Below, in pieces: positions 1 through 64,000 of a stretch of DNA of 64,000 nucleotides. Under the pieces are notes generated by a model that saw nothing but the letters and a program-made list of their open reading frames with translations, ran no database searches and was not told the origin of the DNA. This DNA comes from Thalia democratica (taxonomy: Eukaryota), in assembly GCA_965202585.1 (NCBI GenBank), contig OZ241829.1, forward strand, positions 7,316,001 through 7,380,000. Direction: 5' to 3'. The position numbers were made by a program, and so were the translations under genes. Each line of letters begins with the position of its first letter. Within the stretch, counting starts at the first letter, position 1.

Positions 1-100
1 CACAGAATCTGAAGTAATACGAGATTTTGTATTACTTCATTCAAATTATAAAACATTACTAAACTTAGTTCAAAATATTTATTATTATATGATAATATAA
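1..100 (+). pseudogene. SPT5: 3' end of SPT5-like KOW4 exon (copy entering from left of window)
   Basis: TESEVIRDFVLLHSNYKTLLNLV...*, same as 13995-14094. Confidence 0.6.
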
Positions 101-1106
101 CATAATAAACTTATTATTTATTTTTTAGTGAATAATAAAACATGTTAGCAAAAGGTGTTTTATAAACTGATAAGCTTTAAAAGCTATCAATACAATTAAC
201 CTTTTCATATTAAAAGCAAATGAAAAAATAAATGATAACTATTGAAAAGTATATTTTTTATCATGTTTCTGACTAATATGACATTATACTAATTCAATAA
301 TGCTGTGAATTCGGACTTATGATGACGTGTTTTGAACTAAACTCTTTTGAAAACCTTTATGTGAGTTGACGTTTGTTTATCAGGTTCACTAATAGTATGT
401 ATGGGGTATGATGATGCAATTTCTTATAACTTAAGTTTTGACATTTATTCTCGTAATATAAACAAACTACTGAGTTAATTTTTTTAGTTTGTTATAGAGT
501 TGTTTTTTATTAAAGATAGTTTATTGAGATAGATTAACAATATTATAATGCTATTAGCTGTTAAAAATTATTTATTTATAAAATAAGTTTAACTTTATTT
601 TTAACATTCTGTTAAGTTAACAATATTTTTATAAAAAGTTTTTTTTAAATAGACAATTTATGTTTCAATCCATTTTGACAAGTATCATAAAAAGGAAATA
701 ACTAGGATATTTTACTGTTTGTCAGTTCAGACCCTTCAATTAATTTTTGAATAACTTGAACTTTATTACAATATCAGCAAAAATTATGACATTTTCAAAA
801 GTCTTAATTAGTTACTACAAACCATCTGTTTTATTAGTTGAAAATTGAAATTTACCGTAAAATATTACAACTCACTTTATTGTTCTTATTATTATTATTA
901 TATCAAGGTTTTATATATAAGTAAATGATAAAAATTTTAGGAAGTCAAAGTGCAAAATAAATAGTAGTGTTAAGATATTGAAAAAAAAAAAAAGCAAATG
1001 AATTACTATTTTTATTGAGGTTATTTTTAAAGTAATTAAAAATCCAAACATTCTACTTTTTTAACAGCTTTAAAAATTTAGATCAGATAAAATAACTAAT
1101 AATTGT

Positions 1107-1830
1107 TTAGATAAGTTCTTCCAGTTTCACTCTTGTTACTGGATCTGGATTTAGCATGCGAACAATCAATTCAAACAAATCCTTTTCTCCAGCGTCGTTC
1201 TTATCAAAATAAGACTCTATCTTCTTAACTTCGCCTTTTATGTATACAAACTCTGGCTCTTTCAAAAAATCTATTTCATTTTCATCTATTGACAACTTTT
1301 GACCAACCTTCTTCTTTTTATCATCTTCGGTCAATTTCAAGTTTATCCTCTTGATTTCATGTTCAGTAAATGGAGCAATCATCAAGTGGTTCATCCTGAA
1401 AAGTTCCTGAACAGTATCCACCTTGAAAAGTAATTTTCCTGTAAAAAGTTCGAACAAAGTGCAGCCGATCGACCAAACATCGCATGGATACCCGATCTGT
1501 TTAAATAAAACTAATGTTAAATTTATAAGTTTAATTACAAGGCAAAACATACAAGTACTTGGTTTATAAGAATATACTTCTTTTGAAGATAATGGCTTAC
1601 TCTTTTAAAGATATTTATTTATAAGAAGTTGCTTGTTTAAGTAAAGTAGTTTACTTACTGAGTAATCTACTTAAACAACCTTGTGGCCCATTATGACGTC
1701 AGGAGCGCGGTACTGAAGTGTTGTTATGACGTCAAAGTTGAATTCTTCCTCCCAGTACACAGAGCCAAGGTCGCACAATTTGATGTCAGGCTTCATGTAA
1801 AAATCATTTTTCCACTGGTGGTAGTAATAC
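1107..1830 (-). CDS. CMGC (CLK/LAMMER-DYRK-like) protein kinase, C-lobe exons 1830-1680 and 1496-1107, copy 1
   Basis: Exon 1830-1680 reads YYYHQWKNDFYMKPDIKLCDLGSVYWEEEFNFDVITTLQYRAPDVIMGHK (DFG-equivalent DLG, YRAPE-equivalent YRAPD). A GT..AG intron (1679-1497) joins it in frame to IGYPCDVWSIGCTLFELFTG...LIVRMLNPDPVTRVKLEELI*. This matches CLK subdomains VII-XI. The gene may be a pseudogene because the upstream exons are disrupted. Confidence 0.85.
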
Positions 1831-1953
1831 CTGTTTAACAAAAATGTAAATAAACTACATATTATTTAATCATTAACATTTGAATATTAATAAAGATCTG
1901 TATAGTTTAAAATAGAATAACAAATATTTCTTTAGTAAGACGTATAATGGCAT

Positions 1954-2490
1954 TGAAATTTGAGTTAAATTACAAACGATATTAATTAAAACTGCTTAAA
2001 GCACGTTTTTTAATAAAATTATACTGTTCACTATAAATATAAAGTTTCATTTAGACCTCAAGTTAAACGAACTATGAGTTACCCCATAATCGAGTATCAC
2101 AAAATATACTTGAAATTTAAGTTAAATTACAAACGATATTAATTAAAACTGCTTAAAGCACGTTTTTTAATAAAATTATACTGTTCATTATAAATATAAA
2201 GTTTAAATTAGACCTCAAATTAAACGAACTATGAGTTACCCCATAATCGAGTATCACAAAATATACTTGAAATTTAAGTTAAATTACAAACGATATTAAT
2301 TAAAACTGCTTAAAGCACGTTTTTTAATAAAATTATACTGTTCATTATAAATATAAAGTTTAAATTAGACCTCAAATTAAACAAACTATGAGTTACCCCA
2401 TAATCGAGTATCACAAAATATACTTGAAATTTAAGTTAAATTACAAACGAGATTAATTAAAACTGCTTAAAGCACGTTTTTTAATAAAAT
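1954..2490. repeat. 157-bp tandem array, 3 monomers + 65-bp partial
   Basis: tgaaattt.agttaaatt starts at 1954, 2111, 2268 and 2425 (period 157). Confidence 0.97.
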
Positions 2491-2692
2491 ACAAATAGAG
2501 ACCTTATAAGACCAACCAAGCACCTTCTACGACAAATATCGCTCCTACAAAGTACTTGGCTAGTACTGATTTAACTGCTTCTAGAAAAAATAGTACTTCC
2601 ATCGTTTTTGGTCCTACACGTGGTTATGATCCACCTGGTTCGAGATTTCTCGGAAGTCACCTTCAAAAAAAACCCACACCAGTAATTACAAC

Positions 2693-3052
2693 TTGCTTAT
2701 GCTCGATTTCAATCGCGTAAACTCCACATTAAGCAGGGTCATAAGAAATCAGCAGTCAGATCACACGCTGTTGGAAGAACTTAAGCAGCAAATAGACCGT
2801 AACCTCAAAACGTATGAAAGTCGCTTTGATTCGCTTGATCAAAGTGCAGCTGATAATCAAAACCGTTTTGATAACATTGTCAAGCGCTTTGACTATTTTG
2901 ATAAACTTCATGATGATGCAAAAGGCGAAAGAAGGCAAAGGTGCGCAACCATTGCAAGTGTGTTACAAGTCGTTTTTCTAATTGCAATAATTGTGTTATT
3001 GTCTGTACAGTTGTACTACATTAATCAGCTCTTCTCAAGTTTCTCTGAATAA
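2693..3052 (+). CDS. Coiled-coil protein segment with C-terminal transmembrane helix (tail-anchored type), probably the 3' part of a spliced gene, copy 1
   Basis: 119-codon ORF in a GC-richer island. Heptad-like LEELKQQIDRNLK, RFDSLD..RFDNIVKRFDYFD repeats, then hydrophobic IASVLQVVFLIAIIVLLSVQLYYI and a short tail. Preceded by a Pro/Ser/Thr-rich open frame (2501-2720) in a different frame. Confidence 0.55.
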   Translation: MLMLDFNRVNSTLSRVIRNQQSDHTLLEELKQQIDRNLKTYESRFDSLDQSAADNQNRFDNIVKRFDYFDKLHDDAKGERRQRCATIASVLQVVFLIAIIVLLSVQLYYINQLFSSFSE

Positions 3053-3450
3053 CTTTTATAAATTAATTTCAGACTTCAGACTTGTGATCACCTTCTTTTT
3101 CAGTGTCACTTTTATCAGATCTTTTTTTTTATACTCTTTTGATTTATTGTCAATTTTTACCGCCTTAGCTGTTAATTCAGTTATTCGTTTTTAATAAATA
3201 TTTATAAAATTAACTTTGTTATATTATTTATTATAATTAGTTTAAAAGATAAATAGTATCAGCATTATATATACTAACTATAAAACAAGAAAATAGTTCA
3301 CAAAAAAAATAGAAATGAAGAAAAGTAACCTACCTTTTAGGAGCTGTAACATAGATGCTAATTAAAGTAAAAATTCTTAGTTATTGAAAATAGTTAAACT
3401 AAAAAAATAAGATTAAAAAAGTCAACGAAATTTTGTTAGTTAAAAAGTTT

Positions 3451-3519
3451 TGCAGTGCGGACTCGAACTCGGGTCTCTGGATTGGAAGGCACCGGTGGTG
3501 ACCTCTCCGCCATGATTCC
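3451..3519 (-). other. tRNA-derived (Gly-TCC-like) head: SINE-like element or tRNA pseudogene (also 19312, 34093, 44874, 59672)
   Basis: Minus strand carries an A box TGGCGGAGAGG, a tgccTTCCAa anticodon-loop-like segment resembling tRNA-Gly(TCC), and a B box GAGTTCGAGTC. Anticodon and T stems do not pair. Confidence 0.6.
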
Positions 3520-3549
3520 ACTTGGATACTATTACATTTTCGAGTATAC

Positions 3550-4150
3550 ATAACAAAATTATTTTCATAATCGATGTTTTGGCAACTATCAATGAAACTC
3601 GAACCCAAAATATTTTATTGGAATAAGCACAATGGAGTTAATTTGAAGCTGTATCAAAAAGTAGTGTATAAATACAACATTAAACAATTTTTGATGATTT
3701 TTATACCTTTCAAAGACAGTTCACTTGTTAACACACTATTGCACAGTCAGTTAGTTTTACTATTAATCTAATCGCAACCCTTACCGTTGGTCAGTAATTT
3801 TTTTTCTTAACATATTCAAAGAAACTTTTTGGTATCATTGCTCATTTTCCGAAAAAAAAACTGGAAAACTTACAAAAAGTCATAAAAATAACATAAAATC
3901 AAAAATTCCTCAACAAAACTTCATTTGAGTCGTTTCAAAATGTTCACAATCTGTTTGTGTGTAGCCACATTTAAAATAAATCAGCTTAAAACTCCAAGGT
4001 CGCTTTTTTTTGATCCCATTTTGCATTGGCGTGGAAATTAGAAAATCGGTTTGAGGTAAGGTGAAAGTTTCTTCAAATCATTTAAGTCAACACAGAAAAA
4101 TTAACACCAAAGCATAACTTTTTTAACAACTTTTCTAACCATATTTTAGT
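3550..4150 (-). pseudogene. Degenerate N-lobe/catalytic-loop exons of the same kinase (also ~19411-20010, 34192-34790, 44973-45575, 59771-60370)
   Basis: 3648-3550 is a 99-nt AG/GT-bounded exon, FKLTPLCLFQ*NILGSSF..., in register with CLK KLTHTDLKPENIL and phase-compatible with exon 1830. 3950-3785 reads IVNILKRLK*SFVEEFLILCYFYDFL*...RKMSNDTKKLSLNMLRKKIT (cf. CLK1 LLGLSTYDFIK...RKMAYQICKSVNFLHSNKLT). Near 4130 EKLLKKLCFGV is a possible decayed Gly loop. Multiple stops and frameshifts. Confidence 0.5.
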
Positions 4151-4365
4151 TCTTTGTGTTTGTTTTTAATGAAATTAGAACTATTCTATTCAATTTATGT
4201 TTTTTGAATTAAGTTTATTCTATTCGTTGATATTTGTAAATACCTTCTGTTACGGAATTATTGTTTTGAAAACGGAATACTTTTGTACATAGTAAAGTTA
4301 AAGAATAATTTAAGATGCTGACTAATTAAACCTAAAATATTGATAAAATTTTATCAACAAAACTG

Positions 4366-4436
4366 ATTACCACCGGACTCGATCTCGCGACCTTCTGCTC
4401 ACGCATCGGGTCGGCGATCGCTCAACCACACAACCA
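4366..4436 (-). other. Second tRNA-derived head (SINE-like), present in every unit
   Basis: Minus strand reads ggttgtgTGGTT(C/G)AGcgatcg...gaaggtcgcGAGATCGAG(T/A)CCgg. A/B-box spacing is tRNA-like, with partial acceptor pairing (ggtt/aacc in copies 3-5). Confidence 0.5.
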
Positions 4437-6740
4437 CTTGCTTGTTGACTTCAATGCTGGTATATAAAGTTTAAAAACTTTAGATTTAAATAAGTTCATT
4501 TAGTTCTTATTAGTTTACCTTTCTGTAAATTGCTATTATTTTTTTATTTGAAACATATTTACAAAGATAAGACTATTTTTTTTTACACATAACGTTTACG
4601 TGAATTTTAATACTTGAAAGTTTTCCATTCAAAAGCTGCATAAGCAGAGCAAGTGTACTTATTAAAGGCAGTTTTGATTTTTGTTGCTTAAATCTAATTT
4701 AAAAGAACAAAACTGATTAAATGCTTTGATAATAAGAAAAATTCAGCAAAACTTTTTTTTGTACATTTAAAGTATTAAAACTTTATAAATTAAACAAACT
4801 TATCCAGCTTTAATTAGCTATTATGGCAAAACAGATGCAAATATAACCTAACAGTTTATATATTATCGAAAATCAGAACTAAAGCAAAGGAGATATATTT
4901 CAAAATTAAAATCAACATTATAACAGTATTTATATCACAAAGCAAAGTTTTAAAAACATCACAAGCATTTACGTTGTCGTTTTGATATTTTGTTGAACCA
5001 GCCAGTAATGAAAATTATATGGGTATGAATAAAATGTGGTAGAATATCTAAATTTTTAAATCATCAATGCCAGGAATTCTAATTTACCTGCCTGGACTTT
5101 TATGTCAAATAAATTCACGTGGTTGCTTATAATAATGATAAATTTAAGATTATTGATTGTAATGTCTAATTAAGCAGAAGTATAATAAAGAATGTAAGTA
5201 ACTAATTAACTAATTAACTTTCAAACTAATTAACAGCAAATTTATGCTTAGATATAAGACATTAGAAAGCATTGTATATGATACACATAAAAAACCCTGT
5301 AGACCAAAACCTTGGCTTAGATGACACTAAATAATTGTTATTAAAATATAACTAAAAATAAAAACTTAAAATTATAATGGTACTTAGTCGGTGTAACGGT
5401 ATTTGATTTATTTTATCAAAAGTACAGAGCTGGTACCTACCATTGTTTATTTATTTTAACACATACGGTGGTAAATAAAGTTACATATAATGGTTAAATC
5501 TAATAGAGACCTTTAAACTCATAAAGGCTCTAAATGGAATTTTATTTGAACTGTAATTATTACTTAAAAGAAACAGTTTAATGTTTTAAATTTATAGCTA
5601 AATACATATGTTGTTTGTGATATAAAACTAGAAACGATCATGTAAATCATATAAAAATTAGATTCATTTATATACAGCAGTAAAATATTTAAGAGCTAAT
5701 TGCCATATATATTTGTATCTGTTAGTTTAATTAAGATGCACATTATCCAATACATGGACATATAGTTAGTGTTATTCATTACTATATAAGTTGCTTTATT
5801 CAACTTAAAAATATAGAGCAATTAAATAATTTATAAAACATACCATACACATACAACTAAAGTGTAAGTGAAATTTATGCTAAAATAAGTTTAAACTGTA
5901 TAAGACTACAAAGTGATGACGTAATAATAGTAAAAAGGTAAAAATGAAAAATACCACATAATTACTTGAAAAATCGTGGACAAAAACAGTCTGATTTATT
6001 AGAGTCTAATTTAAAAAATGCCTAAACTGTTTTATACAAGTTAAGACGTAAATACTTACTTGTGTAAATGGAAAACTTTAGCGTAGATTTTTCAAAATTT
6101 AAGTTGTTGTGGAGTGACAACGATACTAATTAAAACGAGAAGTTAATGTACTCACTTACTTTGTATAGTTTATCAAGTAACCAACAAAAGATGTTATCAG
6201 ACCTGCTGATCAACAAAGTAATAATAAATATAATGAAAACAGTGGTCCAACTTGAAATAGACATATACCAAATGTTAAATGTAATATAAATTAATTCAAT
6301 GTACCTACTACAGAATGTTACTTAACATATAAGTTTTAGTAGATAATTATAAATGCCATAACAACTAAACAAATGATTAGCTTTGATGTATTACAAACTT
6401 GCCATAACTAACTTTCAATTGACCTTTATACACAAACAAACTAAGATGTAATTTATTTACTAGACATACTAGGTATTTAATACTGTGTAACAATGTAATT
6501 AGTTAAATGACGACAATAAAATGATCCTGATAAATAAAATTACAAAGTAAGTTGAAGTGTTTATTATAGAATAATACCAGGCTGTCTACTACAAATCTGT
6601 AGCGTTTGTAGTACGACACCAAAGATACATACTATAAAACATAAAACTTTACTTGTAATTTATATGTGTTAATATTGAGTTTAAAAGAAAAATAACATAC
6701 CAAAAAATTGTGCGTAACTACTCGTACATCAAACAAAAAA

Positions 6741-7165
6741 CTAATTAGGTGCCGACCAGCATAAGGACGCGGCCTAAAGGACGGCTTTCGTTATTTGTGC
6801 AAAAGTCCCGGGAGCAAGAGCTGCTCCGATAGGAGCAGCTCGCAGCGGAAGGGACTTATGCACAAATAACGAAAGCTGTCCGCCACCACTTTAACTCAAA
6901 ACCGAACTACTTCTTAGAGCTCAGTACCACACTTTTATCTGGTTTGGCTGTCAGGCTTACTAACTGGGCTCCAAGCGTAATTAGGTTTTCAAGAAAAAAT
7001 GGTTGGGAGTAAAAGTGAAAAATTTTTCGCCGGCGGAGCCGGCGAAATGATTAAAAAATGATTTTTTAAATAATCTACCCAAAAATTTTCCAAAAAAAAG
7101 TTTTGATTTGGGGAAATCCCCATTTAAAAAAAAATTTGTGCGGCCTGGCTTAAAAATTAAGTGAC
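6741..7165. mobile_element. Hairpin-rich, GC-rich non-autonomous repeat of unassigned family (also starts 22761, 37542, 48336, 63129)
   Basis: GC-rich island containing a 31-bp inverted repeat (6779-6809/6851-6881) around a 10-bp hairpin, plus ttcgccggc-gga-gccggcgaa (~7026-7046) and tgggga-aa-tcccca (~7108-7121). No ORF. Boundaries approximate. Confidence 0.45.
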
Positions 7166-7598
7166 TACCTTATAGCGTACTCCTTAAACATAACCCTAAC
7201 TTACTACCATATAGTTGTTAACTAAAAAGTGAATGTCTTTTTAGGTGGTAATAGTAGGATTAATCTTAATTTGGAATATTATTAATTTTTCGAAGGTGTT
7301 ATCATTGTAATAATAAATACCTATAACCATAAAATTCGTGTGAGACATGTTAAATAGTCTTTTCTTTTTGGAATGTTTGTTGTGAAGTCTAATAACAGTA
7401 TCCAAAACTTATAACTTAAATTTGAGTACTGCTAACATTTTGATTTGATGTTATGTTAACACAATATCAATCGAAAACTTTTAATAAAATAAATGCTTAT
7501 TGTTGTTATTAGGCTGATTTACAACAAATATTCAAAAAAAAAAAGCCATTTTCACATGTCATTCTATAAAGCCACTGCAAATCATACTTGATCTAGTC

Positions 7599-7737
7599 AG
7601 ATAAGAGTCTGGCTTTTGTCAGCTAGTCACAGTTGCTTATAATAACTCTATAAAACATTAAATGGTTATCAAAGATTTGCTAGCTTTTAAATACACTTCA
7701 TAAACACTACAAGTAACAAACAACCAGACTCTTATCT
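7599..7737. mobile_element. MITE-like element, TIR AGATAAGAGTCTGG (copy a)
   Basis: agataagagtctgg ... ccagactcttatct, a perfect 14-bp inverted pair ~140 bp apart; recurs in every unit. Confidence 0.6.
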
Positions 7738-8180
7738 AATTTAGTTATATTAGCATTATCAATCATTACACTATGCTACATAATTCTAAAATATTTAACA
7801 GGAAAAACAGTGGTTAATCATTTCTTGTTATGTTTTGAACAGTTCAGAGACATAGACATGCTTGTATATTTTTTCAAAGACTAACTATTACTAAATGTTC
7901 AAATACTCTTTGATAAGAATTTCTATGGTGACACTGTCTAATAGTATACCATAAGTTTTTGTTCTACATCATCAAACAGCATTTGTATAATGAAACCAAC
8001 AAAATAATATTTGATTTAATGCTACACATAGTATCAAGCTGAAGATTAAACAAATACTTGTTTTATAATATCACTATTAAAATTCCAAACAAAGACTATT
8101 TTTGAGTACTATTAATACTCCAAAAATTAAGTTTAACACATCAGTACAACATAGCCTTTTTATAAAGATCATACATAGTC

Positions 8181-8344
8181 AGATAAAGGTCTGGTTTTTG
8201 TCAGCTAGTTACATTTAACTTATCATAACTCCATCAACTATAATAACCACTAAATGGTAATCAAAGTAATAATACACTTAAACTTTGAATTTTACTGTTA
8301 ACTATAAACACTAAAAGTGACTGAAACAAACCAGACTCTTATCT
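8181..8344. mobile_element. MITE-like element, same TIR family (copy b)
   Basis: agataaaggtctggttt ... aaaccagactcttatct; internal sequence related to copy a. Confidence 0.6.
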
Positions 8345-8544
8345 AAATTAGTAATATGAACATACAAAAACACTCAACATAAGTCAGTTGATCAAGCTGC
8401 CTTAATGTTGCTTGTGTTCCTACATGTTCACATGTAATAAAGTATATCACTTATACACAAACATTTTACACTATAGTTTTAATTGCTTAGTGGATAAAAA
8501 CATAATAATAAAACATTTACTTTAACCGTTAATAACAATGTGTC

Positions 8545-8769
8545 TCTAAAAGTGTGCAAAGATTTAAAATTAACTGCTTAATTTTAAAGCTTGTAGCATT
8601 CAGAGTTACAACAAACAAAAAAACAGCTTGATTTTTAGCTCTAAAATTGTAATTGAACATTTTACATTGTAATCTTATTACAGAGATTCATAACACATAA
8701 GTTTTGACATATAGAAAAGCTAATGAAGTTTAATAGTAACAGCTTTTAGTTAATTTTGCACACTTTAGA
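8545..8769. mobile_element. Possible old MITE with imperfect TIR (tctaaaagtgtgcaaa / tttgcacactttaga)
   Basis: Imperfect ~16-bp inverted pair ~225 bp apart; no TSD recognised. Confidence 0.35.
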
Positions 8770-8846
8770 AACTCTATAGGATATTTTATAATCTAAAATT
8801 TTCATTGTAATTAATTCATAATTTTATGACTAGCATTTATGAATAC

Positions 8847-9091
8847 CAGGGCTGCCACTCTTCAATTCGAAAACTGTACTCTTTTAACCAAATTTCAGCT
8901 TAATTTGAATAAAATTAGAAGCAGCAAAAGCTGTTAATGTACTTTACTTGATATCAATTGAGTTTGAGCACTAATTTACACTAATGATATTCTATATTTA
9001 CAAAAAAATGACAATATTTAATGAAACAATTAATTTTCAAGTATTTAAAATTGAGAAAGCACTACTAAAAAAATAAGTTTTGGCAGCCCTG
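8847..9091. mobile_element. 245-bp hAT-like MITE, TIR CAGGGCTGCCA (also 24873-25117, 50448-50692)
   Basis: Perfect 11-bp TIR cagggctgcca/tggcagccctg, similar to hAT-type termini. The flanking 8-mers (atgaatac/aaaaataa) match only partly. Confidence 0.6.
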
Positions 9092-9340
9092 AAAAATAAT
9101 CTTATATGAAATTTATTATCTTAACATTAACTATTTTGTATAACATATAAAGCACTTACCTCAGTAAGAGCAGTAAACCAAGAACAGACCTGATATTCAA
9201 ATTGCCACAAGAAGGTTAGTGGCTACAAGGGTTGATATAGATGACTGCTGTAGAAATAGAAATGTCCAATTTGTTTGTGCTTAATAAAAACTTTTCAGTG
9301 CAACTATGATTAAATAGAAACACATGATAACTCATGTAGC

Positions 9341-10380
9341 AGACTGCTGATTTGAGACACTTTTTCACCATAAAGGTAAAGAATTTTCTCTGAAATCATG
9401 AAAAAAAAAAGATAATTAATCATATGGTAAGAGTAGGAGACTGTTGGTTTGAGATACTTTTTCAACATAAAGAAAAAACTTTCCTCTGAAATCATAAAAT
9501 ATTAGATAATTAATCATATGATCAGAGTAGAATACTGTTGATTCAAGATACTTTCAAAACATACAGACATTATTTACATTTCTTTTCTAGCATAAACAGT
9601 TTAAATTTCAACTGTTAAAGACAATGCTAATATTTTTTTCAAACCAAGTAATTTATTTTATGTGTCTGCTTTTAGTACCTTTTATTACTTACAAAAAGGT
9701 AAACTCTAAAATGATTTATGAAAGTAAAGTAAAAAATGACAAGAGCTGCTACCAGTAACACAACATTTTACTAATGAATGCAATTTCATAAATATTTCTG
9801 CAAACAGAATTGAACATGATTATCACAATAAAGTAGAAGTCTGTTGATTTAAGACAATTTTTTAACATACAGGTAAAGACTTTTCTGTGAAGTTGTCAAC
9901 AAAAAGAAAGTAAAACACAAGATTGTTACTATAAAGTAGAAATCTGCTGATTTAAGACAGTTTTTCAACATACAGGTAAAGACTTTTCTTTGAAGTTGTA
10001 AACAAAAAGATAATTAAACACAAGATCATCACTATAAAGTAGAAGTCTGTTGATTTAAATCACTTTGGCAACATGCAGATGATGTAGATTTGTTTTGTGT
10101 TCTTTTTTTTCAACCATAAACAGTTCAAGTTTCAACTTTTAAAGACAACTTTGATTTTTTTCATACTAAGTGATTTATACTAAGTGATTGGTTTTGAATT
10201 GTATGTGCTTGTACTTAAAGTACCTTTTATAACTTACAAAAACTTATAAAAGGAAAACTCTAAAAATACTTATGTAAAGAAAGTTTAAGTAAAAATTTGA
10301 TGACCTACCACTCCTATGAAAACTTTCCTAAAATGAATTGCAATTTCTTAAAAAATTTCTGCAAACAGAATTTTTGTATA
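9341..10380. repeat. Old nested duplications: six ~40-bp cores in two triplets (spacing ~95-103 bp within a triplet) inside a ~500-bp tandem duplication
   Basis: Cores like agtctgttgatttaagacaattttttaacatacaggtaaag at ~9341, 9438, 9532, 9838, 9941 and 10044; 9595-9820 resembles 10108-10375. Confidence 0.7.
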
Positions 10381-10489
10381 ATTACGTAACAAATAAATCT
10401 TGTGCAAAAAATTCACTTGGTGACATTCACGAGTTCTCTCTTCTCTCGCTTTGATAATTTTAAGCTAATTTTAAACTTTTAGCTATACT

Positions 10490-11165
10490 TTTTTTAAACC
10501 TTGGTTTTTTCAAAAAAAAAATTTACCATCATGTCGAGCGCCGAATTCTGCTTCAAAAAACACCAAACACTTTATAAAAAGGATGAAAAATAAGCAAAAT
10601 AGAACTTAAAAACTTCAAAGCTTTGAATTTAAATTTTAAGTTTTGTCAAACTTGTTAAAGGTGTTTCACTTTATCATAATTATTTCAGTATTATTTGTCA
10701 AGTTTCACTAAAGTAAAGATTTAACTTTTTTTTATACTAAAACTTTTTTATGTTTTTCATTTAAAACATAGTGATAAAAATGACCAATAATCTAACACTT
10801 TAAGCTAACAGCTAACATTTACATTGAAAGCTACTGAAATCTAGTTGATAAAACTTATTGATTAGTGTAGTACTTATTTATAAATTAATGCTTAACTCTA
10901 GAATTAAAGAGAACATTTAGTTGCAATAAGTATGAGAATACACACTTATACAAACACCAATGTTTAGCTTAACTTTACAAACTTTAATGGGACGTATCAA
11001 AACACTAACAATGCTGTTAAGCAAAGTAAAAAAACGTTAACCTGTTTTTAAACTTTTGTCTATGTTTTTTTAAAACCTTGTTTTACTTTTAAATAAATTT
11101 TACCACCATGTCGAGCACCAAATCCTGCTTAAAAAAACACCAAACAGTTTAAAAAAAGGATGCAT
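10490..11165. repeat. Dispersed ~100-bp direct repeat pair (10490-10595 and ~11065-11165)
   Basis: ttaccatcatgtcgagcgccgaattctgcttcaaaaaacaccaaac vs ttaccaccatgtcgagcaccaaatcctgcttaaaaaaacaccaaac. Confidence 0.7.
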
Positions 11166-11998
11166 ATAAAAATATTTATAATAGTAAAACGGTTGACTTA
11201 CTTTTTACTGATCATAGACTTAAGATTTTCTAAATATATTTCCTATTGTTATAAGTATCTAAAATATACATATCTATAAATTATATTTGTTGTAAGCGAT
11301 TTTTTTGATTTATAACCTGTCTATTTTCAAAGCTACTTTATAAACTTCAATCAATAATAAATATTAAAACTTTTTTATACATATTTTGCGTCATTTTTAC
11401 AACTTAGCTTAAATTTTTATAAACTTCAAAATATATACTTAATAAACAGATTATTCTACCTTTAATTACGTATTAAAGTTGTATAAAGTATGTAAGAATA
11501 CCCTTTTGCTTTACAATTAAGAATAACTTTTTAATCTAATAGAGTTAATATTATTTCAATGATTTCTAGCTATATAAGAAGTTAGTTTTGATAGCTCTAT
11601 ATACATATATTGAATGATAATAAAGACTAACATTCTTTTGCTAATACATTTATTAATTTAACTGCTGATAACAGCAAACAGACCGAAAATCAGCTACTTC
11701 AACACCCGTACTTAACCCTAAATTATTAAATTAACTTTAATAAAAACATAAATTAATTGTGGTTTATAGTCTTAGAAGGATTTTAAACTTTTAAGTTTGA
11801 ATCAACTCAAAAACTAACGCTGTCGAATGCTATATAAATAAAGTTTTAATGCTAATCTATCAAAACCATCTTTAACTATCTGTTTGTTTTCCAATTATTT
11901 TTAAACTCTATAGTCTACACAATTTCGTTAAACAAAACTGTAAATAAAAAATGAAAACAAATTTTATTTTAAAAACCATTTATCCGTTTTAAATACAG

Positions 11999-14094
11999 TG
12001 TCACATCCAGTTGACGAAGTTGATCTACTTGCCCAGGAGACTTGGTGAGAGTTGGTAAAGGAGAATTGTCTTGTTTGACTTGAAAAAATCACTAAAATTG
12101 ACGTCACAATGCTGCCAAGTCACCTAGAGTTTAAGGTTAGCCAACATTAGCTTGTAAACTCAAAAAACTATTAAAATAAAGTATATTTCGTCAAACTTTC
12201 ATAAGTTAAGAGAAAATTATAAGTTTATTAACTTTATCAAAGAATAAGTTATATATATAGTAATTGTAAACTAAGCTAACTAGTTGAAAGCTGAAATAAG
12301 ATTTATTTTTGTCCGAGGAGTCCCTGGAATTTTAAGCGCAACGAGGTCAGGAAACAATTTAATGTTGGTAACCATGTTAAATTTATCAATGGAAAGCATA
12401 TGATTCATACAGGTAACAATAAACGCTAATGTAAACTTTCAGCGATTATTATTACTTGTTCAGCTAAAGTTTTAGATAATGTTCAAGCTAATATGGATTT
12501 TACCTCGTTATAGTTTTAAGTTAATAGTATAAGTAGCTTTAAAGTTATATTTTTATAAAATTATTTTGAACTTTTGTTATAGTTTTCTGTGTTTTAGAAT
12601 TAGTGAATGTTGTTATTATAATAACTTAAATTTTTTAATCAACTTTACGGTTACTGTGTATATAATAATAGTAGTAAAAAAGTACAATACGTTTTTTTCG
12701 TACTATGAATAATAAATACAAATATTTTTTTATTTTAAAGCTGAAACACATATACTTATTATATTTATTTAAACAGGTCTAGTATTGACAGTTAAACCGA
12801 ATAATGTTGTCATCATAGCAGACCTGACACTAGGAAAGCTGGAAGTTTTGCCTCGAGACCTGCACCTATTCGATAGGAGGTTTCAAATACAGCAACTGTT
12901 AAAATGTTGTCTAATACAATGTGATGCATGATTGAATAAAAAAAAATCAATTAGAAAAATATGTTGTAGTGCGAAGTACATATAAACAAGTCGAACGAAA
13001 ATTAAATATTATATTGATTGTTTGTATTGACAAACAGTTGTTAAAATTTTAATTTTATCATCAATTAATTTTCAATTTTAAAGTGACAAAATAAGTCTTT
13101 ACCACTTTGTCTACAAAATGTCTAGAAATCAGCCCTATCGACTTTAAATGATTAGGCCTTTCTTGAAATTAACATTGAGAAAAACTACAAAAAAATTGAA
13201 ATGAAATAACATTAAGTATATTTGTGAAGACTTTGAAGTATATTTGTGAAGACTTTAAACTTATTTATAAAGGGCTGCCAACCTCTACCTTAGATTTTTA
13301 AAAAACTTTTATGTAGCTATAAAATAATTTCAAGTATGAAACAATCGAAATTTACTTTATTAAATTTTATTTTTAAGTATTTTTAATAATTTAAGTAAAC
13401 TTAGTAGGATTATATTTTTTTGGGCAGTTATATTACCTCTATTGTGTACTGATTTTATTTTGACAGGTGCTAAAGCAGAATGTGTGTTTTAAATAGAAGT
13501 GCTTTTTATCTTACATGATTTACCGATTTGAGTAATTTGTACTCAAAGCAATTATATAAAACTTTTTTAAAAGTTAACCAAGTACAGTAGGTTTTCGCTT
13601 AAGTACGTATCTAGTACGTATCTAATTACAACTAATTTTGAACACTGACCTTAAAGTAAACTCTACCAATATGAAATTATAAATTTACAGCTTTTTAAGT
13701 TTGCTTTTTTTGAACTAGAATATCTTAAATAAGAATTCTTTAGAGCAAGTCTTCTACTTTATTGGGTGTTGTGAATATAAAACTAGTGCACTGCTAAGCT
13801 TTAAAACTTTTGTACGCTAGCTATTACATTATGCATATAATTCATATTTTTGTTGAACAGTATTAATAAATTGTCTAATATTGTTTCATTTCGTAAATTT
13901 AGAGAAAACATTTAAGAATTGATGTTAATGAAAAATACGCAAGAAATAAACAATTTAACAGCGGTCATAAAGTTTTCGGAAAAAAGTATTACGGCACAGA
14001 ATCTGAAGTAATACGAGATTTTGTATTACTTCATTCAAATTATAAAACATTACTAAACTTAGTTCAAAATATTTATTATTATATGATAATATAA
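11999..14094 (+). pseudogene. SPT5: SPT5 (SUPT5H)-like transcription elongation factor relic, KOW2-KOW4 exons
   Basis: Exon 11999-12135: PGDLVRVGKGELSCLT*K...VTMLPSHLEFK (human PGDNVEVCEGELINLQGK...ITIMPKHEDLK). Exon 12318-12412: ESLEF/KRNEVRKQFNVGNHVKFINGKHMIHTG ([25 protein letters not shown]...TG). Exon 12777-~12880: LVLTVKPNNVVIIADLTLGKLEVLPRDLHL ([30 protein letters not shown]). 13903-14094: GTESEVIRDFVLLHS (GREGEI..FRSFAFLHC). Correct domain order and GT/AG bounds on the first exons, but with stops and frameshifts. Confidence 0.8.
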
Positions 14095-15096
14095 CATAAA
14101 GAACTTATTATTTATTTTTGAGTGAATAATAAAACATGTTAGCAAAAGGTGTTTTATAAACTGATAAGCTTTAAAAGCTATCAATACAATGAACCTTTTC
14201 ATATTAAAAGCAAATGAAAAAATAAATGATAACTATTGAAAAGTATATTTTTTATCATGTTTCTGACTAATATGACATTATACTAATTCAATAATGCTGT
14301 GAATTCGGACTTATGTTGACGTGTTTTGAACTAAACTCTTTTGAAAACCTTTATGTGAGTTGACGTTTGTTTATCAGGTTCACTAATAGTATGTATTGGG
14401 TATGATGATGCAATTTCTTATAACTAAAGTTTTGACATTTTTTCTCGTAATATAAACAAACTACTGAGTTAATTTTTTTAGTTTGTTATAGAGTTGTTTT
14501 TTTATTAAAGATAGTTTATTGAGATAGATTAACAATATTATAATGCTATTAGCTGTTAAAAATTATTTATTTATAAAATAAGTTTAACTTTATTTTTAAC
14601 ATTCTGTTAAGTTAACAATATTTTTATAAAAAGATTTTTTTTATAGACAATTTATGTTTCAATCCTTTTTGACAAGTATCATAAAAAGGAAATAACTAGG
14701 ATATTTTACTGTTTGTCAGTTCAGACCCTTAAATTAATTTTTGAATAACTTGAACTTTATTACAATATCAGCAAAAATTATGACTTTTTCAAAAGTCTTA
14801 ATTAGTTACTACAAACCATCTGTTTTATTAGTTGAAAAATTTAAGTTTACCGTAAAATATTACAACTCACTTTATTGTTCTTATTATTATTGTATCAAGG
14901 TTTTATATATAAGTAAATGTTAAAAATTTTAGGAAGTAAAAGTGCAAAATAAATCGTAGTGTTAAGATATTGAAAAAAAATATACAAATAAAAAACTATT
15001 TTTATTAAGGTTATTTTTGAAGTAATTAAAAATCCAAACATTCTACTTTTTTAACAGCTTTAAAAATTTAGATCAGATAAAATAACTAATAATTAT

Positions 15097-15826
15097 TTAG
15101 ATAAGTTCTTCCAGTTTCACTCTTGTTACTGGATCCGGATTTAGCATGCGAACAATCAAATCAAACAAATCCTTTTCTCCAGCGTCGCTCTTATCAAAAT
15201 AAGACTCTATCTTCTTAACTTCGCCTTTTATGTATACAAACTCTGGCTCTTTCAAAAAATCTATTTCATTTTCATCTATTGACAACTTTTGACCAACCTT
15301 CTTCTTTTTATCATCTTCGGTCAATTTCAAGTTTATCCTCTTGATTTCATGTTGAGTAAATGGACCAATCATCAAGTGGATCATCCTGAAAAGTTCCTGA
15401 ACAGTATCCACCTTGAAAAGTAATTTTCCTGTGAAAAGTTCAAACAAAGTGCAGCCGATCGACCAAACGTCGCATGGATACCCGATCTGTTTAAATAAAA
15501 CTAATGTTAAATTTATAGATCCTAGTTTAATTACAAGGCAAAACATACAAGTACTTGGTTTATAAGAATATACTTCTTTTGAAGATAATGGCTTACTCTT
15601 TTAAAGATATTTATTTTTAATAAGTTGCTTGTTTAAGTAAAGTAGTTTACTTACTGAGTAATCTACTTAAACAACCTTGTGGCCCATTATGACGTCAGGA
15701 GCGCGGTACTGAAGTGTTGTTATGACGTCAAAGTTGAATTCTTCCTCCCAGTACACAGAGCCAAGGTCGCACAATTTGATGTCAGGCTTCATGTAAAAAT
15801 CATTTTTCCACTGGTGGTAGTAATAC
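15097..15826 (-). CDS. CMGC kinase C-lobe exons (15826-15676, 15486-15097), copy 2
   Basis: Same two exons and splice sites, both open; differs from copy 1 by a few synonymous and non-synonymous changes. Confidence 0.85.
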
Positions 15827-15949
15827 CTGTTTAACAAAAATGTAAATAAACTACATATTATTTAATCATTAACATTTGAATATTAATAAATATCTGTATA
15901 GTTTAAAATAGAATAACAAATATTTCTTTAGTGAGACGTATAATGGCAT

Positions 15950-18351
15950 TGAAATTTGAGTTAAATTACAAACGATATTAATTAAAACTGCTTAAAGCAC
16001 GTTTTTTAATAAAATTATACTGTTCATTTAGACCTCAAGTTAAACGAACTATGAGTTACCCCATAATCGAGTATCACAAAATATACTTGAAATTTAAGTT
16101 AAATTACAAACGATATTAATTAAAACTGCTTAAAGCACGTTTTTTAATAAAATTATACTGTTCATTATAAATATAAAGTTTAAATTAGACCTCAAATTAA
16201 ACGAACTATGAGTTACCCCATAATTGAGTATCACAAAATATACTTGAAATTTAAGTTAAATGACAAACGATATTAATTAAAACTGCTTAAAGCACGTTTT
16301 TTAATAAAAATATATTATTCATTAAAAATATAAAGTTTCATTTAGACCTCAAGTTAAACGAACTATGAGTTACCCCATAATTGAGTATCACAAAATATAC
16401 TTGAAATTTAAGTTAAATGACAAACGATATTAATTAAAACTGCTTAAAGCACGTTTTTTAATAAAAATATATTATTCATTAAAAATATAAAGTTTCATTT
16501 AGACCTCAAGTTAAACGAACTATGAGTTACCCCATAACCGAGTATCACAAAATATACTTGAAATTTAAATTAAATTACAAACGAGATTAAATCAAACTGC
16601 TTAAAGCACGTTTTTTAATAAAAATATACTATTCATTACAAATATAAAGTTTCATTTAGACCTCAAATTAAACGAACTATGAGTTACCCCATAATCGAGT
16701 ATCACAAAATATACTTGAAATTTAAGTTAAATTACAAACGATATTAATTAAAACTGCTTAAAGCACGTTTTTTAATAAAATTATACTGTTCATTATAAAT
16801 ATAAAGTTTCATTTAGACCTCAAGTTAAACGAACTATGAGTTACCCCATAATCGAGTATCACAAAATATACTTGAAATTTAAGTTAAATTACAGACGATA
16901 TTAATTAAAACTGCTTAAAGCACGTTTTTTAATAAAATTATACTGTTCATTATAAATATAAAGTTTTAATTAGACCTCAAATTAAACGAACTATGAGTTA
17001 CCCCATAATTGAGTTTCACAAAATATACTTGAAACTTAAGTTAAATGACAAACGATATTAATTAAAACTGCTTAAAGCACGTTTTTTAATAAAAATATAT
17101 TATTCATTAAAAATATAAAGTTTCATTTAGACCTCAAGTTAAACGAACTATGAGTTACCCCATAATTGAGTATCACAAAATATACTTGAAATTTAAGTTA
17201 AATGACAAACGATATTAATTAAAACTGCTTAAAGCACGTTTTTTAATAAAAATATATTATTCATTAAAAATATAAAGTTTCATTTAGACCTCAAATTAAA
17301 CGAACTATGAGTTACCCCATAACCGAGTATCACAAAATATACTTGAAATTTAAATAAAATTACAAATGAGATTAAATCAAACTGCTTAAAGCACGTTTTT
17401 TAATAAAAATATACTATTCATTACAAATATAAAGTTTCATTTAGACCTCAAATTAAACGAACTATGAGTTACCCCATAATCGAGTATCACAAAATATACT
17501 TAAAATTTAAGTTAAATTACAAACGATATTAATTAAAACTGCTTAAAGCACGTTTTTTAATAAAATTATACTGTTCATTATAAATATAAAGTTTCATTTA
17601 GACCTCAAGTTAAACGAACTATGAGTTACCCCATAATCGAGTATCACAAAATATACTTGAAATTTAAGTTAAATTACAAACGGTATTAATTAAAACTGCT
17701 TAAAGCACGATTTTTAATAAAATTATACTGTTCATTATAAATATAAAGTTTAAATTAGACCTCAAATTAAACGAACTATGAGTTACCCCATAATCGAGTA
17801 TCACAAAATATACTTGAAATTTAAGTTAAATTACAAACGATATTAATTAAAACTGCTTAAAGCACGTTTTTTAATAAAATTATACTGTTCATTATAAATA
17901 TAAAGTTTCATTTAGACCTCAAGTTAAACGAACTATGAGTTACCCCATAATCGAGTATCACAAAATATACTTGAAATTTAAGTTAAATTACAAACGATAT
18001 TAATTAAAACTGCTTAAAGCACGTTTTTTAATAAAATTATACTGTTCATTATAAATATAAAGTTTAAATTAGACCTCAAATTAAACGAACTATGAGTTAC
18101 CCCATAATCGAGTATCACAAAATATACTTGAAATTTAAGTTAAATTACAAACGATATTAATTAAAACTGCTTAAAGCACGTTTTTTAATAAAATTATACT
18201 GTTCATTATAAATATAAAGTTTAAATTAGACCTCAAATTAAACGAACTATGAGTTACCCCATAATCGAGTATCACAAAATATACTTGAAATTTAAGTTAA
18301 ATTACAAACGAGATTAATTAAAACTGCTTAAAGCACGTTTTTTAATAAAAT
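15950..18351. repeat. 157-bp tandem array, 15 monomers + partial, with a 5-monomer higher-order duplication
   Basis: 15 ttacccc cores; first monomer 138 bp (19-bp deletion), the rest 157 bp. Confidence 0.97.
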
Positions 18352-18553
18352 ACAAATAGAGACCTTATAAGACCAACCAAGCACCTTCTACGACAAATAT
18401 CGCTCCTACAAAGTACTTGGCTAGTACTGATTTAACTGCTTCTAGAAAAAATAGTACTTCCATCGTTTTTGGTCCTACACGTGGTTATGATCCACCTGGT
18501 TCGAGATTTCTCGGAAGTCACCTTCAAAAAGAACCCACACCAGTAATTACAAC

Positions 18554-18913
18554 TTGCTTATGCTCGATTTCAATCGCGTAAACTCCACATTAAGCAGGGT
18601 CATAAGAAATCAGCAGTCAGATCACACGCTGTTGGAAGAACTTAAGCAGCAAATAGACCGTAACCTCAAAACGTATGAAAGTCGCTTTGATTCGCTTGAT
18701 CAAAGTGCAGCTGATAATCAAAACCGTTTTGATAACATTGTCAAGCGCTTTGACTATTTTGATAAACTTCATGATGATGCAAAAGGCGAAAGAAGGCAAA
18801 GGTGCGCAACCATTGCAAGTGTGTTACAAGTCGTTTTTCTAATTGCAATAATTGTGTTATTGTCTGTACAGTTGTACTACATTAATCAGCTCTTCTCAAG
18901 TTTCTCTGAATAA
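18554..18913 (+). CDS. Coiled-coil + C-terminal TM ORF, copy 2
   Basis: Identical 119-aa translation. Confidence 0.55.
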   Translation: MLMLDFNRVNSTLSRVIRNQQSDHTLLEELKQQIDRNLKTYESRFDSLDQSAADNQNRFDNIVKRFDYFDKLHDDAKGERRQRCATIASVLQVVFLIAIIVLLSVQLYYINQLFSSFSE

Positions 18914-21900
18914 CTTTTATAAATTAATTTCAGACTTCAGACTTGTGATCACCTTCTTTTTCAGTGTCACTTTTATCAGATCTTTTTTTTTATACTCTTT
19001 TGATTTATTGTCAATTTTTACCGCCTTAGCTGTTAATTCAGTTATTCGTTTTTAATAAATATTTATAAAATTAACTTTGTTATATTATTTATTATAATTA
19101 GTTTAAAAGATAAATAGTATCAGCATTATATATACTAACTATAAAACAAGAAAATAGTTCACAAAAAAAATAGAAATGAAGAAAAGTAACCTACCTTTTA
19201 GGAGCTGTAACATAGATGCTAATTAAAGTAAAAATTCTTAGTTATTGAAAATAGTTAAACTAAAAAAATAAGATTAAAAAAGTCAACGAAATTTTGTTAG
19301 TTAAAAAGTTTTGCAGTGCGGACTCGAACTCGGGTCTCTGGATTGGAAGGCACCGGTGGTGACCTCTCCGCCATGATTCCACTTAGATACTATTACATTT
19401 TCGAGTATACATAACAAAATTATTTTCATAATCGATGTTTTGGCAACTATCAATGAAACTCGAACCCAAAATATTTTATTGGAATAAGCACAATGGAGTT
19501 AATTTGAAGCTGTATCAAAAAGTAGTGTATAAATACAACATTAAACAATTTTTGATGATTTTTATACCTTTCAAAGACAGTTCACTTGTTAACACACTAT
19601 TGCACAGTCAGTTAGTTTTACTATTAATCTAATCGCAACCCTTACCGTTGGTCAGTAATTTTTTTTCTTAACATATTCAAAGAAAGCTTTTTGGTATCAT
19701 TGCTCATTTTCCGAAAAAAAAAACTGGAAAACTTACAAAAAGTCATAAAAATAACATAAAATCAAAAATTCCTCAACAAAACTTCATTTGAGTCGTTTCA
19801 AAATGTTCACAATCTGTTTGTGTGTAGCCACATTTAAAATAAATCAGCTTAAAACTCCAAGGTCGCTTTTTTTTGATCCCATTTTGCATTGGCGTGGAAA
19901 TTAGAAAATCGGTTTGAGGTAAGGTGAAAGTTTCTTCAAATCATTTAAGTCAACACAGAAAAATTAACACCAAAGCATAACTTTTTTAACAACTTTTCTA
20001 ACCATATTTTAGTTCTTTGTGTTTGTTTTTAATGAAATTAGAACTATTCTATTCAATTTATGTTTTTTGAACTAAGTTTATTCTATTCGTTGATATTTGT
20101 AAATACCTTCTGTTACGGAATTATTGTTTTGAAAACGGAATACTTTTGTACATAGTAAAGTTAAAGAATAATTTAAGATGCTGACTAATTAAACCTAAAA
20201 TATTGATAAAATTTTATCAACAAAACTGATTACCACCGGTCTCGATCTCGCGACCTTCTGCTCACGCATAAGGTCGGCGATCGCTGAACCACACAACCAC
20301 TTGCTTGTTGACTTCAATGCTGGTATATAAAGTTTAAAAACTTTAGATTTATATAAGTTCATTTAGTACTTATTAGTTTACCTTTCTGTAAATTGCTATT
20401 ATTTTTTATTTGAAACATATTTACAAAGATAAGACTGTTTTTTTTTACACATAACGTTTACGTGAATTTTAATACTTGAAAGTTTTCCATTCAAAAGCTG
20501 CATAAGCAGAGCAAGTGTACTTATTAAAGGCAGTTTAGATTTTTGTTGCTTAAATCTAATTTAAAAGAACAAAACTGATTAAATGCTTTGATAATAAGAA
20601 AAATTCAGCAAAACTTTTTTTTGTACATTTAAAGTATTAAAACTTTATAAATTAAACAAACTTATCCAGCTTTAATTAGCTATTATGGCAAAACAGATGC
20701 AAATATAACCTAACAGTTTATATATTATCGAAAATCAGAACTAAAGCAAAGGAGATATATTTCAAAATTAAAATCAACATTATAACAGTATTTATATCAC
20801 AAAGCAAAGTTTTAGAAACATCACAAGCATTTACGTTGTCGTTTTTATATTTTGTTGAACCAGCCAGTAATGAAAATTATATGGGTATGAATAAAATGTG
20901 GTAGAATATCTAAATTTTTAAATCATCAATGCCAGGAATTCTAATTTACCTGCCTGGACTTTTATGTCAAATAAATTCACGTGGTTGCTTATAATAATGA
21001 TAAATTTAAGATTATTGATTGTAATGTCTAATTAAGCAGAAGTATAATAAAGAATGTAAGGCTGAACTACATTAATCCCAGGCGTTTCTACAGTTAAAAG
21101 ACCAAGTTTACCCTTCATTTTACATAGACGAAATGATTTGATTTTTTAAAATAATGAAAGGTGTTAAGGTTAACCGAGAAAAAAAAGATACTTTAAAAAA
21201 CTTAAACTTAGTAGATGTACTTCAAAACATAGGTAAAAAGGATATTAATGTCTTTCAAACTAATTAACAGCAAATTTATGCTTAGATATAAGACATTAGA
21301 AAGCATTGTATATGATACACATAAAAAACCCTGTAGACCAAAACCTTGGCTTAGATGGCACTAAATAATTGTTATTAAAATATAACTAAAAATAAAAACT
21401 TAAAATTATAATGGTACTTAGTCGGTGTAACGGTATTTGATTTATTTATCAAAAGTACAGAGCTGGTACCTACCATTGTTTATTTATTTTAACACATACG
21501 GTGGTAAATAAAGTTACATATAATGGTTAAATCTAATAGAGACCTTTAAACTCATAAAGGCTCTAAATGGAATTTTATTTGAACTGTAATTATTACTTAA
21601 AAGAAACAGTTTAATGTTTTAAATTTATAGCTAAATACATATGTTGTTTGTGATATAAAACTAGAAACGATCATGTAAATCATATAAAAATTAGATTCAT
21701 TTATATACAGCAGTAAAATATTTAAGAGCTAATTGCCATATATATTTGTATCTGTTAGTTTAATTAAGATGCACATTATCCAATACATGGACATATAGTT
21801 AGTGTTATTCATTACTATATAAGTTGCTTTATTCAACTTAAAAATATAGAGCAATTAAATAATTTATAAAACATACCATACACATACAACTAAAGTGTAA

Positions 21901-24900
21901 GTGAAATTTATGCTAAACTAAGTTTAAACTGTATAAGACTACAAAGTGATGACGTAATAATAGTAAAAAGGTAAAAATGAAAAATATCACATAATTACTT
22001 GAAAAATCGTGGACAAAAACAGTCTGATTTATTAGAGTCTAATTTAAAAAATGCCTAAACTGTTTTATACAAGTTAAGACGTAAATACTTACTTGTGTAA
22101 ATGGAAAACTTTAGCGTAGATTTTCCAAAATTTAAGTTGTTGTGGAGTGACAACGATACTAATTAAAACGAGAAGTTAATGTACTCACTTACTTTGTATA
22201 GTTTATCAAGTAACCAACAAAAGATGTTATCAGACCTGCTGATCAACAAAGTAATAATAAATATAATGAAAACAGTGGTCCAACTTGAAATAGACATATA
22301 CCAAATGTTAAATGTAATATAAATTAATTCAATGTACCTACTACAGAATGTTACTTAACATATAAGTTTTAGTAGATAATTATAAATGCCATAACAACTA
22401 AACAAATGATTAGCTTTGATGTATTACAAACTTGCCATAACTAACTTTCAATTGACCTTTATACACAAACAAACATATTTAATACATACTAGGTATTTAA
22501 TACTGTGTAACAATGTAATTAGTTAAATGACGACAATAAAATGATCCTGATAAATAAAATTACAAAGTAAGTTGAAGTGTTTATTATAGAATAATACCAG
22601 GCTGTCTACTACAAATCTGTAGCGTTTGTAGTACGACACCAAAGATACATACTATAAAACATAAAACTTTACTTGTAATTTATATATGTTAATATTGAGT
22701 TTAAAAGAAAAATAACATACCAAAAAATTGTGCGTAACTACTCGTACATCAAACAAAAAACTAATTAGGTGCCGACCAGCATAAGGACGCGGCCTAAAGG
22801 ACGGCTTTCGTTATTTGTGCAAAAGTCCCGGGAGCAAGAGCTGCTCCGATAGGAGCAGCTCGCAGCGGAAGGGACTTATGCACAAATAACGAAAGCTGTC
22901 CGCTACCACTTTAACTCAAAACCGAACTACTTCTTAGAGCTCAGTACCACACTTTTATCTGGTTTGGCTGTCAGGCTTACTAACTGGGCTCCAAGCGTAA
23001 TTAGGTTTTCAAGAAAAAATGGTTGGGAGTAAAAGTGAAAAATTTTTCGCCGGCGGAGCCGGCGAAATGACTAAAAAATGATTTTTTAAATAATCTACCC
23101 AAAAATTTTCCAAAAAAGTTTTGATTTGGGGAAATCCCCATTTTGAAAAAAACTTGTGCGGCTTGGCTTAAAAATTAAGTGACTACCTTATAGCGTACTC
23201 CTTAAACATAACCCTAACTTACTACCATATAGTTGTTAACTAAAAAATGAATGTCTTTTTAGGTGGTTGTAGTAGGATTAATCTTAATTTGGAATATTAT
23301 TAATTTTTCGAAGGTGTTATCATTGTAATAATAAATACCTATAACCATAAAATTCGTGTGAGACATGTTAAATAGTCTTTTCTTTTTGGAATGTTTGTTG
23401 TGACACAGTCTAATAACAGTATCCAAAACTTATAACTTAAATTTGAGTACTGCTAACTTAAACATTTTGATTTGATGTTATGTTAACACAATATCAATCG
23501 AAAACTTTAATAAAATAAATGCTTACTGTTCTTATTAGGCTGATTTACAACAAATATTCAAAAAAAAAAAGCCATTTTCACATGTCATTCTATAAAGCCA
23601 CTGCAAATCATACTTGATCTAGTCAGATAAGAGTCTGGCTTTTGTCAGCTAGTAACAGTTGCTTATAATAACTCTATAAAACATTAAATGGTTATCAAAG
23701 ATTTGCTAGCTTTTAAATACACTTCATAAACACTACAAGTAACAAACAACCAGACTCTTATCTAATTTAGTTATATTAGCATTATCAATTATTACACTAT
23801 GCTACATAATTCTAAAATATTTATCAGGAAAAACAGTGGTTAATCATTTCTTGTTATGTTTTGAACAGTTCAGAGACATAGACATGCTTGTATATTTTTT
23901 CAAAGACTAACTATTACTAAATGTTCAAATACTCTTTGATAAGAATTTCTATGGTGACACTGTCTAATAGTATATCATAAGTTTTTGTTCTACATCATCA
24001 AACAGCATTTGTATAATGAAACCAACAAAATAATATTTGATTTAATGCTACACATAGTATCAAGCTGAAGATTAAACAAATACTTGTTTTATAATATCAC
24101 TATTAAAATTCCAAACAAAGACTATTTTTGAGTACTATTAATACTCCAAAAATTAAGTTTAACACATCAGTACAACATAGCCTTTTTATAAAGATCATAC
24201 ATAGTCAGATAAAGGTCTGGTTTTTGTCAGCTAGTTACATTTAACTTATCATAACTCCATCAACTATAATAACCACTAAATGGTAATCAAAGTAATAATA
24301 CACTTAAACTTTGAATTTTACTGTTAACTATAAACACTAAAAGTGACTGAAACAAACCAGACTCTTATCTAAATTAGTAATATGAACATACAAAAACACT
24401 CAACATAAGTCAGTTGATCAAGCTGCCTTAATGTTGCTTGTGTTCCTACATGTTCACATGTAATAAAGTATATCACTTATACACAAACATTTTACACTAT
24501 AGTTTTAATTGCTTAGTGGATAAAAACATAATAATAAAACATTTACTTTAACCGTTAATAACAATGTGTCTCTAAAAGTGTGCAAAGATTTAAAATTAAC
24601 TGCTTAATTTTAAAGCTTGTAGCATTCAGAGTTACAACAAACAAAAGAACAGCTTGATTTTTAGCTCTAAAATTGTAATTGAACATTTTACATTGTAATC
24701 TTATTACAGAGATTCATAACACATAAGTTTTGACATATAGAAAAGCTAATGAAGTTTAATAGTAACAGCTTTTAGTTAATTTTGCACACTTTAGAAACTC
24801 TATAGGATATTTTATAATCTAAAATTTTCATTGTAATTAATTCATAATTTTATGACTAGCATTTATGAATACCAGGGCTGCCACTCTTCAATTCGAAAAC

Positions 24901-27900
24901 TGTACTCTTTTAACCAAATTTCAGCTTAATTTGAATAAAATTAGAAGCAGCAAAAGCTGTTAATGTACTTTACTTGATATCAATTGAGTTTGAGCACTAA
25001 TTTACACTAATGATATTCTATATTTACAAAAAAATGACAATATTTAATGAAACAATTAATTTTCAAGTATTTAAAATTGAGAAAGCACTACTAAAAAAAT
25101 AAGTTTTGGCAGCCCTGAAAAATAATCTTATATGAAATTTATTATCTTAACATTAACTATTTTGTATAACATATAAAGCACTTACCTCAGTAAGAGCAGT
25201 AAACCAAGAACAGACCTGATATTCAAATTGCCACAAGAAGGTTAGTGGCTACAAGGGTTGATATAGATGACTGCTGTAGAAATAGAAATGTCCAATTTGT
25301 TTGTGCTTAATAAAAACTTTTCAGTGCAACTATGATTAAATAGAAACACATGATAACTCATGTAGCAGACTGCTGATTTGAGACACTTTTTCACCATAAA
25401 GGTAAAGAATTTTCTCTGAAATCATGAAAAAAAAAAAAGATAATTAATCATATGGTAAGAGTAGGAGACTGTTGGTTTGAGATACTTTTTCAACATAAAG
25501 AAAAAACTTTCCTCTGAAATCATAAAATATTAGATAATTAATCATATGATCAGAGTAGAATACTGTTGATTCAAGATACTTTCAAAACATACAGACATTA
25601 TTTACATTTCTTTTCTAGCATAAACAGTTTAAATTTCAACTGTTAAAGACAATGCTAATATTTTTTTCAAACCAAGTAATTTATTTTATGTGTCTGCTTT
25701 TAGTACCTTTTATTACTTACAAAAAGGTAAACTCTAAAATGATTTATGAAAGTAAAGTAAAAAATGACAAGAGCTGCTACCAGTAACACAACATTTTACT
25801 AATGAATGCAATTTCATAAATATTTCTGCAAACAGAATTGAACATGATTATCACCATAAAGTAGAAGTCTGTTGATTTAAGACAATTTTTTAACATACAG
25901 GTAAAGACTTTTCTGTGAAGTTGTCAACAAAAAGAAAGTAAAACACAAGATTGTTACTATAAAGTAGAAATCTGCTGATTTAAGACAGTTTTTCAACATA
26001 CAGGTAAAGACTTTTCTTTGAAGTTGTAAACAAAAAGATAATTAAACACAAGATCATCACTATAAAGTAGAAGTCTGTTGATTTAAATCACTTTGGCAAC
26101 ATGCAGATGATGTAGATTTGTTTTGTGTTCTTTTTTTTCAACCATAAACAGTTCAAGTTTCAACTTTTAAAGACAACTTTGATTTTTTTCATACTAAGTG
26201 ATTTATACTAAGTGATTGGTTTTGAATTGTATGTGCTTGTACTTAAAGTACCTTTTATAACTTACAAAAACTTATAAAAGGAAAACTCTAAAAATACTTA
26301 TGTAAAGAAAGTTTAAGTAAAAATTTGATGACCTACCACTCCTATGAAAACTTTCCTAAAATGAATTGCAATTTCTTAAAAAATTTCTGCAAACAGAATT
26401 TTTGTATAATTACGTAACAAATAAATCTTGTGCAAAAAATTCACTTGGTGACATTCACGAGTTCTCTCTTCTCTCGCTTTGATAATTTTAAGCTAATTTT
26501 AAACTTTTAGCTATACTTTTTTTAAACCTTGGTTTTTTCAAAAAAAAAATTTACCATCATGTCGAGCGCCGAATTCTGCTTCAAAAAACACCAAACACTT
26601 TATAAAAAGGATGAAAAATAAGCAAAATAGAACTTAAAAACTTCAAAGCTTTGAATTTAAATTTTAAGTTTTGTCAAACTTGTAAAAGGTGTTTCACTTT
26701 ATCATAATTATTTCAGTATTATTTGTCAAGTTTCACTAAAGTAAAGATTTAACTTTTTTTTATACTAAAACTTTTTTATGTTTTTCATTTAAAACATAGT
26801 GATAAAAATGACCAATAATCTAACACTTTAAGCTAACAGCTAACATTTACATTGAAAGCTACTGAAATCTAGTTGATAAAACTTATTGATTAGTGTAGTA
26901 CTTATTTATAAATTAATGCTTAACTCTAGAATTAAAGAGAACATTTAGTTGCAATAAGTATGAGAATACACACTTATACAAACACCAATGTTTAGCTTAA
27001 CTTTACAAACTTTAATGGGACGTATCAAAACACTAACAATGCTGTTAAGCAAAGTAAAAAAACGTTAACCTGTTTTTAAACTTTTGTCTATGTTTTTTTA
27101 AAACCTTGTTTTACTTTTAAATAAATTTTACCACCATGTCGAGCACCAAATCCTGCTTAAAAAAACACCAAACAGTTTAAAAAAAGGATGCATATAAAAA
27201 CATTTATAATAGTAAAACGGTTGACTTACTTTTTACTGATCATAGACTTAAGATTTTCTAAATATATTTCCTATTGTTATAAGTATCTAAAATATACATA
27301 TCTATAAATTATATTTGTTGTAAGCGATTTTTTTGATTTATAACCTGTCTATTTTCAAAGCTACTTTATAAACTTCAATCAATAATAAATATTAAAACTT
27401 TTTTATACATATTTTGCGTCATTTTTACAACTTAGCTTAAATTTTTATAAACTTCAAAATATATACTTAATAAACAGATTATTCTACCTTTAATTACGTA
27501 TTAAAGTTGTATAAAGTATGTAAGAATACCCTTTTGCTTTACATTTAAGAATAACTTTTTAATCTAATAGAGTTAATATTATTTCAATGATTTCTAGCTA
27601 TATAAGAAGTTAGTTTTGATAGCTCTATATACATATATTGAATGATAATAAAGACTAACATTCTTTTGCTAATACGTTTATTAATTTAACTGCTGATAAC
27701 AGCAAACAGACCGAAAATCAGCTACTTCAACACCCGTACTTAACCCTAAATTATTAAATTAACTTTAATAAAAACATAAATTAATTGTGGTTTATAGTCT
27801 TAGAAGGATTTTAAACTTTTAAGTTTGAATCAACTCAAAAACTAACGCTGTCGAATGCTATATAAATAAAGTTTTAATGCTAATTTATCAAAACCATCTT

Positions 27901-28026
27901 TAACTATCTGTTTGTTTTCCAATTATTTTTAAACTCTATAGTGTACACAATTTCGTTAAACAAAACTGTAAATAAAAAATGAAAACAAATTTTATTTTAA
28001 AAACCATTTATCCGTTTTAAATAAAG

Positions 28027-30132
28027 TGTCACAGCCAGTTGACGAAGTTGATCTACTTGCCCAGGAGACTTGGTGAGAGTTGGTAAAGGAGAATTGTCTG
28101 GTTTGACTTGAAAAATAACTAAAATTGACGTCACAATGCTGCCAAGTCACCTAGAGTTTAAGGTTAGCCAACATTAGCTTGTAAACTCAATAAAATATTA
28201 AAATAAAGTATATTTCGTCAAACTTTCATAAGTTAAGAGAAAATTATAAGTTTATTAACTTTATCAAAAAATAAGTTTTATATATAGTAATTGTAAACTA
28301 AGCTAACTAGTTGAAAGCTGAAATAAGATTTATTTTTGTCCGAGGAGTCTCTGGAATTAAAAGCGCAACGAGGTCAGGAAACAATTTAATGTTGGTAACC
28401 ATGTTAAATTTATCAATGGAAAGCATATGGTTCATACAGGTAACAATAAACGCTAATGTAAACTTTCAGCGATTATTATTACTTGTTCAGCTAAAGTTTT
28501 AGATAATGTTCAAGCTAATATGGATTTTACCTCGTTATAGTTTTAAGTTAATAGTATAAGTAGCTTTAAAGTTATATTTTTATAAAATTATTTTGAACTT
28601 TTGTTATAGTTTTCTGTGTTTTAGAATTAGTGAATGTTGTTATTATAATAACTTAAATTTTTTAATCAACTTTACGGTTACTGTGTATATAATAATAGTA
28701 GTAAAAAAGTACAATACGTTTTTTTCGTACTATGAATAATAAATACAAATATTTTTTTTATTTTAAAGCTGAAACACATATACTTATTATATTTATTTAA
28801 ACAGGTCTAGTATTGACAGTTAAACCGAATAATGTTGTCATCATAGCAGACCTGACACTAGGAAAGCTGGAAGTTTTGCCTCGAGACCTGCACCTATTCG
28901 ATAGGAGGTTTCAAATACAGCAACTGTTAAAATGTTGTCTAATACAATGTGATGCATGATTGAATAAAAAAAAATCAATTAGAAAAATATGTTGTAGTGC
29001 GAAGTACATATAAACAAGTCGAACGAAAATTAAATATTATATTGATTGTTTGTATTGACAAACAGTTGTTAAAATTTTAATTTTATCATCAATTAATTTT
29101 CAGTTTTAAAGTGACAAAATAAGTCTTTACCACTTTGTCTACAAAATGTCTAGAAATCAGCCCTATCGACTTTAAATGATTAGGCCTTTCTTGAAATTAA
29201 CATTGAGAAAAACTACAAAAAAATTGAAATGAAATAACATTAAGTATATTTGTGAAGACTTTGAAGTATATTTGTGAAGACTTTAAACTTATTTATAAAG
29301 GGCTGCCAACCTCTACCTTAGATTTTTAAAAAACTTTTATGTAGCTATAAAATAATTTCAAGTATGAAACAATCGAAATTTACTTTATTTAATATAGCAA
29401 TAAATTTTATTTTTAAGTATTTTTAATAATTTAAGTAAACTTAGTAGGATTATATTTTTCTGGGCAGTTATATTACCTTTATTGTGTACAGTTTGGTTTG
29501 ACAGGTGCTACAGCAGAATGCGTGTTTTAAATACAAGTGTTTTGTATCTTACATGATTTACCGATTTGAGTAATTTGTACTCAAAGCAATAATATAAAAC
29601 TTTTTTAAAAGTTAAACAAGTACAGTAGGTTTTCGCTTAAGTACGTATCTAGTACGTATCTAATTACAACTAATTTTGAACACTGACCTTAAAGTAAACT
29701 CTACCAATATGAAATTATAAATCTACAGCTTTTTATGTTTGCTTTTTTTGAACTAGAATATCTTAAATAAAAATTCTTTAGAGCAAGTCTTCTACTTTAT
29801 TGGGTGTTGTGAATATAAAACTAGTGCACTGCTAAGCTTTAAAACTTTTGTACGCTAGCTATTACATTATACATATAATTCATATTTTTGTTGAACAGTA
29901 TTAATAAATTGTCTAATATTGTTTCATTTCGTAAATTTAGATAAAACATTTAAGAATTGATGTTAATGAAAAATACGCAAGAAATAAACAATTTAACAGC
30001 GGTCATAAAGTTTTCGGAAAAAATTATTACGGCACAGAATCTGAAGTAATACGAGATTTTGTATTACTTCATTCAAATTATAAAACATTACTAAACTTAG
30101 TTCAAAATATTTATTATTATATGATAATATAA
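28027..30132 (+). pseudogene. SPT5: SPT5-like KOW2-KOW4 relic, second copy
   Basis: Exons 28027-28162, 28345-28439, 28805-~28908 and 29941-30132. KOW2 keeps its frame through T*KITKIDVTMLPSHLEFK but has a TGA; the KOW3 exon is frameshifted. Confidence 0.8.
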
Positions 30133-31134
30133 CATAATAAACTTATTATTTATTTTTTAGTGAATAATAAAACATGTTAGCAAAAGGTGTTTTATAAACT
30201 GATAAGCTTTAAAAGCTATCAATACAATGAACCTTTTCATATTAAAAGCAAATGAAAAAATAAATGATAACTATTGAAAAGTATATTTTTTATCATGTTT
30301 CTGACTAATATGACATTATACTAATTCAATAATGCTGTGAATTCGGACTTATGATGACGTGTTTTGAACTAAACTCTTTTGAAAACCTTTATGTGAGTTG
30401 ACGTTTGTTTATCAGGTTCACTAATAGTATGTATGGGGTATGATGATGCAATTTCTTATAACTTAAGTTTTGACATTTATTCTCGTAATATAAACAAACT
30501 ACTGAGTTAATTTTTTTAGTTTGTTATAGAGTTGTTTTTTATTAAAGATAGTTTATTGAGATAGATTAACAATATTATAATGCTATTAGCTGTTAAAAAT
30601 TATTTATTTATAAAATAAGTTTAACTTTATTTTTAACATTCTGTTAAGTTAACAATATTTTTATAAAAAGTTTTTTTTAAATAGACAATTTATGTTTCAA
30701 TCCATTTTGACAAGTATCATAAAAAGGAAATAACTAGGATATTTTACTGTTTGTCAGTTCAGACCCTTCAATTAATTTTTGAATAACTTGAACTTTATTA
30801 CAATATCAGCAAAAATTATGACATTTTCAAAAGTCTTAATTAGTTACTACAAACCATCTGTTTTATTAGTTGAAAATTGAAATTTACCGTAAAATATTAC
30901 AACTCACTTTATTGTTCTTATTATTATTATATCAAGGTTTTATATATAAGTAAATGATAAAAATTTTAGGAAGTCAAAGTGCAAAATAAATAGTAGTGTT
31001 AAGATATTGAAAAAAAAAAAAGCAAATGAATTACTATTTTTATTGAGGTTATTTTTAAAGTAATTAAAAATCTAAACATTCTACTTTTTTAACAGCTTTA
31101 AAAATTTAGATCAGATAAAATAACTAATAATTGT

Positions 31135-31864
31135 TTAGATAAGTTCTTCCAGTTTCACTCTTGTTACTGGATCTGGATTTAGCATGCGAACAATCAATTC
31201 AAACAAATCCTTTTCTCCAGCGTCGTTCTTATCAAAATAAGACTCTATCTTCTTAACTTCGCCTTTTATGTATACAAACTCTGGCTCTTTCAAAAAATCT
31301 ATTTCATTTTCATCCTTTGACAACTTTTGACCAACCTTCTTCTTTTTATCATCTTCGGTCAATTTCAAGTTTATCCTCTTGATTTCATGTTGAGTAAATG
31401 GACCAATCATCAAGTGGATCATCCTGAAAAGTTCCTGAACAGTATCCACCTTGAAAAGTAATTTTCCTGTAAAAAGTTCGAACAAAGTGCAGCCGATCGA
31501 CCAAACATCGCATGGATACCCGATCTGTTGAAATAATACTAATGTTAAGTTTATAAATCCTAGTTTAATTACGAGGCAAAACATACAAGTACTTTGTTTA
31601 TAAGATTACACTTCTTTTGAAGATAATGGCTTACTCTTTTAAAGATATTTATTTATAATAAGTTGCTTGTTTAAGTAAAGTAGTTTACTTACTGAGTAAT
31701 CTACTTAAACAACCTTGTGGCCCATTATGACGTCAGGAGCGCGGTACTGAAGTGTTGTTATGACGTCAAAGTTGAATTCTTCCTCCCAGTACACAGAGCC
31801 AAGGTCGCACAATTTGATGTCAGGCTTCATGTAAAAATCATTTTTCCACTGGTGGTAGTAATAC
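31135..31864 (-). CDS. CMGC kinase C-lobe exons (31864-31714, 31524-31135), copy 3
   Basis: Same two exons, open; SKDE variant. Confidence 0.85.
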
Positions 31865-31987
31865 CTGTTTAACAAAAATGTAAATAAACTACATATTATT
31901 TAATCATTAACATTTGAATATTAATAAATATCTGTATAGTTTAAAATAGAATAACAAATATTTCTTTAGTAAGACGTATAATGGCAT

Positions 31988-33133
31988 TGAAATTTGAGTT
32001 AAATTACAAACGATATTAATTAAAACTGCTTAAAGCACGTTTTTTAATAAAATTATACTGTTCATTTAGACCTCAAGTTAAACGAACTATGAGTTACCCC
32101 ATAATCGAGTATCACAAAATATACTTGAAATTTAAGTTAAATTACAAACGATATTAATTAAAACTGCTTAAAGCACGTTTTTTAATAAAATTATACTGTT
32201 CATTATAAATATAAAGTTTAAATTAGACCTTAAATTAAACGAACTATGAGTTACCCCATAATTGAGTATCACAAAATATACTTGAAATTTAAGTTAAATG
32301 ACAAACGATATTAATTAAAACTGCTTAAAGCACGTTTTTTAATAAAAATATATTATTCATTAAAAATATAAAGTTTCATTTAGACCTCAAGTTAAACGAA
32401 CTATGAGTTACCCCATAATTGAGTATCACAAAATATACTTGAAATTTAAGTTAAATGACAAACGATATTAATTAAAACTGCTTAAAGCACGTTTTTTAAT
32501 AAAAATATATTATTCATTAAAAATATAAAGTTTCATTTAGACCTCAAGTTAAACGAACTATGAGTTACCCCATAACCGAGTATCACAAAATATACTTGAA
32601 ATTTAAATTAAATTACAAACGAGATTAAATCAAACTGCTTAAAGCACGTTTTTTAATAAAAATATACTATTCATTACAAATATAAAGTTTCATTTAGACC
32701 TCAAATTAAACGAACTATGAGTTACCCCATAATCGAGTATCACAAAATATACTTAAAATTTAAGTTAAATTACAAACGATATTAATTAAAACTGCTTAAA
32801 GCACGTTTTTTAATAAAATTATACTGTTCATTATAAATATAAAGTTTCATTTAGACCTCAAGTTAAACGAACTATGAGTTACCCCATAATCGAGTATCAC
32901 AAAATATACTTGAAATTTAAGTTAAATTACAAACGATATTAATTAAAACTGCTTAAAGCACGTTTTTTAATAAAATTATACTGTTCATTATAAATATAAA
33001 GTTTCATTTAGACCTCAAGTTAAACGAACTATGAGTTACCCCATAATCGAGTATCACAAAATATACTTGAAATTTAAGTTAAATTACAAACGAGATTAAT
33101 TAAAACTGCTTAAAGCACGTTTTTTAATAAAAT
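31988..33133. repeat. 157-bp tandem array, 7 monomers + partial
   Basis: Length fits 138 + 6x157 + ~65 bp. Confidence 0.97.
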
Positions 33134-33335
33134 ACAAATAGAGACCTTATAAGACCAACCAAGCACCTTCTACGACAAATATCGCTCCTACAAAGTACTT
33201 GGCTAGTACTGATTTAACTGCTTCTAGAAAAAATAGTACTTCCATCGTTTTTGGTCCTACACGTGGTTATGATCCACCTGGTTCGAGATTTCTCGGAAGT
33301 CACCTTCAAAAAGAACCCACACCAGTAATTACAAC

Positions 33336-33694
33336 TTGCTTATGCTCGATTTCAATCGCGTAAACTCCACATTAAGCAGGGTCATAAGAAATCAGCAGTC
33401 AGATCACACGCTGTTGGAAGAACTTAACAGCAAATAGACCGTAACCTCAAAACGTATGAAAGTCGCTTTGATTCGCTTGATCAAAGTGCAGCTGATAATC
33501 AAAACCGTTTTGATAACATTGTCAAGCGCTTTGACTATTTTGATAAACTTCATGATGATGCAAAAGGCGAAAGAAGGCAAAGGTGCGCAACCATTGCAAG
33601 TGTGTTACAAGTCGTTTTTCTAATTGCAATAATTGTGTTATTGTCTGTACAGTTGTACTACATTAATCAGCTCTTCTCAAGTTTCTCTGAATAA
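33336..33694 (+). pseudogene. Coiled-coil + TM ORF, copy 3, frameshifted
   Basis: 1-bp deletion at ~33427 (gaacttaacag vs gaacttaagcag). Confidence 0.55.
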
Positions 33695-36600
33695 CTTTTA
33701 TAAATTAATTTCAGACTTCAGACTTGTGATCACCTTCTTTTTCAGTGTCACTTTTATCAGATCTTTTTTTTTATACTCTTTTGATTTATTGTCAATTTTT
33801 ACCGCCTTAGCTGTTAATTCAGTTATTCGTTTTTAATAAATATTTATAAAATTAACTTTGTTATATTATTTATTATAATTAGTTTAAAAGATAAATAGTA
33901 TCAGCATTATATATACTAACTATAAAACAAGAAAATAGTTCACAAAAAAAATAGAAATGAAGAAAAGTAACCTACCTTTTAGGAGCTGTAACATAGATGC
34001 TAATTAAAGTAAAAATTCTTAGTTATTGAAAATAGTTAAACTAAAAAAATAAGATTAAAAAAGTCAACGAAATTTTGTTAGTTAAAAAGTTTTGCAGTGC
34101 GGACTCGAACTCGGGTCTCTGGATTGGAAGGCACCGGTGGTGACCTCTCCGCCATGATTCCACTTGGATACTATTACATTTTCGAGTATACATAACAAAA
34201 TTATTTTCATAATCGATGTTTTGGCAACTATCAATGAAACTCGAACCCAAAATATTTTATTGGAATAAGCACAATGGAGTTAATTTGAAGCTGTATCAAA
34301 AAGTAGTGTATAAATACAACATTAAACAATTTTTGATGATTTTTATACCTTTCAAAGACAGTTCACTTGTTAACACACTATTGCACAGTCAGTTAGTTTT
34401 ACTATTAATCTAATCGCAACCCTTACCGTTGGTCAGTAATTTTTTTTCTTAACATATTCAAAGAAAGCTTTTTGGTATCATTGCTCATTTTCCGAAAAAA
34501 AAAACTGGAAAACTTACAAAAAGTCATAAAAATAACATAAAATCAAAAATTCCTCAACAAAACTTCATTTGAGTCGTTTCAAAATGTTCACAATCTGTTT
34601 GTGTGTAGCCACATTTAAAATAAATCAGCTTAAAACTCCAAGGTCGCTTTTTTTTGATCCCATTTTGCATTGGCGTGGAAATTAGAAAATCGGTTTGAGG
34701 TAAGGTGAAAGTTTCTTCAAATCATTTAAGTCAACACAGAAAAATTAACACCAAAGCATAACTTTTTTAACAACTTTTCTAACCATATTTTAGTTCTTTG
34801 TGTTTGTTTTTAATGAAATTAGAACTATTCTATTCAATTTATGTTTTTTGAACTAAGTTTATTCTATTCGTTGATATTTGTAAATACCTTCTGTTACGGA
34901 ATTATTGTTTTGAAAACGGAATACTTTTGTACATAGTAAAGTTAAAGAATAATTTAAGATGCTGACTAATTAAACCTAAAATATTGATAAAATTTTATCA
35001 ATAAAACTGGTTACCACCGGTCTCGATCTCGCGACCTTCTGCTCACGCATAAGGTCGGCGATCGCTGAACCACACAACCACTTGCTTGTTGACTTCAATG
35101 CTGGTATATAAAGTTTAAAAACTTTAGATTTATATAAGTTCATTTAGTACTTATTAGTTTACCTTTCTGTAAATTGCTATTATTTTTTATTTGAAACATA
35201 TTTACAAAGATAAGACTGTTTTTTTTTACACATAACGTTTACGTGAATTTTAATACTTGAAAGTTTTCCATTCAAAAGCTGCATAAGCAGAGCAAGTGTA
35301 CTTATTAAAGGCAGTTTAGATTTTTGTTGCTTAAATCTAATTTAAAAGAACAAAACTGATTAAATGCTTTGATAATAAGAAAAATTCAGCAAAACTTTTT
35401 TTTGTACATTTAAAGTATTAAAACTTTATAAATTAAACAAACTTATCCAGCTTTAATTAGCTATTATGGCAAAACAGATGCAAATATAACCTAACAGTTT
35501 ATATATTATCGAAAATCAGAACTAAAGCAAAGGAGATATATTTCAAAATTAAAATCAACATTATAACAGTATTTATATCACAAAGCAAAGTTTTAGAAAC
35601 ATCACAAGCATTTACGTTGTCGTTTTTATATTTTGTTGAACCAGCCAGTAATGAAAATTATATGGGTATGAATAAAATGTGGTAGAATATCTAAATTTTT
35701 AAATCATCAATGCCAGGAATTCTAATTTACCTGCCTGGACTTTTATGTCAAATAAATTCACGTGGTTGCTTATAATAATGATAAATTTAAGATTATTGAT
35801 TGTAATGTCTAATTAAGCAGAAGTATAATAAAGAATGTAAGGCTGAACTACATTAATCCCAGGCGTTTCTACAGTTAAAAGACCAAGTTTACCCTTCATT
35901 TTACATAGACGAAATGATTTGATTTTTTAAAATAATGAAAGGTGTTAAGGTTAACCGAGAAAAAAAAGATACTTTAAAAAACTTAAACTTAGTAGATGTA
36001 CTTCAAAACATAGGTAAAAAGGATATTAATGTCTTTCAAACTAATTAACAGCAAATTTATGCTTAGATATAAGACATTAGAAAGCATTGTATATGATACA
36101 CATAAAAAACCCTGTAGACCAAAACCTTGGCTTAGATGGCACTAAATAATTGTTATTAAAATATAACTAAAAATAAAAACTTAAAATTATAATGGTACTT
36201 AGTCGGTGTAACGGTATTTGATTTATTTATCAAAAGTACAGAGCTGGTACCTACCATTGTTTATTTATTTTAACACATACGGTGGTAAATAAAGTTACAT
36301 ATAATGGTTAAATCTAATAGAGACCTTTAAACTCATAAAGGCTCTAAATGGAATTTTATTTGAACTGTAATTATTACTTAAAAGAAACAGTTTAATGTTT
36401 TAAATTTATAGCTAAATACATATGTTGTTTGTGATATAAAACTAGAAACGATCATGTAAATCATATAAAAATTAGATTCATTTATATACAGCAGTAAAAT
36501 ATTTAAGAGCTAATTGCCATATATATTTGTATCTGTTAGTTTAATTAAGATGCACATTATCCAATACATGGACATATAGTTAGTGTTATTCATTACTATA

Positions 36601-39548
36601 TAAGTTGCTTTATTCAACTTAAAAATATAGAGCAATTAAATAATTTATAAAACATACCATACACATACAACTAAAGTGTAAGTGAAATTTATGCTAAACT
36701 AAGTTTAAACTGTATAAGACTACAAAGTGATGACGTAATAATAGTAAAAAGGTAAAAATGAAAAATATCACATAATTACTTGAAAAATCGTGGACAAAAA
36801 CAGTCTGATTTATTAGAGTCTAATTTAAAAAATGCCTAAACTGTTTTATACAAGTTAAGACGTAAATACTTACTTGTGTAAATGGAAAACTTTAGCGTAG
36901 ATTTTCCAAAATTTAAGTTGTTGTGGAGTGACAACGATACTAATTAAAACGAGAAGTTAATGTACTCACTTACTTTGTATAGTTTATCAAGTAACCAACA
37001 AAAGATGTTATCAGACCTGCTGATCAACAAAGTAATAATAAATATAATGAAAACAGTGGTCCAACTTGAAATAGACATATACCAAATGTTAAATGTAATA
37101 TAAATTAATTCAATGTACCTACTACAGAATGTTACTTAACATATAAGTTTTAGTAGATAATTATAAATGCCATAACAACTAAACAAATGATTAGCTTTGA
37201 TGTATTACAAACTTGCCATAACTAACTTTCAATTGACCTTTATACACAAACAAACATATTTAATACATACTAGGTATTTAATACTGTGTAACAATGTAAT
37301 TAGTTAAATGACGACAATAAAATGATCCTGATAAATAAAATTACAAAGTAAGTTGAAGTGTTTATTATAGAATAATACCAGGCTGTCTACTACAAATCTG
37401 TAGCGTTTGTAGTACGACACCAAAGATACATACTATAAAACATAAAACTTTACTTGTAATTTATATATGTTAATATTGAGTTTAAAAGAAAAATAACATA
37501 CCAAAAAATTGTGCGTAACTACTCGTACATCAAACAAAAAACTAATTAGGTGCCGACCAGCATAAGGACGCGGCCTAAAGGACGGCTTTCGTTATTTGTG
37601 CAAAAGTCCCGGGAGCAAGAGCTGCTCCGATAGGAGCAGCTCGCAGCGGAAGGGACTTATGCACAAATAACGAAAGCTGTCCGCTACCACTTTAACTCAA
37701 AACCGAACTACTTCTTAGAGCTCAGTACCACACTTTTATCTGGTTTGGCTGTCAGGCTTACTAACTGGGCTCCAAGCGTAATTAGGTTTTCAAGAAAAAA
37801 TGGTTGGGAGTAAAAGTGAAAAATTTTTCGCCGGCGGAGCCGGCGAAATGACTAAAAAATGATTTTTTAAATAATCTACCCAAAAATTTTCCAAAAAAGT
37901 TTTGATTTGGGGAAATCCCCATTTTGAAAAAAACTTGTGCGGCTTGGCTTAAAAATTAAGTGACTACCTTATAGCGTACTCCTTAAACATAACCCTAACT
38001 TACTACCATATAGTTGTTAACTAAAAAATGAATGTCTTTTTAGGTGGTTGTAGTAGGATTAATCTTAATTTGGAATATTATTAATTTTTCGAAGGTGTTA
38101 TCATTGTAATAATAAATACCTATAACCATAAAATTCGTGTGAGACATGTTAAATAGTCTTTTCTTTTTGGAATGTTTGTTGTGACACAGTCTAATAACAG
38201 TATCCAAAACTTATAACTTAAATTTGAGTACTGCTAACTTAAACATTTTGATTTGATGTTATGTTAACACAATATCAATCGAAAACTTTAATAAAATAAA
38301 TGCTTACTGTTCTTATTAGGCTGATTTACAACAAATATTCAAAAAAAAAAAGCCATTTTCACATGTCATTCTATAAAGCCACTGCAAATCATACTTGATC
38401 TAGTCAGATAAGAGTCTGGCTTTTGTCAGCTAGTAACAGTTGCTTATAATAACTCTATAAAACATTAAATGGTTATCAAAGATTTGCTAGCTTTTAAATA
38501 CACTTCATAAACACTACAAGTAACAAACAACCAGACTCTTATCTAATTTAGTTATATTAGCATTATCAATTATTACACTATGCTACATAATTCTAAAATA
38601 TTTATCAGGAAAAACAGTGGTTAATCATTTCTTGTTATGTTTTGAACAGTTCAGAGACATAGACATGCTTGTATATTTTTTCAAAGACTAACTATTACTA
38701 AATGTTCAAATACTCTTTGATAAGAATTTCTATGGTGACACTGTCTAATAGTATATCATAAGTTTTTGTTCTACATCATCAAACAGCATTTGTATAATGA
38801 AACCAACAAAATAATATTTGATTTAATGCTACACATAGTATCAAGCTGAAGATTAAACAAATACTTGTTTTATAATATCACTATTAAAATTCCAAACAAA
38901 GACTATTTTTGAGTACTATTAATACTCCAAAAATTAAGTTTAACACATCAGTACAACATAGCCTTTTTATAAAGATCATACATAGTCAGATAAAGGTCTG
39001 GTTTTTGTCAGCTAGTTACATTTAACTTATCATAACTCCATCAACTATAATAACCACTAAATGGTAATCAAAGTAATAATACACTTAAACTTTGAATTTT
39101 ACTGTTAACTATAAACACTAAAAGTGACTGAAACAAACCAGACTCTTATCTAAATTAGTAATATGAACATACAAAAACACTCAACATAAGTCAGTTGATC
39201 AAGCTGCCTTAATGTTGCTTGTGTTCCTACATGTTCACATGTAATAAAGTATATCACTTATACACAAACATTTTACACTATAGTTTTAATTGCTTAGTGG
39301 ATAAAAACATAATAATAAAACATTTACTTTAACCGTTAATAACAATGTGTCTCTAAAAGTGTGCAAAGATTTAAAATTAACTGCTTAATTTTAAAGCTTG
39401 TAGCATTCAGAGTTACAACAAACAAAAGAACAGCTTGATTTTTAGCTCTAAAATTGTAATTGAACATTTTACATTGTAATCTTATTACAGAGATTCATAA
39501 CACATAAGTTTTGACATATAGAAAAGCTAATGAAGTTTAATAGTAACA

Positions 39549-39648
39549 NNNNNNNNNNNNNNNNNNNNNNNNNNNNNNNNNNNNNNNNNNNNNNNNNNNN
39601 NNNNNNNNNNNNNNNNNNNNNNNNNNNNNNNNNNNNNNNNNNNNNNNN
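39549..39648. other. Assembly gap (100 N placeholder)
   Basis: Run of exactly 100 N. Confidence 0.99.
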
Positions 39649-40913
39649 TGGAAGTTTTGCCTCGAGACCTGCACCTATTCGATAGGAGGTTTCAAATACA
39701 GCAACTGTTAAAATGTTGTCTAATACAATGTGATGCATGATTGAATAAAAAAAAATCAATTAGAAAAATATGTTGTAGTGCGAAGTACATATAAACAAGT
39801 CGAACGAAAATTAAATATTATATTGATTGTTTGTATTGACAAACAGTTGTTAAAATTTTAATTTTATCATCAATTAATTTTCAGTTTTAAAGTGACAAAA
39901 TAAGTCTTTACCACTTTGTCTACAAAATGTCTAGAAATCAGCCCTATCGACTTTAAATGATTAGGCCTTTCTTGAAATTAACATTGAGAAAAACTACAAA
40001 AAAATTGAAATGAAATAACATTAAGTATATTTGTGAAGACTTTGAAGTATATTTGTGAAGACTTTAAACTTATTTATAAAGGGCTGCCAACCTCTACCTT
40101 AGATTTTTAAAAAACTTTTATGTAGCTATAAAATAATTTCAAGTATGAAACAATCGAAATTTACTTTATTTAATATAGCAATAAATTTTATTTTTAAGTA
40201 TTTTTAATAATTTAAGTAAACTTAGTAGGATTATATTTTTCTGGGCAGTTATATTACCTTTATTGTGTACAGTTTGGTTTGACAGGTGCTACAGCAGAAT
40301 GCGTGTTTTAAATACAAGTGTTTTGTATCTTACATGATTTACCGATTTGAGTAATTTGTACTCAAAGCAATAATATAAAACTTTTTTAAAAGTTAAACAA
40401 GTACAGTAGGTTTTCGCTTAAGTACGTATCTAGTACGTATCTAATTACAACTAATTTTGAACACTGACCTTAAAGTAAACTCTACCAATATGAAATTATA
40501 AATCTACAGCTTTTTATGTTTGCTTTTTTTGAACTAGAATATCTTAAATAAAAATTCTTTAGAGCAAGTCTTCTACTTTATTGGGTGTTGTGAATATAAA
40601 ACTAGTGCACTGCTAAGCTTTAAAACTTTTGTACGCTAGCTATTACATTATACATATAATTCATATTTTTGTTGAACAGTATTAATAAATTGTCTAATAT
40701 TGTTTCATTTCGTAAATTTAGATAAAACATTTAAGAATTGATGTTAATGAAAAATACGCAAGAAATAAACAATTTAACAGCGGTCATAAAGTTTTCGGAA
40801 AAAATTATTACGGCACAGAATCTGAAGTAATACGAGATTTTGTATTACTTCATTCAAATTATAAAACATTACTAAACTTAGTTCAAAATATTTATTATTA
40901 TATGATAATATAA
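39649..40913 (+). pseudogene. SPT5: SPT5-like relic, partial (5' part lost in gap)
   Basis: Begins inside the EVLPRDLHL exon; KOW4 frame at 40722-40913. Confidence 0.7.
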
Positions 40914-41915
40914 CATAATAAACTTATTATTTATTTTTTAGTGAATAATAAAACATGTTAGCAAAAGGTGTTTTATAAACTGATAAGCTTTAAAAGCTAT
41001 CAATACAATGAACCTTTTCATATTAAAAGCAAATGAAAAAATAAATGATAACTATTGAAAAGTATATTTTTTATCATGTTTCTGACTAATATGACATTAT
41101 ACTAATTCAATAATGCTGTGAATTCGGACTTATGATGACGTGTTTTGAACTAAACTCTTTTGAAAACCTTTATGTGAGTTGACGTTTGTTTATCAGGTTC
41201 ACTAATAGTATGTATGGGGTATGATGATGCAATTTCTTATAACTTAAGTTTTGACATTTATTCTCGTAATATAAACAAACTACTGAGTTAATTTTTTTAG
41301 TTTGTTATAGAGTTGTTTTTTATTAAAGATAGTTTATTGAGATAGATTAACAATATTATAATGCTATTAGCTGTTAAAAATTATTTATTTATAAAATAAG
41401 TTTAACTTTATTTTTAACATTCTGTTAAGTTAACAATATTTTTATAAAAAGTTTTTTTTAAATAGACAATTTATGTTTCAATCCATTTTGACAAGTATCA
41501 TAAAAAGGAAATAACTAGGATATTTTACTGTTTGTCAGTTCAGACCCTTCAATTAATTTTTGAATAACTTGAACTTTATTACAATATCAGCAAAAATTAT
41601 GACATTTTCAAAAGTCTTAATTAGTTACTACAAACCATCTGTTTTATTAGTTGAAAATTGAAATTTACCGTAAAATATTACAACTCACTTTATTGTTCTT
41701 ATTATTATTATATCAAGGTTTTATATATAAGTAAATGATAAAAATTTTAGGAAGTCAAAGTGCAAAATAAATAGTAGTGTTAAGATATTGAAAAAAAAAA
41801 AAGCAAATGAATTACTATTTTTATTGAGGTTATTTTTAAAGTAATTAAAAATCTAAACATTCTACTTTTTTAACAGCTTTAAAAATTTAGATCAGATAAA
41901 ATAACTAATAATTGT

Positions 41916-42645
41916 TTAGATAAGTTCTTCCAGTTTCACTCTTGTTACTGGATCTGGATTTAGCATGCGAACAATCAATTCAAACAAATCCTTTTCTCCA
42001 GCGTCGTTCTTATCAAAATAAGACTCTATCTTCTTAACTTCGCCTTTTATGTATACAAACTCTGGCTCTTTCAAAAAATCTATTTCATTTTCATCCTTTG
42101 ACAACTTTTGACCAACCTTCTTCTTTTTATCATCTTCGGTCAATTTCAAGTTTATCCTCTTGATTTCATGTTGAGTAAATGGACCAATCATCAAGTGGAT
42201 CATCCTGAAAAGTTCCTGAACAGTATCCACCTTGAAAAGTAATTTTCCTGTAAAAAGTTCGAACAAAGTGCAGCCGATCGACCAAACATCGCATGGATAC
42301 CCGATCTGTTGAAATAATACTAATGTTAAGTTTATAAATCCTAGTTTAATTACGAGGCAAAACATACAAGTACTTTGTTTATAAGATTACACTTCTTTTG
42401 AAGATAATGGCTTACTCTTTTAAAGATATTTATTTATAATAAGTTGCTTGTTTAAGTAAAGTAGTTTACTTACTGAGTAATCTACTTAAACAACCTTGTG
42501 GCCCATTATGACGTCAGGAGCGCGGTACTGAAGTGTTGTTATGACGTCAAAGTTGAATTCTTCCTCCCAGTACACAGAGCCAAGGTCGCACAATTTGATG
42601 TCAGGCTTCATGTAAAAATCATTTTTCCACTGGTGGTAGTAATAC
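41916..42645 (-). CDS. CMGC kinase C-lobe exons (42645-42495, 42305-41916), copy 4
   Basis: Same two exons, open; protein identical to copy 3 in the ORF track. Confidence 0.85.
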
Positions 42646-42768
42646 CTGTTTAACAAAAATGTAAATAAACTACATATTATTTAATCATTAACATTTGAAT
42701 ATTAATAAATATCTGTATAGTTTAAAATAGAATAACAAATATTTCTTTAGTAAGACGTATAATGGCAT

Positions 42769-43914
42769 TGAAATTTGAGTTAAATTACAAACGATATTAA
42801 TTAAAACTGCTTAAAGCACGTTTTTTAATAAAATTATACTGTTCATTTAGACCTCAAGTTAAACGAACTATGAGTTACCCCATAATCGAGTATCACAAAA
42901 TATACTTGAAATTTAAGTTAAATTACAAACGATATTAATTAAAACTGCTTAAAGCACGTTTTTTAATAAAATTATACTGTTCATTATAAATATAAAGTTT
43001 AAATTAGACCTTAAATTAAACGAACTATGAGTTACCCCATAATTGAGTATCACAAAATATACTTGAAATTTAAGTTAAATGACAAACGATATTAATTAAA
43101 ACTGCTTAAAGCACGTTTTTTAATAAAAATATATTATTCATTAAAAATATAAAGTTTCATTTAGACCTCAAGTTAAACGAACTATGAGTTACCCCATAAT
43201 TGAGTATCACAAAATATACTTGAAATTTAAGTTAAATGACAAACGATATTAATTAAAACTGCTTAAAGCACGTTTTTTAATAAAAATATATTATTCATTA
43301 AAAATATAAAGTTTCATTTAGACCTCAAGTTAAACGAACTATGAGTTACCCCATAACCGAGTATCACAAAATATACTTGAAATTTAAATTAAATTACAAA
43401 CGAGATTAAATCAAACTGCTTAAAGCACGTTTTTTAATAAAAATATACTATTCATTACAAATATAAAGTTTCATTTAGACCTCAAATTAAACGAACTATG
43501 AGTTACCCCATAATCGAGTATCACAAAATATACTTAAAATTTAAGTTAAATTACAAACGATATTAATTAAAACTGCTTAAAGCACGTTTTTTAATAAAAT
43601 TATACTGTTCATTATAAATATAAAGTTTCATTTAGACCTCAAGTTAAACGAACTATGAGTTACCCCATAATCGAGTATCACAAAATATACTTGAAATTTA
43701 AGTTAAATTACAAACGATATTAATTAAAACTGCTTAAAGCACGTTTTTTAATAAAATTATACTGTTCATTATAAATATAAAGTTTCATTTAGACCTCAAG
43801 TTAAACGAACTATGAGTTACCCCATAATCGAGTATCACAAAATATACTTGAAATTTAAGTTAAATTACAAACGAGATTAATTAAAACTGCTTAAAGCACG
43901 TTTTTTAATAAAAT
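42769..43914. repeat. 157-bp tandem array, 7 monomers + partial
   Basis: Same monomer order as copy 3. Confidence 0.97.
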
Positions 43915-44116
43915 ACAAATAGAGACCTTATAAGACCAACCAAGCACCTTCTACGACAAATATCGCTCCTACAAAGTACTTGGCTAGTACTGATTTAACT
44001 GCTTCTAGAAAAAATAGTACTTCCATCGTTTTTGGTCCTACACGTGGTTATGATCCACCTGGTTCGAGATTTCTCGGAAGTCACCTTCAAAAAGAACCCA
44101 CACCAGTAATTACAAC

Positions 44117-44475
44117 TTGCTTATGCTCGATTTCAATCGCGTAAACTCCACATTAAGCAGGGTCATAAGAAATCAGCAGTCAGATCACACGCTGTTGGAA
44201 GAACTTAACAGCAAATAGACCGTAACCTCAAAACGTATGAAAGTCGCTTTGATTCGCTTGATCAAAGTGCAGCTGATAATCAAAACCGTTTTGATAACAT
44301 TGTCAAGCGCTTTGACTATTTTGATAAACTTCATGATGATGCAAAAGGCGAAAGAAGGCAAAGGTGCGCAACCATTGCAAGTGTGTTACAAGTCGTTTTT
44401 CTAATTGCAATAATTGTGTTATTGTCTGTACAGTTGTACTACATTAATCAGCTCTTCTCAAGTTTCTCTGAATAA
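44117..44475 (+). pseudogene. Coiled-coil + TM ORF, copy 4, frameshifted
   Basis: Same 1-bp deletion at ~44208. Confidence 0.55.
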
Positions 44476-47400
44476 CTTTTATAAATTAATTTCAGACTTC
44501 AGACTTGTGATCACCTTCTTTTTCAGTGTCACTTTTATCAGATCTTTTTTTTTATACTCTTTTGATTTATTGTCAATTTTTACCGCCTTAGCTGTTAATT
44601 CAGTTATTCGTTTTTAATAAATATTTATAAAATTAACTTTGTTATATTATTTATTATAATTAGTTTAAAAGATAAATAGTATCAGCATTATATATACTAA
44701 CTATAAAACAAGAAAATAGTTCACAAAAAAAATAGAAATGAAGAAAAGTAACCTACCTTTTAGGAGCTGTAACATAGATGCTAATTAAAGTAAAAATTCT
44801 TAGTTATTGAAAATAGTTAAACTAAAAAAATAAGATTAAAAAAGTCAACGAAATTTTGTTAGTTAAAAAGTTTTGCAGTGCGGACTCGAACTCGGGTCTC
44901 TGGATTGGAAGGCACCGGTGGTGACCTCTCCGCCATGATTCCACTTGGATACTATTACATTTTCGAGTATACATAACAAAATTATTTTCATAATCGATGT
45001 TTTGGCAACTATCAATGAAACTCGAACCCAAAATATTTTATTGGAATAAGCACAATGGAGTTAATTTGAAGCTGTATCAAAAAGTAGTGTATAAATACAA
45101 CATTAAACAATTTTTGATGATTTTTATACCTTTCAAAGACAGTTCACTTGTTAACACACTATTGCACAGTCAGTTAGTTTTACTATTAATCTAATCGCAA
45201 CCCTTACCGTTGGTCAGTAATTTTTTTTCTTAACATATTCAAAGAAAGCTTTTTGGTATCATTGCTCATTTTCCGAAAAAAAAAACTGGAAAACTTACAA
45301 AAAGTCATAAAAATAACATAAAATCAAAAATTCCTCAACAAAACTTCATTTGAGTCGTTTCAAAATGTTCACAATCTGTTTGTGTGTAGCCACATTTAAA
45401 ATAAATCAGCTTAAAACTCCAAGGTCGCTTTTTTTTGATCCCATTTTGCATTGGCGTGGAAATTAGAAAATCGGTTTGAGGTAAGGTGAAAGTTTCTTCA
45501 AATCATTTAAGTCAACACAGAAAAATTAACACCAAAGCATAACTTTTTTAACAACTTTTCTAACCATATTTTAGTTCTTTGTGTTTGTTTTTAATGAAAT
45601 TAGAACTATTCTATTCAATTTATGTTTTTTGAACTAAGTTTATTCTATTCGTTGATATTTGTAAATACCTTCTGTTACGGAATTATTGTTTTGAAAACGG
45701 AATACTTTTGTACATAGTAAAGTTAAAGAATAATTTAAGATGCTGACTAATTAAACCTAAAATATTGATAAAATTTTATCAATAAAACTGGTTACCACCG
45801 GTCTCGATCTCGCGACCTTCTGCTCACGCATAAGGTCGGCGATCGCTGAACCACACAACCACTTGCTTGTTGACTTCAATGCTGGTATATAAAGTTTAAA
45901 AACTTTAGATTTATATAAGTTCATTTAGTACTTATTAGTTTACCTTTCTGTAAATTGCTATTATTTTTTATTTGAAACATATTTACAAAGATAAGACTGT
46001 TTTTTTTTACACATAACGTTTACGTGAATTTTAATACTTGAAAGTTTTCCATTCAAAAGCTGCATAAGCAGAGCAAGTGTACTTATTAAAGGCAGTTTAG
46101 ATTTTTGTTGCTTAAATCTAATTTAAAAGAACAAAACTGATTAAATGCTTTGATAATAAGAAAAATTCAGCAAAACTTTTTTTTGTACATTTAAAGTATT
46201 AAAACTTTATAAATTAAACAAACTTATCCAGCTTTAATTAGCTATTATGGCAAAACAGATGCAAATATAACCTAACAGTTTATATATTATCGAAAATCAG
46301 AACTAAAGCAAAGGAGATATATTTCAAAATTAAAATCAACATTATAACAGTATTTATATCACAAAGCAAAGTTTTAGAAACATCACAAGCATTTACGTTG
46401 TCGTTTTTATATTTTGTTGAACCAGCCAGTAATGAAAATTATATGGGTATGAATAAAATGTGGTAGAATATCTAAATTTTTAAATCATCAATGCCAGGAA
46501 TTCTAATTTACCTGCCTGGACTTTTATGTCAAATAAATTCACGTGGTTGCTTATAATAATGATAAATTTAAGATTATTGATTGTAATGTCTAATTAAGCA
46601 GAAGTATAATAAAGAATGTAAGGCTGAACTACATTAATCCCAGGCGTTTCTACAGTTAAAAGACCAAGTTTACCCTTCATTTTACATAGACGAAATGATT
46701 TGATTTTTTAAAATAATGAAAGGTGTTAAGGTTAACCGAGAAAAAAAAGATACTTTAAAAAACTTAAACTTAGTAGATGTACTTCAAAACATAGGTAAAA
46801 AGGATATTAATGTCTTTCAAACTAATTAACAGCAAATTTATGCTTAGATATAAGACATTAGAAAGCATTGTATATGATACACATAAAAAACCCTGTAGAC
46901 CAAAACCTTGGCTTAGATGGCACTAAATAATTGTTATTAAAATATAACTAAAAATAAAAACTTAAAATTATAATGGTACTTAGTCGGTGTAACGGTATTT
47001 GATTTATTTATCAAAAGTACAGAGCTGGTACCTACCATTGTTTATTTATTTTAACACATACGGTGGTAAATAAAGTTACATATAATGGTTAAATCTAATA
47101 GAGACCTTTAAACTCATAAAGGCTCTAAATGGAATTTTATTTGAACTGTAATTATTACTTAAAAGAAACAGTTTAATGTTTTAAATTTATAGCTAAATAC
47201 ATATGTTGTTTGTGATATAAAACTAGAAACGATCATGTAAATCATATAAAAATTAGATTCATTTATATACAGCAGTAAAATATTTAAGAGCTAATTGCCA
47301 TATATATTTGTATCTGTTAGTTTAATTAAGATGCACATTATCCAATACATGGACATATAGTTAGTGTTATTCATTACTATATAAGTTGCTTTATTCAACT

Positions 47401-50400
47401 TAAAAATATAGAGCAATTAAATAATTTATAAAACATACCATACACATACAACTAAAGTGTAAGTGAAATTTATGCTAAACTAAGTTTAAACTGTATAAGA
47501 CTACAAAGTGATGACGTAATAATAGTAAAAAGGTAAAAATGAAAAATATCACATAATTACTTGAAAAATCGTGGACAAAAACAGTCTGATTTATTAGAGT
47601 CTAATTTAAAAAATGCCTAAACTGTTTTATACAAGTTAAGACGTAAATACTTACTTGTGTAAATGGAAAACTTTAGCGTAGATTTTCCAAAATTTAAGTT
47701 GTTGTGGAGTGACAACGATACTAATTAAAACGAGAAGTTAATGTACTCACTTACTTTGTATAGTTTATCAAGTAACCAACAAAAGATGTTATCAGACCTG
47801 CTGATCAACAAAGTAATAATAAATATAATGAAAACAGTGGTCCAACTTGAAATAGACATATACCAAATGTTAAATGTAATATAAATTAATTCAATGTACC
47901 TACTACAGAATGTTACTTAACATATAAGTTTTAGTAGATAATTATAAATGCCATAACAACTAAACAAATGATTAGCTTTGATGTATTACAAACTTGCCAT
48001 AACTAACTTTCAATTGACCTTTATACACAAACAAACTAAGATGTAATTTATTTACTAGACACACTAGGTATTTAATACTGTGTAACAATGTAATTAGTTA
48101 AATGACGACAATAAAATGATCCTGATAAATAAAATTACAAAGTAAGTTGAAGTGTTTATTATAGAATAATACCAGGCTGTCTACTACAAATCTGTAGCGT
48201 TTGTAGTACGACACCAAAGATACATACTATAAAACATAAAACTTTACTTGTAATTTATATATGTTAATATTGAGTTTAAAAGAAAAATAACATACCAAAA
48301 AATTGTGCGTAACTACTCGTACATCAAACAAAAAACTAATTAGGTGCCGACCAGCATAAGGACGCGGCCTAAAGGACGGCTTTCGTTATTTGTGCAAAAG
48401 TCCCGGGAGCAAGAGCTGCTCCGATAGGAGCAGCTCGCAGCGGAAGGGACTTATGCACAAATAACGAAAGCTGTCCGCTACCACTTTAACTCAAAACCGA
48501 ACTACTTCTTAGAGCTCAGTACCACACTTTTATCTGGTTTGGCTGTCAGGCTTACTAACTGGGCTCCAAGCGTAATTAGGTTTTCAAGAAAAAATGGTTG
48601 GGAGTAAAAGTGAAAAATTTTTCGCCGGCGGAGCCGGCGAAATGACTAAAAAATGATTTTTTAAATAATCTACCCAAAAATTTTCCAAAAAAGTTTTGAT
48701 TTGGGGAAATCCCCATTTTGAAAAAAACTTGTGCGGCTTGGCTTAAAAATTAAGTGACTACCTTATAGCGTACTCCTTAAACATAACCCTAACTTACTAC
48801 CATATAGTTGTTAACTAAAAAATGAATGTCTTTTTAGGTGGTTGTAGTAGGATTAATCTTAATTTGGAATATTATTAATTTTTCGAAGGTGTTATCATTG
48901 TAATAATAAATACCTATAACCATAAAATTCGTGTGAGACATGTTAAATAGTCTTTTCTTTTTGGAATGTTTGTTGTGACACAGTCTAATAACAGTATCCA
49001 AAACTTATAACTTAAATTTGAGTACTGCTAACTTAAACATTTTGATTTGATGTTATGTTAACACAATATCAATCGAAAACTTTAATAAAATAAATGCTTA
49101 CTGTTCTTATTAGGCTGATTTACAACAAATATTCAAAAAAAAAAAGCCATTTTCACATGTCATTCTATAAAGCCACTGCAAATCATACTTGATCTAGTCA
49201 GATAAGAGTCTGGCTTTTGTCAGCTAGTAACAGTTGCTTATAATAACTCTATAAAACATTAAATGGTTATCAAAGATTTGCTAGCTTTTAAATACACTTC
49301 ATAAACACTACAAGTAACAAACAACCAGACTCTTATCTAATTTAGTTATATTAGCATTATCAATTATTACACTATGCTACATAATTCTAAAATATTTATC
49401 AGGAAAAACAGTGGTTAATCATTTCTTGTTATGTTTTGAACAGTTCAGAGACATAGACATGCTTGTATATTTTTTCAAAGACTAACTATTACTAAATGTT
49501 CAAATACTCTTTGATAAGAATTTCTATGGTGACACTGTCTAATAGTATATCATAAGTTTTTGTTCTACATCATCAAACAGCATTTGTATAATGAAACCAA
49601 CAAAATAATATTTGATTTAATGCTACACATAGTATCAAGCTGAAGATTAAACAAATACTTGTTTTATAATATCACTATTAAAATTCCAAACAAAGACTAT
49701 TTTTGAGTACTATTAATACTCCAAAAATTAAGTTTAACACATCAGTACAACATAGCCTTTTTATAAAGATCATACATAGTCAGATAAAGGTCTGGTTTTT
49801 GTCAGCTAGTTACATTTAACTTATCATAACTCCATCAACTATAATAACCACTAAATGGTAATCAAAGTAATAATACACTTAAACTTTGAATTTTACTGTT
49901 AACTATAAACACTAAAAGTGACTGAAACAAACCAGACTCTTATCTAAATTAGTAATATGAACATACAAAAACACTCAACATAAGTCAGTTGATCAAGCTG
50001 CCTTAATGTTGCTTGTGTTCCTACATGTTCACATGTAATAAAGTATATCACTTATACACAAACATTTTACACTATAGTTTTAATTGCTTAGTGGATAAAA
50101 ACATAATAATAAAACATTTACTTTAACCGTTAATAACAATGTGTCTCTAAAAGTGTGCAAAGATTTAAAATTAACTGCTTAATTTTAAAGCTTGTAGCAT
50201 TCAGAGTTACAACAAACAAAAGAACAGCTTGATTTTTAGCTCTAAAATTGTAATTGAACATTTTACATTGTAATCTTATTACAGAGATTCATAACACATA
50301 AGTTTTGACATATAGAAAAGCTAATGAAGTTTAATAGTAACAGCTTTTAGTTAATTTTGCACACTTTAGAAACTCTATAGGATATTTTATAATCTAAAAT

Positions 50401-53400
50401 TTTCATTGTAATTAATTCATAATTTTATGACTAGCATTTATGAATACCAGGGCTGCCACTCTTCAATTCGAAAACTGTACTCTTTTAACCAAATTTCAGC
50501 TTAATTTGAATAAAATTAGAAGCAGCAAAAGCTGTTAATGTACTTTACTTGATATCAATTGAGTTTGAGCACTAATTTACACTAATGATATTCTATATTT
50601 ACAAAAAAATGACAATATTTAATGAAACAATTAATTTTCAAGTATTTAAAATTGAGAAAGCACTACTAAAAAAATAAGTTTTGGCAGCCCTGAAAAATAA
50701 TCTTATATGAAATTTATTATCTTAACATTAACTATTTTGTATAACATATAAAGCACTTACCTCAGTAAGAGCAGTAAACCAAGAACAGACCTGATATTCA
50801 AATTGCCACAAGAAGGTTAGTGGCTACAAGGGTTGATATAGATGACTGCTGTAGAAATAGAAATGTCCAATTTGTTTGTGCTTAATAAAAACTTTTCAGT
50901 GCAACTATGATTAAATAGAAACACATGATAACTCATGTAGCAGACTGCTGATTTGAGACACTTTTTCACCATAAAGGTAAAGAATTTTCTCTGAAATCAT
51001 GAAAAAAAAAAAAGATAATTAATCATATGGTAAGAGTAGGAGACTGTTGGTTTGAGATACTTTTTCAACATAAAGAAAAAACTTTCCTCTGAAATCATAA
51101 AATATTAGATAATTAATCATATGATCAGAGTAGAATACTGTTGATTCAAGATACTTTCAAAACATACAGACATTATTTACATTTCTTTTCTAGCATAAAC
51201 AGTTTAAATTTCAACTGTTAAAGACAATGCTAATATTTTTTTCAAACCAAGTAATTTATTTTATGTGTCTGCTTTTAGTACCTTTTATTACTTACAAAAA
51301 GGTAAACTCTAAAATGATTTATGAAAGTAAAGTAAAAAATGACAAGAGCTGCTACCAGTAACACAACATTTTACTAATGAATGCAATTTCATAAATATTT
51401 CTGCAAACAGAATTGAACATGATTATCACCATAAAGTAGAAGTCTGTTGATTTAAGACAATTTTTTAACATACAGGTAAAGACTTTTCTGTGAAGTTGTC
51501 AACAAAAAGAAAGTAAAACACAAGATTGTTACTATAAAGTAGAAATCTGCTGATTTAAGACAGTTTTTCAACATACAGGTAAAGACTTTTCTTTGAAGTT
51601 GTAAACAAAAAGATAATTAAACACAAGATCATCACTATAAAGTAGAAGTCTGTTGATTTAAATCACTTTGGCAACATGCAGATGATGTAGATTTGTTTTG
51701 TGTTCTTTTTTTTCAACCATAAACAGTTCAAGTTTCAACTTTTAAAGACAACTTTGATTTTTTTCATACTAAGTGATTTATACTAAGTGATTGGTTTTGA
51801 ATTGTATGTGCTTGTACTTAAAGTACCTTTTATAACTTACAAAAACTTATAAAAGGAAAACTCTAAAAATACTTATGTAAAGAAAGTTTAAGTAAAAATT
51901 TGATGACCTACCACTCCTATGAAAACTTTCCTAAAATGAATTGCAATTTCTTAAAAAATTTCTGCAAACAGAATTTTTGTATAATTACGTAACAAATAAA
52001 TCTTGTGCAAAAAATTCACTTGGTGACATTCACGAGTTCTCTCTTCTCTCGCTTTGATAATTTTAAGCTAATTTTAAACTTTTAGCTATACTTTTTTTAA
52101 ACCTTGGTTTTTTCAAAAAAAAAATTTACCATCATGTCGAGCGCCGAATTCTGCTTCAAAAAACACCAAACACTTTATAAAAAGGATGAAAAATAAGCAA
52201 AATAGAACTTAAAAACTTCAAAGCTTTGAATTTAAATTTTAAGTTTTGTCAAACTTGTAAAAGGTGTTTCACTTTATCATAATTATTTCAGTATTATTTG
52301 TCAAGTTTCACTAAAGTAAAGATTTAACTTTTTTTTATACTAAAACTTTTTTATGTTTTTCATTTAAAACATAGTGATAAAAATGACCAATAATCTAACA
52401 CTTTAAGCTAACAGCTAACATTTACATTGAAAGCTACTGAAATCTAGTTGATAAAACTTATTGATTAGTGTAGTACTTATTTATAAATTAATGCTTAACT
52501 CTAGAATTAAAGAGAACATTTAGTTGCAATAAGTATGAGAATACACACTTATACAAACACCAATGTTTAGCTTAACTTTACAAACTTTAATGGGACGTAT
52601 CAAAACACTAACAATGCTGTTAAGCAAAGTAAAAAAACGTTAACCTGTTTTTAAACTTTTGTCTATGTTTTTTTAAAACCTTGTTTTACTTTTAAATAAA
52701 TTTTACCACCATGTCGAGCACCAAATCCTGCTTAAAAAAACACCAAACAGTTTAAAAAAAGGATGCATATAAAAACATTTATAATAGTAAAACGGTTGAC
52801 TTACTTTTTACTGATCATAGACTTAAGATTTTCTAAATATATTTCCTATTGTTATAAGTATCTAAAATATACATATCTATAAATTATATTTGTTGTAAGC
52901 GATTTTTTTGATTTATAACCTGTCTATTTTCAAAGCTACTTTATAAACTTCAATCAATAATAAATATTAAAACTTTTTTATACATATTTTGCGTCATTTT
53001 TACAACTTAGCTTAAATTTTTATAAACTTCAAAATATATACTTAATAAACAGATTATTCTACCTTTAATTACGTATTAAAGTTGTATAAAGTATGTAAGA
53101 ATACCCTTTTGCTTTACATTTAAGAATAACTTTTTAATCTAATAGAGTTAATATTATTTCAATGATTTCTAGCTATATAAGAAGTTAGTTTTGATAGCTC
53201 TATATACATATATTGAATGATAATAAAGACTAACATTCTTTTGCTAATACGTTTATTAATTTAACTGCTGATAACAGCAAACAGACCGAAAATCAGCTAC
53301 TTCAACACCCGTACTTAACCCTAAATTATTAAATTAACTTTAATAAAAACATAAATTAATTGTGGTTTATAGTCTTAGAAGGATTTTAAACTTTTAAGTT

Positions 53401-53601
53401 TGAATCAACTCAAAAACTAACGCTGTCGAATGCTATATAAATAAAGTTTTAATGCTAATTTATCAAAACCATCTTTAACTATCTGTTTGTTTTCCAATTA
53501 TTTTTAAACTCTATAGTGTACACAATTTCGTTAAACAAAACTGTAAATAAAAAATGAAAACAAATTTTATTTTAAAAACCATTTATCCGTTTTAAATAAA
53601 G

Positions 53602-55707
53602 TGTCACAGCCAGTTGACGAAGTTGATCTACTTGCCCAGGAGACTTGGTGAGAGTTGGTAAAGGAGAATTGTCTGGTTTGACTTGAAAAATAACTAAAAT
53701 TGACGTCACAATGCTGCCAAGTCACCTAGAGTTTAAGGTTAGCCAACATTAGCTTGTAAACTCAATAAAATATTAAAATAAAGTATATTTCGTCAAACTT
53801 TCATAAGTTAAGAGAAAATTATAAGTTTATTAACTTTATCAAAAAATAAGTTTTATATATAGTAATTGTAAACTAAGCTAACTAGTTGAAAGCTGAAATA
53901 AGATTTATTTTTGTCCGAGGAGTCTCTGGAATTAAAAGCGCAACGAGGTCAGGAAACAATTTAATGTTGGTAACCATGTTAAATTTATCAATGGAAAGCA
54001 TATGGTTCATACAGGTAACAATAAACGCTAATGTAAACTTTCAGCGATTATTATTACTTGTTCAGCTAAAGTTTTAGATAATGTTCAAGCTAATATGGAT
54101 TTTACCTCGTTATAGTTTTAAGTTAATAGTATAAGTAGCTTTAAAGTTATATTTTTATAAAATTATTTTGAACTTTTGTTATAGTTTTCTGTGTTTTAGA
54201 ATTAGTGAATGTTGTTATTATAATAACTTAAATTTTTTAATCAACTTTACGGTTACTGTGTATATAATAATAGTAGTAAAAAAGTACAATACGTTTTTTT
54301 CGTACTATGAATAATAAATACAAATATTTTTTTTATTTTAAAGCTGAAACACATATACTTATTATATTTATTTAAACAGGTCTAGTATTGACAGTTAAAC
54401 CGAATAATGTTGTCATCATAGCAGACCTGACACTAGGAAAGCTGGAAGTTTTGCCTCGAGACCTGCACCTATTCGATAGGAGGTTTCAAATACAGCAACT
54501 GTTAAAATGTTGTCTAATACAATGTGATGCATGATTGAATAAAAAAAAATCAATTAGAAAAATATGTTGTAGTGCGAAGTACATATAAACAAGTCGAACG
54601 AAAATTAAATATTATATTGATTGTTTGTATTGACAAACAGTTGTTAAAATTTTAATTTTATCATCAATTAATTTTCAGTTTTAAAGTGACAAAATAAGTC
54701 TTTACCACTTTGTCTACAAAATGTCTAGAAATCAGCCCTATCGACTTTAAATGATTAGGCCTTTCTTGAAATTAACATTGAGAAAAACTACAAAAAAATT
54801 GAAATGAAATAACATTAAGTATATTTGTGAAGACTTTGAAGTATATTTGTGAAGACTTTAAACTTATTTATAAAGGGCTGCCAACCTCTACCTTAGATTT
54901 TTAAAAAACTTTTATGTAGCTATAAAATAATTTCAAGTATGAAACAATCGAAATTTACTTTATTTAATATAGCAATAAATTTTATTTTTAAGTATTTTTA
55001 ATAATTTAAGTAAACTTAGTAGGATTATATTTTTCTGGGCAGTTATATTACCTTTATTGTGTACAGTTTGGTTTGACAGGTGCTACAGCAGAATGCGTGT
55101 TTTAAATACAAGTGTTTTGTATCTTACATGATTTACCGATTTGAGTAATTTGTACTCAAAGCAATAATATAAAACTTTTTTAAAAGTTAAACAAGTACAG
55201 TAGGTTTTCGCTTAAGTACGTATCTAGTACGTATCTAATTACAACTAATTTTGAACACTGACCTTAAAGTAAACTCTACCAATATGAAATTATAAATCTA
55301 CAGCTTTTTATGTTTGCTTTTTTTGAACTAGAATATCTTAAATAAAAATTCTTTAGAGCAAGTCTTCTACTTTATTGGGTGTTGTGAATATAAAACTAGT
55401 GCACTGCTAAGCTTTAAAACTTTTGTACGCTAGCTATTACATTATACATATAATTCATATTTTTGTTGAACAGTATTAATAAATTGTCTAATATTGTTTC
55501 ATTTCGTAAATTTAGATAAAACATTTAAGAATTGATGTTAATGAAAAATACGCAAGAAATAAACAATTTAACAGCGGTCATAAAGTTTTCGGAAAAAATT
55601 ATTACGGCACAGAATCTGAAGTAATACGAGATTTTGTATTACTTCATTCAAATTATAAAACATTACTAAACTTAGTTCAAAATATTTATTATTATATGAT
55701 AATATAA
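53602..55707 (+). pseudogene. SPT5: SPT5-like KOW2-KOW4 relic, further copy
   Basis: Same exons as 28027-30132. Confidence 0.8.
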
Positions 55708-56712
55708 CATAATAAACTTATTATTTATTTTTTAGTGAATAATAAAACATGTTAGCAAAAGGTGTTTTATAAACTGATAAGCTTTAAAAGCTATCAATAC
55801 AATGAACCTTTTCATATTAAAAGCAAATGAAAAAATAAATGATAACTATTGAAAAGTATATTTTTTATCATGTTTCTGACTAATATGACATTATACTAAT
55901 TCAATAATGCTGTGAATTCGGACTTATGATGACGTGTTTTGAACTAAACTCTTTTGAAAACCTTTATGTGAGTTGACGTTTGTTTATCAGGTTCACTAAT
56001 AGTATGTATGGGGTATGATGATGCAATTTCTTATAACTTAAGTTTTGACATTTATTCTCGTAATATAAACAAACTACTGAGTTAATTTTTTTAGTTTGTT
56101 ATAGAGTTGTTTTTTATTAAAGATAGTTTATTGAGATAGATTAACAATATTATAATGCTATTAGCTGTTAAAAATTATTTATTTATAAAATAAGTTTAAC
56201 TTTATTTTTAACATTCTGTTAAGTTAACAATATTTTTATAAAAAGTTTTTTTTAAATAGACAATTTATGTTTCAATCCATTTTGACAAGTATCATAAAAA
56301 GGAAATAACTAGGATATTTTACTGTTTGTCAGTTCAGACCCTTCAATTAATTTTTGAATAACTTGAACTTTATTACAATATCAGCAAAAATTATGACATT
56401 TTCAAAAGTCTTAATTAGTTACTACAAACCATCTGTTTTATTAGTTGAAAATTGAAATTTACCGTAAAATATTACAACTCACTTTATTGTTCTTATTATT
56501 ATTATTATATCAAGGTTTTATATATAAGTAAATGATAAAAATTTTAGGAAGTCAAAGTGCAAAATAAATAGTAGTGTTAAGATATTGAAAAAAAAAAAAG
56601 CAAATGAATTACTATTTTTATTGAGGTTATTTTTAATGTAATTAAAAATCTAAACATTCTACTTTTTTAACAGCTTTAAAAATTTAGATCAGATAAAATA
56701 ACTAATAATTGT

Positions 56713-57442
56713 TTAGATAAGTTCTTCCAGTTTCACTCTTGTTACTGGATCTGGATTTAGCATGCGAACAATCAATTCAAACAAATCCTTTTCTCCAGCG
56801 TCGTTCTTATCAAAATAAGACTCTATCTTCTTAACTTCGCCTTTTATGTATACAAACTCTGGCTCTTTCAAAAAATCTATTTCATTTTCATCCTTTGACA
56901 ACTTTTGACCAACCTTCTTCTTTTTATCATCTTCGGTCAATTTCAAGTTTATCCTCTTGATTTCATGTTGAGTAAATGGACCAATCATCAAGTGGATCAT
57001 CCTGAAAAGTTCCTGAACAGTATCCACCTTGAAAAGTAATTTTCCTGTAAAAAGTTCGAACAAAGTGCAGCCGATCGACCAAACATCGCATGGATACCCG
57101 ATCTGTTGAAATAATACTAATGTTAAGTTTATAAATCCTAGTTTAATTACGAGGCAAAACATACAAGTACTTTGTTTATAAGATTACACTTCTTTTGAAG
57201 ATAATGGCTTACTCTTTTAAAGATATTTATTTATAATAAGTTGCTTGTTTAAGTAAAGTAGTTTACTTACTGAGTAATCTACTTAAACAACCTTGTGGCC
57301 CATTATGACGTCAGGAGCGCGGTACTGAAGTGTTGTTATGACGTCAAAGTTGAATTCTTCCTCCCAGTACACAGAGCCAAGGTCGCACAATTTGATGTCA
57401 GGCTTCATGTAAAAATCATTTTTCCACTGGTGGTAGTAATAC
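56713..57442 (-). CDS. CMGC kinase C-lobe exons (57442-57292, 57102-56713), copy 5
   Basis: Same two exons, open. Confidence 0.85.
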
Positions 57443-57565
57443 CTGTTTAACAAAAATGTAAATAAACTACATATTATTTAATCATTAACATTTGAATATT
57501 AATAAATATCTGTATAGTTTAAAATAGAATAACAAATATTTCTTTAGTAAGACGTATAATGGCAT

Positions 57566-58711
57566 TGAAATTTGAGTTAAATTACAAACGATATTAATTA
57601 AAACTGCTTAAAGCACGTTTTTTAATAAAATTATACTGTTCATTTAGACCTCAAGTTAAACGAACTATGAGTTACCCCATAATCGAGTATCACAAAATAT
57701 ACTTGAAATTTAAGTTAAATTACAAACGATATTAATTAAAACTGCTTAAAGCACGTTTTTTAATAAAATTATACTGTTCATTATAAATATAAAGTTTAAA
57801 TTAGACCTTAAATTAAACGAACTATGAGTTACCCCATAATTGAGTATCACAAAATATACTTGAAATTTAAGTTAAATGACAAACGATATTAATTAAAACT
57901 GCTTAAAGCACGTTTTTTAATAAAAATATATTATTCATTAAAAATATAAAGTTTCATTTAGACCTCAAGTTAAACGAACTATGAGTTACCCCATAATTGA
58001 GTATCACAAAATATACTTGAAATTTAAGTTAAATGACAAACGATATTAATTAAAACTGCTTAAAGCACGTTTTTTAATAAAAATATATTATTCATTAAAA
58101 ATATAAAGTTTCATTTAGACCTCAAGTTAAACGAACTATGAGTTACCCCATAACCGAGTATCACAAAATATACTTGAAATTTAAATTAAATTACAAACGA
58201 GATTAAATCAAACTGCTTAAAGCACGTTTTTTAATAAAAATATACTATTCATTACAAATATAAAGTTTCATTTAGACCTCAAATTAAACGAACTATGAGT
58301 TACCCCATAATCGAGTATCACAAAATATACTTAAAATTTAAGTTAAATTACAAACGATATTAATTAAAACTGCTTAAAGCACGTTTTTTAATAAAATTAT
58401 ACTGTTCATTATAAATATAAAGTTTCATTTAGACCTCAAGTTAAACGAACTATGAGTTACCCCATAATCGAGTATCACAAAATATACTTGAAATTTAAGT
58501 TAAATTACAAACGATATTAATTAAAACTGCTTAAAGCACGTTTTTTAATAAAATTATACTGTTCATTATAAATATAAAGTTTCATTTAGACCTCAAGTTA
58601 AACGAACTATGAGTTACCCCATAATCGAGTATCACAAAATATACTTGAAATTTAAGTTAAATTACAAACGAGATTAATTAAAACTGCTTAAAGCACGTTT
58701 TTTAATAAAAT
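57566..58711. repeat. 157-bp tandem array, 7 monomers + partial
   Basis: Same monomer order as copy 3. Confidence 0.97.
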
Positions 58712-58913
58712 ACAAATAGAGACCTTATAAGACCAACCAAGCACCTTCTACGACAAATATCGCTCCTACAAAGTACTTGGCTAGTACTGATTTAACTGCT
58801 TCTAGAAAAAATAGTACTTCCATCGTTTTTGGTCCTACACGTGGTTATGATCCACCTGGTTCGAGATTTCTCGGAAGTCACCTTCAAAAAGAACCCACAC
58901 CAGTAATTACAAC

Positions 58914-59273
58914 TTGCTTATGCTCGATTTCAATCGCGTAAACTCCACATTAAGCAGGGTCATAAGAAATCAGCAGTCAGATCACACGCTGTTGGAAGAA
59001 CTTAAGCAGCAAATAGACCGTAATCTCAAAACGTATGAAAGTCGCTTTGATTCGCTTGATCAAAGTGCAGCTGATAATCAAAACCGTTTTGATAACATTG
59101 TCAAGCGCTTTGACTATTTTGATAAACTTCATGATGATGCAAAAGGCGAAAGAAGGCAAAGGTGCGCAACCATTGCAAGTGTGTTACAAGTCGTTTTTCT
59201 AATTGCAATAATTGTGTTATTGTCTGTACAGTTGTACTACATTAATCAGCTCTTCTCAAGTTTCTCTGAATAA
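58914..59273 (+). CDS. Coiled-coil + C-terminal TM ORF, copy 5
   Basis: Identical 119-aa translation, with one synonymous AAC>AAT change. Confidence 0.55.
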   Translation: MLMLDFNRVNSTLSRVIRNQQSDHTLLEELKQQIDRNLKTYESRFDSLDQSAADNQNRFDNIVKRFDYFDKLHDDAKGERRQRCATIASVLQVVFLIAIIVLLSVQLYYINQLFSSFSE

Positions 59274-62200
59274 CTTTTATAAATTAATTTCAGACTTCAG
59301 ACTTGTGATCACCTTCTTTTTCAGTGTCACTTTTATCAGATCTTTTTTTTTATACTCTTTTGATTTATTGTCAATTTTTACCGCCTTAGCTGTTAATTCA
59401 GTTATTCGTTTTTAATAAATATTTATAAAATTAACTTTGTTATATTATTTATTATAATTAGTTTAAAAGATAAATAGTATCAGCATTATATATACTAACT
59501 ATAAAACAAGAAAATAGTTCACAAAAAAAATAGAAATGAAGAAAAGTAACCTACCTTTTAGGAGCTGTAACATAGATGCTAATTAAAGTAAAAATTCTTA
59601 GTTATTGAAAATAGTTAAACTAAAAAAATAAGATTAAAAAAGTCAACGAAATTTTGTTAGTTAAAAAGTTTTGCAGTGCGGACTCGAACTCGGGTCTCTG
59701 GATTGGAAGGCACCGGTGGTGACCTCTCCGCCATGATTCCACTTGGATACTATTACATTTTCGAGTATACATAACAAAATTATTTTCATAATCGATGTTT
59801 TGGCAACTATCAATGAAACTCGAACCCAAAATATTTTATTGGAATAAGCACAATGGAGTTAATTTGAAGCTGTATCAAAAAGTAGTGTATAAATACAACA
59901 TTAAACAATTTTTGATGATTTTTATACCTTTCAAAGACAGTTCACTTGTTAACACACTATTGCACAGTCAGTTAGTTTTACTATTAATCTAATCGCAACC
60001 CTTACCGTTGGTCAGTAATTTTTTTTCTTAACATATTCAAAGAAAGCTTTTTGGTATCATTGCTCATTTTCCGAAAAAAAAAACTGGAAAACTTACAAAA
60101 AGTCATAAAAATAACATAAAATCAAAAATTCCTCAACAAAACTTCATTTGAGTCGTTTCAAAATGTTCACAATCTGTTTGTGTGTAGCCACATTTAAAAT
60201 AAATCAGCTTAAAACTCCAAGGTCGCTTTTTTTTGATCCCATTTTGCATTGGCGTGGAAATTAGAAAATCGGTTTGAGGTAAGGTGAAAGTTTCTTCAAA
60301 TCATTTAAGTCAACACAGAAAAATTAACACCAAAGCATAACTTTTTTAACAACTTTTCTAACCATATTTTAGTTCTTTGTGTTTGTTTTTAATGAAATTA
60401 GAACTATTCTATTCAATTTATGTTTTTTGAACTAAGTTTATTCTATTCGTTGATATTTGTAAATACCTTCTGTTACGGAATTATTGTTTTGAAAACGGAA
60501 TACTTTTGTACATAGTAAAGTTAAAGAATAATTTAAGATGCTGACTAATTAAACCTAAAATATTGATAAAATTTTATCAATAAAACTGGTTACCACCGGT
60601 CTCGATCTCGCGACCTTCTGCTCACGCATAAGGTCGGCGATCGCTGAACCACACAACCACTTGCTTGTTGACTTCAATGCTGGTATATAAAGTTTAAAAA
60701 CTTTAGATTTATATAAGTTCATTTAGTACTTATTAGTTTACCTTTCTGTAAATTGCTATTATTTTTTATTTGAAACATATTTACAAAGATAAGACTGTTT
60801 TTTTTTACACATAACGTTTACGTGAATTTTAATACTTGAAAGTTTTCCATTCAAAAGCTGCATAAGCAGAGCAAGTGTACTTATTAAAGGCAGTTTAGAT
60901 TTTTGTTGCTTAAATCTAATTTAAAAGAACAAAACTGATTAAATGCTTTGATAATAAGAAAAATTCAGCAAAACTTTTTTTTGTACATTTAAAGTATTAA
61001 AACTTTATAAATTAAACAAACTTATCCAGCTTTAATTAGCTATTATGGCAAAACAGATGCAAATATAACCTAACAGTTTATATATTATCGAAAATCAGAA
61101 CTAAAGCAAAGGAGATATATTTCAAAATTAAAATCAACATTATAACAGTATTTATATCACAAAGCAAAGTTTTAGAAACATCACAAGCATTTACGTTGTC
61201 GTTTTTATATTTTGTTGAACCAGCCAGTAATGAAAATTATATGGGTATGAATAAAATGTGGTAGAATATCTAAATTTTTAAATCATCAATGCCAGGAATT
61301 CTAATTTACCTGCCTGGACTTTTATGTCAAATAAATTCACGTGGTTGCTTATAATAATGATAAATTTAAGATTATTGATTGTAATGTCTAATTAAGCAGA
61401 AGTATAATAAAGAATGTAAGGCTGAACTACATTAATTCCAGGCGTTTCTACAGTTAAAAGACCAAGTTTACCCTTCATTTTACATATGATTTGATTTTTT
61501 AAAATAATGAAAAGTGTTAAGGTTAACCGAGAAAAAAAAGATACTTTAAAAAACTTAAACTTAGTAGATGTACTTCAAAACATAGGTAAGTAAGGATATC
61601 AATGTCTTTCAAACTAATTAACAGCAAATTTATGCTTAGATATAAGACATTAGAAAGCATTGTATATGATACACATAAAAAACCCTGTAGACCAAAACCT
61701 TGGCTTAGATGGCACTAAATAATTGTTATTAAAATATAACTAAAAATAAAAACTTAAAGTTATAATGGTACTTAGTCGGTGTAACGGTATTTGATTTATT
61801 TTATCAAAAGTACAGAGCTTGTACCTACCATTGTTTATTTATTTTAACACATACGGTGGTAAATAAAGTTATATATAATGGTTAAATCTAATAGAGACCT
61901 TTAAACTCATAAAGGCTCTAAATGGAATTTTATTTGAACTGTAATTATTACTTAAAAGAAACAGTTTAATGTTTTAAATTTATAGCTAAATACATATGTT
62001 GTTTGTGATATAAAACTAGAAACGATCATGTAAATCATATAAAAATTAGATTCATTTATATACAGCAGTAAAATATTTAAGAGCTAATTGCCATATATAT
62101 TTGTATCTGTTAGTTTAATTAAGATGCACATTATCCAATACATGGACATATAGTTAGTGTTATTCATTACTATATAAGTTGCTTTATTCAACTTAAAAAT

Positions 62201-64000
62201 ATAGAGCAATTAAATAATTTATAAAACATACCATACACATACAACTAAAGTGTAAGTGAAATTTATGCTAAACTAAGTTTAAACTGTATAAGACTACAAA
62301 GTGATGACGTAATAATAGTAAAAAGGTAAAAATGAAAAATATCACATAATTACTTGAAAAATCGTGGACAAAAACAGTCTGATTTATTAGAGTCTAATTT
62401 AAAAAATGCCTAAACTGTTTTATACAAGTTAAGACGTAAATACTTACTTGTGTAAATGGAAAACTTTAGCGTAGATTTTCCAAAATTTAAGTTGTTGTGG
62501 AGTGACAACGATACTAATTAAAACGAGAAGTTAATGTACTCACTTACTTTGTATAGTTTATCAAGTAACCAACAAAAGATGTTATCAGACCTGCTGATCA
62601 ACAAAGTAATAATAAATATAATCAAAACAGTGGTCAAACTTGAAATAGACATATACCAAATGTTAAATGTAATATAAATTAATTCAATGTACCTACTACA
62701 GAATGTTACTTAACATATAAGTTTTAGTAGATAATTATAAATGCCATAACAACTAAACAAATGATTAGCTTTGATGTATTACAAACTTGCCATAACTAAC
62801 TTTCAATTGACCTTTATAATTAAACAAACTAAGATGTAATTTATTTACTAGACATACTAGGTATTTAATACTGTGTAACAATGTAATTAGCTAAATGACG
62901 ACAATAAAATGATCCTGATAAATAAAATTACAAAGTAAGTTGAAGTGTTTATTATAGAATAATACCAGGCTGTCTACTACAAATCTGTAGCGTTTGTAGT
63001 ACGACACCAAAGATACATACTATAAAACATAAAACTTTACTTGTAATTTATATATGTTAATATTGAGTTTAAAAGAAAAATAACATACCAAAAAATTGTG
63101 CGTAACTACTCGTACATCAAACAAAAAACTAATTAGGTGCCGACCAGCATAAGGACGCGGCCTAAAGGACGGCTTTCGTTATTTGTGCAAAAGTCCCGGG
63201 AGCAAGAGCTGCTCCGATAGGAGCAGCTCGCAGCGGGAGGGACTTAAAAACAAATAACGAAAGCTGTCCGCTACCACTTTAACCCAAAACCGAACTACTT
63301 CTTAGAGCTCAGTACCACACTTTTATCTGGTTTGGCTGTCAGGCTTACTAACTGGGCTCAAAGCGTAATTAGGTTTTTAAGAAAAAATGGTTGGGAGAAA
63401 AAGTGAAAAATTTTTCGCCGGCAGAGCCGGCGAAATGACTTAAAAATGATTTTTTAAATAATCTACCCAAAAATTTTCCAAAAAAACTTTTGATTTGGGG
63501 AAATCCCCATTTTGAAAAAAATTTGTGCGGCTTGGCTTAAAAATTAAGTGACTACCTTATAGCGTACTCCTTAAACATAACCCTAACTTACTACCATATA
63601 GTTGTTAACTAAAAAATGAATGTCTTTTTAGGTGGTAATAGTAGGATTAATCTTAATTTGGAATATTATTAATTTTTCGAAGGTGTTATCATTGTAATAA
63701 TAAATACCTATAACCATAAAATTCGTGTGAGACATGTTAAATAGTCTTTTCTTTTTGGAATGTTTGTTGTGACACAGTCTAATAACAGTATCCAAAACTT
63801 ATAACTTAAATTTGAGTACTGCTAACATTTTGATTTGATGTTATGTTAACACAATATCAATCGAAAACTTTTAATAAAATAAATACTTATTGTAGTTATT
63901 AGGCTGATTTACAACAAATATTCAAAAAAAAGCCATTTTCACATGTCATTCTATAAAGCCACTGCAAATCATACTTGATCTAGTCAGATAAGAGTCTGGC

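Follow-up and report, generated by a model that had tools for sequence, protein, structure and literature searches.

The window, i.e., the whole stretch of 64,000 nucleotides analyzed here, most probably represents a young, degenerate sub-array within a supercluster of tandem units of about 0.77 Mb, whose resident genes were killed by a rearrangement, amplified and left to drift neutrally; we put the probability of this reading at roughly 0.7. None of the kinase, putative tail-anchored membrane protein (TM) and SPT5 sequences in the window is intact. It is because all of these gene pieces are broken, with intact versions present in neighboring arrays, that the window looks like decaying duplicated DNA, and a working protein is not likely to be made from any of its copies.

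Five head-to-tail units in the window

Self-BLAST resolves the window into five head-to-tail units of 14.8–16.0 kb, with pairwise identities of 96.6–99.87%, which bears out the initial annotation in its count of at least five near-identical units of 14–16 kb. The array is thus a macrosatellite by its kilobase-scale units, their head-to-tail order and their high identity, and the differences in unit length come mainly from the copy number of a 157-bp minisatellite. All units are oriented along the plus strand. Unit A (positions 1–13994), whose left end is set by the window, shares 96.6–99.3% identity with unit B (13995–30032), which is complete at 16,038 bp and is used here as the reference. 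Unit C (30033–39548; 99.04% identical to unit B, at an offset of 14,781) is cut by an assembly gap of 100 N (39549–39648), to the right of which lie a unit tail (39649–40813), the first 29 nt of which are the end of the third SPT5 piece, the complete unit D (40814–55607; 14,794 bp), 99.87% identical to unit C across 10.7 kb, and unit E (55608–64000), 99.39% identical to unit D and with its right end set by the window. The left flank of the gap ends at unit-B coordinate 24767 (offset 14,781) and the right flank restarts at 28868 (offset 10,781); because these coordinates disagree, the flanks are discontinuous and out of register, and at least 4,100 bp of unit (at least 4.1 kb; unit-B coordinates 24768–28867), possibly with whole units besides, is hidden at the gap.

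The supercluster to which these units belong covers C5:6.96–7.73 Mb together with three unplaced contigs and comprises about 50 units; within the same limits, a TM probe detects at least 46 copies. Intact sister units of 22 kb are found in the same supercluster, and one of them carries two kinase genes and as many TM genes of about 300 aa, all of them open. It is hard to credit that misassembly accounts for the array or for its copy number. The gap does lie within the array, with its flanks out of register, the unplaced contig C600 has three units identical to those of the window, and a higher-order repeat of about 300 kb inside the supercluster could represent uncollapsed haplotypes. However, the units diverge by 0.1–3.4% and differ in minisatellite length, and are therefore distinct copies. 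Moreover, words of the unit occur in runs of two organism labels and in marine metagenomes, from 10 studies, with at least half of the words present in 11 runs, and contigs at least 99% identical to the unit were recovered from two runs.

A ciliate-type genetic code was considered, since each unit has only two ORFs of at least 90 aa, and was rejected: the exons are bordered by GT..AG in the standard code, and the long TGA-only frames arise because the DNA of the window is 73% A+T. A Pfam search of 20 stop-free frames of the unit returned the kinase only, and neither Rfam (E ≤ 0.01) nor tRNA scanning detected an RNA gene in one whole unit.

Remnants of a kinase, a membrane protein and SPT5

The initial annotation assigned a CLK/DYRK-like kinase on the minus strand to each unit. 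A CLK-like minus-strand piece is indeed present in every one of them, but it amounts to exons 2 and 3 (C-lobe) only. In unit B, exon 3 (15097–15486, minus strand; 1107–1496, 31135–31524, 41916–42305 and 56713–57102 in the other units) has 129 codons and a stop, and runs through the C-lobe from IGYPCDVWSIGC to the end of the protein (Pkinase positions 172–257). Inspection of the sequence places a GT..AG intron at 15487–15675 on the same strand, splitting GHK/IGYP and missing from the class-2 and intronless paralogues. Exon 2 (15676–15826, minus strand; 1680–1830, 31714–31864, 42495–42645 and 57292–57442 in the other units) covers the DLG to APD segment and has an intact AG acceptor, with no exon 1 upstream; tblastn did not find exon 1 anywhere in the unit, even with matches accepted at E ≤ 50. 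The window piece matches Pfam Pkinase (3.4e-9) at profile positions 134–257 only, as compared with positions 1–132 and 136–259 for the kinase of an intact unit. Window copies have no complete catalytic domain (Gly-rich loop, VAIK lysine, HxDxKxxN), the entire N-lobe and the catalytic loop being absent; the kinases of neighboring units carry GEGAFGTV, AIKAM and HTDIKTANILL. The rest of the cluster has 12 copies of class-1 exon 1 and the window has none, as compared with about 33 copies of exon 3.

By closest similarity among CMGC kinases, the family belongs with CLK/LAMMER. The best solved relatives of the window exon 3 are CLK3 and CLK1 (CLK3 at 5.4e-13 versus PRP4 at 3e-7), and an intact paralogue is closest to CLK1–4 (CLK1 at 2e-40 versus DYRK2 at 9e-25). 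The family shares with CLK kinases a CMGC-type insert, in addition to having CLK1–4 as best matches. It differs from them in having DLG for DFG and APD for APE, and in the loss of the LAMMER motif, the segment aligned with EHLAMMERILG being QELFRMIHLMIGPF in the window and EELFLVINETVGPF in the C6 paralogue; the family has, moreover, undergone a lineage-specific expansion, some of its members on C6 being intronless.

On the opposite strand of each unit, a coiled-coil/TM ORF adjoins the 157-bp minisatellite, so that the initial annotation correctly paired this ORF with a repeat of variable copy number. It belongs to the 5'-cut remnant of a putatively tail-anchored coiled-coil gene (18360–18913, plus strand; 2499–3052, 33142–33694, 43923–44475 and 58720–59273 in the other units), which has a 1-nt frameshift near 18533 followed by an ATG-initiated ORF of 117 aa (18560–18913). 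Near its C-terminus the protein reads VVFLIAIIVLLSV, then 14 residues, a putative tail anchor. TM frames are open for 310–339 aa in about 12 copies, and reach 140 aa or are broken in the unit type of the window. The ORF had been taken to lie within an intron of the kinase, which is contradicted by the lack of kinase exon 1 anywhere in the unit; comparison with intact units identifies the ORF as what is left of a divergently oriented neighboring gene. No Pfam family matched the TM protein; the 6 relatives found by a word search all come from marine metagenome contigs, and a profile search found two true clusters among 1.84 billion representatives, the DUF7310- and tropomyosin-type matches being discarded as generic coiled-coil noise. 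An Atlas search returned sub-threshold leads only. A possible single-copy relative of the TM gene is located at C8:7.10 Mb.

The SPT5 relic consists of three exon pieces on the plus strand (28061–28129, with an in-frame stop, 28367–28444 and 28801–28896; other complete copies at 12033–12868 and 53636–54471) that are collinear with the true SPT5 gene and match human SPT5 residues 489–521. As described initially, it converges on a kinase, namely that of the next unit; it is complete in three units and represented by its last 29 nt in a fourth. The pieces, of 23, 26 and 32 aa, do not make an SPT5 gene, with its NGN, KOWs and C-terminal repeats. The true gene, with NGN and KOW5, is found on another chromosome (C7:28.42 Mb), and the SPT5 piece in the window is probably a scrap of much greater age than the array, carried along as filler. 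The relic had also been proposed to silence its parental gene through small RNAs. Having located that gene, we find that relic and true exons share 62–66% nucleotide identity and that no exact match between them exceeds 13 nt, a maximum equal to that of shuffled controls, so that silencing of SPT5 based on complementarity is not possible.

A probable rearrangement at the minisatellite

The 157-bp minisatellite (plus strand; TRF) occupies 15949–18351 in unit B, with 14.8 copies, and 1953–2490 (3.4 copies), 32061–33133, 42842–43914 and 57639–58711 (6.8 copies each) in the other units. Homology to the intact units ends at 15948, inside intron 1 of the kinase gene, and restarts at 18359, inside the TM gene, precisely where the minisatellite begins and finishes; the segment that it fills corresponds, in the intact 22-kb units, to intergenic DNA together with kinase exon 1 on one side and some 128 codons of the TM gene on the other. 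This arrangement suggests an ancestral unit with resident CLK-derived kinase genes and orphan tail-anchored coiled-coil genes of about 300 aa, in which the minisatellite would have displaced about 4.3 kb in one rearrangement, taking out kinase exon 1, the spacer that separates the two divergent genes and the 5'-most ~128 codons of the membrane gene. The kinase and the membrane gene would thus have been killed together, by a single event. The dead unit may then have multiplied by unequal exchange, with gene conversion from intact paralogues keeping the copies similar and making them mosaic, and the copies would now be drifting neutrally.

Recent mutations, gene conversion and possible functions of the truncated copies

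Across 15 truncated copies of the kinase, private substitutions comprise 20 non-synonymous changes (one of them a stop) and 4 synonymous changes, i.e., 83% non-synonymous versus a neutral expectation of 81%, and recent mutations in these copies look neutral. The kinase copies with exon 1 are constrained, with dN/dS of 0.08–0.23 in the kinase core and private substitutions of 25:14 in seven copies (p = 0.0096 for constraint), a ratio whose difference from that of the truncated copies is not significant (Fisher p = 0.15). In units C and D, the TM remnant has lost one more nucleotide, at the equivalent of 18646, a fresh frameshift in two of the five units. Gene conversion is evident from the four-gamete test, which fails for 46% of site pairs, with Rm = 40 in 864 bp; sequence exchange among copies of the supercluster is very frequent. 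The broken gene pieces, the neutral private substitutions and the fresh TM frameshift fit the fallback offered by the initial annotation, a recent and largely neutral segmental amplification.

Three observations count against decay: pairwise dN/dS among the truncated kinase copies is 0.41, exons 2 and 3 are still open in 14 of the 15 truncated copies analyzed, and the protein encoded by the 117-aa ORF is identical in 13 copies. We infer that the value of 0.41 reflects variation imported by conversion from constrained paralogues. Moreover, where trans-splicing operates in an animal, a gene that has lost its 5' end but kept its acceptor could still be expressed. The remnants might, then, be working short proteins, with a C-lobe-only pseudokinase acting as a decoy from an ATG in exon 2, alongside the 117-aa tail-anchored protein. 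Both frames are open in most copies, the exon-2 splice acceptor is kept, and the 117-aa ORF had been picked up by gene callers on independent contigs from marine metagenomes (P0001–P0003). Nevertheless, we regard this as very unlikely: the 117-aa ORF is frameshifted in two of the five window copies and in three copies on C600, the private changes in the kinase follow the neutral pattern, one of them being a stop, the 5' region that would bear the promoter is gone, and two metatranscriptomes yielded no transcript contigs for either frame.

Those two datasets are small and marine, neither of them being the animal's own RNA, and their contigs leave both the kinase exons and the ORF uncovered, in samples whose DNA contains 61–69% of the unit's words. 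The RNA-library contigs sit only on the two parts of highest DNA copy number, the minisatellite and the hairpin region (see below), which fits DNA carry-over. This bears on the idea that small RNAs are made from the truncated copies, as in Su(Ste): convergent transcription of the SPT5-relic and kinase strands would produce dsRNA, and the resulting small RNAs would tune the intact kinase paralogues. Truncated and intact class-1 exons do have long identical stretches in common, exon 2 being nearly invariant, the SPT5 relic and the kinase converge, and about 20 dead kinase copies stand beside about 12 with exon 1. Against it are the position of the RNA-library contigs, the exclusion of SPT5 as a target and a pattern of new mutations that requires no function, and we give such a role little credence. 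A drive or suppressor locus, or a silencer of the parental SPT5 and CLK genes, as first envisaged, thus finds no support either in the match to SPT5 or in the transcript contigs.

A non-coding core shared with other arrays

The remainder of the unit includes a non-coding core of 4.35 kb (18827–23177, plus strand; 2966–7159, 33608–37958, 44389–48752 and 59187–63546 in the other units), which starts within TM-domain codons, has no terminal repeats at its ends and gave no Pfam, Rfam or tRNA match. Some tRNA-like stretches around 19310–19390 are not callable as tRNAs. The 3' part of the core contains a GC-richer block with a very stable hairpin (22799–22901, plus strand; 6779–6881, 37580–37682, 48374–48476 and 63167–63269 in the other units), part of a cassette present in at least 570 copies genome-wide, as counted by 30-mer matches; a minisatellite 30-mer has 1,380 matches genome-wide. 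A copy at C5:68.2 Mb, considered as a solo unit, proved array-like too.

These figures raise the alternative that a self-propagating backbone, made of the minisatellite followed by the core and the hairpin cassette, seeds macrosatellites, and that the kinase, TM and SPT5 pieces are its cargo. In addition to the copy numbers, arrays on C1 and C4 pair a short 157-bp array with the cassette 6.3–8.8 kb downstream, in the same orientation, sister arrays on C2, C10, C11, C291 and C132 match the core at 96–97% identity and the flanks at only 78–85%, and the unit combines pieces of unlinked genes, the true SPT5 being on C7. However, the core begins inside the last 28 codons of the TM gene in all sister arrays, and therefore copying went out of this gene cluster; a mid-core probe detects only 87 copies, mostly in this supercluster. 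Moreover, purifying selection acts in neighboring units on the kinase and TM genes, which are intact and multi-exon there and behave as residents rather than as captured pieces. The stop-free frames of the unit contain no transposase, Rep, RT or integrase domain, and the ends of the core bear no terminal repeats. Helitron/Helentron-type elements with central tandem repeats have defined termini and a 3' hairpin, with Rep/helicase in autonomous copies; the unit has a hairpin, and no Helitron_like_N (PF14214) match was found in the genome, a weak test run without a positive control. On balance, we find it improbable that the window is explained in this way. Slightly less remote, though still doubtful, is the wider proposition that the minisatellite and hairpin-cassette backbone, found in many macrosatellite arrays on at least three chromosomes, is an undescribed self-amplifying element that repeatedly turns neighboring genes, here those of a kinase and a tail-anchored protein, into 12–30-kb tandem arrays. 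On that view, array making would operate throughout the genome, with the window as a single decayed outcome. In any event, the window array and many other macrosatellites have non-coding modules in common, and the genome seems unusually rich in macrosatellites. If such modules drive array formation, they would constitute a new route to gene amplification, which the present data do not show.

Comparison with known arrays

Under the preferred reading, that of a degenerate sub-array of resident genes, the window exemplifies how tandem gene clusters shed dead copies, with the corpse then amplified, in a cluster of about 50 units that pairs CLK-derived kinases with an orphan, putatively tail-anchored family nearly without database relatives. 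Repeats are reported to exceed 80% in published work on salp genomes, which does not mention macrosatellites (PMC10686999), and a search of the literature on tunicate macrosatellites found none. As in the Stellate/Su(Ste) arrays, many degenerate copies stand beside intact paralogues with which they have long identical stretches in common; in contrast, the kinase remnant of the window is not covered by RNA-library contigs, and the SPT5 target has no shared word above chance.

The human D4Z4/DUX4 and CT47 arrays and mouse Sly/Slx are gene-carrying macrosatellites or ampliconic gene arrays. The window resembles them in its kilobase-scale head-to-tail units, each with gene sequence, in the variation of copy number and of internal minisatellite length, and in the exchange between units that homogenizes the copies. 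It differs from them in that all gene copies of its sub-array are truncated, the intact genes residing in other sub-arrays.

Organization of the array

A single tandem repeat extends across the window (C5:7316001-7380000; G+C about 27%, in an assembly of 801.8 Mb). By k-mer offsets and self-BLAST it resolves into unit A (1-13994), unit B (13995-30032; 16,038 bp; our reference for unit coordinates), unit C (30033-39548), unit D (40814-55607; 14,794 bp) and unit E (55608-64000), with identities between 96.6% (A versus B, over the initial 2.5 kb of A) and 99.87% (C versus D). The initial annotation's proposal of at least five near-identical head-to-tail units is thus borne out, as is the variable-copy repeat that it saw in each of them: this is a 157-bp minisatellite, present in 3.4, 14.8, 6.8, 6.8 and 6.8 copies in units A to E, and its copy number makes up most of the differences in unit length. 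The sequence is real and comes from an abundant marine animal, since the words of the unit are present in sequencing runs under two organism labels and in marine metagenomes, across 10 studies.

The array is interrupted by a gap of 100 N, the flanks of which are not in register by self-BLAST. The left flank stops at unit-B coordinate 24767 and the right flank restarts at 28868, so the gap conceals 4.1 kb or more of unit sequence, possibly together with whole units. The first bases after the gap are the final 29 nt of SPT5 piece 3 (see below). An unplaced contig of about 41 kb (C600) contains three units that match window units B-E at 100% identity, at spacings of 14,781 and 14,794 bp; it is probably a second, redundant assembly of the gap's surroundings. 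The unit succession of C5:6.978-7.051 Mb (C5 is the contig of the window) is repeated at 7.278-7.350 Mb, at an offset of 299,834-299,860 bp; the recurrence reflects a higher-order duplication or, alternatively, haplotypes that were not collapsed.

Gene remnants in the unit

Only two ORFs of at least 90 aa (standard code) are found per unit. Kinase exon 2 (15826-15676, minus strand) extends from the DLG motif to APD and has an intact splice acceptor, and exon 3 (15486-15100, minus strand) runs from IGYPCDVWSIGC to the stop; both have GT..AG borders. Together they cover positions 134-257 of the Pfam Pkinase profile and most closely resemble CLK3/CLK1. Exon 1 was not found anywhere in the unit by tblastn (E<=50), so that the minus-strand CLK/DYRK-like kinase previously assigned to each unit is reduced to CLK-like exons 2 and 3.

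Directly after the minisatellite, the plus strand carries the 3' portion of a coiled-coil gene (18360-18913) that terminates in a hydrophobic helix (the TM gene). Relative to full-length copies it is about 128 codons short and carries a 1-nt frameshift near 18533; it retains a 117-aa ORF beginning with ATG, which an additional 1-nt deletion disrupts too in units C and D. The window unit is homologous to full-length units up to 15948, in intron 1 of the kinase, and again from 18359, in the TM gene, in exact coincidence with both ends of the minisatellite; a single rearrangement therefore took out about 4.3 kb. The lost stretch comprised the first kinase exon, the spacer separating the two divergently oriented genes and the 5' portion of the TM gene, and the minisatellite now occupies its place. 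The ORF, described as nested in the initial annotation, is thus the remnant of a neighbouring gene and does not sit in a kinase intron. With these corrections the initial observation stands.

The SPT5 relic is present as described, in three pieces of 23 aa (28061-28129, containing a stop), 26 aa (28367-28444) and 32 aa (28801-28896), which in order and spacing correspond to three exons of the genuine SPT5 gene (C7:28.42 Mb; NGN and KOW5 domains). Relic and gene are 62-66% identical at the nucleotide level, and the longest word common to both is 13 nt, the same as in shuffled controls. Silencing of the parental SPT5 by small RNAs from the unit, which had been suggested together with a drive or suppressor locus, is thereby excluded; for the kinase the drive or small-RNA idea is unsupported.

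The surrounding cluster and its intact genes

In the genome, 30-base probes match 46 times for the TM ORF, 34 times for the kinase and 23 times for the SPT5 relic, all matches being confined to C5:6.96-7.73 Mb or to the unplaced contigs C600, C787 and C281. Protein searches of the genome reveal two kinase classes in this cluster, about 50% identical to one another, and TM-gene copies with open frames of 88 to 339 aa. Class-1 exon 1 is found in only 12 copies, none of them in the window, versus about 33 copies of exon 3. A 22-kb unit type at C5:7192001-7222000 (loci L022-L024) has four open, apparently intact genes, as checked with Pfam: a three-exon class-1 and a two-exon class-2 CLK-like kinase, and two tail-anchored coiled-coil paralogues of about 300 aa that are 38% identical. 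The intact kinases match CLK1-4 far better than other kinases and do not retain the LAMMER motif.

A GT..AG intron that splits GHK/IGYP (window 15487-15675; 4889-5102 of L013, a locus of the same genome) is extra in class-1 genes, and missing from class-2 genes and from intronless kinase genes on C6; a likely origin is intron gain, or an insertion that came to serve as an intron. The C6 genes form clusters at 13.44-13.68, 18.89, 19.38 and 30.97 Mb (L018-L020), encode CLK-like proteins of 330-424 aa, about 40% identical to the window kinase, and are a lineage-specific expansion.

The TM protein matched no Pfam family. Its six relatives from a word search are all on marine metagenome contigs, and among 1.84 billion representatives only two true clusters were found, the remaining matches being generic coiled coils. 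Outside the cluster there is a lone TM-gene relative (C8:7100587-7100937), with 82% identity and an open frame of 285 aa; it is a candidate for the single-copy progenitor.

Selection and expression

Selection was examined in an alignment of 26 kinase copies (864 bp; exons searched individually and concatenated for substitution counts). Over all copies pairwise dN/dS is about 0.45, and for window-like copies 0.41. The variation is mosaic, however: the four-gamete test fails at 46% of informative site pairs and calls for a minimum of 40 exchange events, so that much of it was probably imported from constrained paralogues. Private, and hence recent, substitutions separate the classes. Of such changes in the 15 truncated copies, 20 are non-synonymous (including one stop) and 4 synonymous, or 83% non-synonymous versus 81% under neutrality; in the 7 exon-1-bearing copies the counts are 25 and 14, a departure towards constraint (p=0.0096). 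Between the two groups the difference in ratio is not significant (Fisher p=0.15). The exon-1-bearing copies, with dN/dS of 0.08-0.23 in the kinase core and 0.69 in the insert, evolve under ordinary purifying selection; nothing indicates diversifying selection.

Contigs of two metatranscriptomes were compared with 1050-7049; the DNA samples paired with them contain 61-69% of the unit's words. The contigs are confined to the minisatellite and the hairpin region, where DNA depth is by far the greatest, so that DNA carry-over is a sufficient explanation. No contig of these two thin metatranscriptomes falls on the kinase exons or the TM ORF, which is compatible with low-level expression. A DNA contig that seemed to skip the second kinase intron, with AATTTTA at the junction, was rejected as mRNA: it is a class-2 paralogue.

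With broken genes and near-neutral private substitutions, recent neutral segmental amplification, offered earlier as the fallback, becomes the best reading. We put at roughly 70% the probability that the window represents a sub-array that was recently amplified and is decaying neutrally, part of a real cluster of kinase and tail-anchored-protein genes.

Non-coding modules shared among macrosatellites

The segment at 18827-23177 (the core) is 96-97% identical to array units on C2, C10, C11, C291, C132 and at C5:68.2 Mb, whereas the flanking 23915-27068 is only 78-85% identical to them. In these sister arrays the shared segment begins at an identical base, inside the TM gene's final 28 codons, and no other part of the TM or kinase genes is found there; the sister arrays were therefore copied out of the C5 cluster and not the reverse. 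Genome-wide, a mid-core probe has 87 copies and a 30-mer from the GC-richer 3' block (22760-23180) has 570. This block contains a hairpin of about 100 nt at 22799-22901 (-80.3 kcal/mol; z -12.3) and two smaller ones.

No transposon protein domain was detected in the unit (Pfam on stop-free frames), a search of the genome for Helitron Rep, run without a positive control, gave no match, and outside the kinase, TM and SPT5 pieces the rest of the unit matched nothing in Pfam, Rfam or tRNA searches. Two stretches of the core (19310-19390 and 20198-20362) are tRNA-like, with T-arm-like GGTTCGAGTCC motifs; ARAGORN calls no tRNA in them, and they are probably SINE-type debris.

The 157-bp repeat (15949-18351 and copies) has 1,380 matches genome-wide. 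In arrays on C1 (13.13-13.22 Mb) and C4 (3.63-3.84, 11.56-11.72, 25.1-25.4 and 77.8-78.3 Mb) a short 157-bp array has the orientation of the hairpin block and is situated 6.3-8.8 kb upstream of it; minisatellite and hairpin block are thus two non-coding modules common to many macrosatellites of this genome. Published salp genomes are reported to consist of more than 80% repeats, with no mention of macrosatellites (PMC10686999), and no publication on tunicate macrosatellites was found in the literature. The arrangement of minisatellite and hairpin block points to a backbone shared across the macrosatellites of T. democratica, and it is this thread that we consider the most interesting.

Follow-up and report, generated by a model that had tools for sequence, protein, structure and literature searches.

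The window is the whole stretch of DNA that was analysed, 64,000 nucleotides long (contig C5, 7,316,001-7,380,000). Within the feature under study (window 11999-14094), relics of three exons of the gene SPT5 and the two introns between them lie on the plus strand at 11999-12931, in the exon order of the canonical gene. The first is a relic of the KOW2 exon (11999-12135), placed by tblastn, by a three-way alignment and by a table of 21 copies. It is followed by a retained intron of 183 nt (12136-12317; 185 nt in the canonical gene) and by the relic of the first KOW3 exon (12318-12412), placed by tblastn, alignment and the copy table. A second retained intron of ~365 nt (12413-12776; 368 nt in the canonical gene) leads to the relic of the second KOW3 exon (12777-12931), which is placed by tblastn and by its match to PDB entry 2DO3 and ends at a TGA codon (12929-12931). 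The stretch beyond it on the same strand, 12932-13397, is non-coding and homologous to a solitary sister copy on the same contig; KOWx is undetectable within it.

The relic and canonical introns are nearly equal in length even though their sequences are randomised. This agreement may be a coincidence, and the introns of the sister copy differ by 22-24 nt. At window 13286-13439 the summed contig depth rises to 2-3 times the level elsewhere in the unit, and numerous contigs break off there with unlike sequence. A short dispersed repeat with further occurrences in the genome is probably located at about this place (window ~13286-13439).

The window is very AT-rich (23-31% G+C in 2-kb bins) and is built of large repeated units, each carrying blocks of a 157-bp satellite and a kinase relic. 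The kinase relic retains an open frame of 149 amino acids from the C-lobe, at window 15097-15546 on the minus strand and again in each unit (Pkinase, E 2.3e-9). Satellite blocks of ~4 to 16 repeats each lie at 1796-2566, 15866-18427, 31904-33209 and from 42685 onward. Because these blocks vary in length between units, the units themselves range from 14 to 16 kb.

Three full copies of the SPT5 relic and one cut copy are found in the window, all on the plus strand. Window 11900-14200, which contains copy 1, recurs at 27928-30238 and 53503-55813 with 97.8% identity. Copy 2 (28027-28959; exons 28027-28162, 28345-28439 and 28805-28959) represents the majority form, in which the additional base of copy 1 is missing. 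Copy 3 consists of the tail of the second KOW3 exon only (39649-39740), the remainder lying behind an N gap (39549-39648). Copy 4 occupies 53602-54534 (exons 53602-53737, 53920-54014 and 54380-54534). A partial copy of the stretch 11900-14200 (39649-41019) directly follows the N gap, and the tail of a further unit is found at window 1-206.

Copies 2 and 4 are 25.6 kb distant from each other and agree at every position (100% identity) over 1448 nt (27993-29440 and 53568-55015). Their exon relics are also identical to those of three copies on contig C600. The identity of copies 2 and 4 is due either to the assembly or to a block of two units that was duplicated very recently.

Identity and extent of the SPT5 relics

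SPT5 is essential and is normally present as a single copy in animals. The canonical SPT5 of the host was located by a genome-wide search for the NGN domain, on the minus strand of contig C7 at ~28,416,400-28,424,850. All expected exons are present there: the acidic N-terminus, NGN, KOW1, KOW2, KOW3, KOWx, KOW4, KOW5 and the repeats of the C-terminal repeat region (CTR). The best named full-length match is a coral SPT5, with 54% identity. In the canonical gene (L006, ~5008-5250) the end of the KOW2 exon and its donor region (...EELRVCT) are repeated inside the following intron; this repeat is a small internal duplication in the working SPT5 gene.

When the canonical KOW2 exon and both KOW3 exons are used as tblastn queries, they find colinear matches at 11983-12138, 12316-12414 and 12773-12868, and the matches recur in copies 2 and 4. 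The E values are 3e-8 for the KOW2 exon (in copy 2) and 1e-7 and 9e-10 for the KOW3 exons. The KOW2 match in copy 1 reaches only E 0.009, because that copy carries an extra frameshift. In Smith-Waterman comparisons, the relics score 83 and 102, whereas the null scores average ~24 and reach at most 34-37. Used as the only query, the KOW3 piece matches the KOW3 domain of human SPT5 (PDB 2DO3) with a phmmer E value of 1.6e-5. With the Pfam profile KOW2_Spt5 (PF23284), the array copies score ~25 bits when read across a TGA, below the cut-off of 28.9; the sister copy scores 34 bits and the canonical gene 51.7 bits. Pfam scans of single exons of the relic return nothing relevant because the pieces are too short. 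As a relic of an SPT5 gene (Spt5/NusG family), the stretch has the KOW2 and KOW3 domains.

Identity to the host canonical gene is low, at 50-62% for amino acids (48-62% in the tblastn matches) and ~56% for nucleotides (0.56). Like all other comparisons, these were made one exon at a time, with summed counts. Base composition differs as well: the G+C content of the exons is 0.52 for the canonical gene but 0.37 for the relics. Since both introns are kept at canonical positions, the relic is not a retrocopy (processed pseudogene).

The original prediction had placed four to five exons here, including KOW4 and possibly KOWx, and only the three exons of KOW2 and KOW3 survive scrutiny. The proposed KOWx (13467-13580, plus strand) and KOW4 (13930-14061, plus strand) have Smith-Waterman scores within the null distribution, indistinguishable from chance. 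Measured against natural and Markov nulls, the fractions of null scores at or above those observed for the candidates are 0.98, 0.87 and 0.18. A match noticed by eye at 13993-14037 scores 27, and 18-21% of null scores are as high. The candidate regions show no PDB match at E<=10 and no relevant Pfam match, nor is KOWx detectable at the place that the length of the canonical intron would predict for its exon. Genome-wide searches with the profiles KOWx_SPT5 (PF23037) and KOW4_SPT5 (PF23291) find only the canonical gene on C7. Because KOWx and KOW4 fail these tests, the feature consists of three exons and ends near 12931.

The remainder of the prediction for the window agrees with the searches. 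The KOW2 and KOW3 relics stand in the correct exon order, the host's own SPT5 is far from identical to them, and tblastn with canonical exons shows no NGN, KOW1, KOW5 or CTR in the window. For KOW5 and the CTR, nothing above noise is found at the sister locus either. When the sister copy is used as the query for remains of NGN and KOW1 in the array unit, one weak DNA similarity of 119 nt is found (7656-7772), which is not trusted.

The tandem array and its sister copy

A DNA search finds at least 23 copies of the relic in the genome, with 94-100% identity to the query. Of these, 17 lie on C5 between 7.014 and 7.716 Mb, three on C600, two on C787 and one on C281. All copies on C5 have the same orientation and are arranged head-to-tail at a spacing of 14-29 kb (14.0-17.8 kb where adjacent). 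Units of similar length and high identity, head-to-tail at one locus, are what defines a tandem segmental duplication or macrosatellite, and the 700-kb region of C5 is a gene-relic macrosatellite.

For 21 copies, 18 of them fetched from beyond the window, the sequences were aligned; pairwise identity is 95.9-100%, with a median of 98.2%. The exons have equal lengths in all of these copies, so that three lesions are common to every one: a -1 frameshift before the PGD motif in the KOW2 exon, a 9-nt in-frame deletion in the same exon and a +1 frameshift near 12335 in the first KOW3 exon. Of the 21 copies, 20 have a TGA nonsense codon in KOW2 and 16 have a TAA in the first KOW3 exon. Other lesions are private, including two extra stops and the extra base at 12083, which occurs in copy 1 of the window only and is missing from all four public runs compared.

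The single copy without the KOW2 TGA is that on C281 (C281:6648-6749, minus strand). It has TTA at this place and keeps both frameshifts.

No open reading frame of the kind expected of a working SPT5 gene runs across the relic exons. Among the array copies, exons are 0.981 and introns 0.993 identical, so the exons are no better conserved. The array relic has no present-day constraint or coding function. Because two frameshifts are present in all 21 copies and the TGA in 20, the fragment was already dead when it was amplified. The prediction that the fragment had been amplified, had died beforehand and carried partly shared and partly copy-specific stops and frameshifts is borne out by the copy number and by the 21-copy table.

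The sister copy lies at C5:6,895,379-6,898,040, 420 kb upstream of the window, where the NGN search matches at 6,895,803. Its relics are colinear with SPT5 and comprise two NGN exons, KOW1 (in three exon pieces), KOW2 and both KOW3 exons. NGN and KOW1 occupy C5:6,895,379-6,896,494. The NGN domain scores 29.8 bits against a cut-off of 22.4, and genome-wide the domain (PF03439) is found only here and in the canonical gene. This copy is also dead: it has stops of its own, deletions of 26 nt and 7 nt, and a splice donor that has been lost. No acidic N-terminal exons, KOWx, KOW4, KOW5 or CTR are detectable in it. The sister copy shows that the paralog lineage had NGN and KOW1; apparently, this lineage never had, or lost early, everything after KOW3.

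The array relic can be aligned with the sister copy throughout, with an identity of 0.77 in exons and 0.71 in introns. For intron 1, the z score is 4.1 against the sister copy and -0.9 against the canonical gene; for intron 2, it is 26-32 above shuffles against the sister copy and 0.4-0.6 against the canonical gene. At 7-9 of ~39-54 sites where the canonical gene agrees with an outgroup, the array and the sister copy share derived residues. They also have in common two in-frame deletions, of 12 nt and 27 nt, the latter in the second KOW3 exon. The SPT5 gene of a related species (L011) has the canonical length at both sites, so the deletions arose on the stem of the paralog. The array and the sister copy have no disabling lesion in common, and each lineage carries about four of its own. 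A few codons past the last conserved residues, a TGA stands at the homologous place in both (12929-12931 in the array), and an ATG is found just before the NGN domain of the sister copy (C5:6,895,388).

The neighbouring kinase extends this relationship beyond SPT5. A kinase homolog on the minus strand at the sister locus (6,888,859-6,889,907) is colinear with the kinase relic of the array and 50-76% identical to it in amino acids. No kinase homology is found within 50 kb around the canonical SPT5. Since the kinase is colinear at the array and sister loci and is not found near the canonical gene, the two loci go back to one segmental duplication of a kinase-plus-paralog segment.

Origin, probable past selection and decay of the paralog

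The three exons are best explained as a fragment of a non-processed, intron-retaining pseudogene, truncated at both its 5' and 3' ends and derived from a lineage-specific SPT5 paralog. A probability of about 0.68 is given to this explanation as a whole, including the history proposed for it below.

The placement of the duplication comes from quartets of the host canonical gene, the paralog, the SPT5 of the related species (L011, ENA ERZ22157276) and distant outgroups. In these quartets, 10-16 sites group the host canonical gene with the sister copy, compared with 0-2 and 2-4 for the alternatives. Thus, the duplication is specific to the host's own lineage and took place after this lineage and the relative represented by L011 had separated. 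From that point on, the paralog has evolved 4-8 times faster than the canonical gene, with 41-49 private amino-acid changes compared with 5-11 (Tajima chi-square 20-26). Both a lineage-specific origin and fast evolution had been proposed in the original prediction, and both are upheld by these counts.

The length of the paralog stem can be given only as a minimum, because synonymous and intron divergence from the canonical gene are saturated. For none of the five relic introns that were compared can homology to the canonical gene be detected (z below 1). According to simulations whose calibration used the indel load between the array and the sister copy, homology becomes undetectable only at a divergence of at least ~0.75 substitutions per site.

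An alternative to a once-functional paralog is that only the segment from NGN to KOW3 was duplicated, that it was never useful and drifted neutrally from the start, and that it was amplified later. Both lineages do look like a partial duplicate that never functioned, since neither has the acidic N-terminal exons, KOWx, KOW4, KOW5 or the CTR, and no intact copy is present in the genome. In KOW2-KOW3, synonymous differences are saturated (pS 0.77) and pN is 0.34; the dN to the canonical gene, 0.45, is about the neutral prediction at the minimum intron divergence. However, the sister copy differs from the canonical gene by a dN of 0.26-0.27 and a dS of 1.1-1.4 (Nei-Gojobori method, NG86). The resulting dN/dS is 0.19-0.24, where ~0.5 would be expected of a copy dead from birth.

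Because the neutral markers are saturated in comparisons with the canonical gene, selection was tested on the pair formed by the array and the sister copy, whose introns can still be aligned. A base-specific substitution matrix was obtained from the introns of this pair and applied to their exons as a neutral model. The model predicts the synonymous difference well (pS observed 0.348, predicted 0.355). The nonsynonymous difference, in contrast, is 0.181, against a neutral expectation of 0.31 +/- 0.03, and none of 1000 simulations is as low (P < 0.001). Nonsynonymous divergence between the two thus stands at ~58% of the neutral rate calibrated on introns. For the pair, omega is 0.44, whereas the null median is 0.84 (P 0.006-0.008). 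These values are drawn from only 103 codons and from a neutral model based on AT-rich, imperfectly aligned introns.

The deficit of nonsynonymous differences suggests that constraint at the level of the protein persisted after the two lineages had separated. A copy that was never useful should not show such a deficit relative to its own introns and synonymous sites. It also fits poorly with the fact that both stem deletions are in frame and that no disabling lesion is common to the two lineages, despite about four private ones in each. For these reasons, neutral drift from birth is considered unlikely, but not negligible. The deficit, the in-frame deletions and the lack of a shared disabling lesion together favour the reading in which the paralog was probably once functional. 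This reading, proposed originally as a paralog that had worked, then died and was then amplified, is retained with moderate confidence.

A probable course of events for the once-functional paralog is as follows. Once the host lineage and the relative represented by L011 had separated, a segment of SPT5 reaching from the NGN exons through the second KOW3 exon would have been duplicated onto C5, beside a kinase gene. Purifying selection, relaxed but real, would have maintained the open frame of this copy, which would also have gained the two in-frame deletions. The segment of kinase plus paralog would then have been duplicated again, giving the solitary sister copy and the progenitor of the array, and both products would have decayed independently. 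Finally, the progenitor, of which only KOW2-KOW3 was left and in which two frameshifts and a stop had arisen, would have been multiplied to at least 23 copies within ~700 kb. In this last step the SPT5 relic would have been carried passively, in a tandem unit of 14-16 kb together with the kinase relic and the 157-bp satellite. We infer the order of these events and the past function; homology, copy number, lesions, the placement of the duplication, the asymmetry of rates and the nonsynonymous deficit are results of the tools.

Amplification could instead have come about by transposition, if a transposon of the Helitron or Pack-MULE type had captured a fragment of SPT5 with its exons and introns. 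The fragment does keep exons and introns, and its repeated unit brings together pieces of unrelated genes. However, the copies are not dispersed but follow one another head-to-tail on one strand, in 700 kb of C5 or on small unplaced contigs (C600, C787 and C281), and the kinase-SPT5 neighbourhood is conserved at the solitary sister locus, so that capture by a transposon is very improbable. A present-day non-coding role, for example as a cluster of repeats that is heterochromatic or produces small RNAs, has nothing more in its support than the large, homogeneous, one-strand array and is highly unlikely, since with 56% nucleotide identity the relic is too unlike the canonical SPT5 to pair with and target it, divergence among the copies is similar in exons and introns, and the fragment is found in no public run recorded as RNA (a search of contigs only, which is uninformative on transcription).

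If the paralog worked, its form is a separate question. The shared TGA after KOW3 and the ATG before NGN in the sister copy are compatible with a shortened protein from NGN to KOW3, and prove nothing. It is a tentative and rather doubtful idea that the ancestor was a working "mini-SPT5" of NGN and KOW1-3, running from this ATG to this stop. Such a protein would have been without the acidic N-terminus, KOWx-KOW5 and the CTR, the region of SPT5 that is phosphorylated by P-TEFb. If it existed, it could have bound SPT4 and the polymerase clamp and acted as a specialised or competing elongation factor in this lineage of marine animals. Intact orthologues might then survive in sister species. A link to germline or small-RNA biology, as drawn in the original prediction, is speculation.

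Genome-wide searches with NGN and with DNA find no intact member of the paralog family in the host. When the NGN/KOW1 exon of the sister copy was compared exhaustively, and without a profile, with 1.84 billion representative sequences, 433 SPT5-like matches were returned, none closer than the host canonical gene; the best has an identity of at most 59%, compared with 62% for the host's own gene. This library is clustered at 50% identity, and a close orthologue could be hidden within a cluster. A word-indexed search gave no candidate within its length range of 40-126 amino acids. Given the clustering and the limits on length, the absence of an intact relative is not proven. DNA of the fragment is present in two samples labelled with the organism (A and B), at a weaker level in a third (C), and in metagenomes of marine origin from four studies. 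The host is therefore an animal that is common in the sea and probably planktonic.

Comparison with known systems

The array resembles duplicated pseudogene fragments found in tandem segmental duplications or macrosatellites. As in these, introns and exon order are kept, the lesions predate the amplification, and the near-identical copies lie in a tandem unit (here of 14-16 kb) with relics of other genes and a satellite. Unlike typical duplicated pseudogenes, the parent here is an elongation factor that is normally single-copy and essential, and the amplified piece comes from a diverged paralog rather than directly from the working gene. Because every member in this genome is dead, the practical value of the finding lies mostly in annotation: the fragments, at least 23 in number, and the sister copy should be annotated as pseudogenes and not as SPT5 exons.

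Specialised paralogs of SPT5 or NusG are known, to our knowledge, from plants, ciliates and bacteria, and a search of papers for such paralogs returned these three groups and no animal case. Those of plants and ciliates, SPT5L/KTF1 and Spt5m, are intact and expressed and have a dedicated role, none of which is found for the relic.

An example from plants is SPT5L/KTF1, a paralog of SPT5 in RNA-directed DNA methylation (PMC2910046; PMC3382729). Like the paralog described here, it arose by a duplication of SPT5 within one lineage, has NGN and KOW domains and diverges from the canonical gene. SPT5L, however, is intact and functional and has a WG/GW tail that binds Argonaute, whereas the relic is dead, stops after KOW3 without such a tail and belongs to an animal.

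In the ciliate Paramecium, Spt5m is a meiosis-specific homolog of SPT5 for non-coding transcription (PMC5416832, PMC8934623). Here too, one genome carries a further SPT5 gene beside the housekeeping copy, from which it has diverged. Unlike the present paralog, which is known only from dead copies, Spt5m is an intact, expressed gene that has been examined by knock-down.

The only precedent known to us for a minimal specialised version of NusG/Spt5 is RfaH. This bacterial protein is a specialised paralog of NusG (bioRxiv 10.1101/324400). RfaH is a shortened member of the NusG/Spt5 family made of NGN plus KOW, and its likeness to a protein of NGN and KOW1-3 is conceptual only: it comes from another domain of life, has one KOW domain and has a proven function. 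If an animal lineage did once keep a second, shortened SPT5 under selection, this would extend the pattern of specialised paralogs, and such past selection would direct the search for a living member to sister species.
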